Source: Acidimicrobiales bacterium (GTDB lineage: Bacteria; Actinomycetota; Acidimicrobiia; Acidimicrobiales; CADCSY01). From it: 55,920 nucleotides of DNA. A model generated the notes under the pieces. It saw only the letters and a program-made list of their open reading frames with translations, was not told the DNA's origin and did not search any database. Made by a program: the position numbers and the translations under genes. The first letter of the stretch is position 1; the number at the start of each line of letters is the position of its first letter. The DNA is taken from assembly GCA_050742255.1 (NCBI GenBank), contig JBOGHU010000127.1, forward strand, positions 1 through 55,920, given 5' to 3'. This document shows positions 1 to 55,920 of the stretch, one piece after another.

Positions 1-10
1 CTGCAGGCTC

Positions 11-499
11 CTAGAACGGCTCGTCGCCGAAATCGTCGTAGGCGGCCGGCGCCGGCTCGTTCTGGGCGGGGCGGCCGTAGCCGCCCCCTCCTCCGTCGCC
101 GCCGCCGGGGCCGCCTGAGCCGGCCTCGCGCCGCTGGGTCTTCTCCACCTGGGCCGTGGCCCACCGCAGGCTGGGCCCCACCTCGTCGGCGATGATCTCG
201 ACGACGCTGCGCTTGACCGTGTTGTCGCCTTCCTTGGTCTCGTAGCTGCGCTGCTCCAGGCGCCCGGTGACGATGACCCGGGCCCCCTTCTTGAGCGACG
301 ACGCCGCGTTCTCAGCCATGTCCTGCCAGCACACGACGTCGAAGAAGCTGGTCTTCTCCTGCCACTCGCCGCTGCTGCGGTCCTGCCAGCGCCGGTTCAC
401 GGCCACGCCGAGGCGGGCCTGGGCCTGCCCGTTGGGCGTGAAGCGGAGTTCAGGGTCCCGGGTGACGTTCCCCACGATGGTGATGCTGTTGCCTGACAT
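11..499 (-). CDS. ssb: single-stranded DNA-binding protein
   Basis: ORF 11..646(-) trimmed to the ATG at 499 (MSGNSITIVGNVTRDPELRFT...). OB-fold SSB N-terminus, Gly-rich linker, acidic DDFGDEPF tail. Confidence 0.95.
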   Translation of the reverse strand: MSGNSITIVGNVTRDPELRFTPNGQAQARLGVAVNRRWQDRSSGEWQEKTSFFDVVCWQDMAENAASSLKKGARVIVTGRLEQRSYETKEGDNTVKRSVVEIIADEVGPSLRWATAQVEKTQRREAGSGGPGGGDGGGGGYGRPAQNEPAPAAYDDFGDEPF

Positions 500-626
500 T
501 TCCTCGCTTTTCTCCTTGTCAGACGTCCGCTGCCGGGGCCGCCGCCGGCGCCGCCGCCGAGAGCCGGGTGGGCGAGGACCCCGAGCGCCGCGACCGCACC
601 GAGCCCGATCGGTGACGGGGAGACCG

Positions 627-1628
627 ATGTCACGCCTCCAGCTCACCTATGCCGGCCTCTCCTACCTGGACCGGAGCCAGCCGCTGGAGAGCGGGGCGGT
701 CGAGATCCCCGGCGTCGACCTCAACTACGTCGCCTTCCGCTCCCCGGGCGACCTGTTCCGCCGCCAGTCCCGGGGCGCCGAGTTCCCGTCGTCAGAGATG
801 TCGTTGTCGACGTTCGTGATGCTCGTCGCCCGGGGCGACGACCGCTTCGTGGGCATCCCCGTCTTCATCTCCCGCAACTTCCGACACAGCCAGGTGTACG
901 TCAACGCCGCCAGCGGCGTCTCCCGGCCCGACGACCTCGTCGGTCGCCACGTCGGTGTCGTCGAGTACCAGATGACGGCGGCGCTCTGGGTCCGGGCCTT
1001 CCTCCACCACGACCACGGCGTGGCCCCGGCCGACGTGCGGTGGTGGGAGGGAGGCCTGCTCGAGCCCGGGTTCCAAGAGCGCTTCCCTGTGGAGCTGCCC
1101 CCCGACGTGCGGGTCGGGCGGATCCCCCCCGACCGCACGCTGGAGGGGATGCTCGCATCGGGCGACCTCGACGCGCTGGTCACCGTGCAGCCGCCCCGGG
1201 CCTTCGGCTCCGCCGGCTCGCCGGTGCGGCGGCTCTTCCCCGACCACCGCCGGGTGGAGCGCGAGTACTACGAGCGGACGGGGCTCTTCCCGATAATGCA
1301 CCTCGTCGTGCTCCGGCGCGACGTGTACGAGGCCGACCGGTGGCTGGCGGCCTCGCTCCTCCAGGGCTTCAGCGCCGCCAAGCTCGCCGGGCAGCGACGG
1401 CTCCGGTCGGTGGCCGGCCTGGCGGTGGGGCTCCCGTGGCTGGAGGCCTTCCTCCAGGAGGTGGACGAGCTGTTCGGTGGTGACGCCTTCCCCTACGGCG
1501 TGCCGCGGAACCGCCAGGTGATCGAGGCGGCCTGCCGGTACTCCTACGAGCAGGGGCTGTCGCCCCGGGTGGTCGCGGCCGAGGAGCTGTTCGCCCCCGA
1601 GGTGCTGGTCGACCCCGTCGCGCTCTGA
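627..1628 (+). CDS. PBP2/NMT1-fold protein of the family usually annotated 4,5-dihydroxyphthalate decarboxylase
   Basis: ORF 267..1628 trimmed to ATG 627 (MSRLQLTYAGLSYLDRSQPLESG...). The upstream part of the ORF is antisense to ssb. Family assignment is from recalled similarity only. Confidence 0.6.
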   Translation: MSRLQLTYAGLSYLDRSQPLESGAVEIPGVDLNYVAFRSPGDLFRRQSRGAEFPSSEMSLSTFVMLVARGDDRFVGIPVFISRNFRHSQVYVNAASGVSRPDDLVGRHVGVVEYQMTAALWVRAFLHHDHGVAPADVRWWEGGLLEPGFQERFPVELPPDVRVGRIPPDRTLEGMLASGDLDALVTVQPPRAFGSAGSPVRRLFPDHRRVEREYYERTGLFPIMHLVVLRRDVYEADRWLAASLLQGFSAAKLAGQRRLRSVAGLAVGLPWLEAFLQEVDELFGGDAFPYGVPRNRQVIEAACRYSYEQGLSPRVVAAEELFAPEVLVDPVAL

Positions 1629-1641
1629 GGGAGCCGGGGGG

Positions 1642-2196
1642 CTACGGCTCGTCCAGGGCCGCGATGGAGGCCTCGAGCGCGGCGAGCGCCGACGCCAGCC
1701 CCTGGCGCTGGCGGCCCGACAGGGCGGCGAGCATCTCCTCCTCCTGTCCGAGGTGGGCGCTCACCACCCCGTCGATGAGCTCCAGGCCCTCCGCCGTCAG
1801 CTGCGCGTACATCACCCGCCGGTCGTTGGGGGCCGGCACCCGGTCGATGAGCCCCTGCTGCTCGAGCCTGTCGAGCCGGCCGGTCATCCCCCCCGACGTG
1901 AGCATCGAGGAGCTGGCCAGCTCGGACGGCGTCCGCCGGTAGGGTGGTCCGGCCCGGCGAAGGTTGGCCAGCACGTCGAACGCAGCCGGCGTGAGGTCGT
2001 ACCGGGCCAGCAGCAGCTCCAGCCGGCGGTGAGCCAGGCCGAACACCCGGGTGATGCGCCCGAAGATGCCCATCGGCGACGGGTCGAGGTCGGGGCGCTG
2101 GTGGCGCCACTCCTCGAGGATGGAGTCGACGTGGTCCCCCGTCCCCACCTGTCCTCCCCGGTCAGCGGGCGCCCCGGCGCCCCGTCGATCTGTCAT
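1642..2196 (-). CDS. MarR family transcriptional regulator
   Basis: ATG at 2196. Winged-helix MarR pattern (LTPAAFDVLANLRRAGPPYRRTPSELASSSMLTSGGMTGRLDRLEQQGLIDR). Divergent from the dioxygenase gene. Confidence 0.9.
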   Translation of the reverse strand: MTDRRGAGAPADRGGQVGTGDHVDSILEEWRHQRPDLDPSPMGIFGRITRVFGLAHRRLELLLARYDLTPAAFDVLANLRRAGPPYRRTPSELASSSMLTSGGMTGRLDRLEQQGLIDRVPAPNDRRVMYAQLTAEGLELIDGVVSAHLGQEEEMLAALSGRQRQGLASALAALEASIAALDEP

Positions 2197-2259
2197 GGTC
2201 CAAGAGTCTTGCACAAAGGAAACTTGCGGCTAAGATATTTTCGCCGAAGGAGGTGACGC
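2197..2259. promoter_or_regulatory. divergent MarR/dioxygenase promoter-operator region
   Basis: Locally AT-rich (ctaagatattttcgcc) with repeated CTTGC half-sites. AAGGAGG Shine-Dalgarno 6 nt before the TTG at 2260. Confidence 0.45.
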
Positions 2260-3147
2260 TTGAGGATCACACACTTCCGCCACGTCGCCGTCCGCACCCC
2301 CGGGATCGGGGCCACAGCCGGGTTCTACCAGAAGGTGTGGGGACTGGTGTCCGTCGGCCTCGAAGGCGGCGCCCACTTCCTCCGCACGGGGGCTCCCGAG
2401 CACCACCAGCTCGAGCTCCACCCCGGGAGCGAGCGGCGCATCGATCACCTGGCGCTGGCGGTGGCCGACGAGGGGGAGCTGGTGGGGGCCCACCGCCAGC
2501 TGGGCCAGGCAGGCGTCCGGGTGCTGGGCCCGCCCCGGCCGCTGGGCCGGCCGGGGGGCGGCGTGGGGTTCCGCTTCGTCGACCCCGACGGGCGCGTCAT
2601 CGAGCTGAGCGCCGGCGTCGCCACCCACGCCCCCCTGGCCGGGCCCGACCGGCCGCTCAAGGTCAGCCACGTCGTCCTCAACACCCCCGACATCGACCGG
2701 GCCCACGACCTCTACACGACCGTGCTGGGGTTCCGGGTCTCGGACTGGTCGGAGCACCAGATGGTCTTCCTCCGCTGCGATGACGAGCACCACTGCATCG
2801 CGTTCAACCAGGCGGAGTGGGCGGCGCTCAACCACGTGGCCTACGAGATGGCCGACATCGACCAGGTGATGCGGGGGATCGGGCGCCTCAAGGCGGCCGG
2901 GCACGACCTGCTGTGGGGCCCGGGTCGCCACGGGCCGGGCAACAACGTCTTCGCCTACTTCCAGGACCCGGGGGGGTCCGTGTGCGAGTACACCTCCGAG
3001 GTCCTCCGCATCGACGAGGGCTCGTGGGAGCCCAAGGTGTGGGAGAGGCGGCCCGACCTGATGGACCGCTGGGGGACCAGCGGACCGCCCCGGCCCGAGG
3101 CCCGCGTCGCCATGGCGGGGACGCCCGACCCGGGGTACCAGCCATGA
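2260..3147 (+). CDS. extradiol ring-cleavage dioxygenase (two-domain VOC/glyoxalase superfamily, catechol 2,3-dioxygenase-like)
   Basis: TTG start with a strong RBS. Duplicated VOC modules (ITHFRHVAVRTP..., VSHVVLNTPDIDRAHDLY..., NHVAYEM..., GPGRHGPGNNVFAYFQDPGG..EY). Confidence 0.85.
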   Translation: MRITHFRHVAVRTPGIGATAGFYQKVWGLVSVGLEGGAHFLRTGAPEHHQLELHPGSERRIDHLALAVADEGELVGAHRQLGQAGVRVLGPPRPLGRPGGGVGFRFVDPDGRVIELSAGVATHAPLAGPDRPLKVSHVVLNTPDIDRAHDLYTTVLGFRVSDWSEHQMVFLRCDDEHHCIAFNQAEWAALNHVAYEMADIDQVMRGIGRLKAAGHDLLWGPGRHGPGNNVFAYFQDPGGSVCEYTSEVLRIDEGSWEPKVWERRPDLMDRWGTSGPPRPEARVAMAGTPDPGYQP

Positions 3148-3190
3148 CCACCGGCGCGCTCCACCTGAGCCACCACCAGCCACGGTAGGC

Positions 3191-4273
3191 ATGATGCCGC
3201 GAGCCCTGAAGGTGCCGGCAGCCCTGTTCGTCATCGCCGACGTCGCCGCCGCCTGCGGCGACGGCGGGACCCCGCAGCGCGGGGTCGGCGACGGCGCCGG
3301 CGAGCAGGCCGCCGACCGCGCCCGGTGCGAGGACGTCGACCTCAGCCGGGCACCTGACCGGCCCACCACGATCCGCTTCGGGCACGGCGCCGCCGCCGAG
3401 GAGCAGGTCTGGCTCATGGCGGCCGAGCCGGAGATCACCGAGCACCAGGGCACCTGGTACGAGCTGGAGCCCAGCGCCTTCCGGGGCAACGAGGAGCGCT
3501 TCGTGGCCTACCAGGCCGGAGAGCTCGACGCCCTCACCGTGTCGGCGCCGACCCTGGTGAGGGCCGTCGCCCAGAGGATCGGCGTGAAGGCGGTCGTGAC
3601 GGTCACCCGGGAGTCGGCCGAGGGCTTCCGGACCACGTTCCTGGCCCTCGAGGACAGCGGCATCAGCGACGCCGGCGACCTGTCTGGCAAGAAGATCGGG
3701 ATCGTGGACATCGGCTCCGCCACGGAGTACTGGGCCAAGTCGGGCGTCGCCGCCGCCGGGCTCGATCCGGAGAGGGACGTCGAGTACGTGGTGCTGCCGT
3801 TCCCGGCCCAGGGAGAGGCGCTCCGCAACGGCCAGATCGACGCCGCGGTGATGGTCGAGCCCTTCTACACCATGGCCCACCAGGGCGGCGGCGTGGTCGA
3901 CGTCTTCGACTCGCTCGACGGCCCCGGCTTCGACCAGGAGCTGATCCTGTTCGCGTTCGACAACGGGTTCCGGGAGGAGAACCCGGAGGTGGTCTGCGCC
4001 TGGATCGAGGACTTCCAGACCGCGACCGACTGGTACGAGGCGAACACCGACGAGGCCAAGAAGGTCCTGGCAGAGGGTGAGTGGGTCCGCACCCCGGTCG
4101 AGATCTACACTCGGGCCGGCGACTGGCTCCATCCCGACGGCGGCGTCGTCGACGTCGAGGGGCTCGACCGCCTGGTCGACTCGATGATCGAGTTCGGCGT
4201 CCTCGACGAGGACCAGCGTGTCGCCGCCGAGGAGATGGTGGCGGTCGACTTCGCCCCGGCGGAGGGGGGTTGA
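3191..4273 (+). CDS. ABC transporter substrate-binding lipoprotein (NMT1/THI5, nitrate/sulfonate/bicarbonate-type)
   Basis: N-terminal signal with a lipobox-like VAAAC. NMT1-like body. First gene of an SBP-ATPase-permease-permease array. Confidence 0.8.
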   Translation: MMPRALKVPAALFVIADVAAACGDGGTPQRGVGDGAGEQAADRARCEDVDLSRAPDRPTTIRFGHGAAAEEQVWLMAAEPEITEHQGTWYELEPSAFRGNEERFVAYQAGELDALTVSAPTLVRAVAQRIGVKAVVTVTRESAEGFRTTFLALEDSGISDAGDLSGKKIGIVDIGSATEYWAKSGVAAAGLDPERDVEYVVLPFPAQGEALRNGQIDAAVMVEPFYTMAHQGGGVVDVFDSLDGPGFDQELILFAFDNGFREENPEVVCAWIEDFQTATDWYEANTDEAKKVLAEGEWVRTPVEIYTRAGDWLHPDGGVVDVEGLDRLVDSMIEFGVLDEDQRVAAEEMVAVDFAPAEGG

Positions 4274-4319
4274 GCCGATCGGGGCTTCGGTCCGGCCGGC
4301 GGCGACGAGGGGACCCATC

Positions 4320-5147
4320 GTGCAACCTGCATTGGAGATCCGGAACCTCGACAAGCGGTTCTCGAGGGGAGCCCTCGTCGTCGAGGCCCTCCGCGACCTG
4401 ACGCTGACGGTCGAGGACGGCGAGCTCCTCACCGTCCTCGGCCCCAGCGGCTGCGGCAAGAGCACGCTCCTGCACATCATCGGCGGCTTCGAGTCGGCCA
4501 CCTCGGGGGAGGTCCTCCTCCACGGTCGTCCGGTCCACAAGCCGGGCCGCGACCGGGGGATGGTGTTCCAGCAGGCCACCTTGCTCCCGTGGAAGTCGGT
4601 CCTGGGCAACGTCGCCTGGTCCTACGAGGTGGCCAGGACGCCCAGGCGGGAGGCCCGTGAGCGGGCCGCCGACCTGCTGCGGCTCGTCGGCCTCGAGGCG
4701 TTCGCCGACGCCTACCCCGGCGAGCTGTCGGGCGGCATGCGCCAGCGCGCCGCCCTCGCCCGCACCCTGGCGCTGGAGCCTCAGGTCCTGCTCATGGACG
4801 AGCCCTTCGGGGCGCTCGACGCCCAGACCCGCGAGGTCATGCAGGAGGAGCTAAACCGGATCTGGCAGGAGTCGGCGGTGACGGTGGTGTTCATCACCCA
4901 CGACATCTACGAGGCGATCTTCCTCGGCGACCGCGTGGCGGTGATGAGCCCGCGCCCGGGCCGGATCGCCGAGGTCGTCGAGATCGAGCTGCCCCGGCCC
5001 CGGACCAACGAGGTGAAGAAGCGACCCGAGTTCATCGGGTACCACGGCCTGTTCTGGGATCTCCTCCGTCCTGACGCCGCCGGTGACAGCCGATCGGCCC
5101 CGCCCGCCCGGGACGTCGCCGCCCAGACCACCGCGCCCTCGCCGTGA
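4320..5147 (+). CDS. ABC transporter ATP-binding protein (NitT/TauT family)
   Basis: In-frame GTG at 4320. Walker A GPSGCGKST, signature LSGGMRQR, Walker B LLMDEPFGALD. Confidence 0.9.
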   Translation: MQPALEIRNLDKRFSRGALVVEALRDLTLTVEDGELLTVLGPSGCGKSTLLHIIGGFESATSGEVLLHGRPVHKPGRDRGMVFQQATLLPWKSVLGNVAWSYEVARTPRREARERAADLLRLVGLEAFADAYPGELSGGMRQRAALARTLALEPQVLLMDEPFGALDAQTREVMQEELNRIWQESAVTVVFITHDIYEAIFLGDRVAVMSPRPGRIAEVVEIELPRPRTNEVKKRPEFIGYHGLFWDLLRPDAAGDSRSAPPARDVAAQTTAPSP

Positions 5148-5992
5148 GCGTCACGGCCGAGGCGTCCCCCGCCGCCCGCCCCGACGCGGCCACCGTCGGG
5201 CCGGCACGTCGCGTCGGGGAGTGGATGCTGGACCGTCGCTGGCCCACGACGCTCGCGTTCGTGTCGCTCGTCACCCTGGCGTGGCAGCTGCTGGGGGAGC
5301 TGGGACGCCTTCCCGCCTACGTGCTGGCGCCCGCCCAGATCGTGGTGGCGGTGATCGAGCACCTGGGCGACGGGACGCTCGGCCCGGCGACGGTCTCGAG
5401 CCTGCAGCGGCTCGGGATGGGCTTCTCGATCGGAGCCGGGCTCGGCGTGCTCGTCGGCCTCCTCGCCGGCGTCAGGCGGGTGGCGGAGGACATCGCCGAC
5501 CCGATCGTCTCCCTGACCTACCCGTTGCCGAAGATCGCCCTCTTCCCGGTGTTCGCGGTGTGGCTGGGGTTCAGCGACCGGGCCCGCATCCTCACCATCG
5601 CCCTGGCCTGCTTCTACCCGGCGTTCGTGAACTCGCTCAGCGGGACTCGCGCCATCGACCGCCAGCTCGTCTGGGTGGCCGCCAACCTGGGGGCCTCGGC
5701 GGTGCGCACGTTCTTCGCCGTAATCCTGCCCGCCGCCCTCCCCCGGGTGCTGGTCGGCGTTCGGATCAGCCTGGCGCTCTCTTTCGTGCTGCTGTTCTCG
5801 ACCGAGGCGATCGCGTCGCGCGAGGGGCTCGGCTTCTTCGTGTTCGAGGGCTACCTCAACGTCCGCTACGACCTGATGTACGCGGCCATCGCCCTCCTCG
5901 GGCTGCTCGGGTTCCTCGCCGACCGGGTTCTCCTGCTCGCCGGCGGCTGGCTGACGCGTGGGCAGGCGATCGAGGCGGTGGGCCGTGGCTAG
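5144..5992 (+). CDS. ABC transporter permease
   Basis: GTGA start/stop overlap with the ATPase gene. Polytopic protein with an EAA-like loop region (BPD_transp_1 type). Confidence 0.85.
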   Translation: MSVTAEASPAARPDAATVGPARRVGEWMLDRRWPTTLAFVSLVTLAWQLLGELGRLPAYVLAPAQIVVAVIEHLGDGTLGPATVSSLQRLGMGFSIGAGLGVLVGLLAGVRRVAEDIADPIVSLTYPLPKIALFPVFAVWLGFSDRARILTIALACFYPAFVNSLSGTRAIDRQLVWVAANLGASAVRTFFAVILPAALPRVLVGVRISLALSFVLLFSTEAIASREGLGFFVFEGYLNVRYDLMYAAIALLGLLGFLADRVLLLAGGWLTRGQAIEAVGRG

Positions 5993-6017
5993 CGCCGCCC
6001 AGCGCAGGGGCGGGGCG

Positions 6018-6785
6018 ATGCCCAGGCCGCCGCTGGCGAACCGTCGGCTGCGTCGCACGCTCGTCGTGATCGCGGCCTTCGTCGTGTGGGAGGTCCTCGC
6101 CCGGCGGGCCTCGTCCCCGCTGATGCCCACCGTCGGGACGATCGTCGAGCGCCTGGTGGAGGACATCCGGTCGGGCCTGATCTGGCGCCACGCCCAGGTG
6201 ACGCTGCTGCGCGGGTTCGTCGGGTTCGGGATCGCCGTCGTCGGTGGGATCACGCTGGGCATCGGGATGGCCCGCAGCCGCCTGATCGAGGCGGCGGTGG
6301 AGCCCCTGCTGGCCGCCACCTACCCGATCCCCAAGCTCGCCCTCTACCCCATCTTCATCCTGTGGCTCGGCCTCGGGGCGGGATCCAAGATCGCCCTGGT
6401 CGCCCTCGAGACCGTCTATCCCATCGCCTACAACACCTACTCCGGGGCGCGCTCGGTGGACAAGACCCAGATGTGGGCGGTCATGAACGCCGGGGCGTCG
6501 AGGGCGCGCGTCATCCGCTCCGTCGTGCTGCGGGCCTCCCTGCCGTCGATCCTCGCCGGCATACGCATCGCCCTGCCCATCATGCTCGTCGTCATGGTCG
6601 TGACCGAGCTCATCGGCGAGAGCCTCGGCCTGGGCTTCCTCATCCGCTCCGCCGGCACGCGCTTCGAGCCGGAGGGAGCCCTGGCCGTCGTCCTCGTGCT
6701 GGGCGCCATCGGGTTCGTGCTCGACCGGCTCACGGTCGTGGCCACGCGCGTCTTCGCCTTCTGGGAGAGGGGAGTGGAGCTGTGA
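6018..6785 (+). CDS. ABC transporter permease (second subunit)
   Basis: ORF 5958..6785; ATG 6018 preferred. Paralogous to the preceding permease (YPIPKLALYPIFILWLG versus YPLPKIALFPVFAVWLG). Confidence 0.85.
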   Translation: MPRPPLANRRLRRTLVVIAAFVVWEVLARRASSPLMPTVGTIVERLVEDIRSGLIWRHAQVTLLRGFVGFGIAVVGGITLGIGMARSRLIEAAVEPLLAATYPIPKLALYPIFILWLGLGAGSKIALVALETVYPIAYNTYSGARSVDKTQMWAVMNAGASRARVIRSVVLRASLPSILAGIRIALPIMLVVMVVTELIGESLGLGFLIRSAGTRFEPEGALAVVLVLGAIGFVLDRLTVVATRVFAFWERGVEL

Positions 6786-7498
6786 CCGTGCCCGAGAGCG
6801 AGCCGTGGTCGAGCTTCCTCACCGAGCGTGACCGGAAGGTGTTCGCGGCGTCGGGCTACGGGGCCCGGGGCCGGCTCGGCAGCCGCCCCGTGGTCCTGGT
6901 CGTCGACGTCAACGTCGACTTCGTCGGCGACCGGCCACGACCGGTGCTGGAGTCCATCCAGCGGTTCCCCAACAGCTGCGGCGAGGAGGCGTGGGACGCC
7001 ATGGCCAACCTGTCGCCGCTGCTCGACGCCGCCCGCACCGCCGGAGTCCCCGTCGTCTACACCACCAACGACCCCGCCCACCCGTTCCTCGAGCAGGTGG
7101 CCTGGGGGCGGAAGAGCTCCCGGCTCGGCCGCCGCCGCGCCGAGCACGGCCGGCGGCTCTCGGAGATCCCGTACCCGGTGTCCCCCGTCGGTGACGACGT
7201 CGTCGTCGTGAAGACCAGGCCGAGCGCCTTCTTCGGCACGCCGCTCCTGCAGTACCTCGTGGCGTGGGGGACCGACACGGTGCTCTGCTGCGGCGCCACG
7301 ACGAGCGGGTGCGTGCGGGCGACCGTCGTCGACGCCTTCTCGCACGGCTTCGCCGTGCAGGTGGTCACCGACTGCACCTTCGACCGTGGGCAGGCGTCAC
7401 ACGCCCTGTCCCTGTTCGACATGGGCCAGAAGTACGCCGACCTGGTGTCGTCGCACCAGCTGGTCGCCCAGCTCCGCGCCCTGGCCGGGCGCGGCTGA
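6782..7498 (+). CDS. isochorismatase-family cysteine hydrolase
   Basis: GTG 6782 overlaps the permease stop (GTGA). VVLVVDVNVDF, TRPSAFFGT and CCGATTSGCVRAT motifs typical of isochorismatase/nicotinamidase-like hydrolases. Confidence 0.85.
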   Translation: MTVPESEPWSSFLTERDRKVFAASGYGARGRLGSRPVVLVVDVNVDFVGDRPRPVLESIQRFPNSCGEEAWDAMANLSPLLDAARTAGVPVVYTTNDPAHPFLEQVAWGRKSSRLGRRRAEHGRRLSEIPYPVSPVGDDVVVVKTRPSAFFGTPLLQYLVAWGTDTVLCCGATTSGCVRATVVDAFSHGFAVQVVTDCTFDRGQASHALSLFDMGQKYADLVSSHQLVAQLRALAGRG

Positions 7499-7673
7499 GC
7501 TCACCCGGTCGCCGCCTGGGGGTCTCAGCGCGTCGGGCCTGGCGTGGAGCGGTCGGATCGCGCCCATTCGTGCAGGGCGGGCGGCTCCGCCCCTGCTGCT
7601 CCGCCCGTCAGGGAATGGGCGAGGAGGCTTCCCGGGTTCCCCCGGTGACGCATGCTCGAGGAGGGGATCGACG

Positions 7674-8210
7674 ATGGAGGACTTCAACCTGATCGCCGCC
7701 TTGGTCGCCGGGTTCGTCGGCACGGTGGTGATGTCGGCGATGATGACGATGGCGGCATCGGCGAAGGTGACCGACATGCCACCCATGGCGCTCGTCACGG
7801 GAGCGATGATGACCGGCGACCGTCGCCGAGCCACGGCGATCGGCTCGGTCGTGCACTACCTGATGATGGGCACCGTGGTGTTCGGCATCGTCTACGGCCT
7901 CCTGTTCGACGCCTTCGACTCCGCCAGCTGGCTGGTCGGCGTGGCGATAGGGCTGGCCCACGGCGCGATCGTCGGGCTCGTTTTCATGCCGATGATGCCA
8001 CTCATGCACCCGAGGATGGAGCACGACCTGGTCGGCGCCGGCACGCCCGCCGAGCGCGCCACGGTGGCCACCGATTCCCGGGGGGAGGTGCACCTGTCCG
8101 CACCCGGCGTGCTGGGCAAGGGCTGGGGTTCCATGACCCCGGCGGGCATCCTCATCGGTCATGCCGTCTACGGGGTCGTCCTCGCCCTCGTGTACGGCTG
8201 GATCAACTGA
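7674..8210 (+). CDS. hypothetical integral membrane protein
   Basis: ATG 7674 preceded by GAGGAGGGG. About four hydrophobic, Met-rich segments. No family recognised. Confidence 0.6.
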   Translation: MEDFNLIAALVAGFVGTVVMSAMMTMAASAKVTDMPPMALVTGAMMTGDRRRATAIGSVVHYLMMGTVVFGIVYGLLFDAFDSASWLVGVAIGLAHGAIVGLVFMPMMPLMHPRMEHDLVGAGTPAERATVATDSRGEVHLSAPGVLGKGWGSMTPAGILIGHAVYGVVLALVYGWIN

Positions 8211-8228
8211 CCGGCGCCCAAGGCACCC

Positions 8229-8522
8229 TCAGTCGACCGGAAGGCGGGCCAGCAACTCGGCTTTCTGCGCCTCGAAGTCCTCGTAGCTCATCGTCCCGGC
8301 CTCGAACCGCTGGTGGACAGCCTCGATGCGCCGGAGCAGCTCGGCGGCCGTCAGCTCGTGGCTCTCGCGCCTCGCAGGCGCGTCGAGCCGCCGCCCGGGG
8401 TCTTCGGGCGTGGCGGCGTCCGGATCAGCCCGTTCCTGGCGCTGCTCCCGCTTGGCGGCCGCCTTGGCCTTCTTGGCTCGATCTCGTTGGAGCTTGGCGA
8501 AGCTGGATCGGTGGCTGCCCAT
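8229..8522 (-). CDS. small hypothetical protein with SHOCT-like C-terminus
   Basis: ATG 8522 with a GGAGA RBS. Lys/Arg-rich N-terminus. C-terminal MSYEDFEAQKAELLARL resembles the SHOCT motif. Confidence 0.6.
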   Translation of the reverse strand: MGSHRSSFAKLQRDRAKKAKAAAKREQRQERADPDAATPEDPGRRLDAPARRESHELTAAELLRRIEAVHQRFEAGTMSYEDFEAQKAELLARLPVD

Positions 8523-8620
8523 TGGATCGGATCTCCTTCCGCGCGGGCGGGGGCGGCAGGGCCAGGGCCCCGGATCGGCTGCCGGGGCACCGGCGGTCCC
8601 GACCGCGCTGCTGGAATGAC

Positions 8621-8650
8621 GCAGCCGCCGGCATGGCTGCCGGCGGCTGC
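8621..8650 (-). terminator. intrinsic-terminator-like hairpin downstream of cspA
   Basis: Perfect 13-bp stem gcagccgccggca / tgccggcggctgc with a 4-nt loop, 19 nt past the cspA stop. On the minus strand it is followed by GUCAUUCC. Confidence 0.6.
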
Positions 8651-8668
8651 ACGGGTGGTGCTCAGGGC

Positions 8669-8869
8669 TCAGATCGGCCGGACGTTCTGGGCCTCCTCAC
8701 CTTTGCGACCCGGGGCCACGTCGAACTCGACGTGCTGGCCCTCCTCGAGCGAGCGGTAACCGCTCCCCTGGATGTTGGAATAGTGGACGAAGACGTCATC
8801 GCCCTGCTCACGAGAGATGAAGCCGAAGCCCTTCTCTGCGTTGAAGAACTTCACGGTTCCAGTTGCCAT
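8669..8869 (-). CDS. cspA: cold-shock protein (CspA family)
   Basis: [33 protein letters not shown]... carries the RNP1 (KGFGFI) and RNP2 (VFVHY) motifs. Confidence 0.97.
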
Positions 8870-9041
8870 CGTTGTTCTCTTCTCTTCTCTTCACTGCGAG
8901 CAAGTCCCACTGACCTCCTCGTCCCCGCCACTCTAGCGCCGCAACAGGAGGCGGCACTGACTCAGGGAACCGGGGGGACAGGACGGCGGCGCCACACCGG
9001 CGACGCACGCCGGCCCACGGGATGGCTGCGATGATGGCTGG

Positions 9042-10205
9042 GTGATCGACGCAGGTCGACTCGTGGGCGACCGCCTCGGTGGTGGGGGGGTGGCGCTCGC
9101 CGCCGTGAGCGACGCCGTGCTGGGCATCGCCGGCGACCTCTCGTTGGACGCGGTCCTCCAACGGCTGGTGCACGCGGCCCGCCACCTGGTGGACGCCCGC
9201 TACGCCGCCCTGGGGGTGCCCGACGACGAGGGAACCGGCTTCGCCCGGTTCATCACCGCGGGGATGACCGACGAGCAGATCGAGGCCATCGGCCCGCTGC
9301 CCCGCACCCATGGGCTGCTCGGTGCCATGCTGGCCGACCTCACCCCCTACCGCACCGACGACATCACCACCGACCCCCGCTACTCGTGGTGGCCCCACGC
9401 CCACCCCGCCATGCGGTCGTTCCTCGGGGTGCCGATCGTCTTCAAGGGGGACGTGATCGGCGCCTTCTACCTCACCGACAAGGAGGGGGAGCGGGCCTTC
9501 GACGAGGCCGACGAGGAGCTGGTCGGGGTCCTCGCCGCCCACGCCGCGGTGCTGATCGACCACGCCCATCTGTACGAGCGGAGCCGGGAGCTCAGCATCA
9601 TCGGCGAGCGGGACCGGCTGGCTCGGGAGCTCCACGACGCCATGGCCCAGACCTTGTTCAGCCTCAGGCTCCGTCTCCAGACGGCGGCTGCCCTGGTGCG
9701 CAACGACCTGGGGCGAGCCGAGTCGGAGATGGCCCGGGCCGAGGAGCTGGTCTCGTCGGCCCTGGCCGAGCTGCGGACCCTGGTCTTCGAGCTGCGCCCA
9801 CCCTCCCTCGACGCCGACGGGCTGGTGGCGTCGGTTCGCAAGCACGTCGAGGTCCTGGGACGGGCGTACGGGCTCGAGGTCGTCCTCGAGGCCAGGGGCG
9901 AGGACAGGCTCCCGGCCGCGGTGGAGCCGGCGTTGTTCCGGATCATCCAGGAGGCGCTGACCAACGTGGTGCGCCACGCCTCGGCCCAGTCGGTCACGGT
10001 CTCGATCGAGGCGGGCCCGGCGACCGCCTCGGTGGTGGTTCGTGACGACGGCGTGGGCTTCGACCCCTCGGCCCGGGCCATCAGCGGCCGCCGGCTGGGG
10101 CTTACGTCCATGCGGGAGCGCGCCCAGGCGCTCGGCGGTGTGCTCGGGGTCGAGTCGACGCCCGGAGCCGGCGCCACCGTGCGGGCGGAGGTCCCCCTTG
10201 GCTGA
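9042..10205 (+). CDS. GAF-domain sensor histidine kinase (HisKA_3/NarL-partner type)
   Basis: N-terminal GAF domain. H-box ERDRLARELHDAMAQTLF. HATPase_c (FRIIQEALTNVVRHA ... GLTSMRERAQALGG). Confidence 0.9.
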   Translation: MIDAGRLVGDRLGGGGVALAAVSDAVLGIAGDLSLDAVLQRLVHAARHLVDARYAALGVPDDEGTGFARFITAGMTDEQIEAIGPLPRTHGLLGAMLADLTPYRTDDITTDPRYSWWPHAHPAMRSFLGVPIVFKGDVIGAFYLTDKEGERAFDEADEELVGVLAAHAAVLIDHAHLYERSRELSIIGERDRLARELHDAMAQTLFSLRLRLQTAAALVRNDLGRAESEMARAEELVSSALAELRTLVFELRPPSLDADGLVASVRKHVEVLGRAYGLEVVLEARGEDRLPAAVEPALFRIIQEALTNVVRHASAQSVTVSIEAGPATASVVVRDDGVGFDPSARAISGRRLGLTSMRERAQALGGVLGVESTPGAGATVRAEVPLG

Positions 10206-10209
10206 GGCC

Positions 10210-10854
10210 GTGCCGATCCGGGTCCTGATCGCCGACGACCACCCGGTGGTGCGCCAGGGACTGCGCTCGTTCCTGTCGTCGCGGCCGGGCATCGAGGTGG
10301 TGGGCGAGGCGGGTGACGGGGCCACCGTCGTGGCCCAGGCCGACCGGCTGCGGCCCGATGTGGTGCTCCTCGACCTGGTGATGCCGGGCATCGGCGGGAT
10401 CGAGGCCATCCGCCGCATCCAGGCCGGCGCCGAGCCACCGAAGGTTCTGGTCCTCACCAGCTTCGCCGGGGACGACCAGGTGCTGCCGGCGGTCCGGGCC
10501 GGCGCCGCCGGCTACCTGCTGAAGGACGTGGCCCCAGCCGACCTGGAGGCGGCCATCCGCACCGTGCACGGCGGGGGCGGGCTGCTCGATCCCCAGGTGA
10601 CGCGGGCGGTGATGGCCGACGTCGCCCACGGGGGGCGGGCGGGCGGCCTCGACCAGCTCACCCCCCGGGAGGTGGAGGTGCTGCGCCTGCTCAGCCGGGG
10701 CCTGTCGAACCGGCAGTTGGCCGCCGAGCTGTTCGTCTCCGAGAAGACGGTCAAGACCCACGTCGGCAGCATCCTGGCCAAGCTGCGCCTGGCCGACCGC
10801 ACCCAGGCGGCCCTGTTCGCGGTCCACCACGGCCTCGCCGATCCAAAGACCTAG
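10210..10854 (+). CDS. NarL/LuxR-family response regulator
   Basis: In-frame GTG 10210 (TTG 10198 is an alternative). Receiver domain ([25 protein letters not shown]). C-terminal LuxR HTH ([35 protein letters not shown]). Confidence 0.9.
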
Positions 10855-10945
10855 GACCTCCGACCGGGACCAGGTCCGACCTGGAGCCGAAACATGCCCA
10901 CCGAGGGGCGCTGCCCACCGCCGGCGGGCATGGAACCGGGCCGGG
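10849..10945. repeat. copy 1 of a roughly 95-nt duplicated segment flanking the DrrAB-like module
   Basis: Starts acctaggacctccgaccggg (20 nt identical to 13198..13217). Roughly 80 percent identity overall by manual alignment. Ends in ggcatggaaccg, matching the SDR start region. Confidence 0.7.
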
Positions 10946-11176
10946 TCGTTGTTGAGCTGTCTCGGAGCGACGAGGAGGCAGGGTGGCACAACCGGCGATC
11001 GAGGCGGTCCCGGCCGGTTTCCGTGCAGTCGACCGGCTCGGTCGGCGTGGATCGCACACAGACGGGTCGGGGGCCCGATGCTCGGGGCGCCCCGAGCTGG
11101 GCGTGCACAACGCCGGCGTCGGCGTCTACGCCGTGCAGACCGACAGGACCACCGATCCCGACACCCGAGGAGCCAG

Positions 11177-12172
11177 ATGACCACGCAAGCAGCTCTCGCG
11201 ATCGAGGCCACCGGCCTGGTCAAGTCCTTCGGCGAGACCCGTGCCGTCGACGGGGTGGACCTGGCCGTGCGCAGCGGCGCTGTCTACGGCGTGCTCGGCC
11301 CCAACGGCGCCGGCAAGACGACGACGATCCGCGTGCTGGCGACGCTGACCCGCCCGGATGCGGGCACGGCGCGCGTCCTTGGACACGACATCGTGGAGGA
11401 GGCCGACGCCGTGCGCGGCGCCGTCAGCCTCACCGGTCAGCTCGCCTCGGTGGACGAGGACCTCACCGGTCGCGAGAACCTGATCCTGCTGGGCCGCCTG
11501 CTGGGGCTGAAGCGGCCGGTGGCCAAGGACCGAGCCGCCGAGCTGCTCGAGGCCTTCGGGCTCTCCACCGCCGCCAGCCGGCTCGTCAAGAACTACTCGG
11601 GCCGGATGCGGCGCAGGCTCGACATCGCTGCGAGCATCGTGGTCACCCCGGAGCTGATGTTCCTCGACGAGCCGACGACCGGACTCGACCCGCGCTCTCG
11701 CAGCCAGGTCTGGGACATCATCCGGGCGCTGGTCGCGGAGGGGACCACGATCTTGCTCTGCACCCAGTACCTGGGGGAGGCGGACCAGCTCGCCGAAGGG
11801 ATCGCCGTCATCGACAACGGCAAGGTGATCGCCGAGGGAACGCCCGGCCAGCTCAAGGCCTCGGTGGGCTCCGGCGCCCTGCACGTGCGTCTGCTCGACC
11901 CCGAGCAGCGACCCGAGGCCGAGCAGGTGCTGAATCGCGAGCTCGGCGCCGTCACCCTGGAGCCTGACCGCGCCGCCCTCTCGGTCGCGTGCTCCGATGC
12001 CGATCTCGGCGCCGGGGCGCTCGCCGAGCTGGCTCGCTCCGGCGTGCGGATCGCCGACTTCTCACTCGGCCAGCCGAGCCTCGACGAGGTCTTCCTGGCC
12101 CTGACCGGCCACCCGGCGCAAGAACTTCCGGCCGAGGACACCGACCCCATCGAGGAGGAGCAACCAGCATGA
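11177..12172 (+). CDS. ABC transporter ATP-binding protein (DrrA/ABC-2 exporter type)
   Basis: ATG 11177 after GAGGAG. Walker [11 protein letters not shown], signature YSGRMRRRL, Walker [13 protein letters not shown]. Confidence 0.9.
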
Positions 12173-13017
12173 GCGCCAACGTGACGAGCCAGGTCGCCGT
12201 CGCGCCCGCCGCCGACGAGGCCGCGGTACGTAGGGCGATCTCCTCGACCCCACGCCCGGCCAAGGCCGGGGCGCTCTCGGCTGCGCTCACCTTCGGCTGG
12301 CGAGGGATGCTCAAGGTGAAGCACGTCCCTGAGCAGCTCCTGGACGCGACCATCACCCCGGTGATGTTCGTCCTGATGTTCACCTACCTGTTCGGTGGCG
12401 CGATCGCCGGCTCGGCAGGCGAGTACCTGGACTACATCCTCCCCGGGATCCTGGTGATGTCCGTGCTGTTCACCACCGTCTATTCCGGGGTCGCGCTCAA
12501 CACCGACCTGACCAAGGGCGTCGTCGACCGCTTCCGCTCGCTGCCCATCTGGCGGCCGGCTCCCCTCGTGGGATCACTGCTCGGCGACAGCGTGCGCTAC
12601 CTGCTCTCCGGCAGCGTGATCATCCTTCTCGGCGTGATCCTCGGCTACCGCCCGGGTGCCGGCGTCGGCGGTGCGCTCGCGGCCCTGGCTCTGGTGGTGA
12701 CCTTCGCCTTCGGCCTCTCCTGGGTCTTCACGACGATCGGGCTGCTGATGCGCTCGCCGAGCGCAGTGATGAACGCGGGCTTCATGGCGATCTTCCCTCT
12801 CACGTTCCTCTCCAACGTCTTCGTCGACCCCGACACGCTGCCGGCGGGGCTCGAGGCCTTCGTCGACGTCAACCCGATCTCCATCCTGGCCACCGCTTCA
12901 CGGGGGTTGATGGAGGGGAACGCCGATGCCGGCGACCTCGGCGCCGTACTGGCGGTGGCGGCGGCCCTGACCATCGTGTTCGCGCCGCTGACGACGCGCC
13001 TGTACCGCAGGGGCTGA
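12169..13017 (+). CDS. ABC-2 type transporter permease (DrrB-like)
   Basis: ATGA overlap with the ATPase gene. Six-TM ABC-2 pattern. Confidence 0.85.
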
Positions 13018-13197
13018 CTCGACTCCGAGACGATCGCACGACAGCGGGCCGAGGCGGCTCGCCCGCACGGCAAGCCCAACCGCGGCTCCCACCGATGTGG
13101 GCAAGGGCCCGACCTCGATGGACCGGCCCTCACGGGCCTCCCTCAGGGATGATCCCGACGCCGCCCCCCGGACCAGCAGGGACGAGGGGTCGGGGAT

Positions 13198-13290
13198 ACC
13201 TAGGACCTCCGACCGGGGCAGGATCCGACCTGGAGCCGATGTGGCCACCGAGGGCGGTCCCTACCGTTGGCAGGCATGGAACCGAAGCGG
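13198..13290. repeat. copy 2 of the duplicated segment (includes the SDR start codon)
   Basis: See copy 1. Both copies carry two TCCGACC heptamers separated by 9 nt. Confidence 0.7.
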
Positions 13291-13980
13291 ACCGCCCTCA
13301 TCACCGGCGCCTCCCGGGGCCTGGGCCTGGCCCTGGCCCGTAGCCTGGCCACCGGCGGGTGGCGCCTGGTGATCGACGCCAGGGAGCCGTCCGCCCTGGT
13401 GGCGGCGGCCTCCGAGCTGGGCGAGCGGACGGTCGTGCGGGTCGTGCCCGGCGACGTGGCCGACGAGGCTCACCGTCGGGCCCTCGTGCAGGCGGCGGGG
13501 GAGTGGGGGCGCCTCGACCTGGTCGTGCACAACGCCAGCGTCCTCGGCCCCAGCCCCCAGCCCCGGCTGCTCGACTACCCGCTGACGGCGCTCGAGGACG
13601 TCTACGCCGTCAACGTGCTGGCGCCGGTGCGGATCACCCAGCTGGCGCGTCCGCTGCTCGGGCCCGGCGCCTGCCTGATCTTCGTCACCTCCGACGCCGC
13701 GGTGGAGGCCTACCAGGGCTGGGGCGGCTACGGATCCTCCAAGGCCGCCCTCGAGCAGGCGGCGGCGGTGCTGGCCGTCGAGCACCCCGAGCTGCGGGTC
13801 TACCGGGTCGACCCCGGTGACATGAGGACCCGCATGCACCAGGAGGCCTTCCCCGGCGAGGACATCTCCGACCGGCCCCCGCCCGAGACCAGCGTACCGG
13901 GGCTGCTCGCCCTCATCGAGGGCGAGCTTCCCAGCGGCCGCTTCCGGGCCCGGGCCCCGAGCTCGGTGGCGGCGCCGTGA
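13276..13980 (+). CDS. SDR family oxidoreductase
   Basis: TGASRGLG cofactor motif, NAS, YGSSK catalytic motif. ATG 13276 (TTG 13267 is an alternative). Confidence 0.85.
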   Translation: MEPKRTALITGASRGLGLALARSLATGGWRLVIDAREPSALVAAASELGERTVVRVVPGDVADEAHRRALVQAAGEWGRLDLVVHNASVLGPSPQPRLLDYPLTALEDVYAVNVLAPVRITQLARPLLGPGACLIFVTSDAAVEAYQGWGGYGSSKAALEQAAAVLAVEHPELRVYRVDPGDMRTRMHQEAFPGEDISDRPPPETSVPGLLALIEGELPSGRFRARAPSSVAAP

Positions 13981-15050
13981 CCACCCTGGCCAGCCCCACG
14001 GGCGCGCCGCTCGCCTTCGAGGTGCCGGACGAGCTGATCGCCACCGCCCCGATAGAGTCCACCGGCCGCCGACGCGACCAGGCCCGCCTGCTGGTCGCCT
14101 CGAGGTCCGACGAGACCCTGGTCGACACCGTCTTCGCCGACCTGCCCCGCTTCCTCCGGCCCGGCGACGTGCTGGTGGTCAACACCTCGGCCACCCTCCC
14201 CGCCGCCGTCCCCTCCGGGGAGGGTCTGGTCCTCCACCTCTCGACGGAGCTGCCGGGCGGGCTGTGGCTGGTCGAGCTGCGCCGCCCCTGTGGCGCCGGG
14301 AGCCGGCCGTTCCTCGAGGGGCAGCCGGGTGCGGCCGTGGCGCTGGCAGGTGGCGGCCGGGCCGAGCTGCTGGTGCCGTTCCCCGCCGGGACCGCGGCGT
14401 CCGCCACCCGGGCTGGGGTCCGCCTCTGGCTGGCCACCCTCCGCTTCCCCACCCCCGTGCCCGCGTACCTGGCCGAGTAGGGCCGGCCCGTCCGCTACGG
14501 GTGTGGGGACACGTCGTGGCCGCTGTCGGCCTACCAGACCGTCTTCGCCGCCGATCCGGGCAGCGCCGAGATGCCCTCCGCCGCTCGGGCCTTCACCCCC
14601 GACCTGGTGACCACGCTGGTGGCCGCGGGCGTGGTCTTCGCGCCGATCGTGCTCCACGCCGGGCTGTCGTCACCCGAGACCGGTGAGCCACCTGCCCCGG
14701 AACGGTACCGGGTCCCGGCCACGTCGGCGGCGCTGGTGAACGCCGCCCGGGCCGGAGGCCACCGGGTCATCGCGGTCGGCACCACGACCACCCGGGCCCT
14801 CGAGACGGTGGCGGGTGCTGGCGGCGAGGTCCACCCCGGCGAGGGCTGGAGTGACCTGGTCATCTCCCCGGACCGGCCACCCCGCGCCGTGGACGGCCTC
14901 CTCACCGGTTGGCACGAGCCGGCGGCCTCGCACCTCCAGCTGGTGGAGGCGGTCGCGGGGCGAGTGACGCTAGAGCGCAGCTACGCCGCCGCCCTGGTCC
15001 ACCGCCACCGCTGGCACGAGTTCGGCGACCTCCACCTGGTGCTGCCGTGA
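13977..15050 (+). pseudogene. QueA-like S-adenosylmethionine:tRNA ribosyltransferase-isomerase family gene interrupted by an in-frame TAG (14478..14480)
   Basis: ORFs 13977..14480 and 14571..15050 share one frame. The sequence reads ...PAYLAE*GRPVRYGCGDTSWPLSAYQTVFAADPGSAEMPSAARAFT...VGTTTTRALE, colinear with QueA-like proteins. GTGA coupling to the SDR gene. Confidence 0.6.
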
Positions 15051-15234
15051 CCCGCCACCCGCGCCGCCGCGCCACCGCTGGTTAGCGCGCGGTCCACCCG
15101 TCCCTGCTCGGATCGGGCGCACACAAAGTGGCGCTGGGGGGCTTCCCACCCTCGGGGTAGGGAAGGATCGTCGGCCGGGCCGGGGTTGGGACCAGGGACG
15201 ACCGCCACGAGGCTTTGGAGAGCGAGGAGGCCCC

Positions 15235-16632
15235 ATGGGCCAGGACTACGACGTCATCGTCATCGGCGGGGGATCGGCGGGGGAGAACGCCGCCGACTAC
15301 GCCCACCGCGGTGGCCTCTCGGTGGCGCTGGTCGAGCGGGACCTGGTAGGGGGCGAGTGCTCGTACTGGGCGTGCATGCCCAGCAAGGCGCTGCTGCGAC
15401 CGGGCGAGGCGGTGGCGGCGGCCCGGCGGGTCCCCGGCGCCGCCGCTGCGGTCGTCGGCTCCCTCGACGTCGACGAGGTCCTGGCGTCCCGTGACGGCTT
15501 CGCCAGCCACTGGGACGACCAGGCCCAGGCCGACTGGGTGGCCGGTGCGGGGATCGACCTGCTCCGCGGCCACGGGCGCATCACCGGCGAGCGGACCGTC
15601 GAGGTCGAGGGCTCCGGCGGCACCGCCACCCTGGTGGCCCGGCGGGCGGTGGTGGTGGCCACCGGCTCGACGGCGGCGGTGCCGCCGGTGGAGGGCCTGG
15701 CCGACATCGCCGCCTGGGACAGCCGGGCCGTCACCACCGCCAAGGCGGTGCCCCGCCGGCTGGTGATCCTGGGCGGGGGCGTGGTGGGCGCGGAGATGGC
15801 CCAGGCCTGGCGGCGGCTGGGCTCGGAGGAGGTGACCGTGGTCGAGATGGCCGACCGGCTCCTGCCCAACGAGGAGCCCTTCGTCGGGGAGGAGCTGGCG
15901 GCGGCGTTCGGGGACGAGGGGATCGCGGTGGTGGTCGGGGCCCAGGCGGTGAAGGCGGCCCGCGAGGGGCCCGCCGCGCCGGTCACCCTGGCCCTGGCCG
16001 ACGGCACCGAGCTGGTCGCTGACGAGCTCCTGGTGGCGGTGGGACGGCGGCCGGTGACCACCGACCTGGGGCTCGAGACGGTCGGGCTGGAACCCGGCGG
16101 GGTGCTCGCCGTGGACGACCGCCTGGAGGTGGTGGACGCGCCCGGGGGGTGGCTGTACGCGGTGGGCGACGTCAACGGGCGGGCGCTCCTCACCCACCAG
16201 GGGAAGTACCAGGGCCGGGTGGTGGGCGAGGTCATCGCCGGCGGGGAGATCACCGCCTGGGCCGACCACCGGGCCCTTCCCCGGGTGGCCTTCACCGATC
16301 CCAACGTGGCGGCGGTGGGCCTGACGAAGCGCCAGGCCGCAGATGCCGGGCTGGACGTGCGCACCGTCTCCTACGACGTGGGCGCCACCGCCGCCGGTGC
16401 CCTCCACGGCCGGGGGGTGGGGGGCACCGCCCAGCTGGTGGTCGACCGGGCCCGCCAGGTCGTGGTGGGCGCCACCTTCGTGGGCCCGGGGGCGGGGGAG
16501 CTGCTCCACGCCGCCACCGTGGCGGTGGTGGGCGAGGTGACCATCGGCCGCCTCCGCCACGCCGTGCCCGCCTTCCCCACCATGAGCGAGGTGTGGCTGC
16601 GCCTGGTGGAGGCGTACCGCGGGGCCACCTGA
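15235..16632 (+). CDS. FAD-dependent pyridine nucleotide-disulfide oxidoreductase (dihydrolipoamide dehydrogenase/mycothione reductase-like)
   Basis: DVIVIGGGSAG FAD motif. Redox-active GGECSYWACMPSK (CxxxxC). Second Rossmann fold ILGGGVVGAEMA. Dimerisation domain. Confidence 0.9.
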   Translation: MGQDYDVIVIGGGSAGENAADYAHRGGLSVALVERDLVGGECSYWACMPSKALLRPGEAVAAARRVPGAAAAVVGSLDVDEVLASRDGFASHWDDQAQADWVAGAGIDLLRGHGRITGERTVEVEGSGGTATLVARRAVVVATGSTAAVPPVEGLADIAAWDSRAVTTAKAVPRRLVILGGGVVGAEMAQAWRRLGSEEVTVVEMADRLLPNEEPFVGEELAAAFGDEGIAVVVGAQAVKAAREGPAAPVTLALADGTELVADELLVAVGRRPVTTDLGLETVGLEPGGVLAVDDRLEVVDAPGGWLYAVGDVNGRALLTHQGKYQGRVVGEVIAGGEITAWADHRALPRVAFTDPNVAAVGLTKRQAADAGLDVRTVSYDVGATAAGALHGRGVGGTAQLVVDRARQVVVGATFVGPGAGELLHAATVAVVGEVTIGRLRHAVPAFPTMSEVWLRLVEAYRGAT

Positions 16633-16692
16633 GCCGGCCAGCGCCGGGGGCGCCGGGCGCGGGGCCACCGCTCCGGCTGCCACCATGGCGGC

Positions 16693-18225
16693 ATGGCCGA
16701 GGTGACGGTGGAGACGACCAGCGGTGCCCTCCGGGGCACCGTCGAGGACGGCGTGTGCCACTTCAGGGGCATCCCCTACGCCCAGGCTCCGGTGGGCGTC
16801 CGGCGGTTCCGCCCGCCGGTGCCGGTGGAGCCCTGGACCGGGGTGCGCCCGGCCATGAGCCCCGCACCCATCGCCGTCCAGCTCCCGTCCCCGCTCGACC
16901 AGATGGTGGCCCCGGCCACCGGGCTCACCCTCAGCGAGGACTGCCTGGCCCTCGACGTCATGACCCCGGGCCCCGACGGAGGCCCCCGGCCGGTGCTGGT
17001 GTGGATCCACGGGGGCGCCTTCCTCAACGGCTCCGGCTCCAGCCCGTGGTACGACGGCTCCTCCCTCGCCCGCCGGGGCGACGTGGTGGTGGTGTCGATC
17101 AACTACCGCTTGGGCGCCTTCGGCTTCCTCCACCTGGCTGACCTCTCGGGCGACGAGGGCTACGCCGGCAGCGGCAACGCCGGCCTCCTCGACCAGCTGG
17201 CCGCCCTGGCGTGGGTGGGGGAGAACATCGCCGCCTTCGGCGGGGACCCCGGCAACGTCACCGTGTTCGGGGAGTCGGCGGGGGCCATGAGCATCGGCGC
17301 CCTCCTGGGCGCGCCCGCCGCCCGAGGCCGGTTCCGGCGGGCCATCGTCCAGAGCGGGGCGGCCAGCAACGTCCACGACCGTGACCGGGCCACCGCGGTG
17401 GCCCGCCAGGTGCTCGACGCCCTGGGGCTGGGGCCCGGGGATGCGGACCGGCTCCAGGACGTGCCCGCCGACGACCTGCTGGCGGCCCAGGGCTCGGTGG
17501 CGGCACGGGCCAGCATCGCCGGGCTGGCCTTCCAGCCGGTGGTGGACGGCACGGTCCTGCCCGCCGAACCGCTGGAGGCGGTCGCCGCCGGCCAGGCCGG
17601 CGACGTCAACCTGCTGGCCGGCACCAACCGGGACGAGATGCGGCTCTTCGTGGCCCTCGAGCCGGCTCTGGCCGACATCGACCACGCCGGCCTCGCCGCC
17701 CGCCTGGCCGAGATCTTCGGGCCCGGCGCCGCCGAGCAGGCCCTGGCCACCTACCAGCGGGGCCGGGACGGCAAGGGGGCCGGCGAGGTGTGGACGGCGG
17801 TGCTCTCCGACTGGGTCTTCCGGGTGCCTGCCGTTCGCCTGGTCGAGCGGCAGGCGGTCCACCAGCCCCGGACCTACCTCTACCTGTTCACCTGGGCCAG
17901 CGCCGCCTTCGGGGGCCGCATGGGTTCCTGCCACGCCCTCGAGATCCCCTTCGTGTTCAACACCGTGGACCGCCCCGAGGTCCAGCTCTTCACCGGTCCC
18001 CTGACCGAGGAGATCGCCACCCTGGCCCGGGCCGTGCAGGACGCCTGGATCAGCTTCGCCCGCCACGGCCGCCCCGGCCACCCCGCGCTCCCGCCCTGGC
18101 CGGCGTACGACCCCGCCACCCGCCTCACCATGCTCCTGGGCGACCGCTGCGCGGTGGCGGCCGACCCCGGGGGGGCGGAGCTGTGCCTGTGGGACCACCG
18201 GGCGCCCCCCGACAGGGAGCCCTAG
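16693..18225 (+). CDS. carboxylesterase type B (para-nitrobenzyl esterase-like)
   Basis: FRGIPYAQAPVG, VWIHGGAF, nucleophile elbow FGESAGA. Confidence 0.92.
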   Translation: MAEVTVETTSGALRGTVEDGVCHFRGIPYAQAPVGVRRFRPPVPVEPWTGVRPAMSPAPIAVQLPSPLDQMVAPATGLTLSEDCLALDVMTPGPDGGPRPVLVWIHGGAFLNGSGSSPWYDGSSLARRGDVVVVSINYRLGAFGFLHLADLSGDEGYAGSGNAGLLDQLAALAWVGENIAAFGGDPGNVTVFGESAGAMSIGALLGAPAARGRFRRAIVQSGAASNVHDRDRATAVARQVLDALGLGPGDADRLQDVPADDLLAAQGSVAARASIAGLAFQPVVDGTVLPAEPLEAVAAGQAGDVNLLAGTNRDEMRLFVALEPALADIDHAGLAARLAEIFGPGAAEQALATYQRGRDGKGAGEVWTAVLSDWVFRVPAVRLVERQAVHQPRTYLYLFTWASAAFGGRMGSCHALEIPFVFNTVDRPEVQLFTGPLTEEIATLARAVQDAWISFARHGRPGHPALPPWPAYDPATRLTMLLGDRCAVAADPGGAELCLWDHRAPPDREP

Positions 18226-18420
18226 CCACGCCGGCCCCGGGGGATGGTGCCCGATGACCCCGAGGTCACGGCGGTGGCGACGGTTCAGCGGAGGGACGGG
18301 CCCGACGCCTCCTCCATCTGGCCTCGAGGGCCCGTGGGGGGAGCAGGCCATCGACCACGCTCCGGTAGGCCTCTCGCTGCCGTGCCCACCGGTACGGCTC
18401 TGCCACCTCGGGGCCGGCGC

Positions 18421-19003
18421 GTGGCCTCGGAGTGGCACGGGGACGACGGCAGCCGGTTCCTCCCCTACGACCCCGGCGAGGTGATCCGGAGCTTCTGGAG
18501 CGAGGGGTACCACCAGGTGATCGGTCCGGGCCTCCTGGCACCAGCCAAGAAGGTCGCCACGGCTCGACTACGACTCCTCCTACCCCGACACCGACCCCTT
18601 CGAGCCGCAGTCGGGCGGGTGCTGCAGCGTGCTGCCGTACCTGAACCGAGACACCGTCGAGCTGCCGATCACCCTGGTCCAGGACCACACGCTGTTCGTC
18701 ATCCTCGGCCACTCGGATGGGCGCCTGTGGATGGAGAAGGCGGACCATGTGAGGGGCCGGGGTGGCATGGCGCTGGTGATCACCCATCCCGACTACGTTT
18801 CCCACGAGGGCCTGCTCGACGCCTACCGGGCGCTGCTGGGAGGGTTCCGGGAAGATCCAGGTGCATGGCGGGCACTGCCGCGGGAGGTGAGCGCCTGGTG
18901 GCGGCGTCGTTCCGCCTCCCGCCTCGAGCCCACGGCGAGGGGCTGGCGGATCGTGGGGCCGGCGGCGAGCGAGGCGAGCGTCGTCTACAGCTCGCCGCGC
19001 TGA
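18421..19003 (+). pseudogene. 5'-truncated, frameshifted relic of a polysaccharide-deacetylase-family gene
   Basis: Frame of 18629..19003, open back to about 18520, reads ...LDYDSSYPDTDPFEPQSGGCCSVLPYLNRDTVELPITLVQDHTLF...MALVITHPDY. Weaker matching sequence (WHGDDGSRF...) sits in another frame upstream. There is no room for the N-terminal catalytic half before the esterase gene. Confidence 0.5.
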
Positions 19004-19032
19004 TCAGGGCGGCGGGAGGGAGCGGGGCCTGC

Positions 19033-20433
19033 CTACCGGAGAGGGCCGAACTGGCCCTCGGTGGGCTCCGCTCAACAGAACCACGGCTCGGTGAGCCGGG
19101 GCCTCCCCTCCACCGAGCCGGCGCCGACGGACCCCGGCCCGGCACCGAGGCCGACCGCCTCCCGCACCGCCCGGCTCACCGTCAGGTAGGTGGCGCCGGG
19201 TGGCTCGCCCGACGCCACCCCCGTCTCGACCAGGGTGGCCAGGCGGGCCTGGAGCTCGTCGACCCTGGGGTCGGCCGCCGACCACGTGTACGTGAGCCGC
19301 TCGGGGTCGTAGGGCCCGAGGTGGGGCCGCAGGTCGGCCCGGTCGAGCAGCAGCGAGCCCTCGGGCAGGAGCAGTCGGATGGTGTACTGCACGGGGTCGA
19401 CGTTGCCGACCAGGTCGTGGGCGGCCACGAAGTCGACCAGCTCCACCAGGTCGTCGAGGGTGGTCCAGGGCGTGAACGGCAGGAACGACGGCCGCACCTC
19501 GACCCCGTGCTCCCGCAGCAGCGCCGCCGCCCGGGCGGCGTCGGCCCGGGTGTGGCCCTTGTCCAGGCGGGCGAGGATCTCGTCGTTGACGCTCTCGAAG
19601 GCGGAGACCACGAACAGGCAGCCCAGCTCGGCCAGCTCGGCCCAGATCCCCTCGTGGCGGAGGATCAGCTCGACCTTGGTGGTGCAGTCGAAGGTCAGCT
19701 GGGGGAACCGCTGGTGGACGGCCCGGACCACCCGCAGGGAGTGGTGGACCCCGTTGAGGAAATCGGGGTCGCCGAAGGTGATGTGGCGGGCGCCGGCGCC
19801 GACCTGCTGGGCCACGTCGGCCACCACCACGTCCTCGCCGACGATGCGCAGGCGCCCGTCGTAGACGACCGGCACCGGGCAGTGGCGGCAGCGGTGGGCG
19901 CAGCCGTGGCTGGCCTCGGCGTAGCCCACCACCCGCTCCTCGCCGTGGAGGGCCAGGTGGGCGTAGCGCTCGAGGGGGGGGAGCAGGTCCCGGGCGGGGA
20001 CCTCGAAGTGGTTGCGGCCCAGATGGACGACCTGGGCGTCGGGGGCGGCGGTGGCGCCGGCGGGCTCGGTGGCCAGCCCGTCGACCCACTCGACCAGGGC
20101 CGGCTCGTACTCGCCGGCGATGACCCGGTCGGCCAGGGCGCCCACGGTGAGGTCCCGGCTGACCGGGGCGTAGAGGCCGTAGAGGCAGATCGGCAGGCCC
20201 GGGCGGTCCCGGCGCACGGCGGCTGCGGCCCGCAGGGCCAGGCGCATGGCGGTGTGCATGGGCACCGAGAAGGCCACCGCCCCCGCCCCCGAGACCAGCT
20301 CGGGGTCCCAGGGCTGCACCGCGAGGTCGAGGCAGGCCACGTCGTGGCCCCGGGCCCGCAGCGCCGCCGCCGGCGACGCCACGTGGAGGGGCTGGTGGCC
20401 CAGCTCGTAGGTGGAGACGAGCAGCACCCGCAC
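19033..20433 (-). CDS. B12-binding-domain/radical SAM selenoprotein with C-terminal CUAEP tail (TGA 19074..19072 read as Sec)
   Basis: GTG 20433. CAHRCRHC (CxxxCxxC) cluster motif. The ORF track stops at ...RLTEPWFC-TGA, but the next in-frame codons are GCG GAG CCC ... giving C-U-A-E-P-TEGQFGPLR, then TAG at 19035..19033. Confidence 0.8.
19041..19059 (-). promoter_or_regulatory. SECIS-like stem-loop
   Basis: Minus-strand GAGGGCC-AGUUC-GGCCCUC: perfect 7-bp stem, 5-nt loop with G at position 2. It starts 12 nt after the UGA. Confidence 0.55.
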
Positions 20434-20492
20434 GTCTTCGAGGCTACCGGAGGCCAGACCGCGACTGGTCGGCGGGTGGCGCAGCTGCGACC

Positions 20493-20840
20493 ATGGCGTC
20501 CGTGACGACGACGGCCTCCCCGCCTGCGGCCACGGCCGCGCCGCGCCGCTCCGACGTGCACCGCGCCTTCAGCGTCTCGATCCTCGTGTCGGCGGTCCGC
20601 TGCCTGCTCACCTACGTGGTCCTGCCGTTCGCCGCGCCCGCCGTCGGCGTCGCCACGGGGGTGGGGCCGTGGATCGGGATCCCCCTCAGCGGTGTGGCGG
20701 TGGCCGCCAACGTCGTGAGCATCCGACGCTTCTGGTTGGTCGGGCACCGCTGGCGGTGGGCCTACACGGCCGTGGGCTGCGGCGTCATCGCCCTGCTGGT
20801 CGTGCTCGTCGTCGGCGACGTCGCCGACCTGGTGAGGTGA
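20493..20840 (+). CDS. small hypothetical membrane protein
   Basis: ATG 20493. Three hydrophobic segments. Stop overlaps the next start (GTGA). Confidence 0.5.
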   Translation: MASVTTTASPPAATAAPRRSDVHRAFSVSILVSAVRCLLTYVVLPFAAPAVGVATGVGPWIGIPLSGVAVAANVVSIRRFWLVGHRWRWAYTAVGCGVIALLVVLVVGDVADLVR

Positions 20841-21424
20841 GCACGGTGGCGGCGACGCCGTCGGGCGACGAGCCGCTGCGGCCGTCCCCCGCCCGCTGGG
20901 CGTGGCTGGCGCTGGGCTGGACCGCCGTGGGGCTCGGCGGCCTGGGCGTCGTCGTCCCGGGCCTGCCCACCACCGGGTTCTTCGTGCTGGCGGCGTCCTG
21001 CTTCGCCCGGTCGAGCCCGCGCTTCGAGCGCTGGGTGCTCTCGCTGCCCACCATCGGCCCGCTGGTGGCAGACCACAGGGCCGGGTTGGGAATGCCCCGC
21101 CGGGCCAAGGTCACCGCCATCGCCATGATGGTCACCGCCGTCGCCGCCAGCGCCGGGCTCGCCCTCACCTCGGGGGCGGCCCGGCTCTCGGTGGTGGCGG
21201 CCGGCGCCGTCGGCGTCTGGTTCGTGGGGTGGCGGATCCCGACCCGCGAGCGCGTCGTCGCCGGGCTCACCGGTCCGGATCGACGACCACCACCTCCAGG
21301 CGGGCGTGGGCATCCCGCAGCGCCCCCTCCACCTCCTCGGGCGTCTCGCCCCGGGCGAAGAGGAAGCCCAGGTACCGGTCGCCCTCGGGCAGGGCCCGCA
21401 CCAGGCGGCCCCGGGTTATGGTGA
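20837..21424 (+). CDS. DUF454 (YbaN-like) inner membrane protein with a P/G/R-rich tail
   Basis: GLGGLGVVVPGLPTTGFFVLAASCFARSSPRFERW is the typical DUF454 N-terminus. The last 50-odd residues are antisense to the ATP-grasp gene 3' end. Confidence 0.65.
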   Translation: MSTVAATPSGDEPLRPSPARWAWLALGWTAVGLGGLGVVVPGLPTTGFFVLAASCFARSSPRFERWVLSLPTIGPLVADHRAGLGMPRRAKVTAIAMMVTAVAASAGLALTSGAARLSVVAAGAVGVWFVGWRIPTRERVVAGLTGPDRRPPPPGGRGHPAAPPPPPRASRPGRRGSPGTGRPRAGPAPGGPGLW

Positions 21425-22496
21425 TCTCCGCCCCGACCACGCCGGGGACGGCCCGGGCGGCGTCGACGCCCCGCACGTCCTCCAGGACCCCGGTGGCGGG
21501 GATGGGTATCATCATGACGCCCGAGGCGGCCGGCTCCCGCGCCAGCCCGTCGAGGGGCAGCCCGAGGGCGTGGCGGAGGATCAGCTCCTCCAGGGAGACG
21601 CCGGCCCCGAAGCGCAGCGCCCGCGAGCACAGGCCACCGATGGAGCGGGCGGCCAGCTCCAGCACCACCGCCTCGGACCCGGCCAGGCGAACCTCGGCGT
21701 GCACCGGCCCCTCGACCACGCCCAGCGCCGCCGCCGCCGCGGCGGCGGCCGCCACCACCGCGGCCTGGGCCTCCGGCGCCAGCCGGGACGGGGTGACGTA
21801 GATGGTCTCCTCGAAGTAGGGGCCCTCGAGCGGGTCGGGCTTGTCGAAGAGGGCCAGCACCTCCAGCCGGCCCCGTCCCAGCAAGCCCTCGACCGCCACC
21901 TCCACCCCGGGGACGTAGGCCTCCACCAGCAGGGAGGCGTCCCTCCCCTCGCCGGCGTCGGCGAGGATGGCCCGCACCCGGTCGCCCGCCGCCACCGCCC
22001 CTGCTGGGTCGTCGGCGCGGATCACCCCCCGGCTGCCCGACAGCGACACCGGCTTCACCACGCAGGGAAGGCCGACCTCGGTGGCCAGCCGGCCCAGGTC
22101 GGCGCCCGGCCCCGCCACCCGGAACGCGGGCTGGGCCACGCCCGCAGCGGCCAGGCGGGCCCGCATGGAGGCCTTGTCCCGGGTGGCGGCCACGGCGTCG
22201 GGAGGGTTGTGGGCCCACCCCAGGCGGGCGGCCACCAGCGCCGCCACGACCACACCCTGGTCGTCGACGGCCACCACCGCGTCGAGCGGGTGACGCCGGG
22301 CCCGCTCCACGACGGCGTCGGCAGCCTCCTCGGGGCGGTCGAGGGGGACGGTGAGCGCCCGGTCGCCCATGGAGCCAGCCAGGGCCTGGGCCTCCTCCGA
22401 GCCGATCACCACCTCGACCCCCAGGGCCGAGGCGGCCCGGAGGAAGTCGCCCGCCCGGTAGGTGGCGGTGGGCAGGAGCAGCAGCACCCGGGGCAC
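21267..22496 (-). CDS. ATP-grasp domain enzyme (carboxylate-amine ligase-like)
   Basis: GTG 22496. Pre-ATP-grasp plus ATP-grasp pattern (DKASMRARLAAAGV, PCVVKPVSLSGSRGV, LLVEAYVPGVEVAVEG, HAEVRL). Confidence 0.85.
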   Translation of the reverse strand: MPRVLLLLPTATYRAGDFLRAASALGVEVVIGSEEAQALAGSMGDRALTVPLDRPEEAADAVVERARRHPLDAVVAVDDQGVVVAALVAARLGWAHNPPDAVAATRDKASMRARLAAAGVAQPAFRVAGPGADLGRLATEVGLPCVVKPVSLSGSRGVIRADDPAGAVAAGDRVRAILADAGEGRDASLLVEAYVPGVEVAVEGLLGRGRLEVLALFDKPDPLEGPYFEETIYVTPSRLAPEAQAAVVAAAAAAAAALGVVEGPVHAEVRLAGSEAVVLELAARSIGGLCSRALRFGAGVSLEELILRHALGLPLDGLAREPAASGVMMIPIPATGVLEDVRGVDAARAVPGVVGAEITITRGRLVRALPEGDRYLGFLFARGETPEEVEGALRDAHARLEVVVVDPDR

Positions 22497-22513
22497 TCCC
22501 CTATGATGGGGGC

Positions 22514-23185
22514 ATGAGCGAGGTCCAGGGCGGACAGGAAGATCGACAGGGCCAGCAGTCCATCGTCACCATCACCGACAAGGCCCGCAGGAAGGTGCTG
22601 GCGCTGCGGGCGGGCGAGCCCAATGCCGAGCGGCTGGCCCTGTGGCTCGAGGTGGGAGGCGTCGCCGGGGACAGCTACACCTACGACATGTACTTCGAGA
22701 CCCTCGACAAGGCCGGTGACCACGACGCGGTGCAGCACCACGACGACCTGGACCTGGTCATCCCCGCCGGGAGCGTCGACAACGTCCGGGGCGCCACCCT
22801 CGACGTGTCCCGGGACCTGCTCAACCCGGGCATGGCCCTAACCAACCCCAACCGGCCGGCACCACCGGCCAGCCCGCCCATCGCCCGCCGACCGCCCTCC
22901 GAGCTCGGCGGCGACGTGGCCCAGCGGGTGCTGGCCGTCCTCGACCAGCAGGTGAACCCCAGCATCGCCACCCACGGTGGCCAGGCGGAGCTGGTGGCGG
23001 TCGAGGACGACGTCGCCTACCTGCGCCTCAGCGGCGGCTGCCAGGGCTGCGGCATGGCGACGGTCACCCTGAGCCAGGGGATCGAGGTGGCGGTCACCGA
23101 GGCCGTGCCCGAGATCTCCCGGGTGGTCGACGTCACCGACCACGCCTCCGGCACCAACCCCTACTACGAGGCAGCCAAGAAGTAG
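22514..23185 (+). CDS. Nfu/NifU-type Fe-S cluster assembly protein (HesB/IscA-like N-domain plus Nfu C-domain)
   Basis: C-terminal NPSIATHGGQAELVAVEDDVAYLRLSGGCQGCGMATVTL with a CxxC motif. Confidence 0.85.
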   Translation: MSEVQGGQEDRQGQQSIVTITDKARRKVLALRAGEPNAERLALWLEVGGVAGDSYTYDMYFETLDKAGDHDAVQHHDDLDLVIPAGSVDNVRGATLDVSRDLLNPGMALTNPNRPAPPASPPIARRPPSELGGDVAQRVLAVLDQQVNPSIATHGGQAELVAVEDDVAYLRLSGGCQGCGMATVTLSQGIEVAVTEAVPEISRVVDVTDHASGTNPYYEAAKK

Positions 23186-23907
23186 TGGCGGGCCAGGACT
23201 GGGCTTCCCTGGCCGCCCGGCTCTCGGCTGCCCTGCGGCCCACCGCGCCGCCCGTCGCCATGACCTTCTCGGCCCGTCCCCCCTCGGGCGTGGACCCCTT
23301 CGACGACCCCATGCCCCCGCCGCTGCCCGACGGCCGCACCGGAAGGGTCCCCGCCGGCTGCGTGTTCTGGATGCGGGGTGTCGAGCGCACCTTCAGCACG
23401 GTCCCCGCCGACCACGGCAACTGCAGCGTGGGCAGCCTCACCCACGGGCTGGCCACCCTCGACCAGGTCGCGGGGAACGACGACGTGGCCGCCCTCCTCG
23501 CCAGCGGCTGGGTGAGCGCCGACGACATCCCCCAGATCCCGGTGGTCGCCGAGGGGCCCGGCGCCGTCACCTACGGGCCGCTGGCGGAGACGCCGGTCGA
23601 CCCCGACGTGGTGCTGGTCCGCCTCACCCCCCGGTCGCTCATGGTGCTCTCCGACGCCCTCCCGGGGCTGTCGGTGGAGGGCAAGCCCCAGTGCCACATC
23701 GTGGCCGTGGCCAAGGAGCGGGGCGAGGTGGCGGCCAGCGTGGGCTGCATGCTGAGCCGGGTCCGCACCGGCATGCCCAACACCGAGGTGACCTGCGCCA
23801 TCCCCGCCGACCGGCTGGGCGAGGTCATCGACGCCGTGAGCCGTACCGCCGAGGTCGACGCCACGGTGGCCGCCTACGCCGCCGAGGACTCCCGCCGCTT
23901 CCGGTGA
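23185..23907 (+). CDS. DUF169 domain protein
   Basis: GTG 23185 overlaps the TAG stop by 1 nt. DUF169-like pattern (PAGCVFW..., NCSVGSLTHG..., CHIVA...). Assignment from recall. Confidence 0.7.
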   Translation: MAGQDWASLAARLSAALRPTAPPVAMTFSARPPSGVDPFDDPMPPPLPDGRTGRVPAGCVFWMRGVERTFSTVPADHGNCSVGSLTHGLATLDQVAGNDDVAALLASGWVSADDIPQIPVVAEGPGAVTYGPLAETPVDPDVVLVRLTPRSLMVLSDALPGLSVEGKPQCHIVAVAKERGEVAASVGCMLSRVRTGMPNTEVTCAIPADRLGEVIDAVSRTAEVDATVAAYAAEDSRRFR

Positions 23908-23938
23908 GGCCGTCGCCCCCCGGGCTCAGCCCGCCGGC

Positions 23939-24011
23939 GCCGACCGGGTGACCACCTCGTAGGACCACAGCTCGCTCGACATCGCCACCGGCGCCTGGCC
24001 CGACGGGTGGG
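23939..24011. repeat. left copy of the 73-bp direct repeat (displaced 3' end of the ABM monooxygenase gene; attL-like)
   Basis: Aligns to 45932..46004 at a constant offset of 21993 nt. 69 of 73 positions are identical by manual alignment. On the minus strand it encodes ...HPSGQAPVAMSSELWSYEVVTRSA, versus ...HPSGQAPVAMSSELWSYQVVTRSA in the intact gene. Confidence 0.85.
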
Positions 24012-24352
24012 ACCGAGGCACGGAGAGGCCCCCAAGGGCAGCCAGTGCCGTGACCAGAAACACCTCGCACGGTTTCTCGCTGGCATTGCCACGTCTCCCA
24101 GGCCCATGGCCAGCACCTTTGGCTCGGCAGTCTCCAGTAGGAGAACCGAGAAACGATGCGAGGTGCTCGCAGGCACGGCACCAGATCGACCGGCGCGACG
24201 GAAAACCGTCCTCGGGAACGAGGGACGGCGTGAGCATGACCGGCGATCCTCCCCCGGGACATGACCACAAGGGTCAGCTCTGGGGGAACGAACTGGAGCT
24301 GGGAGCATTCCGTTGCCAATCACCGAGAGAGCCACGAGCTGCTTGGTCGGGG
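24009..24352 (+). repeat. copy 1 of a roughly 205-nt structured leader-like element (interrupted by a 142-nt insertion)
   Basis: Homologous to 32358..32560. Conserved hairpins at 24206..24228 and 24275..24301, each with GGGAACGA in the loop. Lies upstream of the DegT operon. Confidence 0.6.
24041..24182. mobile_element. MITE-like insertion / long imperfect palindrome
   Basis: Present in copy 1 but absent from copy 2 of the leader element. The 37-nt arms 24044..24080 and 24146..24182 are inverted repeats, 27 of 37 matching. Confidence 0.4.
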
Positions 24353-24504
24353 TCATGGCGGCGCTCCTGTGGAGATCCGACTCGCCCAGGGAAGGCTCGT
24401 GGTTCCTCCCCGGACCGCTCGCCACGGGGCCGCCGCTTCCGCTCGGCGGCACCTTCGACCAGCTCCGCCGGCACTGCCTTGGCGCAGGGGAGGGGTGAGC
24501 AGGC

Positions 24505-25734
24505 TTGGCTGTCGAGCTCGACATGGGGCAGCTCCCGTCCGACCAGGCGCGATCCGGACGGACGTTCGGGACCGACGAGATGCGCCTGCTCGAGGAGGTG
24601 CTCGAGAGCGGGGTCCTGACCGCTACCAAGGGCACCAAGGTCCCTCTGCTCGCCGCCTCGTTCGCCGGCCTCCTCGGAGCCCGGTTCGCCTTCGCCTGCT
24701 CATCGGGCACAGCCGCCATCCATGCCGCCGTGGCCGCCGTGGACCCGGAGCCGGGCGAGGAGATCATCACGACACCCATCACCGACATGGGCGCCCTGAC
24801 GCCGATCCTCTACCAGGGCGCCATCCCGGTGTTCGCCGATGTGGACCCGAGGACCGGCAACCTTACGGCCGAGACCATCGCCCAACGCGTCAGCGAACGC
24901 ACCCGGGCCATCGTCGTCACCCACCTGTTCGGGAACCCGTGTGAGATGGGCGACATCATGGCCCTCGCCTCGAGCCTCGGCGTGCCGGTGATCGAGGACT
25001 GCGCCCAGGCGTACCTGGCGACTAGCGCCGGCCGGACCGTGGGCACTATCGGGGCCATCGGTTGCTTCAGCCTGCAGCAGGGCAAGCACATCACCTGTGG
25101 CGAGGGAGGCCTGGTCGTCACCGACGACGAGGCCCTCGCCCGCCGGGTCCGTCTGTTCATCGACAAGGGCTGGGGCTACGGCGAGTCGAACCACGACCAC
25201 GAGTTCCTCGCGCCGAACCACCGGATGTCGGAGCTCCAGGGGGCGGTGGCGCTCGCCCAGCTGGCGAGGCTGGAGGACTCCGTTCGACAGCGGGTGGCGA
25301 TGGCGTCGCGCCTGAGCACAGCGCTGACCGGCCTACCCGGCGTGGAGACCCCCTGGGTGCACCCGGACAACCACCACGTCTACTGGCGTTACGTGTTGCG
25401 GGCCGATCCCGGTGTGGTGCCCGACGGCCCTGCTGGCGTCGCCCGGGAGCTGGCCGCCTTCGATGTCGCCTCGATCCCCCGCTACATCCAGAAGCCGGCG
25501 TTCCGGTGCGCGGTCTTCGCTGAGCAGCGCACCTTCGGGCGCAGCCGGTACCCCTTCACGCTGGCCCGCCCCGATGCGGTCGACTACTCGGACGAGCGGT
25601 TCCCGGGGACGGACACCGCCCTCGCCTGGATGCTCGTCCTCCCCTGGAACGAGCGCTACCAGGCCCACCACGTGGACTACCTCGCCACCGCCATCGCCCG
25701 AGCCGTGTTCCAACTCACCGGAGGCGCACCGTGA
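24505..25734 (+). CDS. DegT/DnrJ/EryC1/StrS-family sugar aminotransferase
   Basis: TTG 24505 after GGGGAGGGG (ATG 24523 is an alternative). SGTAAIHAA, VIEDCAQA, SLQQGKHITCGEGG (PLP-lysine context). Confidence 0.9.
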   Translation: MAVELDMGQLPSDQARSGRTFGTDEMRLLEEVLESGVLTATKGTKVPLLAASFAGLLGARFAFACSSGTAAIHAAVAAVDPEPGEEIITTPITDMGALTPILYQGAIPVFADVDPRTGNLTAETIAQRVSERTRAIVVTHLFGNPCEMGDIMALASSLGVPVIEDCAQAYLATSAGRTVGTIGAIGCFSLQQGKHITCGEGGLVVTDDEALARRVRLFIDKGWGYGESNHDHEFLAPNHRMSELQGAVALAQLARLEDSVRQRVAMASRLSTALTGLPGVETPWVHPDNHHVYWRYVLRADPGVVPDGPAGVARELAAFDVASIPRYIQKPAFRCAVFAEQRTFGRSRYPFTLARPDAVDYSDERFPGTDTALAWMLVLPWNERYQAHHVDYLATAIARAVFQLTGGAP

Positions 25735-26771
25735 AGGAGCCCGTCAGGATCGGCCTCATCGGGGTGGGGGGCATCGCCCAGTCGTACCTCCAGGTCTTCC
25801 GCAACCTGGAGAAGGAGGCCCGCCTCGTCGCCGTCGCCGACGTCCGTGGCGGACAGGCCGACGCCGCTGCCAAGGCCATGGGGTGCCGCGGCTACGACTC
25901 CCATTCCGCCCTCGTGGAAGGTGAGGACGTCGAGGCGGTCCTCATCTGCACGCCGCCTGCGACGCACCCCGAGATCGCCGCCCACTTCCTCGAGCGCGGC
26001 ATCTCCGTGCTGTCGGAGAAGCCGCTCGCCACCGACGTCGGGAGCGCCGAGATGCTCCTCAAGACCGCCGAGAGCAACGGGGTGATCCTGACGATGTCCT
26101 CGAAGTACCGCTACGTCGACGAGGTCGTCAGAGCCAAGAGCATCCTCGCGTCGGGGATCCTCGGCGAGATCATCCTCCTCGAGAACGTCTTCGCCACCCG
26201 CGTCGAGATGTCCCGGCGCTGGAACTCCGATCCGCGCATCAGCGGTGGCGGCGTCCTCGTCGACAACGGCACGCACTCCGTCGACCTCATCCGCTACCTC
26301 CTCGGCCCGATCGCGGAGGTGGCGGCGGTGGAGGGCAAGCGCGTGCAGGGCCTCGCCGTCGAGGACACGGTTCAGCTGTTCGTCAAGACCGCGGATGGCG
26401 TGAGGGGCACCGTGGACCTGTCGTGGAGCATCGACAAGCAGCGCGACCCCTACATCGACATCTACGGGTCGAACGGCACCGTCAGCGTCGGCTGGAAGGT
26501 ATCGAGGTTCCGCCAGGCGGCCAGCCCCGACTGGGTCGTGTTCGGCGGCGCCTACGACAAGATCGGGTGCCTCGGCGCCCAGCTCCAGAACTTCTGCCGG
26601 GCTGTGCGGAACGAGGAGCAGCTCCTCATCACCGCCGAGGACGCCATCGCCTCGATCGAGGTCATCCAGAAGGCCTACGCGTCACTCGCTCGCCCTCGCT
26701 GGGTCCGGGTCGAAGGCGCACACCGCGATGGTGGGCGTGGAGGAGTCCACGCTCGGGCGCGGTCGGCCTGA
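25731..26771 (+). CDS. Gfo/Idh/MocA-family sugar oxidoreductase
   Basis: GTGA overlap with the upstream gene. N-terminal Rossmann fold (IGLIGVGGIAQSY), EKPLA motif. Confidence 0.88.
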   Translation: MKEPVRIGLIGVGGIAQSYLQVFRNLEKEARLVAVADVRGGQADAAAKAMGCRGYDSHSALVEGEDVEAVLICTPPATHPEIAAHFLERGISVLSEKPLATDVGSAEMLLKTAESNGVILTMSSKYRYVDEVVRAKSILASGILGEIILLENVFATRVEMSRRWNSDPRISGGGVLVDNGTHSVDLIRYLLGPIAEVAAVEGKRVQGLAVEDTVQLFVKTADGVRGTVDLSWSIDKQRDPYIDIYGSNGTVSVGWKVSRFRQAASPDWVVFGGAYDKIGCLGAQLQNFCRAVRNEEQLLITAEDAIASIEVIQKAYASLARPRWVRVEGAHRDGGRGGVHARARSA

Positions 26772-27427
26772 TGCACTTCGTGCACGACACCGCCATCGTG
26801 GAGGACGGAGTCGAGATCAGCCCGGGCACCTCCATCTGGGACAACGTGCACATCCGGGCTCCGGCCCGGATCGGATCCGAGTGCATCGTGGGCGAGAAGA
26901 CCTACATCGCCGGCGGTGTGGCCATCGGCAACCGGGTCAAGGTCAACGCCCACGTCTACATCTGCAGCGCGGTGACGATCGAGGACGGGGCCATGATCAG
27001 CGCCGGGACGATCTTCACCAACGACCGGTTCCCCCGGGCGACCGCCCCCGACCTGTCTGCCCTCCGCCCGTGCGAGCCCGTCGAGCACACCCGGCCGACG
27101 CTGGTGAGGGAGGGGGCGACCATCGGTGCGGCCAGCGTCATCGGGTGCGACCTCGTCGTCGGACGCTGGAGCATGGTCGGGATGGGATCGGTGGTCACGA
27201 GCTCGGTCCCGGACTTCCACCTCGTCGTGGGCCAGCCCGCCCGCTCCATCGCCTGCGTGTGCCGGTGCGGCGAGCCCTTCCTTCGCCTCGCCGGGGATCG
27301 CCCGTCGGAACCGAGCCACCTGGCCTGCCCCGCCTGCTCCCGCCGGTACTCCGTGCGGGGCGACGCGGTCACCGAGATCGACCCCGGGCCGGGTCGCACC
27401 TCGGCCGGCGGCGAGGCAACGGGGTGA
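26771..27427 (+). CDS. left-handed beta-helix sugar N-acetyltransferase (WbpD/WlbB-like) with a Cys-rich zinc-ribbon-like tail
   Basis: ATG 26771 overlaps the TGA stop (TGATG). Hexapeptide repeats, TNDRFPRA motif. C-terminal CVCRCG...(19 aa)...CPAC. Confidence 0.85.
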   Translation: MHFVHDTAIVEDGVEISPGTSIWDNVHIRAPARIGSECIVGEKTYIAGGVAIGNRVKVNAHVYICSAVTIEDGAMISAGTIFTNDRFPRATAPDLSALRPCEPVEHTRPTLVREGATIGAASVIGCDLVVGRWSMVGMGSVVTSSVPDFHLVVGQPARSIACVCRCGEPFLRLAGDRPSEPSHLACPACSRRYSVRGDAVTEIDPGPGRTSAGGEATG

Positions 27428-29865
27428 GCGGCGTGCCCGGGACCTCCCGATGGGCCGTAGTCGGCGGCGGCATGCTGGGTCTCACGCTCGCCCATCGCCT
27501 CGCTCGCCACGGCTGCGACGTGACCGTGCTCGAGGGCGCTCCCCGCCTCGGCGGGCTCGCCGGCGCCTGGAGCCTCGACACCGTGGTCTGGGACCGCCAC
27601 TATCACGTCACCCTGCTGTCGGACTCGCACCTCCGGGCTCTCCTGGCCGAGCTGGGGCTGGAGGACACCATGGAGTGGAGGCAGACCCGTGCCGGGGTTT
27701 ACAGCGACGGGCAGCTGCACTCCGTCTCCAACACGGTCGAGCTCCTTCGCCTCCCCGGCCTGGCGCTGGTCGACAAGCTGCGGCTCGGCTTGACCATCTT
27801 CTACGGCTCGAAGGTGCGGGACTGGCGCCGGCTGGAGCGTGTGCCGGTCGAGCGATGGCTCAGGAGGTGGTCGGGGAACCGGACGTTCGAGCGCCTGTGG
27901 TTGCCGTTGCTGCGCGCCAAGCTGGGTGAGAGCTACCGGGAGTCGTGCGCCGCCTTCATGTGGGCCACCATCCAGCGCCTCTACGCGGCGCGGCGAGGGG
28001 GCCTCAAGAAGGAGATGTTCGGCTACGTCCCCGGCGGCTACGCCCGCATCCTCGAGCGGTTCGCCGAAGTCCTCGCCGCTGAAGGCGTACGGCTGGAGCT
28101 CGGATGCCGGGTCTCTCAGATCGCGTCCACCGGAGGCGACGTCGAGGTGACCGTCCCCGATGGTGGCTCCATGAGGTTCGACCATGTCGTCGTCACCGCG
28201 TCCCCCTCTGTGGCCGCCCGGCTGATCGACGGGCTCTGCGCTCGAGAGCGGGCCCGCCTCGAGGCCCTGCGCTACCAAGGGGTCGTCTGCGCCTCGCTCC
28301 TGCTCGAGCGACCTCTGTCGCCGTACTACCTCACGTACATCACCGACGAGACTCCCCTTACCGCGGTGGTGGAGATGTCGGCCTTCGTCGACCGTAGCCA
28401 ATTCGCGGGCAGGTCGCTCGTCTACCTCCCGAAGTACTGTCCCGCCGACGACCCTCTCATGAACGCGTCTGACGACGAGGTGGAAGATCTGTTCCTCGCC
28501 TCGCTCGAGAGGATGTACCCCGAGTTCCACCGAGATGATGTCGCCTGTTTCCGTGTCTCGCGGGTCCGAGAGGTCTTCGCCATACCGACGCTCTCGTACT
28601 CCCAGGGTGTGCCGGGGTTCGACTGCACCGTCCCTGGGGTCCACGTGGTGAACTCCTCCCAGATCATCAACGGCACGCTGAACGTGAACGAGACCGTGCA
28701 GCTGGCGGAGAGGGCGGTCCGGTCCCTCCTCGAGGGGGTCGGCACCCCGGTCCGCCCGGCGCCCGCCCCTCGACCCCCCCCTCGACCCACCCCGGTCGAC
28801 GGGCCGGGAGGGCGGGTGGCCCGCAAGCCGCTGGCCGGCCTGTCGCTCGACCTCGACGACGTGTGGTCCTACATGAAGACCCACGGTGATCCTGGCTGGG
28901 AGGATCTGCCGTCTTACCTGGACGTGGTCGTGCCGAGGGCGCTGGGCTTCCTCCGCCAGCGCCACTTGACGATCACCTGGTTCGTGGTGGGCCAGGACGC
29001 GGCCCTGGAGAGGAACCGCTCCCTGCTCGCCTCGATAGCCGAGGCCGGTCACGAGATCGGCAACCACTCCTTCCTCCACGAGCCGTGGCTGCACCTCTAC
29101 TCGCGAGAGGCGATCGAGGAGGAGCTCGCCAGGGCCGACACGGCCATCGAGGAGGCGACCGGTCGGCGCCCGGACGGCTTCCGAGGACCGGGCTTCAGCC
29201 TCTCTCATGACGTCCTGGCCGTCCTCGGTGAGCGCGGGTTCCGCTACGACGCCTCCACGCTGCCGACCTACACCGGCCCGTTGTCGGGCCTGTTCTTCTC
29301 GAGGACCATGCGAGAGATGGATCCCGAAGACAGGGCCCGGCGCAAGGGTGCGTACGGCTCCTTCCGGGATGGCACGCGTCCGCTGAAGCCGTATCGGTGG
29401 AGGGCCGACGGCTCCTCCCTGCTGGAGCTGCCCGTCACCACCATGCCCATACTCCGTACGCCCATCCACATGACCTACCTGCTGTACATGAGCCAGCTCT
29501 CCCCGAGGCTGGCCAGGGCCTACTTCGGCTCTGCCCTCCGGCTCTGCCGCATCACCGGCGTGGCGCCGTCGATCCTCCTCCACTCCCACGACTTCGCCGG
29601 CTCTGACGACGTCGAGCAGCTGTCGCACTTCCCGGGCATGAGCCTTCCCAGCGACGTCAAGGTGAGGCGGATGGCTGAGCTCCTCGACCAGCTCTCCCGG
29701 TCGTTCCAGGTCGTCCCCATGGGCCGTCTCGCTGACGACGTGGCGTCGTCGGAGGGGCTGCGTCTCATCCAGCCGAGGTTCTTCCACCGGGGGCGCAACG
29801 GGCGGGCGGGGCCTGGGTCCGCTGGGGGACAACGGTCCGCTCTCCCCGTAGGAGGACCGCCATGA
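27424..29865 (+). CDS. fusion protein: FAD/NAD(P)-binding oxidoreductase (amine-oxidase/desaturase-like) plus polysaccharide deacetylase domain
   Basis: GTG 27424 (GTGA overlap). VVGGGMLGLTLAHRLARHGCDVTVLEGAPRLGG dinucleotide fold. Pro-rich linker PAPAPRPPPRPTP. NodB-like half (ITWFVVGQDA...GHEIGNHSFLHE...GFRGPGF...YDAS). Confidence 0.8.
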   Translation: MSGVPGTSRWAVVGGGMLGLTLAHRLARHGCDVTVLEGAPRLGGLAGAWSLDTVVWDRHYHVTLLSDSHLRALLAELGLEDTMEWRQTRAGVYSDGQLHSVSNTVELLRLPGLALVDKLRLGLTIFYGSKVRDWRRLERVPVERWLRRWSGNRTFERLWLPLLRAKLGESYRESCAAFMWATIQRLYAARRGGLKKEMFGYVPGGYARILERFAEVLAAEGVRLELGCRVSQIASTGGDVEVTVPDGGSMRFDHVVVTASPSVAARLIDGLCARERARLEALRYQGVVCASLLLERPLSPYYLTYITDETPLTAVVEMSAFVDRSQFAGRSLVYLPKYCPADDPLMNASDDEVEDLFLASLERMYPEFHRDDVACFRVSRVREVFAIPTLSYSQGVPGFDCTVPGVHVVNSSQIINGTLNVNETVQLAERAVRSLLEGVGTPVRPAPAPRPPPRPTPVDGPGGRVARKPLAGLSLDLDDVWSYMKTHGDPGWEDLPSYLDVVVPRALGFLRQRHLTITWFVVGQDAALERNRSLLASIAEAGHEIGNHSFLHEPWLHLYSREAIEEELARADTAIEEATGRRPDGFRGPGFSLSHDVLAVLGERGFRYDASTLPTYTGPLSGLFFSRTMREMDPEDRARRKGAYGSFRDGTRPLKPYRWRADGSSLLELPVTTMPILRTPIHMTYLLYMSQLSPRLARAYFGSALRLCRITGVAPSILLHSHDFAGSDDVEQLSHFPGMSLPSDVKVRRMAELLDQLSRSFQVVPMGRLADDVASSEGLRLIQPRFFHRGRNGRAGPGSAGGQRSALPVGGPP

Positions 29866-31073
29866 CCAGGGCCAGTGCCGGCCAACCGGGCCCGTTCGCT
29901 CCCGGCGTCGCACCCGGGCCCGGGGACCCACGACCGCAGGCGGACCTGGCACCGGCCCTCGACGGGGGGCGTCCGCTCATCTCGGTGGTCGTGCCCGCCT
30001 ACAACGAGGCTGCCCTCATCACCCAGAGCCTCACCAGCCTGTGCGACTACCTCGCTCGCATCGAGGACATGTACCGGTGGGAGCTGATCGTGGTGAACGA
30101 CGGCAGTACCGACGAGACCGGGGCGCTGGCGGAGGCGTTCGCCTCCGGGCGACCCGACGTCCGGGTCCTCCACCACCACGTCAACTTCCACCTCGGCCAG
30201 GCCCTCCGGTACGCGTTCAGGAACTGCCGCGGCGACTACGTCGTCTCCCTCGACTGCGATCTCAGCTACGCCCCGGAGCACATCGGCCGCCTGGTCAGCG
30301 AGCTGCGGAGCACGAGGGCCAAGATCGTGATCGCTTCCCCCTACCTGCGAGGCGGCAGGATCACCAACGTCCCGTTCCGGCGCCGGGTGTTGAGCAAGGG
30401 GGGCAACCGGTTCCTCTCCATCATGGCCAAGGGAAGGATCTCGACGCTCACCGGGATGGTCCGGGCGTACGACCGTCGCTTCCTGAGCAGCCTCAACCTG
30501 AAGTCCATGGACACCGAGATCAACACCGAGATCCTCTACAAGGCCGAGTTGCTGGGTGCCGTCGTCAAGGAGATCCCGGCCCACCTCGACTGGAGCTTCA
30601 ACGACACGGGCAAGCCCCGGCGCCGGATCGCCGGCTCTCTTCGGAGCAGTGCGAGATCCTACCTCTTCTCGGGATTCATGTTCCGGCCGGTCTTCTTCTT
30701 CATCGTCCCGGGCCTCTTGACCCTGGCCTTGGCCACCTACACGCTCGGATGGGTGTTCTGGAGGGTGACCGACAACTACCTGAACCGGACGTCGGGCGGC
30801 TTCGACCCCCGCCTCTCGGAGGCCGTCCGCCTCTCCTTCGAGTCAGCTCCCCACGCGTTCATCGTGGGCGGGATCGCCCTGCTCGTGGCCTTCCAGCTGA
30901 TCAGCCTCGGTGTCCTCGCACTCCAGAGCGAGCGGTACTTCCATGAGCTGTTCCACTTCAACACGTCCATCTATCGCGAGCTCCGGAGCCCAGGGCGGTC
31001 ATCGACCACGGATGGCAAGAGCCAGGGCGAGCGGGGTGCACACCTCCACCCCGTGGATGCCCAACCCGACTGA
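29862..31073 (+). CDS. family 2 glycosyltransferase, polyprenyl-phosphate sugar synthase type (DPM1/GtrB/ArnC-like) with C-terminal TM helices
   Basis: ATGA overlap with the upstream gene. ISVVVPAYNE, VVNDGSTDET, DCD motif. Two C-terminal hydrophobic helices. Confidence 0.88.
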   Translation: MTRASAGQPGPFAPGVAPGPGDPRPQADLAPALDGGRPLISVVVPAYNEAALITQSLTSLCDYLARIEDMYRWELIVVNDGSTDETGALAEAFASGRPDVRVLHHHVNFHLGQALRYAFRNCRGDYVVSLDCDLSYAPEHIGRLVSELRSTRAKIVIASPYLRGGRITNVPFRRRVLSKGGNRFLSIMAKGRISTLTGMVRAYDRRFLSSLNLKSMDTEINTEILYKAELLGAVVKEIPAHLDWSFNDTGKPRRRIAGSLRSSARSYLFSGFMFRPVFFFIVPGLLTLALATYTLGWVFWRVTDNYLNRTSGGFDPRLSEAVRLSFESAPHAFIVGGIALLVAFQLISLGVLALQSERYFHELFHFNTSIYRELRSPGRSSTTDGKSQGERGAHLHPVDAQPD

Positions 31074-31193
31074 CTCGATGAGACGCCGGGGGTTACAGTG
31101 GCCCCGCCCGCACCCGGCCCGGGCCGAGACCCGAAGGAGCCGCTCATGGCTGGAAGCGCCTGCCCCGGCGCGTGCCGCCCTCGTGCAGGCGGC

Positions 31194-32339
31194 ATGCGCC
31201 GCGCCATCGCCGTCGGGTGCCTGCTGGCGGTGGTCGCCGTCGCCTGCGGAGGCGGGGCTGCCGGCCATGAGGGGGGGGCGGCGCCACCGGGGGAGGCCTC
31301 GACCCCGCCCGGCGGCGGTCAGTCCACGCTGACCTCGGCTCCGTCCACGTTCCCCGCCTCGCCACGCCCGGGCTTCATCTATCGGCGCGGCAGCCAGCTC
31401 CACCTCGACGGGGAGCAGTACCGCTTCCTCGGCATCGTCCCGTTCCCGTTCACCCAGACGTTCGCTGTCGAGGGGCTGCGCGACCTGTTCGGCTCGCTCC
31501 GGCCCAACAGCGTCATCAGCTTCTACGGCACGGAGGACTTCGCCATCAAGGATGGACGGCGCGACTGGTCGCTGCTCGACGAGATGCTCCGGGCGGCTCG
31601 CCAGGCCGGTCATCGGGTGGTCCTGGGCCTGGAGGACGGCAACCTCCCGTGCGACGGAAGCGGCTCTGCCAAGAGCGTCAGCTGGTACGCCGGGGGGTAC
31701 CGCACCGAGGTGTGCCGTGGTTACAAAGGCCTCCCCCTGCTCAGGACCTATCGGGAGTGGGTGCGCGAGATCGTCGGGCGCTACAAGGACTCACCGGCCG
31801 TAGCCTGGTGGGCTCCGATCGGCGAGCCGAGAGTACCGTGCCAGTCCGCCCGGGTGCTCCGCCGATTCTTCGATGACGTGGGCGCCGAGATCAGGCGCCT
31901 CGACCCCGATCACCTGATCGCTTCCGGGCACTGGGGGGGGAGCGCGTGCGGCGACCCTCGGCAGGCCGACTATCGCTTGATCCATTCCAGCCCCTACATC
32001 GACATCGCCGATTACCACGACTACAACTACGACGACGATCCGCTGCCGGCGGAGCTCCGAGTCGACCTGCGGATCGCGAGGGAGCTGTCCAAGCCCCTCG
32101 TCATCGGCGACGGCTCCGTCCTGGCCCGTGCCGGCGGCGGTCCTGATCCCGAGGGCCAGGACTGCGTCTCCCTGGAGGCCCGGCGGGACAAGTTCAAGGC
32201 CAAGCTGGACGCCCAGTTCGCCGCCGGGGTGAGCGGGAGGGTGGCCTGGGCCTATGTCGACACTCCGAGCGGCCTGTGCGACTACGACATCGGACCGGGC
32301 GATCCGCTCCTGGCCCTCCTGCGGGACTACCCGCTGTGA
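31194..32339 (+). CDS. secreted lipoprotein, clan GH-A (GH5-like) glycoside hydrolase fold
   Basis: ATG 31194. Signal plus lipobox (LLAVVAVAC). WWAPIGEP and DYHDY resemble GH5 strand-4 and strand-6 motifs, but the usual NEP and GEFG read IGEP and IGDG. Confidence 0.55.
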   Translation: MRRAIAVGCLLAVVAVACGGGAAGHEGGAAPPGEASTPPGGGQSTLTSAPSTFPASPRPGFIYRRGSQLHLDGEQYRFLGIVPFPFTQTFAVEGLRDLFGSLRPNSVISFYGTEDFAIKDGRRDWSLLDEMLRAARQAGHRVVLGLEDGNLPCDGSGSAKSVSWYAGGYRTEVCRGYKGLPLLRTYREWVREIVGRYKDSPAVAWWAPIGEPRVPCQSARVLRRFFDDVGAEIRRLDPDHLIASGHWGGSACGDPRQADYRLIHSSPYIDIADYHDYNYDDDPLPAELRVDLRIARELSKPLVIGDGSVLARAGGGPDPEGQDCVSLEARRDKFKAKLDAQFAAGVSGRVAWAYVDTPSGLCDYDIGPGDPLLALLRDYPL

Positions 32340-32357
32340 AGCGAGCGGCGACCTGGG

Positions 32358-32560
32358 GGGACCGAGGCACGGACAGGCCCCGAGGGCACGAAGATCGACC
32401 GGCGCGACGGAAAGGCGTCCTCGGGAACGACGGACGACGTGAGTCTGACCGACGGGCCTGCCCGGGGTCCTGGCCACAGGGCCAGCTCCGGCGGGAACGA
32501 GATGGAGCTGGAGCGGTTCCATGCCTTCTGCCGAGCGAGCCACGAGCGGGCTGGCGGGGG
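32358..32560 (+). repeat. copy 2 of the structured leader-like element
   Basis: Hairpins at 32416..32436 and 32482..32511 with GGGAACGA loops. Ends 20 nt upstream of wecB. Confidence 0.6.
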
Positions 32561-32579
32561 GTCGCGGGCGTGAGCCGGG

Positions 32580-33788
32580 GTGCCGGTGAAGCGGGTCCTG
32601 ATCGTCTTCGGGACCCGGCCCGAGGCCATCAAGCTGGCGCCCGTGGTCCTCGGGTTGCGGGACGCCCCCGGGTTCCAGCCCGTCATCGCGGTGACGGCGC
32701 AACACCGTGCCATGCTCACCCAGGTGCTCGAGCTCTTCGGCCTGGAGCCCGACCTCGACCTCAACATCATCCAGGACCGCCAGACCCTGACCGGCATCAC
32801 CACCCGGGCCCTCGAGGGGCTCTCCAAGGGGATCGAGGCCACCGGTCCCGACGCCATCGTCGTCCAGGGCGACACGACCACCACCCTCACCGGCGCGCTG
32901 GCTGGCTTCTACCACCGGGTCCCCGTCCTCCACGTGGAGGCCGGGCTACGCACCGGGAACCCTCACTCGCCGTTCCCTGAGGAGGTCAACCGTCGGCTGA
33001 CATCCGAGCTCGCCACCCTCCATCTCGCCCCCACGGCCATGAGCCGGGACAACCTGCTGGGCGAGAACGTGGCCGCGGACCGCGTGTGGGTGACTGGCAA
33101 CACGGTCATCGACGCCCTGCTGTGGGTGGTGAGCCGCCCTGCACCCGAGCAGCAGGCCCTCGCCCGGCTGGACGGTGACCGCCGCCGCGTGCTGCTCGTC
33201 ACCGCCCATCGGCGGGAGTCATGGGGTAGCGGGATGCGGTCGATCGGGCGGGCGTTGGCCGACATCGCTCGCTCGGAGCCCGACCTGTCGGTGGTGTTCC
33301 CCATCCACCGGAACCCGGTGGTCCGGGAGGCGATCCTTCCCGCCCTCGAGGGGATCGACAACGTCGTGGTCATGGAGCCGGTCGACTACTCGACCTTCGC
33401 TCATCTCATGCGCCGTTCACACATCCTGCTCACCGACTCCGGCGGCGTCCAGGAGGAGGGGCCCAGCCTGGGCAAGCCGGTTCTCGTCATGAGGGACACC
33501 ACGGAGCGGCCGGAGGCCGTGGAAGCCGGGACCGCCCGTCTCGTGGGAACCGACCGGGACGCCATCGTGGGCAACGTTCGGACCCTGCTCCACGACGAGG
33601 CCGCCTACCGGGCCATGGCCGTCGCCGTCAATCCCTACGGCGACGGTGAGGCCGCACGCCGGACCGTCGCCGCGCTCGCCCACTTCTTCGGCCTGGGACC
33701 GGCGCCGGACGAGTTCCTCCCGCTGGGAGGAGCCTTGTTGCCTCGGTCCATGCCGGTGACCGACCGCCTCGTGGGGACCATGAGGTGA
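32580..33788 (+). CDS. wecB: UDP-N-acetylglucosamine 2-epimerase (non-hydrolysing)
   Basis: VLIVFGTRPEAIKLAPV, VVQGDTTTT, HVEAGLRT, LTDSGGVQEE: canonical WecB/MnaA motifs. Confidence 0.93.
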   Translation: MPVKRVLIVFGTRPEAIKLAPVVLGLRDAPGFQPVIAVTAQHRAMLTQVLELFGLEPDLDLNIIQDRQTLTGITTRALEGLSKGIEATGPDAIVVQGDTTTTLTGALAGFYHRVPVLHVEAGLRTGNPHSPFPEEVNRRLTSELATLHLAPTAMSRDNLLGENVAADRVWVTGNTVIDALLWVVSRPAPEQQALARLDGDRRRVLLVTAHRRESWGSGMRSIGRALADIARSEPDLSVVFPIHRNPVVREAILPALEGIDNVVVMEPVDYSTFAHLMRRSHILLTDSGGVQEEGPSLGKPVLVMRDTTERPEAVEAGTARLVGTDRDAIVGNVRTLLHDEAAYRAMAVAVNPYGDGEAARRTVAALAHFFGLGPAPDEFLPLGGALLPRSMPVTDRLVGTMR

Positions 33789-34897
33789 GGAGAGGGCGGC
33801 ACCGGGTACCTCGGGGCATCGGCGACGAGGAGCTGAGGGGTGACCGTGCCCCCGGATCCGGCCACGGCACCGTCGGGGAGACCAGCCCGCGGGCCGGACG
33901 TGGCTCCGACAGCGGGAGGCGCCCGACGCCGGTACCGGCCGGTGACGCGCCGACGCATCACCCGTCGGGCCAGAGGACGACAGCCGGAGCGGGTCCCGAC
34001 GGTGACGCCCACGAGGTCGGCGCCGTCGTCGACGAGGGCAGCCTTCGGCAGTTCTCGCCCTCGCCCCGCCTGGCGCTGGCGTGCCGGGTGGCAGGCTGGC
34101 TGGCCACGCCCCTCGTGCTGCCCCTCGTCGCCGTGGCGCGGCTGTCCGACGACGCCTTCCGCACGGTGGGGGAGGCCGTGGCCCTGCTGCCCTACGCCAT
34201 CGGGATCATCGTCCGGGAGCAGTTCTACCGGCGGACGCTCCGCCGCTGCGGCCGCAACGTCCTCATCGAGTCGGGGGCGCTCTTCGTCTACCGGGACGTC
34301 TCCGTGGGCGACAACGTCCTGATCGGGCGCTACTCGATCGTCCACCACTGTGACATCGGCAGCTACGTGCTGATCGGCGAGGGGTGCACGCTCCTAAGCG
34401 GCGCCGAGCAGCACTTCTTCGACCGCCCGGACGTCCCGATCGCCCTCCAGGGGGGGAGGAAGCGTCGCATCGCTGTTGGCGACGATTGCTGGATCGGCTC
34501 GCGCGGCATCGTGATGGACGACGTCGGCCGGGGGTCCGTGGTCGGGGCGGGCGCCGTCGTCACCAGGACCGTGCCGCCGTGGTCGGTGGCCTTGGGGAAC
34601 CCGGCCAAGTGGCGGCCCAGGCGTTCTGGGCCCCCCACGAGGCGTGACGAGGCTGCGAAGGCCGCCGGCCCTGTCGGATGCTGCCGTACCCGGGCGCACG
34701 AGCAGCTCGGGCTCCCGGCAGGAGCCGGAGGAGACACAGACGCCACTCACACGGAACGCCCGCAGGATGCACCGCTCGCATGCAGATGCGCGGACGCCCA
34801 GGACCAAGAGGCCTCGGCTCCCACCCGTGGCAACCGCTGCCCGCCGATGAGCGCGGACGGGGCATCGTCACTCGTCGGGCCCACCCCCGACGAGTGA
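33785..34897 (+). CDS. membrane-anchored hexapeptide-repeat acyl/acetyltransferase (boundaries uncertain)
   Basis: Conserved LbH core at roughly 34240..34620 (IGDNVLIGRYSIV..., VGDDCWIGSRGIVM..., VALGNPAK). The first roughly 100 and last roughly 90 codons are low-complexity. GTG 34088 is an alternative start. Confidence 0.6.
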   Translation: MRRGRHRVPRGIGDEELRGDRAPGSGHGTVGETSPRAGRGSDSGRRPTPVPAGDAPTHHPSGQRTTAGAGPDGDAHEVGAVVDEGSLRQFSPSPRLALACRVAGWLATPLVLPLVAVARLSDDAFRTVGEAVALLPYAIGIIVREQFYRRTLRRCGRNVLIESGALFVYRDVSVGDNVLIGRYSIVHHCDIGSYVLIGEGCTLLSGAEQHFFDRPDVPIALQGGRKRRIAVGDDCWIGSRGIVMDDVGRGSVVGAGAVVTRTVPPWSVALGNPAKWRPRRSGPPTRRDEAAKAAGPVGCCRTRAHEQLGLPAGAGGDTDATHTERPQDAPLACRCADAQDQEASAPTRGNRCPPMSADGASSLVGPTPDE

Positions 34898-34915
34898 TCG
34901 AGGGGGGAGGTCCGC

Positions 34916-35707
34916 GTGGAGTTCATCGGCTTCGGGCGGGTTCATCCGAGTGCGCTCGTCAGCGGGCGTTCGCAGATCGGGGACGGCGTGGCGATCGGTC
35001 CCTTCGCGATCATCCACGAGAACGTGCAGCTGGGCCCGGGTTGCCAGGTCGGGCCGCAGGCGATCCTCGGTGAACCTCGCCGCGGCCACGACCTCGACGG
35101 CGGCGACAACGCCCCGCTCCGGATCGGCGCCGGTTCCTCCATCGGATCGGGGAGCGTCGTCTATGCCGGTTCATCGATCGGAGATCGGTTCCAGTGTGGC
35201 CCGGGCGTCACGATCGGGTCGGGGACCGTCATCGGTGGTGCGTGCAGCGTCGGCACGCTGTCGACGATCGAAGGCCACTGCGCGATCGGCGACCACACCC
35301 GCCTCCACACGGCAGTCCACGTCTCACCCCTCTCCCGGATCGGCAGCTTCGTCTGGCTGTTCCCCCACGTGGTGCTGACGAACGACCGCACCCCCCCGAG
35401 CGACTCGATCGAGGGTGTCGTGATCGAGGACTTCGCCGTCGTCAGCGCCGGGTCGGTGCTCCTCCCCGGGGTCCGGATAGCCAGGCACGCGTTGGTCGCC
35501 GCCGGCTCGGTCGTGCGCTCCGACGTCGCCGCCGAGGCCTTCGTGGCCGGCAACCCTGCGAAGCGGGTGGGAACCGTCCGCCACCTGATGTCGAGGGAGA
35601 CCGGACGCCCCCACTATCCCTGGCCGTTCCGGTTCGAGCGGGGGATGCCCTGGGAGGGCATGGGGTTCGCGCGATGGGCGGGCGACGATGCCGCGACAGG
35701 GGACTGA
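34916..35707 (+). CDS. hexapeptide-repeat (LbH) acyltransferase with LpxA/LpxD-like N-terminus
   Basis: GTG 34916 after GAGGGGGGAGG. VHPSALVSGRSQIGDGVAIGPFAIIHENVQLGPGCQVG; TNDRTPPS; AGNPAKRV. Confidence 0.8.
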   Translation: MEFIGFGRVHPSALVSGRSQIGDGVAIGPFAIIHENVQLGPGCQVGPQAILGEPRRGHDLDGGDNAPLRIGAGSSIGSGSVVYAGSSIGDRFQCGPGVTIGSGTVIGGACSVGTLSTIEGHCAIGDHTRLHTAVHVSPLSRIGSFVWLFPHVVLTNDRTPPSDSIEGVVIEDFAVVSAGSVLLPGVRIARHALVAAGSVVRSDVAAEAFVAGNPAKRVGTVRHLMSRETGRPHYPWPFRFERGMPWEGMGFARWAGDDAATGD

Positions 35708-35777
35708 TGGGAGGGGCGCGACGCCTGGGGTACCGTACCGGGCGGCTGTCCAGGGCATGCGTCGGTGGGGAGGGGTG

Positions 35778-36788
35778 ATGCGGCGACGCGGCGTCGTCAG
35801 GGCGCTCGTCGTGGCGTTGAGCGTGGGGATGGCCACTGCCGCGCCGCCATCCCTGGCCCGGGTGGACGGGCCGGCCATGCCCTCGACAGACGGCCCGATG
35901 AAGGACCGGGAGTGGAGAGCGCCCGTGGTCACGGGAGCGGTCCTGGCTGCGGTCCTGGCTGCGGTCCTGGCCTTGATCTTCTCTCCCGAGCTGGATCGGC
36001 TGCTGTCCACGGTCAGCCCTGTCGAGCTCGGGGGTTCCGGGGAGCAGGAAGCGGGGGGAGCCCCGGAGTCGGGACCGAGCCGACCGCCTGCGACTGGCCT
36101 CAACGACTGGGCATGTACGCCATCCGAGCAGCACCCGTTCCCCATCGTGCTGGTCCATGGTACGCAAGGGTCGGTCGACGGCGACTGGTCCTCCCTCGCG
36201 CCGGTGCTCCTGGCCGAGGGCTACTGCACGTTCGCCCTCGAGTACGGGAACCGGGGGACGGGCCCTGTCGCCGAGTCTGCTGAGGAGCTGGCGAGGTTCG
36301 TCGACGCGGTCCTGTCGGCGACGGGAGCCGGCAGGGTCAGCATCGTCGGGTACAGCCAAGGCGGGATGATGCCCCGCTTCTACCTGCGCTTCCTCGTCGC
36401 CCAGCCTGCACCGGTCGAGGATCTAGTCGGACTGGCCCCGGCGAACCACGGGACCAACTGCTGCCTGAGCAGCTGTGGTCCTGCGTGCGATGACCAGAGG
36501 GCAGGCTCAGACCTCCTGCGGATGCTCAACCAGGGCGGCGACGTGGTCGACGGGGTCGACTACACCGTGATCGCCACGCGTCACGACGAGCTGGTCCGGC
36601 CCGTCGCCAGCCAGTTCCTCTCGGGACCGAGGGAGCGGGTCACCAACGTCCTCCTCCAGGAGCGGTGCCCGGGCAACCAGGCGACGCACGCTTCAATCGT
36701 CGAGGATCACGTTGCCTTCCAGTGGGTGCTCGATGCCCTCGATCGGACGGGGCCGGCCGATCCCGGCTTGGTCCCCCGGTGTCGATGA
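35778..36788 (+). CDS. secreted/anchored alpha/beta hydrolase (class 2 lipase/esterase-like)
   Basis: ATG 35778 after GGGGAGGGG. N-terminal signal, hydrophobic AVLAAVLAAVLA segment. PIVLVHGT and GYSQGG nucleophile elbow. Confidence 0.75.
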   Translation: MRRRGVVRALVVALSVGMATAAPPSLARVDGPAMPSTDGPMKDREWRAPVVTGAVLAAVLAAVLALIFSPELDRLLSTVSPVELGGSGEQEAGGAPESGPSRPPATGLNDWACTPSEQHPFPIVLVHGTQGSVDGDWSSLAPVLLAEGYCTFALEYGNRGTGPVAESAEELARFVDAVLSATGAGRVSIVGYSQGGMMPRFYLRFLVAQPAPVEDLVGLAPANHGTNCCLSSCGPACDDQRAGSDLLRMLNQGGDVVDGVDYTVIATRHDELVRPVASQFLSGPRERVTNVLLQERCPGNQATHASIVEDHVAFQWVLDALDRTGPADPGLVPRCR

Positions 36789-36873
36789 CCCCTGCCTGCC
36801 CTCGCCCTGAGGTCCGTCCTCTGGCCGTGCCCGAGCCGGCCGGCGATGTCCGGCTCTGGGGCTGAACCCCGCC

Positions 36874-36970
36874 GGCGACGGAATTCTGGCTCTGGCGACG
36901 ACTCGATAATCGTGGCGCCCTCCACGCAGCGACTCGACCGGCACTAGCTAGCCCAGCTCCCTCCTCGAGG
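36874..36970 (+). promoter_or_regulatory. promoter-like repeat, copy A (GATAAT -10-like box at 36905..36910)
   Basis: ggcgacggaattctggctctggcgacgactcgataat... recurs at 41251..41340, as does a distal gctccctcctcgagg block. Lies about 160 nt upstream of the ACP gene. Confidence 0.45.
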
Positions 36971-37066
36971 TGGTCCGAATGGGCCGTTCGTTGACCAAGG
37001 AGCGGTGTCACGGTGTCGGCGGGAAGCCCGCGAGTTGGGCCCGATGACGCAAGAGGGGAGCATTTG

Positions 37067-37357
37067 GTGTCAACGGACGATCGTGTGGTGGAGCTCGTCA
37101 TCGATGTCGCCAGGGAGCTGAACGGCAGCCTCGACGTCGAGATCGATGTGGGGCGGGGAGCCGAAGCGCTGCTCTTCGGTCAGGACGGTGCCCTGGACTC
37201 CCTGGGGCTCGTGATGCTCCTCGTCGACGTCGAGCAGGCTGTGGAGGAGCGCCTGGGCCAGTCCCTGACCCTTGCGGACGATGCGGCCCTGTCTCAGGCC
37301 CGGAGTCCCTTCCGTTCCATCGGGTCGCTGGCCCGGTACGTGGAGAGTCGGCTCTAA
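37067..37357 (+). CDS. acyl carrier protein
   Basis: GTG 37067, 7 nt after AGAGGGGAG. About 96 aa, acidic, with a DSLGLV phosphopantetheine-attachment motif. Confidence 0.8.
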   Translation: MSTDDRVVELVIDVARELNGSLDVEIDVGRGAEALLFGQDGALDSLGLVMLLVDVEQAVEERLGQSLTLADDAALSQARSPFRSIGSLARYVESRL

Positions 37358-37405
37358 AGTGGCGGGCCGGGCCCGGAGGGGCGGGGACGCGACCGGGAGG
37401 CAGGC

Positions 37406-38104
37406 GTGCCGCCCGTCACCCTGATAACCGGCGCCCGCGCCGGCATCGGCCGCTCGCTGGCCGAGCACTACGCCGTCCTCGGGCATGCCGTCGTGGGCTG
37501 CAGTCGCAACCCCGTGGACTGGTCACTGGAGGGGTACGAGCACCACGTCGCCGACGTCGCCGATCCGGATGCGGTCGGGAGGATGTTCGCGGAGATCCGG
37601 AGGCGATTCGGGGCCATCGACCACGTCGTCAACAACGCCGGGATCGCATCGATGAACCATGCGCTCCTCACCCCCTCCACGACGGTCGAGCGGATCCTCA
37701 GCACCAATGTCGCCGGGACGTTCCTGGTGGCCCGGGAAGCAGCGAAGATCATGGCCCGTCGGGGCTGGGGGAGGATCGTGAACCTGTCGACGGTGGCGGT
37801 ACCCCTGCGGCTTGCCGGCGAGGCAGCCTACGTCGCATCGAAGGCGGCCGTAGTCATGCTGACGCAGGTCCTCTCGAAGGAGTTCGCCCCGTTCGGGATC
37901 ACGGTCAACGCCGTGGGGCCGGGACCCATGCGGACGCATCTCACGGAGGGAGTGCCCGAGCCCAAGCTGGAGCAGCTGCTCGATCAACAGGCCATTCACC
38001 GCTTCGCAACGGTCTCGGATGTGGTCAACGTGGTCGACTTCTTCCTTCGCAGGGAGAGCGACTTCGTCACCGGTCAGACCGTCTACCTCGGGGGGGTCGC
38101 GTGA
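37406..38104 (+). CDS. SDR oxidoreductase (3-oxoacyl-ACP reductase-like)
   Basis: TGARAGIG, NNAG, YVASK motifs. GTG start after GGGAGG. Confidence 0.85.
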   Translation: MPPVTLITGARAGIGRSLAEHYAVLGHAVVGCSRNPVDWSLEGYEHHVADVADPDAVGRMFAEIRRRFGAIDHVVNNAGIASMNHALLTPSTTVERILSTNVAGTFLVAREAAKIMARRGWGRIVNLSTVAVPLRLAGEAAYVASKAAVVMLTQVLSKEFAPFGITVNAVGPGPMRTHLTEGVPEPKLEQLLDQQAIHRFATVSDVVNVVDFFLRRESDFVTGQTVYLGGVA

Positions 38105-39471
38105 TGGGGTTGACCGATCGCGTGGAGGCGTTCTCCGACCGGACGGCGATGGTTCACCGGGACGTGGCCCACTCCTACGCCCGGCTGGCGCGACGGGCGC
38201 GTGAGTGGTCTGCCCTGCTCGCCGACCGGGGCATCCCGGAGGGGTCCACCGTCTCGGTGACCGGCGACTTCGATCCCGAGACGGTTGCCGCGTTGATGGC
38301 CCTGATCGATCACCGCTGCATGGTCGTGCCCCTGCTGTCTGGCCCCAGGCCTGGCCGGGTGGAGGCGCTCGAGACGGCTCAGGTCCAGTGGGAGCTCGAT
38401 CTCATGGCGCAGCAGCCCTCGATCAGTCGCACCGGCCGGACGGTCGACCACGAGCTGCTCCTCGCCCTCCGTCGCAGTGCCCATGCGGGGATCGTCCTGT
38501 ACTCCTCCGGCTCCGCTGGGACGACCAAGGCGGTCCTCCACGACTGCGACCGTCTCCTCCGCCGGTTCGACCGGCCGTCCCGAGCCCTGCGGACGCTGGC
38601 GTTCCTGCTGTTCGACCACATCGGAGGGCTCAACACCCTGCTCCACACGCTTCTCAACGGCGGCTGCCTGGTCGTCGTCTCCGAGCGTTCCCCGGACCAT
38701 GTGTGTGCCGCAGTGGAGCGACACCGCGTCACGCTGCTGCCGACATCCCCGACCTTTCTCAACCAGCTGATCCTGTCGGAGGCCGCCCACCGCCACGACC
38801 TCAGCTCGCTCACCCTGATCACGTACGGAACCGAGGTCATGCCCGAGGTGACTCTCCGGAGGATGGAGGCCCTGTTGCCCTGGGTCCGCCTCAAGCAGAC
38901 CTACGGGCTCTCCGAGGTCGGCATCCTCCCCTCCCTCTCCCCCTCGTCCACGTCCACCCGGCTGCAGCTGGGAGGCAGGGATGGCTACGAGACCCGGGTC
39001 GTCGATGGGCTGCTCGAGGTCCGGGCTCCGTCGGCGATGCTCGGATACCTCAACGCCCCCAGCCCCTTCACCCCCGACGGCTGGTTCCGCACGGGCGACG
39101 CGGTCCAGGTCGAGGGTGAATCCCTGCGCGTGCTCGGGAGGAGGTCGGAGATGATCAACGTCGGTGGAGAGAAGGTGTTCCCCGCCGAGATCGAGAGCGT
39201 GATCATCGGGATGGACGGCGTGGAGGACGTGACGGTCTCCGGCGAGCCGAACGCCCTCGTGGGCCAGATCGTGGCCGCACGGGTGAAGCTGTCCCCGACC
39301 GAACCTGCCGACGGCTTCAGGAACCGCCTGCGCCACTTCTGCAAGGGCAAGCTGGAGCCCTTCAAGGTGCCGCAACGCATCGAGCTCGTCGACCACCCTC
39401 TGCACGGCGCCCGGTACAAGAAGCTCCGAAGCGAGGGGGAACGAACGACACGCCCCGAGGTTGCCGTCTGA
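38101..39471 (+). CDS. AMP-dependent synthetase/ligase (acyl-CoA or acyl-ACP ligase)
   Basis: GTGA overlap with the upstream gene. YSSGSAGTTKAV AMP-binding core, YGTEV, GDAV...GRRSEMINVGGEKV. Confidence 0.88.
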   Translation: MMGLTDRVEAFSDRTAMVHRDVAHSYARLARRAREWSALLADRGIPEGSTVSVTGDFDPETVAALMALIDHRCMVVPLLSGPRPGRVEALETAQVQWELDLMAQQPSISRTGRTVDHELLLALRRSAHAGIVLYSSGSAGTTKAVLHDCDRLLRRFDRPSRALRTLAFLLFDHIGGLNTLLHTLLNGGCLVVVSERSPDHVCAAVERHRVTLLPTSPTFLNQLILSEAAHRHDLSSLTLITYGTEVMPEVTLRRMEALLPWVRLKQTYGLSEVGILPSLSPSSTSTRLQLGGRDGYETRVVDGLLEVRAPSAMLGYLNAPSPFTPDGWFRTGDAVQVEGESLRVLGRRSEMINVGGEKVFPAEIESVIIGMDGVEDVTVSGEPNALVGQIVAARVKLSPTEPADGFRNRLRHFCKGKLEPFKVPQRIELVDHPLHGARYKKLRSEGERTTRPEVAV

Positions 39472-39718
39472 TGGGCACCCGGCACCAACCACCGTGAACC
39501 AGGAGGGAGCCCGTGTAGGTGGCCGGGGCGGGCCTGGCGGGCTCCGGCCCACCACCGTCACCCGGCCACCCGAGCCGGCCCTGCCCTCTGCCGGCGCTGA
39601 TCCGCCGGCTGTGTCCCACCCGCTGCCTGACATGCCCCCACCCCGAGCCGGCGGTCGATCGTCCGCGCCCGATGTCGGACGCAGTCGCCGGGGCCGTGGA
39701 GGCAGGGGAGGCGCAACC

Positions 39719-41056
39719 TTGATCAGTGCCGTGCTCACCGGCCGACCTGCGCCTGGCAGGCGGCTGCCCGAGGGGGCCCTGTCGGTGGGTGGCGGCTTCG
39801 TCGTCTCCGGCCTGACCGTCTACGGGTTCTTGGTCCTCTCCGCCCGCGCCGTGGGACCCGAGCAATACGTCGCCATATCGGTGCTGTACTCCCTGGTGTC
39901 GATCGTGGCGTTCGGCTGCTTCCTCCCGCTGGAGCAGGAGGTCAGTCGGATCCTGTCGGCCCGCGCCACCCTGGGCATCGGCGGAGGCGCGCTCGTCCGC
40001 CGGGCCGTCCTGGCGTCCGGGATGCTGTCCGCGGTGCTGCTCGGGGCCGCCTTCGTCGGGGCCGGGCCGCTGCTCGACCACGCCTTCGACCGCCAGCCTG
40101 TCCTCCTGGCAGCGTTCGCCATCTCGCTGGTGAGCTACGGTCCGGCCCACCTCACCCGCGGCGTCCTGCTGGGAAATCGCCGGTTCCGCGCCTACGGCCT
40201 GTTCCTGAGTGGTGAAGGCATCCTGCGGTTCATGGCGTGCGGCGCCCTCTTGGCCCTCGGCGTCCGCACATCTGGCCCCTTCGGCCTGTTGATCGGGCTG
40301 CCGCCGCTGCTCGCCGTGGCCATGGTCCTGTTCCGGGAGCGGGGCCTGATCACACCTGGACCGGACACGCCCTTGAGGGAGCTGTTCGGCGCTCTCGGCT
40401 TCCTGTTCGCGGGGTCCATGCTCTCTCAGCTGCTCCTCCACGCCGCACCGGTGGCGGTGAAGTTGCTGGCGGACGACAGCCAGCAGAGGATCGCCGGTCA
40501 GTTCCTGGCCGGACTGGTCGTGGCCAGGGTCCCGATCTTCCTCTTCCAGGCCGTGCTGGCCGCGCTCCTGCTCAAGCTGGCGTCCCTGGCCGCCGCCGGG
40601 CGTCACCGCGACTTCTCCCTGGGGCTCCGGCGAGTCGTGCTCCTCGTCGTGGCCCTCGGCGGAGCGGCTAGCATCGCCGGGCTCCTCGTTGGTCCCGAGG
40701 TCATGCGGATCCTCTTCGGCGCCGAGTTCTCGCTCGACCGGCTCGACCTGGTCTTCCTCATCGTCGCCAGCGCCGCATTCATGGTGGCCCACACGTTGGG
40801 CCAGGCGCTGATCGCCCTCTCCGGCCATGCCCGGGTCACCGTCGGGTGGCTGCTCGGGGTGGTGGCGTTCGTGGTCGTCACCTGGGCCGTCTCCGACCTG
40901 CTGCTCCGGGTCGAGCTGGGGCTGCTGGCCGGTTCTGCGACCGGGGCGGCGGCGATGGCGATCCTGCTGCGGGGCGTCACGCGAGCGGTGCCTCGTGCGG
41001 GCGTTCCGGGGCAGGTGACGTCTCCGTGCCCATCGGCCCCTGGCGTGCGCCCCTGA
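39719..41056 (+). CDS. polysaccharide/oligosaccharide flippase (MOP/Wzx family)
   Basis: TTG 39719 after GGAGGCAGGGGAGG (start uncertain; the ORF opens at 39461). About 12 hydrophobic helices in a Wzx-like pattern. Confidence 0.7.
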   Translation: MISAVLTGRPAPGRRLPEGALSVGGGFVVSGLTVYGFLVLSARAVGPEQYVAISVLYSLVSIVAFGCFLPLEQEVSRILSARATLGIGGGALVRRAVLASGMLSAVLLGAAFVGAGPLLDHAFDRQPVLLAAFAISLVSYGPAHLTRGVLLGNRRFRAYGLFLSGEGILRFMACGALLALGVRTSGPFGLLIGLPPLLAVAMVLFRERGLITPGPDTPLRELFGALGFLFAGSMLSQLLLHAAPVAVKLLADDSQQRIAGQFLAGLVVARVPIFLFQAVLAALLLKLASLAAAGRHRDFSLGLRRVVLLVVALGGAASIAGLLVGPEVMRILFGAEFSLDRLDLVFLIVASAAFMVAHTLGQALIALSGHARVTVGWLLGVVAFVVVTWAVSDLLLRVELGLLAGSATGAAAMAILLRGVTRAVPRAGVPGQVTSPCPSAPGVRP

Positions 41057-41115
41057 CCTCTCCTGTCCCCGGCAACCGAGCCCCAACCCATCAGGCGCCA
41101 CCCGGAGCTCAGCTA

Positions 41116-41149
41116 GCGCCGTGCCTGCGAGCGTCCGCAGGCACGGCGC
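41116..41149 (+). terminator. terminator-like perfect hairpin after the flippase gene
   Basis: 14-bp stem gcgccgtgcctgcg / cgcaggcacggcgc with a 6-nt loop and no U-tract. Shares the 15-mer gccgtgcctgcgagc with the right arm of the MITE-like element. Confidence 0.5.
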
Positions 41150-41250
41150 CGGCCGGGGTGCCGGGAGAAGGCGGTTGGCGACATGGGGTCGCTCAAGGAA
41201 GGCACGAGGCCGGGCCAGCCGCGATCCGGACCACGCCTGCCACGGGCGAC

Positions 41251-41340
41251 GGCGACGGAATTCTCGCTCTGGCAGCGACTCGATAATGATGACCTCCACG
41301 CCGCCACGCGATCGGGCCGAGGCCGGCTCCCTCCTCGAGG
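41251..41340 (+). promoter_or_regulatory. promoter-like repeat, copy B (GATAAT at 41282..41287)
   Basis: See copy A. Overlaps the first ATG codons (41286, 41289) of the long synthase ORF. Confidence 0.45.
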
Positions 41341-44108
41341 CGATCCGCAGGCGGACGGGCCCTGCCACCAGGACGGTGCTGCGGCTGCTTCCGTGGACCA
41401 ACTCCAGCGCGCCCGGGCGCCAACGCGAGGGGGTGGCGGCGCCAGTCAGCCCGGACCGGAAGGCGTCGCCTCCGAGGGGGGGGTCCGGACGGCTCAGACC
41501 GAACCAGGAGACGCTTGGCATCGCGGCCGTGGTCGTCGCGGTGGCGCTCGGCTATCGCCATTCGCTGGGCAGCCTGCTCGGGTGGGTGGAGGGGATCGAA
41601 CCCTACCCTCACCTCGCTCTGGTGCCCCTCGCCGGCCTCGTGCTGTTCGTCTCCCGTGCCCCCACTCCCGCCGACGAGACGCCGATCTACGACCGCCAGC
41701 TCGACTACATCGTCGGGACGCCCCTCCTCGTCGGTGCCATCGTCGCCATGGCGTTCTTTCCCGCCGACGCCGGCCTGAGGGAGTGGGGCCTCGACCTGTT
41801 GACCCTTCCGCTGTTCGCAGCGGGTGCCGTGGGGATCGTGCTGGGGGTCCGCGCCCTGTGGCGCCTCGCTCCCACGCTGGGGTTCTGGTGCCTCGCCTGG
41901 CCGCCGCTCTACGAGCTGTTGGCGACGATGGTCTCGTCTGCCGCCACGGCGTCGACCGGCCTCGTGTACGGGGTGCTGTCGGCCGTCCTGCCGTGGGATC
42001 GACCCGGCATCGATCTCGACTCCCTCACCGGCACCGGCTTCGGCGGTGTCGAGCTCGATGTGCCGGTCGCTCTCGTGGTGGTCGGTGTGGCCCTGGCCGT
42101 CGGCTCCTGCAGGAGGCCCTCCCGGTGGCTCCTCGGGGTGGCCGCCAGCCTCGGCGTCGCCTGCCTCGCGAGCCTCCTGGTGGTCACGACATCCTCCCTG
42201 CTCATCGGCGCCGCCGGCGAGGAGGCGCTCGGCGGCCCGCTCGACGCCCTCATCGGGCTCCTGGCGCTAGCCGGTGCGCTGTCCCTGATGTGGTGGACGT
42301 GGCGCTCAGGGCGGGCCCTCGCCGAAGCCCACGACCCCGGTGAGGCCGGTGTCGGTTCGCCCCGTCCCGTCCCCCACCCGTCCCTGGCCGCCGGCTTGAT
42401 CCTCGCCGCCGCGCTGGCGGTGGCCATGGCGGCGCCTGCCTCAGGGACCGGGCCCCTCGACCTCGCCGGAGGCTCCCCGGCCACGGAGGGCTTCTCCCCC
42501 GAGACCGGGGTCGCCCAGTCGGCGGGACCGACGCTTCCGCGGGCGCCCGTCCCCTGGGACATCGTGGCGGCGCTGGTCGCCCTGGGGGCGTTGGCGGTGG
42601 TGCGCTTCACCGTCGCCGACCTCCGCCAGCCCGGGCGCAAGCGGAGGGCGAGAGGGAACGGGCCCTCGCTGCCGGCGCTGCCGCCGGATGTCGAGGACCT
42701 CCCCGAGCTGCCAGCCCATCTGAGCGCCAGGCAGACCTTCAGCCCCGGGACGGTGCGGGTGTTCGTGGTGGTCGGGATCAGCTTCGCCCTGCTCCTCGTG
42801 GGCGCCCAGCGCGCCACCATGATCGGGCTGGCGGGTCTGTCGACGGTGCTCTACGTGCTGACCGTGGGATACCGGGTCCTGATCTTCCGCCAATCGGTCA
42901 GGCAACCCACCCTGGTAACGATCACCGACGACCACGCCCGCTCCATCCCCGACGGTGAGCTGCCTCTCTACACCGTCCTCATCGCCGCCTACAAGGAGCC
43001 CGAGGTCATCGGCCACCTCATCACCGCCGTCGACGCCCTCGAGTACCCGCGCTCACGCCTCGAGGTCAAGCTGTTGCTCGAGGCGGACGACGAGGAGACC
43101 ATCGCCGCCGCGGTGGCCGCCCGCCCGGGGCCGCACATCGAGATCGTGGCCGTCCCGGTGTCGGACCCGAGGACCAAGCCCAAGGCGCTCAACTACGGCC
43201 TACGCCGGTCGCGTGGCGAGCTGCTCACGATCTTCGACGCCGAGGACCTCCCCGAGCCCCTCCAGTTGCGCAAGGCGGCGGTGGCCTTCTCGCTGGCGCC
43301 CGATTCGCTCGCCTGCCTCCAGGCGAAGCTGGCCTATCACAACTCCTCGCAGAACATCATCACGAGGTGGTTCACGGCCGAGTACGCGTCATGGTTCTCG
43401 TGGTTCCTCCCCGGGCTGCTGGCCATGGGGGCGCCGCTTCCGCTCGGCGGCACCTCCAACCACTTCCGCCGCTCCGTCCTCGAGGAGGTTGGGGCGTGGG
43501 ACTCCTACAACGTGACCGAGGACGCCGACCTCGGCATCCGCCTCCAGAGGAGCGGCTGGAAGTGCGCCATCCTCGACTCCGTCACCCTCGAGGAAGCGAA
43601 CAGCGACTTCGTCAACTGGTCCCGGCAGCGGTCCCGGTGGCTCAAGGGCTACATGCAGACCTGGCTGGTCCACTCCCGGCACCCTCGCCAGCTGTACCGA
43701 GATCTCGGACCGAGGGGGTTCCTGGGGTTCCACCTGTTCGTGGGCGGCACTCCGATCCTCTCCCTGGTCAACCCGGTCTTCTGGGCCCTGACCCTCGTGT
43801 GGATGACCGGTCAGCCGGAGTTCATCCAGGACATGTTCCCGCTGGCGCTCTACTACACCGCGTTCGCGTGCTGGGCCCTCGGAAACTTCAGCATCGTCTA
43901 CATCAACCTGATCGCTGTCCGCACCAACGGGATCCCGGAGCTGGCCCTGGCTGCCCTGCTGGAGCCCGTCTACTGGATCATGATCTCGATGGCCGGTGTG
44001 AAGGCCGTCGTGCAGCTCGTGTCCCGTCCGAGCTTCTGGGAGAAGACCGAGCACGGTCTCATCCGCAAGGACGAGCCCGCTCCCCGGTCCGAGCTGGCCG
44101 GGGCATGA
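41286..44108 (+). CDS. fusion protein: exosortase/archaeosortase-like polytopic N-domain plus processive family 2 glycosyltransferase (synthase)
   Basis: GT2 half: YTVLIAAYKE, DAED, TEDADLG, and the processive-synthase motif SRQRSRWLKG (Q-x-x-R-W) followed by TM helices. N-half (about 41.5-42.4 kb): 8-9 TM helices opening GYRHSLGSLLGWVEGIEPYPHLALVPL, like exosortase N-termini. The true start may be downstream of 41286. Confidence 0.75.
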   Translation: MMTSTPPRDRAEAGSLLEAIRRRTGPATRTVLRLLPWTNSSAPGRQREGVAAPVSPDRKASPPRGGSGRLRPNQETLGIAAVVVAVALGYRHSLGSLLGWVEGIEPYPHLALVPLAGLVLFVSRAPTPADETPIYDRQLDYIVGTPLLVGAIVAMAFFPADAGLREWGLDLLTLPLFAAGAVGIVLGVRALWRLAPTLGFWCLAWPPLYELLATMVSSAATASTGLVYGVLSAVLPWDRPGIDLDSLTGTGFGGVELDVPVALVVVGVALAVGSCRRPSRWLLGVAASLGVACLASLLVVTTSSLLIGAAGEEALGGPLDALIGLLALAGALSLMWWTWRSGRALAEAHDPGEAGVGSPRPVPHPSLAAGLILAAALAVAMAAPASGTGPLDLAGGSPATEGFSPETGVAQSAGPTLPRAPVPWDIVAALVALGALAVVRFTVADLRQPGRKRRARGNGPSLPALPPDVEDLPELPAHLSARQTFSPGTVRVFVVVGISFALLLVGAQRATMIGLAGLSTVLYVLTVGYRVLIFRQSVRQPTLVTITDDHARSIPDGELPLYTVLIAAYKEPEVIGHLITAVDALEYPRSRLEVKLLLEADDEETIAAAVAARPGPHIEIVAVPVSDPRTKPKALNYGLRRSRGELLTIFDAEDLPEPLQLRKAAVAFSLAPDSLACLQAKLAYHNSSQNIITRWFTAEYASWFSWFLPGLLAMGAPLPLGGTSNHFRRSVLEEVGAWDSYNVTEDADLGIRLQRSGWKCAILDSVTLEEANSDFVNWSRQRSRWLKGYMQTWLVHSRHPRQLYRDLGPRGFLGFHLFVGGTPILSLVNPVFWALTLVWMTGQPEFIQDMFPLALYYTAFACWALGNFSIVYINLIAVRTNGIPELALAALLEPVYWIMISMAGVKAVVQLVSRPSFWEKTEHGLIRKDEPAPRSELAGA

Positions 44109-44144
44109 TGGCAGGGCCTGCCAACGGACGTCCGGGGGGCGGCG

Positions 44145-45893
44145 GTGTCGGCTGACGCAGCCGCGTTCGACGCCATCGGGGTCACCAGCGCGGGCCACAC
44201 CCTGGTCCGGCGCCATCGCCTGGCCGGTGTCACCGGAGCGATCAAGGGCACCACGGCCGTGTTCCTGGTGGCGCTCGGTGCCTACCTGACCATCGCCGCG
44301 GTGCTGGTGTTCGTGCTCAACGTCTTCGCCGCCGACGCGCTGGCGCGGGTCGGCCTGGCGAGCAACGTCCTGTACAGCCGCAACGCCCGCCTCGAGTCGC
44401 TCGGCTTCGTCTGGGGGCCGATCCCCCAGGTCCTCATCGTCCCGCTGCTCGCCCTCAAGCCGCTGTGGCCGGCGCTGGCCGACCATGGCTTCGCCAGCAA
44501 CATCGTCTCCGCGCTGTTCATGGCGGGCGCCGTCGCCCAGGTGTACGCCTTCCTGGGCGACCTCGGGATCCGGCACCGGGTACGGGTGACCCTCACGGTG
44601 GTCTTCGCCATCCACCCCATGATCGTCTTCTACGGGTCCAACGGCATGTCCGAGGCCCCGTACCTCTTCTTCCTGGTCACCGCCGCTCGGCACCTGACGA
44701 GGTGGCTCCGGGACCACCAGGCGACAGAGCTCATGGCGGTGGGCATCGCCCTGGCCCTCGGGTACCTGGCCCGTTACGAGGCTGCTCCCTGTGCCGCCGT
44801 GGTCGCCGTCCTCGTGGCGGTGCTCAGCTTCCGTCACGCCGGCGGCGACCTCAGATCGCGGATCGCCACGGTCAGGGCCGACCTGGTGATCTTCGCCGCT
44901 CCCGTCGCCATGGCGGTGGTCGGGTTCGCGCTGATCAGCCTGGTGACGGTGGGCTCGCTCTCGGAGCAGCTCTTCTCCGAGTACGGCGCCACGGCCTTTC
45001 GGGCTCGCCTTGCCGCCGTCGGCATCTCGCCATCCATCCCGCTGCTCGTCCAGCAGGTGCTGGCGCTGGTGCCCCTGCTCCCGCTGATCGCTCTCGCTGC
45101 GCTGGCCAGCGGGGCGTTGCGCCGGGACGTGCGGGTGTTGGGCCCGCTCACGGTGCTGGGCATCGGCGTGGTGGTGTCGATCGGCGCCAGCCTCGTCAGC
45201 AATCCCTTCCAGCTCATGCGGTACTACATCGTGGCGGTCCCGCTCGGGGTGCTGCTGGCCGGCAACCTCATCAGCGGTCGTCCGGGGATGACCCTCGAGG
45301 GGAGCGACGACACCTCCACCGAGACGGAGGGGACGATCCGTCCTGGCCGTGCCCACCGAGTGCTACGAGTGGCGGCGTCCCCCCTCCTGGTCGTTCCCGT
45401 CCTGGTCGTTCCCGCCCTGGTGGCCTCCGGCGTGGCGATGAGCACGGCACCGCATGGAGTTCAGGAGCTCCACATCAAGGCGGCGATCGAGACCAAGCTC
45501 TTGGGTTCGACCGACGACTCCGTGGCCGCCTCGATGGTCGGCCGCCTTCACACCGAGCGGGAGGTGGCCGCCTTCCTCGACCGCCTCGACCTCCCTGAAG
45601 GCTCGGTGCTGGTCGACACCGGGGCCGGGTTCCCTGTCGTCATGGCCTCGAAGCGGCCCAAGCAGTTCGTGATCCCGTCCGACCTAGACTTCAAGGCGGC
45701 GCTGGCCGACCCGAGGGGCTTCGGGATCAGGTACATCCTCGCCTTCCAGGATCTGGGCCAGGGTCTGCACGACGCGGTGGCGGAGAGGTATCCGGACCTG
45801 TACGAGCGTGGGACCGGGTGGGCGACCTTGCTGGGGGACTTCGACAACCGAGGCGACTTCGGCGACGTGCGCATCTACCAGGTGGGCGGCTGA
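44145..45893 (+). CDS. GT-C fold membrane glycosyltransferase (ArnT/PMT-like) with C-terminal soluble domain
   Basis: GTG 44145. More than 10 TM helices, loop motifs of polyprenyl-phosphate-sugar-dependent transferases, roughly 130-aa extracytoplasmic tail. Family-level call only. Confidence 0.65.
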   Translation: MSADAAAFDAIGVTSAGHTLVRRHRLAGVTGAIKGTTAVFLVALGAYLTIAAVLVFVLNVFAADALARVGLASNVLYSRNARLESLGFVWGPIPQVLIVPLLALKPLWPALADHGFASNIVSALFMAGAVAQVYAFLGDLGIRHRVRVTLTVVFAIHPMIVFYGSNGMSEAPYLFFLVTAARHLTRWLRDHQATELMAVGIALALGYLARYEAAPCAAVVAVLVAVLSFRHAGGDLRSRIATVRADLVIFAAPVAMAVVGFALISLVTVGSLSEQLFSEYGATAFRARLAAVGISPSIPLLVQQVLALVPLLPLIALAALASGALRRDVRVLGPLTVLGIGVVVSIGASLVSNPFQLMRYYIVAVPLGVLLAGNLISGRPGMTLEGSDDTSTETEGTIRPGRAHRVLRVAASPLLVVPVLVVPALVASGVAMSTAPHGVQELHIKAAIETKLLGSTDDSVAASMVGRLHTEREVAAFLDRLDLPEGSVLVDTGAGFPVVMASKRPKQFVIPSDLDFKAALADPRGFGIRYILAFQDLGQGLHDAVAERYPDLYERGTGWATLLGDFDNRGDFGDVRIYQVGG

Positions 45894-45909
45894 GGTCCTG
45901 GGCAGCGTC

Positions 45910-46236
45910 TCACCTCTGGCTGCCGGGTGGAGCCGACCGGGTGACCACCTGGTATGACCACAGCTCGCTCGACATGGCCACCGGCGCCTGGCCCGAGGGG
46001 TGGGCCCGGTGCTGGTCGGCGAAGGCGGGCGAGCTCATCCACGCCTGGAAGGACTCCTCGTCCCGCCAGTGGGTGACCACCAGCCAGGTGGTGCGGTCGT
46101 CGTTGGGGCGAAGCAGCTCGAAGCCCTCGAAGCCCTCCTGGCGGTCGACCTCGCCGGCCCGGGCGGAGAAGCGCCGGGCCAGCTCGTCCCCGTGCTCGGC
46201 GTCGACGGTGATGGCGTTGATCTTGACCACGGACAT
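45910..46236 (-). CDS. antibiotic-biosynthesis-monooxygenase (ABM) domain protein (IsdG/MhuD-like)
   Basis: ATG 46236. MSVVKINAITVDAEHGDELARRFSARAGEVDRQEGFEGFELLRP...WLVVTHWRDEESFQAWMSS is a typical ABM ferredoxin-like fold. Confidence 0.85.
   Translation of the reverse strand: MSVVKINAITVDAEHGDELARRFSARAGEVDRQEGFEGFELLRPNDDRTTWLVVTHWRDEESFQAWMSSPAFADQHRAHPSGQAPVAMSSELWSYQVVTRSAPPGSQR
45932..46004. repeat. right copy of the 73-bp direct repeat (within the intact ABM gene; attR-like)
   Basis: See 23939..24011. Confidence 0.85.
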
Positions 46237-46273
46237 GGCGCCATGATGGCCCACGTCCGCCCGGCCCCGCCCG

Positions 46274-47047
46274 TCAGGGAGCGCGCTCCCACGCCAGCTG
46301 CCACTCCCCTCGGGCGTCCCGGCTGAGCCGGGCCGGCGCCGCCACCGGGGTCGAGGCCTCGCCCCGGGCGCTCTCCCAGCGCACCGCCCGGGCCCGGGGC
46401 GATGGCGAGGAGGCGGTCTCCGCGTCGATGTCGAGCACGAAGGCCCCGTCGACCACGGCCAGCCCTCGGGCCCACACCCCCAGCACCCACGCCACCCCCA
46501 GGGTGGCGGTGGCGCTGGCGCCGACCGTGTCCATCACGCCGGTGAGCATGGCGGGCCGGCCCGAGCGCTGGAGCTGGACCTCCACCGAGGAGATGCGCCG
46601 GCACCCCACCCGGTGGCGCCAGGTGGTCAGGTGGTGGCGGAGCGGGCCGGTGGCCCGCTTGCGGACCTGCTCCTCGATCAGGCGCTGGTGCTCCCCGAAG
46701 AAGGCCAGCCGGCGCCAGCTCCGCTCCCAGGTCAGGATCAGGCCCAGCTCGTGCACCGGGCCCAGTGGCCCCGGGGCCAGGAGGCGGTCGGGCCCGAGGC
46801 GGGCCGACATCGAGCGGAAGATCTCCGCCGACATGGCCCAGGAGTGGAGGTTCCGCCACAGCTGGAGCACCTGGAGGCACGGGCAGCGGGAGCCGCCGAG
46901 GGCCAGCACCGCCTCCTCGGCAGCCAGGTCGTGGTCCTCCAGCACCAGCTTGCCCCGGCGCCACGTGATCCGGTGGTCCTCGTCGTTGCAGCTGACCACG
47001 GCGGTGGCCGGGGCCACGAAGTCACACCACCGAGGGTGCCCCGACAC
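46274..47047 (-). CDS. conserved hypothetical protein
   Basis: GTG 47047. Protein-like composition. Tightly follows the VWA gene (12-nt gap). Confidence 0.6.
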   Translation of the reverse strand: MSGHPRWCDFVAPATAVVSCNDEDHRITWRRGKLVLEDHDLAAEEAVLALGGSRCPCLQVLQLWRNLHSWAMSAEIFRSMSARLGPDRLLAPGPLGPVHELGLILTWERSWRRLAFFGEHQRLIEEQVRKRATGPLRHHLTTWRHRVGCRRISSVEVQLQRSGRPAMLTGVMDTVGASATATLGVAWVLGVWARGLAVVDGAFVLDIDAETASSPSPRARAVRWESARGEASTPVAAPARLSRDARGEWQLAWERAP

Positions 47048-47059
47048 CGACCGGACCGC

Positions 47060-48283
47060 CTAGGCGGCGGCGTCGATGGGAACCACCCGGGCCCACCGGG
47101 GGGGAGCCCACACCTGCCTGCTCCGCCCGGGCCCCGAGTCGCCGATCAGGCCCACGATCACCCTCACGCCCTTGGGGCCCTCGGGTGGCCAGGGGGTGAG
47201 CCCGTCGGTGAGCACCACCACCACCGACGGCTTGGGGCGCAGCCGGGCGGCGGCGTCGATGCCCACGCCCATGTCGGTGCCCCCGCCCCCCACCAGCTCC
47301 ACCTGGCGGGCGCTCGAGACCCGCCGGGCGGTGTGGACGGCGGCGTCGGCAGCCAGCACCCGCACCCGGGTCCGGGCCAGCCCGATGCCCCGAAGCAGCC
47401 CCTCCACCTCGGTGAGAACCCGGGCCAGCTTCTCGTCGGACATGCTGCCCGAGGTGTCGCACACCACCGCCACCTCGGGGACGGGCTGCTCCAGGGCCGG
47501 CAGCACGACCCCGGGGCTGACCCCCGCCCGCCGGGACGGGCGCCGGTAGGTGTAGTCGACCCGCCCGGCCACGGTGCTGATCCCCTTGCGCATCTCGGCG
47601 GCCAGCACCGTGCGCCAGTCGACGGCGGGCTCCAGCAGGCCCTCGGCCCACCGCCGCCAGCTGTTGGGCACCCGGCCCAGTCCCTCCCGGGCGTGGCGGA
47701 GGACCTCGCTCGCCACCTGGCACTGGAGCAGGTGCCGTTCGCCGGGCGGCAGCCCGCCCCCCAGCTCGCCTGATGCCTCCCACTCCCGGGTGATGCTGTC
47801 GGCGCCGCTGCCGCAGTCGGGGGAGGGGTGACGGCGGTGGCTGTCCCGGTGGAAGTACTCCTCGGCCAGCCGGCCCTGCTCCCAGCCCATGGCGTGGGGC
47901 ATGACCGAGTCCTCCGGCAGTCGCAGGCCGGTGCCGATGAGGTCGTCGTTGATCTCGGCGTCGACGGCGAGCGCCCAGTCGGCGGCGGTGTCCGGCCCCA
48001 CCCCCTGGGCCCGCGCCCGGTCGGCGTGGTCCCGCACCAGGTGGCCGGTGTGGTGGACCAGCAGGCTCCCCAGCATCTCCACGCTCCACGCGTCCACCAC
48101 CGCGGGGTCGACGTAGAGGCGCCACGCCTCGTCGACCGACGCCCCGCCCAGCCCGGGCACGGCGACGGCGTTGGAGGCGAAGAGCGCCGAGGCCAGGTAG
48201 GGGTGGCGGGCCGCCGCCCACAGTCGGGCCGCGGCCAGCTTGTGGGTGTTCAGCCGGGTTTGCTCGCTCATCGGCATCGACAT
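47060..48283 (-). CDS. VWA-domain protein with N-terminal DUF2201-type putative metallopeptidase domain
   Basis: HHTGHLVRDH (HExxH-like region). C-terminal VWA with MIDAS-like VVCDTSGSMS and VVVVLTDG. The start is uncertain among several Met codons from 48271 to 48328. Confidence 0.75.
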   Translation of the reverse strand: MSMPMSEQTRLNTHKLAAARLWAAARHPYLASALFASNAVAVPGLGGASVDEAWRLYVDPAVVDAWSVEMLGSLLVHHTGHLVRDHADRARAQGVGPDTAADWALAVDAEINDDLIGTGLRLPEDSVMPHAMGWEQGRLAEEYFHRDSHRRHPSPDCGSGADSITREWEASGELGGGLPPGERHLLQCQVASEVLRHAREGLGRVPNSWRRWAEGLLEPAVDWRTVLAAEMRKGISTVAGRVDYTYRRPSRRAGVSPGVVLPALEQPVPEVAVVCDTSGSMSDEKLARVLTEVEGLLRGIGLARTRVRVLAADAAVHTARRVSSARQVELVGGGGTDMGVGIDAAARLRPKPSVVVVLTDGLTPWPPEGPKGVRVIVGLIGDSGPGRSRQVWAPPRWARVVPIDAAA

Positions 48284-48345
48284 CGGCTCCCCGGTCCACC
48301 TCCGGGCTCTGGGGTCACCGTGTGTCAACGCTACCGCCCGTCTCC

Positions 48346-48650
48346 GGGGCGGCGGTGGGGGCTAGCCCGCTTTCTGGTCATGGGGCGGCGGTGGGCGACG
48401 TCTGGCGACCGGAGAAGGGGGGCCCGGGGCAACCCGGGGGGGCCCGGGGCGCGGCCGGGCCAGGCGCCCACGGCGTGGAAGCCGCCGTCCACGTGGACGA
48501 TCTCGCCCGTGGTGGCGGGGAACGCCCGCTCTCTGGTCACGGGGCGGCGGTGGGCGACGTCTGGCGACCGGAGAAGGGGGCCCGGGGCGGCCAGGGGCTG
48601 TCCGGGGCGACCGGAGAAGGGGGGCCCGGGGCAGCCCGGGGCTGTCCGGG
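48346..48650. repeat. G-rich direct-repeat scar region
   Basis: Roughly 64-nt unit cccgctYtctggtcaYggggcggcggtgggcgacgtctggcgaccggagaagggg(g)gcccggggc at 48366..48430 and 48525..48588. Partial copies at 48346..48360 and 48607..48632. Confidence 0.75.
48460..48522 (-). pseudogene. 21-codon relic of an enoyl-ACP reductase (FabI/InhA-like) C-terminus
   Basis: Minus strand reads FPATTGEIVHVDGGFHAVGAW, bracketed by the two full repeat units. Confidence 0.5.
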
Positions 48651-48665
48651 ACGGCGGCCCTGGGG

Positions 48666-50366
48666 CTAGCGGGACGGCCAGCCTCGGGGCAGGGCGGTGG
48701 TGGCGGGGAACAGCAGGTCGACGAAGCGCTGGGCGGTGGGCTGGGGCTCGTGGTTGGCCAGGCCGGGCCGCTCGTTGGCCTCGATCACCACGTACTTCGG
48801 ACCCCTGACCGACGGCACCCGGAGGTCGAGGCCGGTCACGGGGACCTGGAGGACCTCGCTGGCGGTGACCGCGGCCTGGGCCAGGGCGGGGTGGAGGTCG
48901 GTGGTCACGTCGTGGATGGTCCCCCCGGTGTGGAGGTTGGCGGTCCGCCGCACCGGCAGGTGGACGCCCTCGGCCAGCACCTCGTCCAGCTCGTGGCCGG
49001 CCTCCTCCACGGTGGCGACGGTGGCCTCGTCGAGGGGGATGGTGGACTCCCCTCCCGTCGCCGCTGCCCGCCGCCGGCTCTGGGCCGTGACCAGCTCGGC
49101 GACGGTGTGGCGCCCGTCGCCCACCACGGCGGCGGGACGGCGCACCGCGGCGGCGACGACCTCGTGGCCGATGACCACGATGCGCAGGTCCTCGCCCCCG
49201 ACCCGCTCCTCGATGAGGACGTCGGGGCAGTGGGCCCGGGCCGCCTCCACCGCCCGCCCCAGGCCGTCCGGCTCGGTGATCCCCACCGCCACCCCCCGCC
49301 CCTGCTCGCCCCGCGCCGGCTTGACCACCACCTCTCCCACGTCGGCGAGGAAGGCGGCGTCGGATTCGGGCGTGGTGGCCGATCGACCCCGCGGCACGGC
49401 CAGGCCGGCGGCGGCCAGCAACCGGCGGGTGACCCGCTTGTCGTCGCACCAGCTCACCGCCACCCCCGAGGTCAGCTCCGAGAGTGACTCCCGGGTGACG
49501 ATCTTGCGGGCGCCGTGGCTGAGGCGGAGGTAGCCGCCATCGGCGTCGAGGACCTCCACGACGATGCCCCGGCGGCGGGCCTCGTCGGCGATGATCCGGG
49601 CGTAGGGGTTGAGGGCCTGGTGGTCGTCCCCGAGGGGGGCGGCGAAGAGCGGCTCGTTGATGGGGTTCTTGCGCTTCACGCAGAACACCGGCACCCGCGA
49701 GAACCCCAGCTTCTCGTAGAGGCGGATGGCGGGGACGTTGTCGTGCATGACCGAGATGTCGAGGAAGCGCCGCCCCCGACCGTGAAACTCCACCAGCAGG
49801 GAGGCCACGAGCGCCCCGCCCACGCCTGGCCGGGACGAGAGCGGGTCCACGGCCAGGCACCACAGGCTGGCGCCGCCCTCGGGGTCGCCGAACACCTCCA
49901 CGTGATCGATCCCCGTCACCGTGCCCACCACCGTCCCCCGGGTGGTGTCCTCGGCCACCAGGTAGCAGAAGCTCTGGCTGGCCTGGTTCGCCACCAGCAC
50001 CTGGGTCGGGGCGGTGACCATCCCCGCCTTGGTGTAGAGGCGGTTGACCGCCTCGGCGTCGCTGGGGTCCGCCAGGGGGCGGACGGTCACCCCCCGGGCC
50101 CTGGCCTCCCCCTCGGGCAGCTCGTCCTCGAGGCGGAGCCGGTAGGTGAAGGAGGGGTCGACGAAGAGCTCGTGGGGCGCCCGGCTCACCAGGACCTGGG
50201 GATCGGGGTGGTACAGGCAGACATCCCGCTGCCCCAGCTCCTCGCGGCACAGAGTCGCCACCAGGGCGTGGCTGTCGGCGAAGGTCTGCCCGAACAGCAG
50301 CCGGCCCCAGCCGCAGTCCAGGGTCACGTCGTGAGCCGGCTCGGGCCGGCGCGCCGCCTCGCTCAT
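48666..50366 (-). CDS. ngg: N-acetylglutaminylglutamine synthetase (GNAT acetyltransferase plus ATP-grasp ligase fusion)
   Basis: N-terminal GNAT (AIRLYEKLGF). C-terminal ATP-grasp resembling cyanophycin synthetase/RimK (DDKRVTRRLLAAAG, VVVKPARGEQGRGV, VIEANERPGL). Directly downstream of asnO. Confidence 0.8.
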   Translation of the reverse strand: MSEAARRPEPAHDVTLDCGWGRLLFGQTFADSHALVATLCREELGQRDVCLYHPDPQVLVSRAPHELFVDPSFTYRLRLEDELPEGEARARGVTVRPLADPSDAEAVNRLYTKAGMVTAPTQVLVANQASQSFCYLVAEDTTRGTVVGTVTGIDHVEVFGDPEGGASLWCLAVDPLSSRPGVGGALVASLLVEFHGRGRRFLDISVMHDNVPAIRLYEKLGFSRVPVFCVKRKNPINEPLFAAPLGDDHQALNPYARIIADEARRRGIVVEVLDADGGYLRLSHGARKIVTRESLSELTSGVAVSWCDDKRVTRRLLAAAGLAVPRGRSATTPESDAAFLADVGEVVVKPARGEQGRGVAVGITEPDGLGRAVEAARAHCPDVLIEERVGGEDLRIVVIGHEVVAAAVRRPAAVVGDGRHTVAELVTAQSRRRAAATGGESTIPLDEATVATVEEAGHELDEVLAEGVHLPVRRTANLHTGGTIHDVTTDLHPALAQAAVTASEVLQVPVTGLDLRVPSVRGPKYVVIEANERPGLANHEPQPTAQRFVDLLFPATTALPRGWPSR

Positions 50367-50382
50367 GCCGCCACCGGGACCG

Positions 50383-52176
50383 TCACGTGACCCCGTGGGC
50401 CTGCAGCCACAGCTCCAGCACGCCCAGCTGCCACGCCGTGTTGCCCCCCAAGGGGGTGAGCTCGGCGTTGGGGACCCGGAGCAGGGCCTCCACGGTATCG
50501 GGCTGGAACAGCCCCCGTTGCTTGGCCGCCGGCGCCCGCAGGGCGTCGGCCACCAGCTCCAGCGCCGGCCCCTCGAGGTGGGTCAGCGCCGGCACCGGGA
50601 AGTAGCCCTTGGGTCGGTCGATCACCTGGTGGGGGATGACCCGCCGGGCGGCCTCCTTGAGCACGCCCTTGCCCCCGCCGGCCAGCTTGAGCTCGGGTGG
50701 GCAGGCGGCGGCCAGCTCCACCAGCTCGTGGTCGAGGAACGGCACCCGGGCCTCCAGCCCCCACGCCATGGTCATGTTGTCGACTCGCTTCACCGGGTCG
50801 TCCACCAGCATGACACCGGTGTCGAGGCGCAGGGCCCGGTCGACAGCGGAGTCGGCGTGGGGTCGACCCAGGTGCTCGGCCACGAACGCCCGGCTGACAT
50901 CGGTGTCCACCCGCCACTCCGGGGCCACCACCTCGGCCATGGCCCGGTGGGGCCGGTCGAAGAAGGCGGCGGCGTAGGCGTCGACCGTGGCGCCGAGATC
51001 GGCACCGTCGACCTGGGCCAGGGGCGGGTACCAGTGGTAGCCGGCGAAGACCTCGTCGGCCCCCTGGCCCGACTGCACCACCCGGACGTGCCGGCTCACC
51101 TCCTGGGCCAGCAGGTAGAACGCCACGGCATCGTGGCTCGCCATGGGCTCGCTCATGGCCCCCACCGCCCCTTCCAGGGCGGGGAGGAGGCGGTCGGCGC
51201 CGATGCGGAGACGGTGGTGGTCGGTGGCGAAGGCCTGGGCCACCACGTCGCTGTAGCGGAACTCGTCACCGGCCCGCTCGCCCACCGGCTCGAAGCCGAT
51301 GCTGAAGGTGGTGAGGCCGGGCTGGCCGGCCTCGGCCAGCATGCCCACCACAAGGCTGGAGTCGAGGCCCCCCGACAGCAGCACCCCCACCGGCACGTCG
51401 GCCACCAGGCGACGGTCGACGGCGGTGCGCAGGGCGGTCAGCACCGCGTCCTGCCAGTCCCCCTCGCTCATCCCCCCGTCCTCGGGCCGGCGCTCGTGGT
51501 GGGGCTCCCAGTAGGTCGTCTGGCGACGGCGACCGTCCGGCTCGACCGCCAGCACCGTGGCCGGCGGGAGCTTGGCCACGCCGGCGAGGATGGTCCGGGG
51601 CGCCGGCACCACCGAGTGGAAGCTCAGGTAGTGGTGGAGGGCGATCCGGTCGACGGTGGTGTCGATGCCGCTCCCGGCCAGGAGGGCGGGCAGGGTGGAG
51701 GCGAACCGCAGGGCCCCGCCCACCTCGGCCAGGTACAGGGGCTTGATGCCGAGGCGGTCCCGCGCCAGCACCACCCGCCCGCTGTCCCGCTCGGCCAGGC
51801 ACAGGGCGAACATGCCCTGGAGGTGGTCGACGAACCCCAGGCCCCAGCGGTGGTAGGCCTTCAGCACCACCTCGGTGTCGCTGGTGGAGAACCAGCGGTA
51901 GCCCCGGGCACCCAGCTCTTCCCGGAGCTCCTGGTAGTTGTAGATGCAGCCGTTGAACGCCAAGGTGAGGCCCAGGTCGGGATCGACCATGGGTTGGGCG
52001 CCGCGCTCGGACAGGTCGATGACCTTGAGCCGGCGGTGGCCGAGGGCGACCCGCCCCTGGGCCCACAGGCCCCCCGTGTCGGGGCCCCGGGACTCCATGG
52101 TCCCCGTCATGGCGGCCACGGTCCCGACGTCGGCCGCCCGCCCGTCCAACCGGAGCTCGCCCGCGAACCCGCACAT
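50383..52176 (-). CDS. asnO: glutamine-hydrolysing asparagine-synthase-family amidotransferase (AsnO-like)
   Basis: ATG 52176 gives the MCGFAG N-terminal nucleophile Cys2. SGGLDSS PP-loop. Confidence 0.88.
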   Translation of the reverse strand: MCGFAGELRLDGRAADVGTVAAMTGTMESRGPDTGGLWAQGRVALGHRRLKVIDLSERGAQPMVDPDLGLTLAFNGCIYNYQELREELGARGYRWFSTSDTEVVLKAYHRWGLGFVDHLQGMFALCLAERDSGRVVLARDRLGIKPLYLAEVGGALRFASTLPALLAGSGIDTTVDRIALHHYLSFHSVVPAPRTILAGVAKLPPATVLAVEPDGRRRQTTYWEPHHERRPEDGGMSEGDWQDAVLTALRTAVDRRLVADVPVGVLLSGGLDSSLVVGMLAEAGQPGLTTFSIGFEPVGERAGDEFRYSDVVAQAFATDHHRLRIGADRLLPALEGAVGAMSEPMASHDAVAFYLLAQEVSRHVRVVQSGQGADEVFAGYHWYPPLAQVDGADLGATVDAYAAAFFDRPHRAMAEVVAPEWRVDTDVSRAFVAEHLGRPHADSAVDRALRLDTGVMLVDDPVKRVDNMTMAWGLEARVPFLDHELVELAAACPPELKLAGGGKGVLKEAARRVIPHQVIDRPKGYFPVPALTHLEGPALELVADALRAPAAKQRGLFQPDTVEALLRVPNAELTPLGGNTAWQLGVLELWLQAHGVT

Positions 52177-52223
52177 CCCCACCCGGCCTACCCCACCACG
52201 GCCCCCGGGCACAAGGCCCAGCC

Positions 52224-53096
52224 TCAGGGCGCCAGCAGGGCGCGGGCCACCAGGTCGGTGCCGAAGGCGGTGAGGATGGCCAGGTACAGCAGCCCGGTGG
52301 CGGCCATCACCGCCGAGTAGTAGCGCTCCCGCAGGGCGGCCCGGGTGACGCCGCACAGGGCGATGGTGGCCACCGCGCACGCCAGCCAGAACCAGCCCAG
52401 GAGCCCGCCGGAGCCGTCGTCGACCGATCCCGACAGCACCGAGACCATCCCCGTGGGCACCAGGAGCAGGCCCACCTCGACCGGCCACAGCACCGCCGCC
52501 CACCGCACCAGCTCCAGCAGCGGTCCCCGGGCCAGACCGGGCTGGACCAGGTACCAGTGGCCGAGGAGCATGGCGTCGCTCACCGCCCCGAGGAAGGCCG
52601 CCCCCACCAAGGTCCGCGCCACGGCCAGGGCCGCCGGCCCCCCGGCGTCCAACCCGGCGGCGACCAGCCCCAACCCGCCGAGGGCCGGGGCGACCAGGTC
52701 GAGGGCGGGGGGGAACTCGCGCCCGGAGGCCGGCTCCCCGACGCCCTCCCGCCCGCCGCCGCCCTCGGGCCCGGCGCCGGTCATGGCCGCCACCCGCGCC
52801 CTGCGGTGGTGGCGACCGGCCCGCTCACCCCCCACCCCGGCCCGGCGGCGGGCCACCGAGACGCCGAGGGCCACGCCCGCCGACGCCGCGACCCCCGCCG
52901 CCGCCAGGTCCCGCAGGGCGACGGGCCCGAAACGCCGGCCCACCACCACCGCCCCCAGGGCCATGCTCAGGTACACGCCCCGCAGCAGCCAGCCGTAGCC
53001 CACCCCCACCTGGCGCCGCCGGGTGGTGACCCAGCAGAACAGAAGCCCACCCGCGGCCCACTGGAGCAGGACGGTGGCGGCGTCGAGGCGGATCAC
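52224..53096 (-). CDS. hypothetical integral membrane protein
   Basis: GTG 53096. Six to eight hydrophobic segments with a central G/R-rich loop. No family recognised. Confidence 0.5.
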   Translation of the reverse strand: MIRLDAATVLLQWAAGGLLFCWVTTRRRQVGVGYGWLLRGVYLSMALGAVVVGRRFGPVALRDLAAAGVAASAGVALGVSVARRRAGVGGERAGRHHRRARVAAMTGAGPEGGGGREGVGEPASGREFPPALDLVAPALGGLGLVAAGLDAGGPAALAVARTLVGAAFLGAVSDAMLLGHWYLVQPGLARGPLLELVRWAAVLWPVEVGLLLVPTGMVSVLSGSVDDGSGGLLGWFWLACAVATIALCGVTRAALRERYYSAVMAATGLLYLAILTAFGTDLVARALLAP

Positions 53097-53127
53097 CGGC
53101 CCGACGGTACCGGCCGCCGGAACGGGC

Positions 53128-53276
53128 CCGGCCGGGTCCCTGCCCAGCCGGCCGAGCCTGCGCCTACCGGCGCATCTCTAGCCCTGGTCGGCTCTTCGGC
53201 CGAGGCCTCATCGCGGTGCCGGCCGGGTCCCTGCCCAGCCGGCCGAGCCTGCGCCTACCGGCGCATCTCTAGCCCT
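53128..53276. repeat. tandem direct duplication (58-bp perfect copies, 91-bp period)
   Basis: 53128..53185 equals 53219..53276 (ccggccgggtccctgcccagccggccgagcctgcgcctaccggcgcatctctagccct). The second copy contains the stop codon and last two codons of the M24 peptidase gene. Confidence 0.9.
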
Positions 53277-54366
53277 CGACCACGGCCAGCCCGTGGTCGG
53301 CCCGGTTGAGCGGCTCGGGGCCGGCCGGGGTGGCCACCACGATGTCCTCGATCCTGGCCCCGAAGCGCCCCTCGACGTAGATGCCGGGCTCGACCGAGAA
53401 GGTGTGGCCGGCAGCCAGGGGCAGGGTGTTGCCCCGGACCAGGTACGGGTCCTCGTGCTCCTCCAGCCCGATCCCGTGCCCGGTGCGGTGGACGAAGCAG
53501 GGGCCGTACCCGCCCACGGTGATGGCCCGCCGGGCCACCCGGTCGACCTCCTGGCAGGCGGTCCCGACCGTGGCCGCCCCCACCGCAGCGGCCTGGGCAC
53601 CCTGGAGGACGGCGTAGAGGTCGGAGAGCTCCCCCGACGGCTGGCCCGTGTGCACGCACCGGGTGATGTCGGAGCAGTAGCCGTCGGGCATGGTCCCACC
53701 GAAGTCGCACAGCACCACCTCCCCGGCCCGGATCAGGCGCTGGCCCGGCTCGTGGTGAGGGCTGGCGGCGTTGGGACCGGCGGCGACGATGGCGAAGTTG
53801 ACCCGGCGGTGCCCCTCGGCCACCAGGCGCCGCCCGATCTCGGCGGCGACCTCGGCCTCCGTCCTGCCCACCAGGTCGATCTCGCCTTCTTGGAGCTCGG
53901 CCGCCACCGCGTCGGCGGCGGCGCCGGCCCGGCGCAGGGCCTCCACCTCGGCCGCGTCCTTCACCGCCCGCAGCGGCGCCAGCACCAGGCTGGCCGGCCG
54001 CCAGGCCGTCGCCGGCAGGCGGGACTGGAGCTCGACCAGGAACCGGGCCCAAGTGCGGTCGGAGATCGCCGCCACCCTCGGCTTCCCCGCCAGCTCGGCC
54101 ACCCCGGCCACGGGGTCGTCGGTCTCCTCCCAGGTCCGAAGGGTGAACGCCTCGGGCCGCTCCTCCACCCGGAGCCGCTCCAGGCGGGGGACGACCAGGG
54201 TGGCGCCGGCCTCCCTCGCCACGACCAGCATGGTCAGGCGCTCCAGGGGGACGGCCTGGTAGCCGGTGAGGTAGGCGAGGTCGGCCCCGGCCCCGACCAG
54301 CAGCACATCGACCCCGAGCTCCGCCATCCGTTCCCGGGTCCGCGCCAGCCGGTCGACGTAGATCAC
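53269..54366 (-). CDS. M24-family Xaa-Pro aminopeptidase/dipeptidase
   Basis: In-frame GTG 54366. Creatinase-like N-domain plus pita-bread domain (CDFGG, DITR, HRTGHGIGLEEHE, SVEPG, ARIED metal ligand contexts). Confidence 0.88.
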   Translation of the reverse strand: MIYVDRLARTRERMAELGVDVLLVGAGADLAYLTGYQAVPLERLTMLVVAREAGATLVVPRLERLRVEERPEAFTLRTWEETDDPVAGVAELAGKPRVAAISDRTWARFLVELQSRLPATAWRPASLVLAPLRAVKDAAEVEALRRAGAAADAVAAELQEGEIDLVGRTEAEVAAEIGRRLVAEGHRRVNFAIVAAGPNAASPHHEPGQRLIRAGEVVLCDFGGTMPDGYCSDITRCVHTGQPSGELSDLYAVLQGAQAAAVGAATVGTACQEVDRVARRAITVGGYGPCFVHRTGHGIGLEEHEDPYLVRGNTLPLAAGHTFSVEPGIYVEGRFGARIEDIVVATPAGPEPLNRADHGLAVVEG

Positions 54367-54393
54367 CGGGCCAGAGTACGAGAGGATGGGCGG

Positions 54394-54912
54394 GTGCCCG
54401 AGATCACCCTCGTCCAGGGTGACATCACCGCCGCCGAGGTCGACGCCCTCGTCAACGCCGCCAACTCCTCGCTGCTGGGCGGCGGGGGGGTGGACGGGGC
54501 CATCCACCGGCGGGGCGGCCCCGAGATCCTGGAGGCGTGCCGGGCGCTGCGGGCCGACCGCTACCCCGACGGGCTTCCCACCGGCCAGGCCGTGGCCACC
54601 ACCGCAGGTCGGCTCCCCGCCCGGTGGGTGATCCACACGGTGGGCCCGGTCTACGCCAAGGGCGAGGACCGCTCCCGCCTGTTGGCCTCCTGCCACGCCG
54701 AGTCGTTGCGGGTGGCCGACGAGCTGGGCGCCCGCACCGTGGCCTTCCCCGCCATCTCGTGCGGCGTGTACGGCTACCCGCCGGAAGAGGCGGCGCCCAT
54801 CGCCCTGGCCACCGTGCGGTCGGCGGCCACGGCGGTGGCCGAGGCCCGCTTCGTCCTCTTCGACCAGGCCACCTACGCCGCCTTCGAGGGGGCCCGCAGG
54901 CTTCTTCGGTAG
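54394..54912 (+). CDS. macro-domain protein (O-acetyl-ADP-ribose deacetylase, YmdB-like)
   Basis: GTG 54394. ITLVQGDITAAEVDALVNAANSSLLGGGGVDGAIHRRGG ... FPAISCGVYGYP. Confidence 0.88.
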   Translation: MPEITLVQGDITAAEVDALVNAANSSLLGGGGVDGAIHRRGGPEILEACRALRADRYPDGLPTGQAVATTAGRLPARWVIHTVGPVYAKGEDRSRLLASCHAESLRVADELGARTVAFPAISCGVYGYPPEEAAPIALATVRSAATAVAEARFVLFDQATYAAFEGARRLLR

Positions 54913-54936
54913 CCGGGCCCGGGGTACCGGGACCAG

Positions 54937-55848
54937 CTACGCAAGAACACCCTGGCCCCGGCTCTCCACCAGCGCCCGATGGGCGTGGCGGGCGTGGTAG
55001 CTGGAGCGGGTGAGGGGCGACGCCTCCACGTGGGCGATGCCCAGCGCCTCGCCGGCCTGACCCAGGGCGGCGAACGTGGCGGGATGGACCCAGCGGGCGA
55101 CGGGCAGATGGCGGGCGGTGGGCCGCAGGTACTGGCCCACGGTGACGATGTCGACCCCGACGCCGGCCAGGTCGGCGAGGGCCCCGACCACCTCGTCGTC
55201 GGTCTCCCCCATCCCGAGGATCAGCCCCGACTTGGTGACCAGGCCCGCCGCCCCGGCCCGGGCCAGCACGGCGAGGGAGCGGGCGTACCCGGCCGAGGGC
55301 CGCACCGCCCGCTGCAGGCGGGCCACGGTCTCGAGGTTGTGGTTCACCACATCAGGACGGGCGGCGAAGATCGCCTCCAGGGCGGCGGGGTCGCCTCCGC
55401 AGTCGGGGATCAGCACCTCGACGGCGCAGCCGGGCACCCGGTGCCGGATGGCGGCGACGGTACGGGCGAAGGCGCCGGCCCCACCGTCGGGGAGGTCGTC
55501 TCGGGCCACGGCGGTGACCACGGCGTGGGCCAGCCCCATGCCCGCCGCCGCCTCGGCCACTCGCTCGGGCTCGTCAGGAGAAGGCGGCTCGGGACGACGG
55601 GTGTCGACCATGCAGAACCCGCAGGCGCGGGTGCAACTAGCCCCGTTGATCATGAACGTGGCCGTCCCCTCGGCCCAGCACTCGAAGATGTTGGGGCAAC
55701 CGGCCTCCTCGCACACCGTGACCAGCGACGCGGCCCGCAGCGCCCGCCGCAGGCGCCGGTACCCGGCCCCGGTGCGCACCGGGGCCCGCAGCCAGGGGGG
55801 CTTGCGCTGGCCCAGGTCGAGCCCCGGGCCCAACCCGGCGTCGGCCAT
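54937..55848 (-). CDS. lipA: lipoyl synthase
   Basis: CEEAGCPNIFEC and CTRACGFC cluster motifs. ATG 55848 (GTG 55866 is an alternative). Confidence 0.95.
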   Translation of the reverse strand: MADAGLGPGLDLGQRKPPWLRAPVRTGAGYRRLRRALRAASLVTVCEEAGCPNIFECWAEGTATFMINGASCTRACGFCMVDTRRPEPPSPDEPERVAEAAAGMGLAHAVVTAVARDDLPDGGAGAFARTVAAIRHRVPGCAVEVLIPDCGGDPAALEAIFAARPDVVNHNLETVARLQRAVRPSAGYARSLAVLARAGAAGLVTKSGLILGMGETDDEVVGALADLAGVGVDIVTVGQYLRPTARHLPVARWVHPATFAALGQAGEALGIAHVEASPLTRSSYHARHAHRALVESRGQGVLA

Positions 55849-55920
55849 GCGGCGCCGTAGCCGCACCGGGACCGGGGCGGGGCCGCCCGGCCCCGGTCCC
55901 CCACCCAGCCCGTCCGGCCC

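Follow-up and report, generated by a model that had tools for sequence, protein, structure and literature searches.

The window analysed here is a stretch of 55,920 nucleotides from a bacterium of the order Acidimicrobiales. Its minus strand carries a gene for a radical SAM protein, for which the deposited CDS encodes 453 aa and ends at 19072. The corresponding ORF (20433..19075) has the C-terminus ...EPWFC and runs into a TGA codon (19074..19072). This codon is followed by 12 in-frame codons (AEPTEGQFGPLR) and then by TAG (19035..19033), i.e., the minus strand reads CCG TGG TTC TGT TGA, the 12 codons and TAG. If the TGA is read as selenocysteine (Sec), the full-length gene (19033..20433, minus strand) extends from a GTG start at 20433 to the TAG as its true stop and has 466 codons, Sec454 counted. 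The tail that follows Sec, A-E-P-T-E-G-Q-F-G-P-L-R (19036..19071, minus strand), is read here as translated, and E456, P457 and Q461 within it are invariant in the family described below. A first-pass annotation of the window had drawn attention to this C-U-A-E-P frame, the TGA and TAG codons and a hairpin nearby, and all of its sequence statements were reproduced.

An assembly error was excluded because a second assembly, GCA_975255135.1 (locus L081), is identical in sequence at the Sec site. TGA is an ordinary stop codon in the window, where it ends 29 of the 38 ORFs; the genetic code is therefore taken as standard and the recoding as local. Among the TGA-terminated ORFs of the window, that of the radical SAM protein alone has a coding-like extension (GC2 0.58, GC3 0.92) that is not merely the next gene in the same frame. 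The fold downstream of it (-23.1 kcal/mol) is one of the two most stable in this set, and, next same-frame genes excepted, no other TGA-terminated ORF of the window combined a coding-like extension with an equally stable downstream fold.

The protein contains a B12-binding domain (PF02310, residues 4-115, 36.4 bits) and a Radical_SAM domain (PF04055, residues 175-336, 57.8 bits). A CxxxCxxC motif (C178/C182/C185; 19879..19902, minus strand), which provides the ligands of the radical SAM [4Fe-4S] cluster, is invariant in 72 of 72 family members. When scored with U entered as C and with the tail included, the extended protein matched NF040546, "CUAEP/CCAEP-tail radical SAM (seleno)protein", at 596 bits (cut-off 500; E = 4.6e-179), and the match spanned residues 3-463 and profile positions 1-467 of 468. 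The defining features of this family are all present, namely a radical SAM core with CxxxCxxC, a B12-binding-like N-terminal domain and the C-terminal C-[U/C]-A-E-P motif, which occurs here as ...WFC-TGA-AEPT. The first-pass annotation had pointed to a family named for this tail and having no assigned function; the family exists, the extended protein is a full-length member of it, and NF040546 indeed has no known function. Nothing in the protein differs in kind from the family, but its deposited CDS is cut at the Sec codon. NCBI nevertheless gives the shortened protein the family name. The family is large and spread over several phyla: 7,992 of 8,000 scored candidates matched at E <= 1e-30, a count that includes paralogues such as ArsL-like proteins, and 564 genome stretches were matched.

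Twelve nucleotides after the UGA begins a SECIS-type hairpin (19041..19059, minus strand), with a 7-bp stem GAGGGCC/GGCCCUC and a 5-nt loop AGUUC; the perfect stem, loop size and distance are exactly as the first-pass annotation had given them. The hairpin alone has a predicted free energy of -13.6 kcal/mol (z = -4.3), and none of 200 shuffled sequences was as stable. Perfect 7-bp hairpins occur at a frequency of about 0.002 per nucleotide per strand in the window, which has a G+C content of 72.5%, and about 0.026 would be expected at the right place after a given TGA. Published criteria for bacterial SECIS (bSECIS) elements comprise a loop of 3-9 nt, an upper stem of 4-16 bp, a G in the first two loop positions, a UGA-to-loop distance of 16-37 nt and a minimum free energy (MFE) of at most -7.5 kcal/mol (PMC13188914). 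The hairpin agrees with every one of them: its 5-nt loop has G-U at positions 2-3, the apical loop lies 19 nt from the UGA, and stem length and stability are as given above. The earlier remark that position and loop G fit bacterial SECIS elements thus holds against the published consensus.

The hairpin is also conserved. In 37 distinct TGA loci, 94.6% of the cells of the stem alignment were paired in the same register, and compensatory changes affecting both sides were found in 6 of the 7 pairs. This level of pairing was reached by none of 500 shuffles, and slid controls gave 25-61%. Mean MFE was -12.9 kcal/mol in Sec loci versus -7.5 kcal/mol in loci with Cys at this position (p = 3e-9). The hairpin is absent from Cys loci, in one of which (L007) a decaying copy remains. 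Non-conservation of the hairpin in orthologous loci had been named beforehand as an observation that would count against Sec; instead, the hairpin is kept, with compensatory changes, where the codon is TGA.

In its general layout, a stem-loop within the coding region just 3' of the UGA, the element resembles the bSECIS model, whose archetype is that of E. coli fdhF. It differs in that its sequence is unlike any Rfam SECIS family, in that no conserved lower stem was detectable, and in that the element itself partly codes for the conserved Q-F-G of the tail. Rfam SECIS models gave no match at gathering score in the whole window and none between 18950 and 19150 even at E <= 10; Rfam covers bacterial SECIS elements poorly. 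A covariance model built by us found the known site as its sole match. A lower stem enclosing the UGA was also considered; such a stem looks plausible in single folds, but across 40 loci it gained nothing over shuffled 3' flanks (mean z = +0.2) and was rejected.

That the hairpin is instead a transcription terminator, an mRNA-stability element or a pausing element behind a real stop codon, as a G+C-rich stem-loop near the end of an annotated ORF and the lack of Rfam SECIS matches could suggest, is extremely improbable, since it is followed by CTCCGGTAGGCAGG with no T-run, the terminator scan made no call, its loop codes for Q-F in a fixed frame register across the 37 loci, and it is found only where the codon is TGA, in surroundings that evolve as coding sequence.

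The UGA itself (19072..19074, minus strand) directly follows the invariant Cys453. In 78 orthologous loci, codon 454 is TGA in 40, which come from several phyla, and TGC or TGT in 38, and A/S-E-P follows in frame in all of them; the Cys homologues that the first-pass annotation had proposed to look for thus align Cys with the TGA. Positions W451, F452, C453, U/C454, E456 and P457 are invariant in 72 family members, and at least nine Sec/Cys switches have occurred among these sequences. In the four codons after TGA, the entropy at third positions was 1.28, 0.49, 1.60 and 1.25, and 0-0.48 at positions 1 and 2. The tail codons vary mainly at third positions and are therefore translated. Among the representatives of the best 120 protein clusters, 81 end at ...WFC and 39 run on with CAEP. 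The first-pass annotation had described selenoproteins as uncommon in Actinomycetota; Sec forms, however, make up the majority of the closest relatives, and many of the genome loci with this gene are Actinomycetota MAGs, so that in this part of the phylum Sec cannot be called rare.

Family membership, the alignment of Cys with Sec, translated tail codons and a hairpin that is conserved and covaries are all established by computation; the results demonstrate translation past the UGA, not which residue goes in. The codon could, on this ground, be read by a standard near-cognate tRNA (Trp or Cys) or under an altered genetic code rather than by Sec-tRNA. Such decoding is very improbable: most ORFs of the window end in TGA, the position aligns with Cys only, which is the classic Cys/Sec signature, and the locus has kept a dedicated hairpin that covaries and agrees with the SECIS consensus.

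Somewhat less improbable, although still unlikely, is that the TGA is a genuine stop and the protein ends at ...WFC, the tail and hairpin being inherited relics left by loss of the Sec machinery or by a recent TGC-to-TGA nonsense change. TGA serves as a normal stop in the window, the public annotation closes the CDS there, and neither a gene for Sec machinery nor tRNASec was found in the window. Against this, neither the tail nor the perfect 7-bp stem has decayed, both are shared with relatives of only 71-73% protein identity, and the changes in the A-E-P-T codons relative to these proteins are synonymous. A relic hairpin would not stay perfect for long, because the hairpin decays in loci where position 454 became Cys. 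The same arrangement recurs in all 40 TGA loci, Cys453 and residue 454 are invariant, and the related enzyme ArsL makes no product without its tail. Among the 78 orthologous loci, all of which continue in frame, no close homologue genuinely terminates at ...FC.

The TGA near the end of the radical SAM gene is thus almost certainly a Sec codon that has its own recoding hairpin. We assign a probability of about 0.88 to the complete reading, in which the UGA at 19074..19072 is decoded as Sec, the hairpin at 19059..19041 serves as the SECIS element and the product has 466 residues. In the proposed mechanism, the hairpin, lying within the coding sequence, would recruit SelB-GTP-Sec-tRNASec to a ribosome that has paused at the UGA, and translation would yield a radical SAM protein ending W-F-C-U-A-E-P-T-E-G-Q-F-G-P-L-R rather than the 453-residue database protein.

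Actual insertion of Sec in this organism is what we infer from these data, and the capacity for Sec decoding is assumed. Full Sec machinery has been reported from another order of the class Acidimicrobiia. No tRNA was found in the 55.9-kb window and no tRNASec in 60 related loci (ARAGORN). Likewise, selA, selB and selD were not found in the window by NCBIfam and Pfam scans of the neighbours (10613-29865) and of ORFs in gaps left by the composition filter or by inspection of the other ORFs by eye. None of selA, selB, selD or tRNASec adjoins the gene in the 60 related loci, and no Sec machinery genes were found on the 18-kb contig of the second assembly.

The neighbourhood of the gene provides information on its possible function. 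An ATP-grasp enzyme of the L-amino-acid-ligase type (21267..22496, minus strand; Pfam ATP-grasp_4, LAL_C2 and ATPgrasp_N) is a conserved partner: across 80 loci, its gene is the immediate upstream neighbour on the same strand in 54 and occupies another place within 6 kb in a further 10 (64/80), and it is missing in about 14 of the 80 that have enough flanking sequence. Divergent from it is a gene for an NfuA-like Fe-S carrier (22514..23185, plus strand), which has a Pfam NifU domain and a TIGR03341 match below cut-off; an Nfu-type neighbour is present in 58 of the 80 loci, rearranged layouts included. The ATP-grasp and Nfu genes are the only neighbours that recur widely.

In this genome, two genes on the opposite strand part the radical SAM gene from its usual ATP-grasp partner, one for a small membrane protein of 115 aa (20493..20840, plus strand) and one for a small DUF454 membrane protein (20846..21424, plus strand). 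No homologue of either was found in the 80 related loci (tblastn), and the two genes are context that lies outside the conserved module. The first-pass annotation had listed these two membrane proteins and the ATP-grasp enzyme correctly, but its "polysaccharide-deacetylase relic" at 18521..19003 did not hold up, with no supporting Pfam or NCBIfam profile match even at E <= 5. At some of the loci, a protein that we take, from our own reading of its sequence, to belong to DUF169 and a possible DsrE-like protein adjoin the gene. Because they do so in only 10-13 loci and are unlinked to the Sec state, they were left out of the system.

The nearest solved structure to the ATP-grasp enzyme is that of the L-amino acid ligase BL00235 (3VOT, E = 8e-35, nearly full-length alignment). 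The partner shares the ATP-grasp_4 and LAL_C2 domains with L-amino acid ligases such as BL00235 and BacD; similarity to these enzymes is low, and their substrate specificity therefore cannot be transferred to it. BL00235 produces Met-Gly and Met-Met. To our knowledge, no L-amino acid ligase has been described as the partner of a radical SAM enzyme of the CUAEP-tail type.

The second-best family for the radical SAM protein is ArsL (NF040542), with 300.3 bits over residues 3-406, under the cut-off of 450. Judged by these profile scores, the CUAEP-tail family is the closest paralogue of this enzyme, a radical SAM protein of arsinothricin biosynthesis. By cleavage of SAM, ArsL generates a 3-amino-3-carboxypropyl (ACP) species, which it couples to As(III). 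The C-terminal cysteines of ArsL bind this As(III) and are required for formation of the C-As bond; loss of the tail abolished product formation and left iron and sulfur content unchanged. In architecture the two families agree, and both carry a vicinal Cys pair towards the C-terminus. However, the ArsL tail, RCCLKC (CCxxC), offers three ligands, whereas RCCLKC is missing here and WFC[U/C]AEP offers two thiol/selenol positions. The genomic associates also appear to differ: those of ArsL are arsM and arsQ, neither of which was named in profile scans of the window neighbours (approximately 13.2-25.7 kb) or found among the recurring neighbours of the 80 loci, and the recurring partner here is the ATP-grasp ligase.

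Adjacent Cys and Sec, placed near the C-terminus in the present protein, are also found in other selenoproteins with a CU motif (HgcA, SAO-locus proteins and MerT-like proteins) and in the GCUG of thioredoxin reductase, but these proteins have unrelated folds, and the motif here is carried by a radical SAM enzyme. CU motifs act as redox-active selenenylsulfides. They have also been proposed as ligands of soft metals. No close solved structure of the radical SAM protein was found in a PDB sequence search; the nearest folds are those of class B radical SAM enzymes, e.g., OxsB, AprD4, TsrM and MgmA, all of them enzymes with organic substrates. Disorder is predicted for the segment that follows the CC pair. 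The idea that the tail binds an auxiliary Fe-S cluster was rejected because the invariant Cys positions in the 72 members, CxxxCxxC and the C-U/C pair only, leave just two invariant thiol/selenol positions outside CxxxCxxC, which are too few; the Fe and S content of ArsL after removal of its tail also speaks against it.

Close paralogy to ArsL suggests that the enzyme may transfer an ACP group to a soft element bound at its Cys-Sec tail. We put this forward tentatively, as a model built on paralogy and gene neighbourhood. In such a reaction, the substrate, a soft element or chalcogen, would be bound by the flexible Cys-Sec tail and kept close to the [4Fe-4S]/SAM site. The ACP-derived amino acid could then be handed to the L-amino-acid-ligase-type ATP-grasp enzyme for formation of a peptide bond; methionine itself is an ACP thioether. 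Delivery of the Fe-S cluster would fall to the Nfu-type protein encoded nearby.

An equally tentative alternative accepts Sec but assigns it another role, with the Cys-Sec tail acting as a redox shuttle or hydrogen-atom donor while the enzyme carries out ordinary 5'-deoxyadenosyl radical chemistry on an organic substrate made by the ATP-grasp enzyme. A selenenylsulfide would then re-reduce the active site or quench a product radical, in the manner of the C-terminal GCUG of thioredoxin reductase or of the cysteines at the C-terminus of class I ribonucleotide reductase. Redox shuttles such as mammalian thioredoxin reductase have a vicinal Cys-Sec on a flexible C-terminus as their hallmark, and bacterial Sec residues are mostly redox-active. 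The low predicted order of the segment that carries C-U, the fold shared with class B enzymes of organic substrates and the fact that no metal or metalloid resistance gene stands out among the recurring neighbours are consistent with such a role. On the other hand, in ArsL, the closest characterised relative by sequence, the C-terminal cysteines bind substrate and do not shuttle electrons, and the curator of NF040546 ties CU motifs to heavy-metal chemistry.

Carrying the ACP-transfer model further, one may speculate that the radical SAM, ATP-grasp and Nfu genes form a widespread, undescribed three-gene module of soil Actinomycetota, Chloroflexota and Acidobacteriota whose product is a peptide that includes an organo-element amino acid derived from ACP. 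This amino acid might be a seleno-, telluro-, arseno- or stibio-analogue of methionine or glutamate, and in ArsL-like chemistry the selenol of the tail would bind the element as a ligand and offer it to the ACP species. We regard this extended proposal as doubtful, more so than ACP transfer itself.

The Sec recoding described here is correct but not new, since NF040546 is already catalogued as a selenoprotein family, and by itself it will not surprise specialists. What is new is the conserved L-amino-acid-ligase-type ATP-grasp partner and the Nfu-type neighbour; a full-text search turned up a single paper that names the CUAEP/CCAEP-tail family. Thirteen residues are missing from the public protein record, among them Sec454 and the AEP tail, to which the family owes its name. 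The same shortening affects the 81 clusters ending at ...WFC, and gene callers still lose the business end of the enzyme. The nearest characterised relative, ArsL, catalyses one of the oddest radical SAM reactions known, and the conserved ATP-grasp and Nfu neighbours provide a concrete functional hypothesis for the family. If the three-gene module is real, it would represent a second natural radical SAM route to carbon-metalloid or carbon-chalcogen bonds, and Sec would serve in it as a substrate-binding ligand rather than as a redox centre.

The radical SAM gene under study starts with a GTG codon at 20433 on the minus strand and reads ...R-L-T-E-P-W-F-C up to an in-frame TGA at 19074..19072. 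Directly past this codon, the same frame continues with GCG GAG CCC ACC GAG GGC CAG TTC GGC CCT CTC CGG and closes at a TAG (19035..19033). The first-pass annotation had proposed that the TGA encodes Sec, and re-reading of the sequence confirmed its coordinates for the ORF, the TGA, the tail and a hairpin downstream. An assembly error is excluded because the sequence is identical at this site in a second public assembly (GCA_975255135.1). Of the 38 ORFs in the window, 29 stop at TGA, which points to a standard genetic code and to a recoding confined to this site. The window itself comprises an entire contig of an Acidimicrobiales MAG. Among the TGA-terminated ORFs of the window, only this one is followed by a coding-like extension that is not merely the next gene in the same frame, and its downstream fold (-23.1 kcal/mol) is among the two most stable.

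NCBIfam NF040546, named 'CUAEP/CCAEP-tail radical SAM (seleno)protein', was matched at 596 bits (cut-off 500) by the 466-residue protein when Cys stood in for the UGA, and the alignment spans profile positions 1-467 of 468; the family named in the first-pass annotation thus exists and covers nearly the whole protein. Pfam matches included a B12-binding-like domain and the radical SAM core. The Sec reading itself is not new: the family is already catalogued as one of selenoproteins, and the deposited NCBI protein carries the family name, although it ends at the UGA after 453 residues. In our literature search, the family was mentioned only by the Haft 2022 preprint, which lists it as an uncharacterised CU-motif selenoprotein. 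By accession, NF040546 is absent from a 2026 review of prokaryotic selenoproteomes.

We fetched 80 orthologous loci from species-representative genomes, and the codon following ...WFC could be read in 78 of them. It was TGA in 40 and TGC or TGT in 38, i.e., Cys homologues place Cys at the UGA position, and all 78 continue in frame with A/S-E-P-T/S/G/L/R (mostly T). Residues E456, P457 and Q461 are invariant in Sec and Cys forms alike. In the TGA loci, the four codons past the UGA have third-position entropies of 1.28, 0.49, 1.60 and 1.25, versus 0-0.48 at positions 1 and 2, a pattern of codon variation that is a signature of translated sequence under purifying selection. Among the best 120 protein clusters, 81 terminate exactly at ...WFC and 39 run on with CAEP.

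The hairpin (19059..19041, minus strand; GAGGGCC-AGUUC-GGCCCUC) begins 12 nt past the TGA. The window has a G+C content of 72.5%, and perfect 7-bp hairpins occur in it at approximately 0.002 per nt per strand; therefore, the expected number at a suitable spacing from any one TGA is approximately 0.026. Folded in isolation, the element was more stable than all 200 shuffles (z = -4.3). It falls within every range of the published bacterial SECIS consensus, with a 5-nt loop (3-9 nt), a perfect 7-bp stem (4-16 bp), a UGA-loop distance of 19 nt (16-37 nt) and an MFE of -13.6 kcal/mol (below -7.5 kcal/mol); loop position 2 is G, where the consensus has G in the first two loop positions, and is followed by U. 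The proposed fit in position and loop G was therefore borne out, and so was conservation: across 37 distinct TGA loci the register is constant, standard pairs fill 94.6% of the hairpin cells and six of the seven pairs have changes on both sides, values matched by 0 of 500 shuffles, while control partners slid by 1-3 columns paired in only 25-61% of cells. Mean MFE was -12.9 kcal/mol in TGA loci versus -7.5 kcal/mol in Cys loci, which are without the hairpin (p = 3e-9). A terminator reading was rejected, as no T-run lies 3' of the hairpin and the terminator scan made no call there. Rfam contained no SECIS family matching the element. A lower stem around the UGA, suggested by single folds, was also rejected, since it did not outperform shuffled flanks. 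Just upstream of the UGA, within the conserved R-L-T-E-P-W-F-C codons, a 6-bp/3-nt-loop hairpin (19084..19098, minus strand) followed by TGGTTCTGTT was terminator-like in the scan and probably arises as a by-product of peptide conservation.

A rough neighbor-joining tree of 72 members, with the tail left out, needs at least nine Sec/Cys switches and, with midpoint rooting, gives Sec as the root state. The MAGs that carry Sec forms are labelled Actinomycetota, Chloroflexota, Acidobacteriota and KSB1. One Solirubrobacterales locus (L007, 7360..7404, plus strand) has TGT at the Sec position and retains a nearly intact but decaying hairpin copy (GAGAACC-AGTTT-GGTCCTC, one mismatch; SECIS model score 38 bits), as would fit a recent replacement of Sec by Cys. 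Two close homologues (L039 and L056) come from MAGs labelled Bifidobacterium breve and Burkholderiales, where they lie on contigs of short or medium length; these contigs are probably mis-binned, since the sequences group with soil Actinomycetota members.

Genes for tRNASec, SelA, SelB and SelD were found neither in the window, nor on the 18-kb contig of the second assembly, nor beside the gene in the 60 related loci examined; in the window, profile scans covered the neighboring ORFs and those in gap regions, and the other ORFs were read by eye. The ability of the Acidimicrobiales host to decode Sec is therefore an inference. According to a preprint, all 84 complete genomes of Actinomarina, which belongs to another order of the same class, have the full Sec machinery. 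Taken together, the 40 TGA versus 38 Cys loci, the translated tail and the covarying SECIS-type hairpin make the annotated stop a probable Sec codon, with a probability of roughly 0.88, so that the first-pass annotation is supported in its interpretation as well as in its observation.

The only widely conserved neighbors of the radical SAM gene encode an ATP-grasp enzyme and an NfuA-like Fe-S carrier. In 54 of the 80 loci, the gene for the former (22496..21267, minus strand, in the window; ATP-grasp_4 and LAL_C2 domains) immediately precedes the radical SAM gene in the same orientation, and in another 10 it lies elsewhere within 6 kb. The NfuA-like gene occurs in 58 of the 80 loci and is mostly transcribed divergently from the ATP-grasp gene. 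This linkage survives rearrangements in Acidobacteriota and Chloroflexota. In the window, the pair is split by genes for a 115-aa membrane protein and a DUF454 protein (20493..21424, plus strand), neither seen in the other orthologous loci, and the radical SAM gene therefore needs its own promoter here. As called, the DUF454 gene runs convergently into the ATP-grasp gene and shares about 158 bp with its 3' end.

Other genes of the window include a pyridine nucleotide-disulfide oxidoreductase (15235..16632, plus strand; dihydrolipoyl dehydrogenase 298 bits, mercuric reductase MerA 285 bits, both below cut-off), located about 2.4 kb from the selenoprotein gene and not conserved beside it in other loci. 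A QueA-like gene (tRNA preQ1(34) SAM ribosyltransferase-isomerase; 13821..15050, plus strand) has one in-frame stop at 14478..14480 (...AYLAE*GRPVRYG...), between an N-terminal part matching QueA profile positions 7-68 and a C-terminal part matching Pfam PF02547 positions 147-322; this stop is TAG, not TGA, and hence not Sec, and the gene may be a pseudogene or contain a sequencing error. In one long stop-to-stop ORF (26404..29865, plus strand), an FAD amine-oxidase-like region (PRK07233, 453 bits) and a polysaccharide-deacetylase region occur together; the ORF lies in an apparent sugar-modification cluster with a DegT aminotransferase (by profile match) and with glycosyltransferases and a UDP-GlcNAc 2-epimerase identified only from reading translations.

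With regard to function, the second-best family for the radical SAM protein was ArsL (300 bits, residues 3-406, below the ArsL cut-off). [quoted passage not shown] Whereas ArsL has three tail cysteines, the CUAEP/CCAEP family has a C-U/C pair, which together with a CxxxCxxC triad comprises its only invariant cysteines, too few for an auxiliary cluster. In an AlphaFold model of a Cys homologue (pLDDT 88.5 overall), confidence drops around the CC pair and disorder is predicted for the residues past it. By fold, the closest solved structures are those of the class B radical SAM enzymes OxsB, AprD4, TsrM and MgmA. Among proteins of solved structure, the ATP-grasp enzyme is closest to the L-amino acid ligase BL00235 (E = 8e-35), whose products include Met-Gly and Met-Met. 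From these observations, we tentatively suggest ArsL-like chemistry, in which a soft element held out by the Cys-Sec tail would meet an ACP species and the ATP-grasp partner would ligate the resulting amino-acid product. The main rival reading is about as likely; in it, the enzyme would carry out ordinary 5'-deoxyadenosyl chemistry, and the tail would serve as a selenenylsulfide redox shuttle or as a hydrogen-atom donor. Beyond the catalogue entry, these analyses provide formal covariation support for the SECIS element, a conserved ATP-grasp and Nfu neighborhood, and a testable hypothesis, based on ArsL, for what this uncharacterised enzyme family does.

Follow-up and report, generated by a model that had tools for sequence, protein, structure and literature searches.

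How did some 22 kb of polysaccharide genes come to lie between two copies of the 3' end of a single gene? Within the window, the 55.9-kb stretch of DNA from an uncultured Acidimicrobiales bacterium analysed here, a direct repeat was described by the first-pass annotation at 23939-24011 and 45932-46004, and realignment reproduced the same figure of 69 identical positions out of 73 without gaps. The homology continues to both stop codons, about 83 nt in all, and blastn stretched the match to 23911-24015 versus 45906-46008 (E=2e-25). It is the sole pair of its kind within the window. The features at the two junctions are the following.

23185..23907, + strand: DUF169 gene (Pfam PF02596)
23926..24011, - strand: orphan ABM 3' fragment carrying the left repeat copy, with 27 sense codons (HPSGQ...TRSAPAG) and a TGA stop
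45910..46236, - strand: intact ABM (IsdG/MhuD-type) gene, 108 aa (Pfam PF03992, E=3e-21)
46274..48328, - strand: right conserved block, a hypothetical 257-aa gene (hyp257) and a DUF2201/VWA gene

The right repeat copy corresponds to codons 79-105 (45922-46004) of the intact ABM gene, which codes for a small monooxygenase of the heme-degrading type. The left copy translates as HPSGQAPVAMSSELWSYEVVTRSAPAG followed by the stop at 23926-23928, which is 18 nt apart from the DUF169 stop (23905-23907). Pfam and translation agree with the earlier assignment of the right copy to an intact gene and of the left one to an orphan. No ABM codons upstream of residue 77 survive at the left copy, and the sequences past the two ABM-end stop codons are unrelated to each other. 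The left junction recurs in three independent contigs of the same species, one from an NCBI MAG and two from Logan assemblies, and the right junction also on the MAG contig, all with at least 99.9% identity. Since independent contigs of the same species carry the junctions, the structure is not an assembly artefact.

The 16 genes between the repeats share the + strand and are either glycan-related or unassigned, which agrees with the earlier description of a single-orientation envelope-glycan interval. They fall into four transcription units that point the same way, and two leaders (types A and B) occur in duplicate, these being the repeated non-coding elements that had been noticed before.

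24009..24504, + strand: non-coding patchwork left end, the leader of the DegT operon, 494 nt
24505..32339, + strand: transcription unit 1 (Pfam, NCBIfam, MAG gene calls), comprising the next six genes
24505-25734, + strand: DegT-type aminotransferase
25731-26771, + strand: GFO/UDP-GlcNAc 3-dehydrogenase-like enzyme
26771-27427, + strand: hexapeptide acetyltransferase
27424-29865, + strand: amine-oxidase and polysaccharide-deacetylase fusion
29862-31073, + strand: GT2
31146-32339, + strand: GH5-like hypothetical
32355..32559, + strand: type-A leader, second copy, upstream of the WecB operon, paralogous to the DegT leader
32580..36788, + strand: transcription unit 2 (Pfam; NCBIfam for WecB), comprising the next four genes
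32580-33788, + strand: WecB UDP-GlcNAc 2-epimerase (TIGR00236, 475 bits, above cutoff)
33785-34897 and 34916-35707, + strand: two hexapeptide acyl/acetyltransferases (Pfam)
35778-36788, + strand: lipase-like alpha/beta hydrolase (Pfam)
36870..37007, + strand: type-B leader copy 1, core CGGCGACGGAATTCT.GCTCTGGC..CGACTCGATAAT
37067..41056, + strand: transcription unit 3, comprising the next four genes
37067-37357, + strand: ACP-like 96-aa ORF (DSLG motif only; Pfam search without a match)
37406-38104, + strand: FabG-like SDR
38104-39471, + strand: AMP-forming acyl ligase
39785-41056, + strand: hypothetical protein
41247..41378, + strand: type-B leader copy 2, upstream of the synthase gene and overlapping its start
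41286..45893, + strand: transcription unit 4, comprising the next two genes
41286-44108, + strand: exosortase-like membrane domain fused to a processive GT2
44145-45893, + strand: ArnT/PMT_2-like GT-C (PMT)

Over its full 22 kb the interval forms a single coherent biosynthetic cluster and has no backbone genes. Most NCBIfam matches are far below the equivalog cutoffs, the exceptions being WecB and the PRK07233-type oxidase domain, and the exosortase-like match reaches 22.6 bits, below the Pfam gathering score of 25.7. The two type-B leader copies share 74% identity over 140 nt. In the left end, 24006-24040 and 24177-24352 are paralogous to 32355-32559 (79-89% identity), and between them lies a hairpin-forming insertion of 136 nt (24041-24176, z=-3.6). 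A GT2 relic of 28 codons follows at 24396-24479 (88% identity at the nucleotide and 68% at the amino acid level). Island-internal paralogy covers about 290 of the 494 nt, and no frame of the left end gave a Pfam match. A junction-like stretch at 32346..32372 had been taken as a weak hint at two tandem modules; this did not hold up, as what recurs there is a second copy of the DegT operon leader, placed ahead of the WecB operon. A third att junction at 32346-32372 was rejected: the ABM resemblance of 32340-32357 is equalled in 19% of 30-mers drawn at random from the window.

The ABM-end repeat covers the end of the reading frame through the stop and sits exactly at both ends of a compositionally distinct block. 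GC is 0.700 in the island, 0.741 over all flank genes and 0.753 in the proximal flanks, and GC3 is 0.893 in the island versus 0.953 in the proximal flanks (Mann-Whitney p=1.2e-5). In tetranucleotide usage the two halves of the island correlate at 0.985 with each other and at 0.91-0.95 with the adjacent flanks. The expected difference from the flanks was therefore found, and at either end the composition changes where the repeat lies. Lower GC (0.72) and island-like tetranucleotides (0.976) are also a feature of the distal left flank (1-13 kb), and GC varies elsewhere along the contig. Polysaccharide loci often lie below the GC of their genome without recent transfer.

The neighbourhoods of related genes were compared next to this. 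DUF169 is the last gene of a conserved left block (radical SAM, ATP-grasp, NifU, DUF169) that is kept in most of 80 metagenome DUF169 loci, and neither ABM nor the island gene cluster stands beside it in any of the 80. On the other side, relatives keep the order MoxR-DUF2201-hyp257, and ABM never follows. None of the 80 DUF169, 89 ABM and 7 hyp257 loci carries the island beside the query gene, nor are DUF169, ABM and hyp257 ever mutual neighbours in them. Judged from these gene orders, the position of the island is lineage-specific. Only same-species contigs match the locus; all of them carry the island, and no empty site or circular junction was found in any assembly examined. At 90% clustering ABM is the one member of its cluster, and DegT and PMT are each found on two contigs and no more. 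The best-match identity is 41% for PMT versus 68-84% for DUF169, ABM, hyp257 and DUF2201, so the island proteins are far more isolated than the flank proteins.

Which of the two ABM ends is native was judged from their differences. The repeat copies differ by five synonymous and two nonsynonymous codons, versus three and nine in the GT2 relic 400 nt away (Fisher p=0.07). The ABM copies thus look like two functional alleles that diverged, not like decay in place. Wherever the two differ, at seven codons, the orphan uses a host-like codon ending in G or C, and the intact gene has three A/T-ending ones (TCA, GCT, CCA). These are all the A/T-ending sense codons among its last 28, versus one in its first 80 (Fisher p=0.053), which gives the intact end an island-like frequency of about 9-10%; both statistics are weak, with p about 0.05-0.07 on a handful of codons. 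The orphan reads SYE, the consensus of all relatives, and the intact gene SYQ; over the central 49 nt, identity to relatives is 90-92% for the orphan and 88% for the intact end. These differences point to the orphan as the native end and to the intact end as the imported one, in line with the first-pass annotation, in which the element supplied a new end and displaced the old. At least the last 15 codons of the intact ABM gene would then be an imported replacement. The stretches HPSG and VVTRSAP.G are common to both copies and absent from the nearest relatives; the imported end would therefore come from a narrow clade or have co-evolved with it.

Taken together, we consider the 22-kb interval to be, probably, an acquired insertion with 3'-end replacement. 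A polysaccharide-biosynthesis island (24012-45909) would have recombined into the last ~83 nt of a resident ABM gene, an ABM 3' end of its own being part of the incoming DNA. With the ABM body now attached to that imported end, the gene would have stayed intact, ending in SYQVVTRSAPPGSQR and a stop, and the native end, SYEVVTRSAPAG and a stop, would have been shifted by 22 kb to become the dead fragment beside DUF169. That the joining was site-specific or of Campbell type is plausible but well short of secure. The most likely topology would be a single crossover of Campbell type, in which the island, as a circle, joined the chromosome within the shared ABM segment; a tyrosine recombinase coded elsewhere in the genome or since lost would have catalysed it. 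We infer a horizontal origin, a circular intermediate and the involvement of a recombinase.

Of the earlier proposal of site-specific integration into the 3' end of a gene, the footprint (repeat, orphan and intact gene) stands; the mechanism is one of at least two that fit the architecture, with neither an integrase nor reuse of the att site. No recombinase or integrase, excisionase, transposase, relaxase, phage gene, conjugation gene or tRNA was found in the 55.9-kb window, which extends the absence of integrase, excisionase and transposase noted before for the interval. The 494-nt left end contains no recombinase remnant in any frame. No second ABM 3' fragment occurs within 10 kb in 89 other ABM loci, and the ABM 3' end has no match in IMG/VR, INPHARED (phage) or PLSDB (plasmid). 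In elements that integrate at gene 3' ends, int normally adjoins the reconstituted target gene. Here the PMT and ABM stops are 16 nt apart, a gap too short on that side for a deleted int gene or a conventional P arm to have fitted. At present the island cannot move on its own.

This total lack of mobility genes would also be accounted for by homology-facilitated illegitimate recombination (HFIR; one-ended homologous recombination) with linear DNA that a related strain supplied, a course which we regard as possible, if somewhat less probable. The donor cluster would already have stood beside ABM, with ABM and possibly hyp257 homology as the anchor, so the 16-nt PMT-ABM spacing would reflect natural neighbours; a donor with PMT beside ABM is required, however, and none was found. 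The DegT-leader end would have been joined illegitimately inside the recipient ABM, 83 nt before its stop, leaving the recipient's last 27 codons behind while the donor allele completed the gene. Neither a recombinase nor a circular form is needed, and the repeats would be a by-product instead of att sites. The allele-like, mostly synonymous divergence of the ABM copies fits, and the patchwork of the left end (decaying GT2 fragment, hairpin insertion, duplicated leader) records other illegitimate events. The GGG at 24009-24011, assignable to ABM or to the leader, is a possible microhomology, but 3 nt are uninformative in 72% GC DNA. Moreover, a donor with DUF169 on the other side would have given an ordinary two-sided replacement and left no duplication, and the host-like GC3 of ABM codons 1-80 demands a crossover just upstream of the repeat or an equally biased donor ABM. 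HFIR has also been put forward to explain the orphaned 3' ends and immunity genes of Rhs, CDI and T6SS loci; yet it occurs orders of magnitude less often than ordinary homologous recombination, and most of the documented cases are from naturally transformable bacteria (PMC5361080). For Acidimicrobiales, competence or an equivalent is not known.

We think it unlikely that the arrangement arose in place without horizontal transfer, from an old resident cluster whose lower GC is a plain property of polysaccharide loci, the 83-nt fragment being the product of local duplication and deletions or a decayed ABM paralogue. The leader and GT2 duplications at the left end imply that segmental duplication with deletion has occurred here, GC is heterogeneous elsewhere on the contig, and neither a donor nor an empty site nor a mobility gene has been found. 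The orphan nevertheless ends abruptly at residue 77 without a trace of upstream ABM codons, and because the sequences past the two stops are unrelated, several precisely placed deletions would be needed. The GT2 relic, which did arise by duplication in place, shows the opposite of the mostly synonymous differences between the ABM copies; it is the intact copy, and not the orphan, that holds the atypical A/T-ending codons and the Q outside the consensus, and the compositional steps match the repeats at both ends. Least probable of all is the remnant of a larger integrative element (a prophage or actinomycete ICE/AICE) that carried the glycan cluster as cargo and lost its integrase/transfer module between the orphan and DegT: the att-like repeats fit, the left end could be a deletion scar and elements have been described to decay into CIMEs (PMC5704250), but neither the island nor any scar frame resembles a recombinase, phage or conjugation gene, island-internal paralogy explains about 290 of the scar's 494 nt, and only 16 nt are left on the target-gene side, where int normally sits.

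An acquired island with 3'-end replacement has a close counterpart in e14 and phage 21 in E. coli icd, where prophage-type integration into the 3' end of a coding gene supplies a replacement end. There, the diverged 3' copy of the element completes the gene, the native end is orphaned at the far junction, and the differences are largely silent. Both are phages with their own integrase and excisionase beside the att site; the island shares the completed gene and the orphan, but has no recombinase or phage gene and a purely biosynthetic cargo. In its present state it would resemble a CIME (cis-mobilisable element), with att-like repeats kept and integration genes absent, a documented concept (PMC5704250). 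CIMEs, however, are recognised via a cognate ICE/IME of the same att specificity and usually keep remnants; for the island neither a cognate element nor a remnant turned up, and in the loci and databases compared the site was not used again. At the Rhs, CDI and T6SS loci an incoming allele likewise replaces the 3' part of a gene and the old part is orphaned downstream without a recombinase, but the inserts are toxin/immunity modules of 1-3 kb directly after a long conserved 5' region (PMC5361080). Here, of a gene of 327 nt no more than the last 83 nt are present twice, and the two copies are separated by 22 kb of unrelated genes. The Dehalococcoides ssrA (tmRNA) islands also carry metabolic cargo at the 3' end of a single-copy gene with direct repeats, in a host lineage that is, as here, uncultured or slow-growing; their site is reused by many islands and site-specific mobilisation is backed by comparative data (PMC3146451), whereas ours is a single instance.

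The locus thus bears the usual footprint of acquired DNA, and nothing shows that the block can still move. With regard to its cargo, the GFO-type 3-dehydrogenase, DegT aminotransferase, hexapeptide N-acetyltransferase and WecB 2-epimerase resemble the Wbp-type UDP-2,3-diacetamido sugar pathway, except that the 6-dehydrogenase (WbpA) is lacking. The processive GT2 with an exosortase-like domain resembles XrtG/XrtP-associated GT2 and synthase-dependent exopolysaccharide clusters, and the combination of exosortase-like domain, GT2 and GT-C occurs in unfused form on a JGI contig and in Nocardia yamanashiensis. As predicted from domain content, the dehydrogenase, aminotransferase and acetyltransferase would yield a 2,3-diamino-type N-acetylated UDP-sugar, and WecB the ManNAc epimer. 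The ACP-like protein, FabG-like SDR and AMP ligase may provide an acyl decoration, and the exosortase-like/GT2 synthase together with the ArnT-like GT-C would carry out polymerisation and export.

Two direct-repeat copies bound the island, at 23939-24011 and 45932-46004, and they align without gaps with 69 of 73 positions identical, exactly as the first-pass annotation had counted. A sensitive blastn search widens the match to 23911-24015 against 45906-46008 (E=2e-25). The identity reaches ~83 nt, stop codons included, and no other repeat pair of such kind occurs in the window. The elements at the two ends are:

23185-23907, plus strand: DUF169 gene
23939-24011: left repeat copy, an orphan 3′ fragment of an ABM gene
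45932-46004: right repeat copy, codons 79-105 of the intact ABM gene
45910-46236, minus strand: intact gene for a 108-aa ABM-domain protein (IsdG/MhuD-like monooxygenase)

The ABM protein matches PF03992 at 75.6 bits (cutoff 23.1), and its length agrees with the ~100 aa of the ABM domain. Against the NCBIfam heme oxygenase models it scored just 39-43 bits, under their cutoffs of 115-130. Its homologues carry source names such as HmoA or mycobilin-producing heme oxygenase. Judged from its sequence, the target gene belongs to the IsdG/MhuD-type ABM family, with heme degradation as its predicted function. The left copy reads HPSGQAPVAMSSELWSYEVVTRSAPAG followed by a stop codon (23926-23928) that lies 18 nt past the DUF169 stop, and upstream of this orphan no sequence resembling ABM residues 1-76 was found. 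The repeats are thus direct, include the 3′ end of the target, and leave a reconstituted ABM gene on one side and an orphan end on the other, as do attL and attR. The structure is not an assembly artefact, since the left junction is present in an NCBI MAG contig and in two Logan assemblies of the same species, and the right junction in the MAG contig as well (at least 99.9% identity).

Between the repeats, sixteen genes span 24505-45893, every one of them on the plus strand, and the non-coding gaps amount to just 494, 240, about 280 and 229 nt. Pfam and NCBIfam scans gave the following assignments.

Genes of the island
Island, plus strand: DegT-type aminotransferase
Island, plus strand: GFO-family enzyme (best NCBIfam match UDP-GlcNAc 3-dehydrogenase)
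Island, plus strand: three hexapeptide acyl/acetyltransferases
Island, plus strand: amine-oxidase/polysaccharide-deacetylase fusion
Island, plus strand: GT2
Island, plus strand: GH5-like hypothetical protein
Island, plus strand: WecB (475 bits, far over cutoff)
Island, plus strand: lipase-like hydrolase
Island, plus strand: ACP-like small ORF; FabG-like SDR; AMP-forming ligase
Island, plus strand: hypothetical protein
Island, plus strand: 940-aa protein, a weak exosortase-like membrane domain fused to a processive GT2
Island, plus strand: ArnT/PMT_2-like GT-C (PMT, the last gene)

The combination of an exosortase-like polytopic domain, a processive GT2 and an ArnT/PMT_2-like GT-C (41286-45893 in the window) recurs, as separate genes, in a JGI metagenome contig (L174, 8322-11713) and in Nocardia yamanashiensis (L175, 5073-11710), and further PMT homologues were seen in Rhodococcus, Mycolicibacterium and Tsukamurella. 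This set may represent an uncharacterised actinobacterial envelope-glycan synthase system. The fusion of the exosortase-like domain with GT2 next to an ArnT-like GT-C is unusual and possibly worth a separate study.

A resemblance to the junction at 32346-32372 had been taken as a hint of two tandem modules. This suggestion was not upheld. The segment GGGACCGAGGCACGG, with which the left junction starts and which is found again at 32358, opens a leader of ~210 nt upstream of both the DegT and the WecB operons (24006-24040 plus 24177-24352 against 32355-32559, 79-89% identity). A second type of leader is common to the ACP/SDR and synthase operons (36870-37007 against 41247-41378). The supposed third att copy at 32340-32357 is a chance match: of 30-mers drawn at random from the window, 19% do as well or better. 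The internal repeats are therefore regulatory regions of four transcription units that have been duplicated, and provide no evidence for tandem modules.

Within the DegT leader, a 136-nt insertion (24041-24176) is missing from the WecB leader and has no other copy in the window. It folds as a long imperfect hairpin (-59 kcal/mol, z=-3.6) and may derive from a MITE-like element, or else act as a bidirectional terminator/insulator. The leader shared by DegT and WecB also contains a conserved hairpin (CGTCCTCGGGAACGAGGGACG; 24177-24290 and 32385-32498) with no Rfam match. Its fold is unusually stable in the DegT copy (z=-3.5) but not in the WecB copy (z=-0.5), and it may serve as a common regulatory site of the two operons. 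Scans of the junctions and leaders for sigma-70 promoters and terminators gave no informative signal.

The impression that the island is richer in A/T was borne out: its GC and GC3 are 0.700 and 0.893, compared with 0.753 and 0.953 for genes of the adjacent flanks (Mann-Whitney p=1.2e-5). In a 1-kb profile, GC drops at 24 kb and rises at 46 kb. The tetranucleotide correlation is 0.985 between the island halves and 0.91-0.95 between the halves and the adjacent flanks. However, the distal left flank (1-13 kb) also has a lower GC and island-like tetranucleotides (0.976), so the composition of the contig is heterogeneous, and polysaccharide loci are frequently GC-poor relative to their own genome.

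The composition of the repeat copies bears on their polarity. Over 27 aligned sense codons, the orphan and the intact ABM gene differ by 5 synonymous and 2 nonsynonymous changes, after which the orphan has a stop and the intact gene goes on for three codons. For comparison, a GT2 relic in the DegT leader, 400 nt from the orphan (24396-24479, 28 codons, motif SWFLPG..PLPLGGT), is 88% identical at the DNA level to 43397-43480, with 3 synonymous and 9 nonsynonymous differences. This relic looks like a decaying remnant of an internal duplication of the island's processive GT2 gene under neutral decay, whereas the differences in the ABM pair resemble divergence between two alleles that both still worked (Fisher p=0.07 against the relic). 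In all differing codons the orphan has the G/C-ending, host-like form. TCA, GCT and CCA in the intact gene are the only A/T-ending sense codons among its last 28, and its first 80 codons have one (p=0.053); the frequency in the last 28 fits the island (8.5-9.3%) and not the flanks (3-6%). The orphan shares SYE with every close homologue, where the intact gene has SYQ; across the 49 nt of the conserved centre, its identity to relatives is 90-92%, compared with 88% for the intact copy. Both copies carry HPSG and VVTRSAP.G stretches that are missing from the nearest relatives, and therefore come from one narrow lineage. These statistics are based on just 7-12 codons. Each point is weak, and all fit the earlier proposal that the orphan is the native ABM end and that the present end was imported with the island.

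We consider it probable that the island is an acquired insertion that replaced the 3′ end of ABM. As to how it arrived, site-specific integration into the gene end had been proposed; the repeat, the orphan and the composition support this, whereas no recombinase and no reuse of the site were found. Such Campbell-type or site-specific integration is the commoner origin of repeats of this sort, and here it is quite possible, if short of probable. A circular form of the island would bear a segment of ~83 nt that mimics the end of ABM, and a single crossover with the chromosomal ABM gene, mediated by an integrase or, less efficiently, by RecA, would leave a hybrid repeat at each end. Before insertion, DUF169 would have been followed by a full ABM gene ending in SYEVVTRSAPAG and a stop; the junction of an excised circle would consist of the PMT end, the repeat and the leader starting with GGGACCGAGGCACGG. 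This route accounts for the very location of the island at ABM. With no recombinase aboard, the present state would approximate a cis-mobilisable element (CIME; defined in PMC5704250).

The claim that integrase, excisionase and transposase genes are lacking was confirmed by Pfam and NCBIfam scans for both the island and the whole 55.9-kb window. No tyrosine or serine recombinase or remnant was detected among all island and window genes or in a six-frame translation of the 494-nt non-coding left end, in which no Pfam family was matched. Phage structural or replication genes and conjugation genes (relaxase, FtsK/TraB-like, T4SS) were not found, so that the island does not qualify as a prophage, ICE or AICE, and the dense coding, with its few short gaps, leaves no room for such genes. 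The features of a transposon or IS composite are missing as well: the repeat is direct, derived from coding sequence and 73-83 nt long, and no transposase was found. tRNA and Rfam scans gave no match in the island or the window. The retention of attL and attR without integration and transfer genes corresponds to a CIME, conditional on the repeats being att sites. With the repeat and composition in favour and neither a recombinase nor site reuse found, we do not file the island as an integrative element, but class it under a broad known kind, a genomic island with target-gene-end duplication.

Reuse of the ABM end by related elements was not seen. Among 89 ABM loci of other taxa, taken with 10-kb flanks so that bigger islands would escape detection, none had a second 3′ ABM fragment. 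IMG/VR contained no ABM relatives and no exact match to a conserved 20-mer, a blastn search with the repeat found nothing in the phage and plasmid collections (INPHARED, PLSDB), and a literature search found no paper on ABM genes as attB. It is distinctly unlikely, in our estimate, that the two 83-nt segments of ABM work as att sites for a recombinase-free glycan cassette. An integrase encoded at another place would act in trans to excise, circularise and re-integrate such a cassette, or RecA would cause its loss and regain across the repeats. If true, Acidimicrobiales populations would possess a surface polysaccharide that can be swapped and turned on or off, and the cassette would be the first such element described in the class and the first to use the end of an IsdG/MhuD-type gene as attachment site.

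A gene-end direct repeat by itself cannot tell site-specific integration from homology-anchored illegitimate insertion. In homology-facilitated illegitimate recombination (HFIR), a linear fragment from a related strain, with the cluster already beside ABM, would have been anchored by ABM homology and its far end joined illegitimately inside the recipient ABM gene. HFIR is the model put forward for Rhs, CDI and T6SS loci with orphaned 3′ ends (PMC5361080). It accounts for the complete absence of mobility genes, the tight spacing of PMT and ABM and the patchwork left end. The homology breaks off at 24011/24012 with GGG common to both sides, which is compatible with HFIR. The process is rare, and it needs a donor arrangement, the cluster beside ABM, that was not observed: in a donor search with PMT the best match had 41% identity, and none of the matches adjoins ABM. 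We regard this origin as possible but on the unlikely side; the data do not separate it from the Campbell or site-specific route.

Relatives were searched for an empty site, and none came to light. The source organism is an Acidimicrobiales MAG whose proteins form single-species clusters at 90% identity, and exact look-ups with ABM and DUF169, together with the 90% clusters for six proteins from the flanks and the island, led only to same-species contigs (at least 99.9%), all occupied. The best 80 loci of a GTDB genome scan with ABM had a top identity of 71% and no neighbour in common with the window. The ABM homologues with the highest identity (81-84%) have other surroundings, DUF6458 followed by ABM-hyp-hyp-MoxR-DUF58-VWA. 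A metagenome scan with DUF169 gave a conserved radical-SAM/ATP-grasp/NifU/DUF169 block in the best 80 loci (60-78% identity), none of which had ABM or the island beside DUF169 (44 extend at least 1 kb downstream and 20 at least 5 kb). By tblastn, no window genes were found downstream of DUF169 in two of these loci (L096 and L088). Relatives of hyp257, the 257-aa gene upstream of ABM (57-63% identity), keep MoxR-DUF2201-hyp257, followed by hydrogenase-maturation or methyltransferase genes and never by ABM. Relatives at 60-84% aa identity share no synteny with the window across the site, nor did any have the same gene order without the repeat. The island and the ABM position are thus specific to this lineage, with a break in synteny at the interval. 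In most relatives among loci L085-L164, DUF169 is convergent with NifU (DUF169 plus, NifU minus, ATP-grasp plus, radical-SAM plus), and it follows NifU co-directionally in the window, L088, L095, L096 and L129. Given this variable orientation, the DUF169 end of the block is itself rearrangement-prone.

A purely in-place rearrangement is improbable. A decayed larger element is about as improbable, or slightly more so: integrases usually sit beside the reconstituted target gene, and with only 16 nt between the PMT and ABM stops there is no space for a deleted recombinase on that side.

Several other features were observed along the window. In a queA-like gene (S-adenosylmethionine:tRNA ribosyltransferase-isomerase; 13977-15050, plus strand), an in-frame TAG at 14478-14480 divides the Pfam Queuosine_synth match over two ORFs; the gene may be a pseudogene, or the stop may stem from a sequencing error. 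A 42-nt repeat (10849-10890 and 13198-13239, 90% identical) flanks an ABC-2 transporter gene pair and could act as a shared operator/promoter or mark the borders of a small cassette that was inserted there. A 63-nt direct repeat (53123-53185 and 53214-53276, 97% identical, 91 nt apart) lies in the intergenic stretch that separates a gene for a 290-aa hypothetical protein from an M24 peptidase gene. The space from the DUF2201 gene to a GNAT/ATP-grasp gene is taken up by GC-rich repeats, both tandem and dispersed, at 48358-48690 (three 71-nt and two 44-nt units). At the matching position, three relatives (L176, L179, L180) encode the MoxR ATPase partner of DUF2201, and its absence from the window suggests that a second rearrangement has left a scar close to the island.

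One of the closest analogues of the island is the prophage case at icd (icd/e14), in which the gene receives a replacement 3′ end. Further close analogues are CIMEs, 3′-end displacement at Rhs and T6SS loci and the ssrA-linked islands of Dehalococcoides (PMC3146451). The junction pair is usable for PCR or read mapping, a modest practical value, and the 16 genes can be flagged as probable accessory genes in pangenome and binning work. If the island is an insertion, the DUF169/ABM/hyp257 junction would be a variable site worth following in new genomes, and the locus would be a clean case of an uncultured high-GC actinobacterial lineage, Acidimicrobiales, gaining a complete surface-glycan pathway with the target gene undisrupted.
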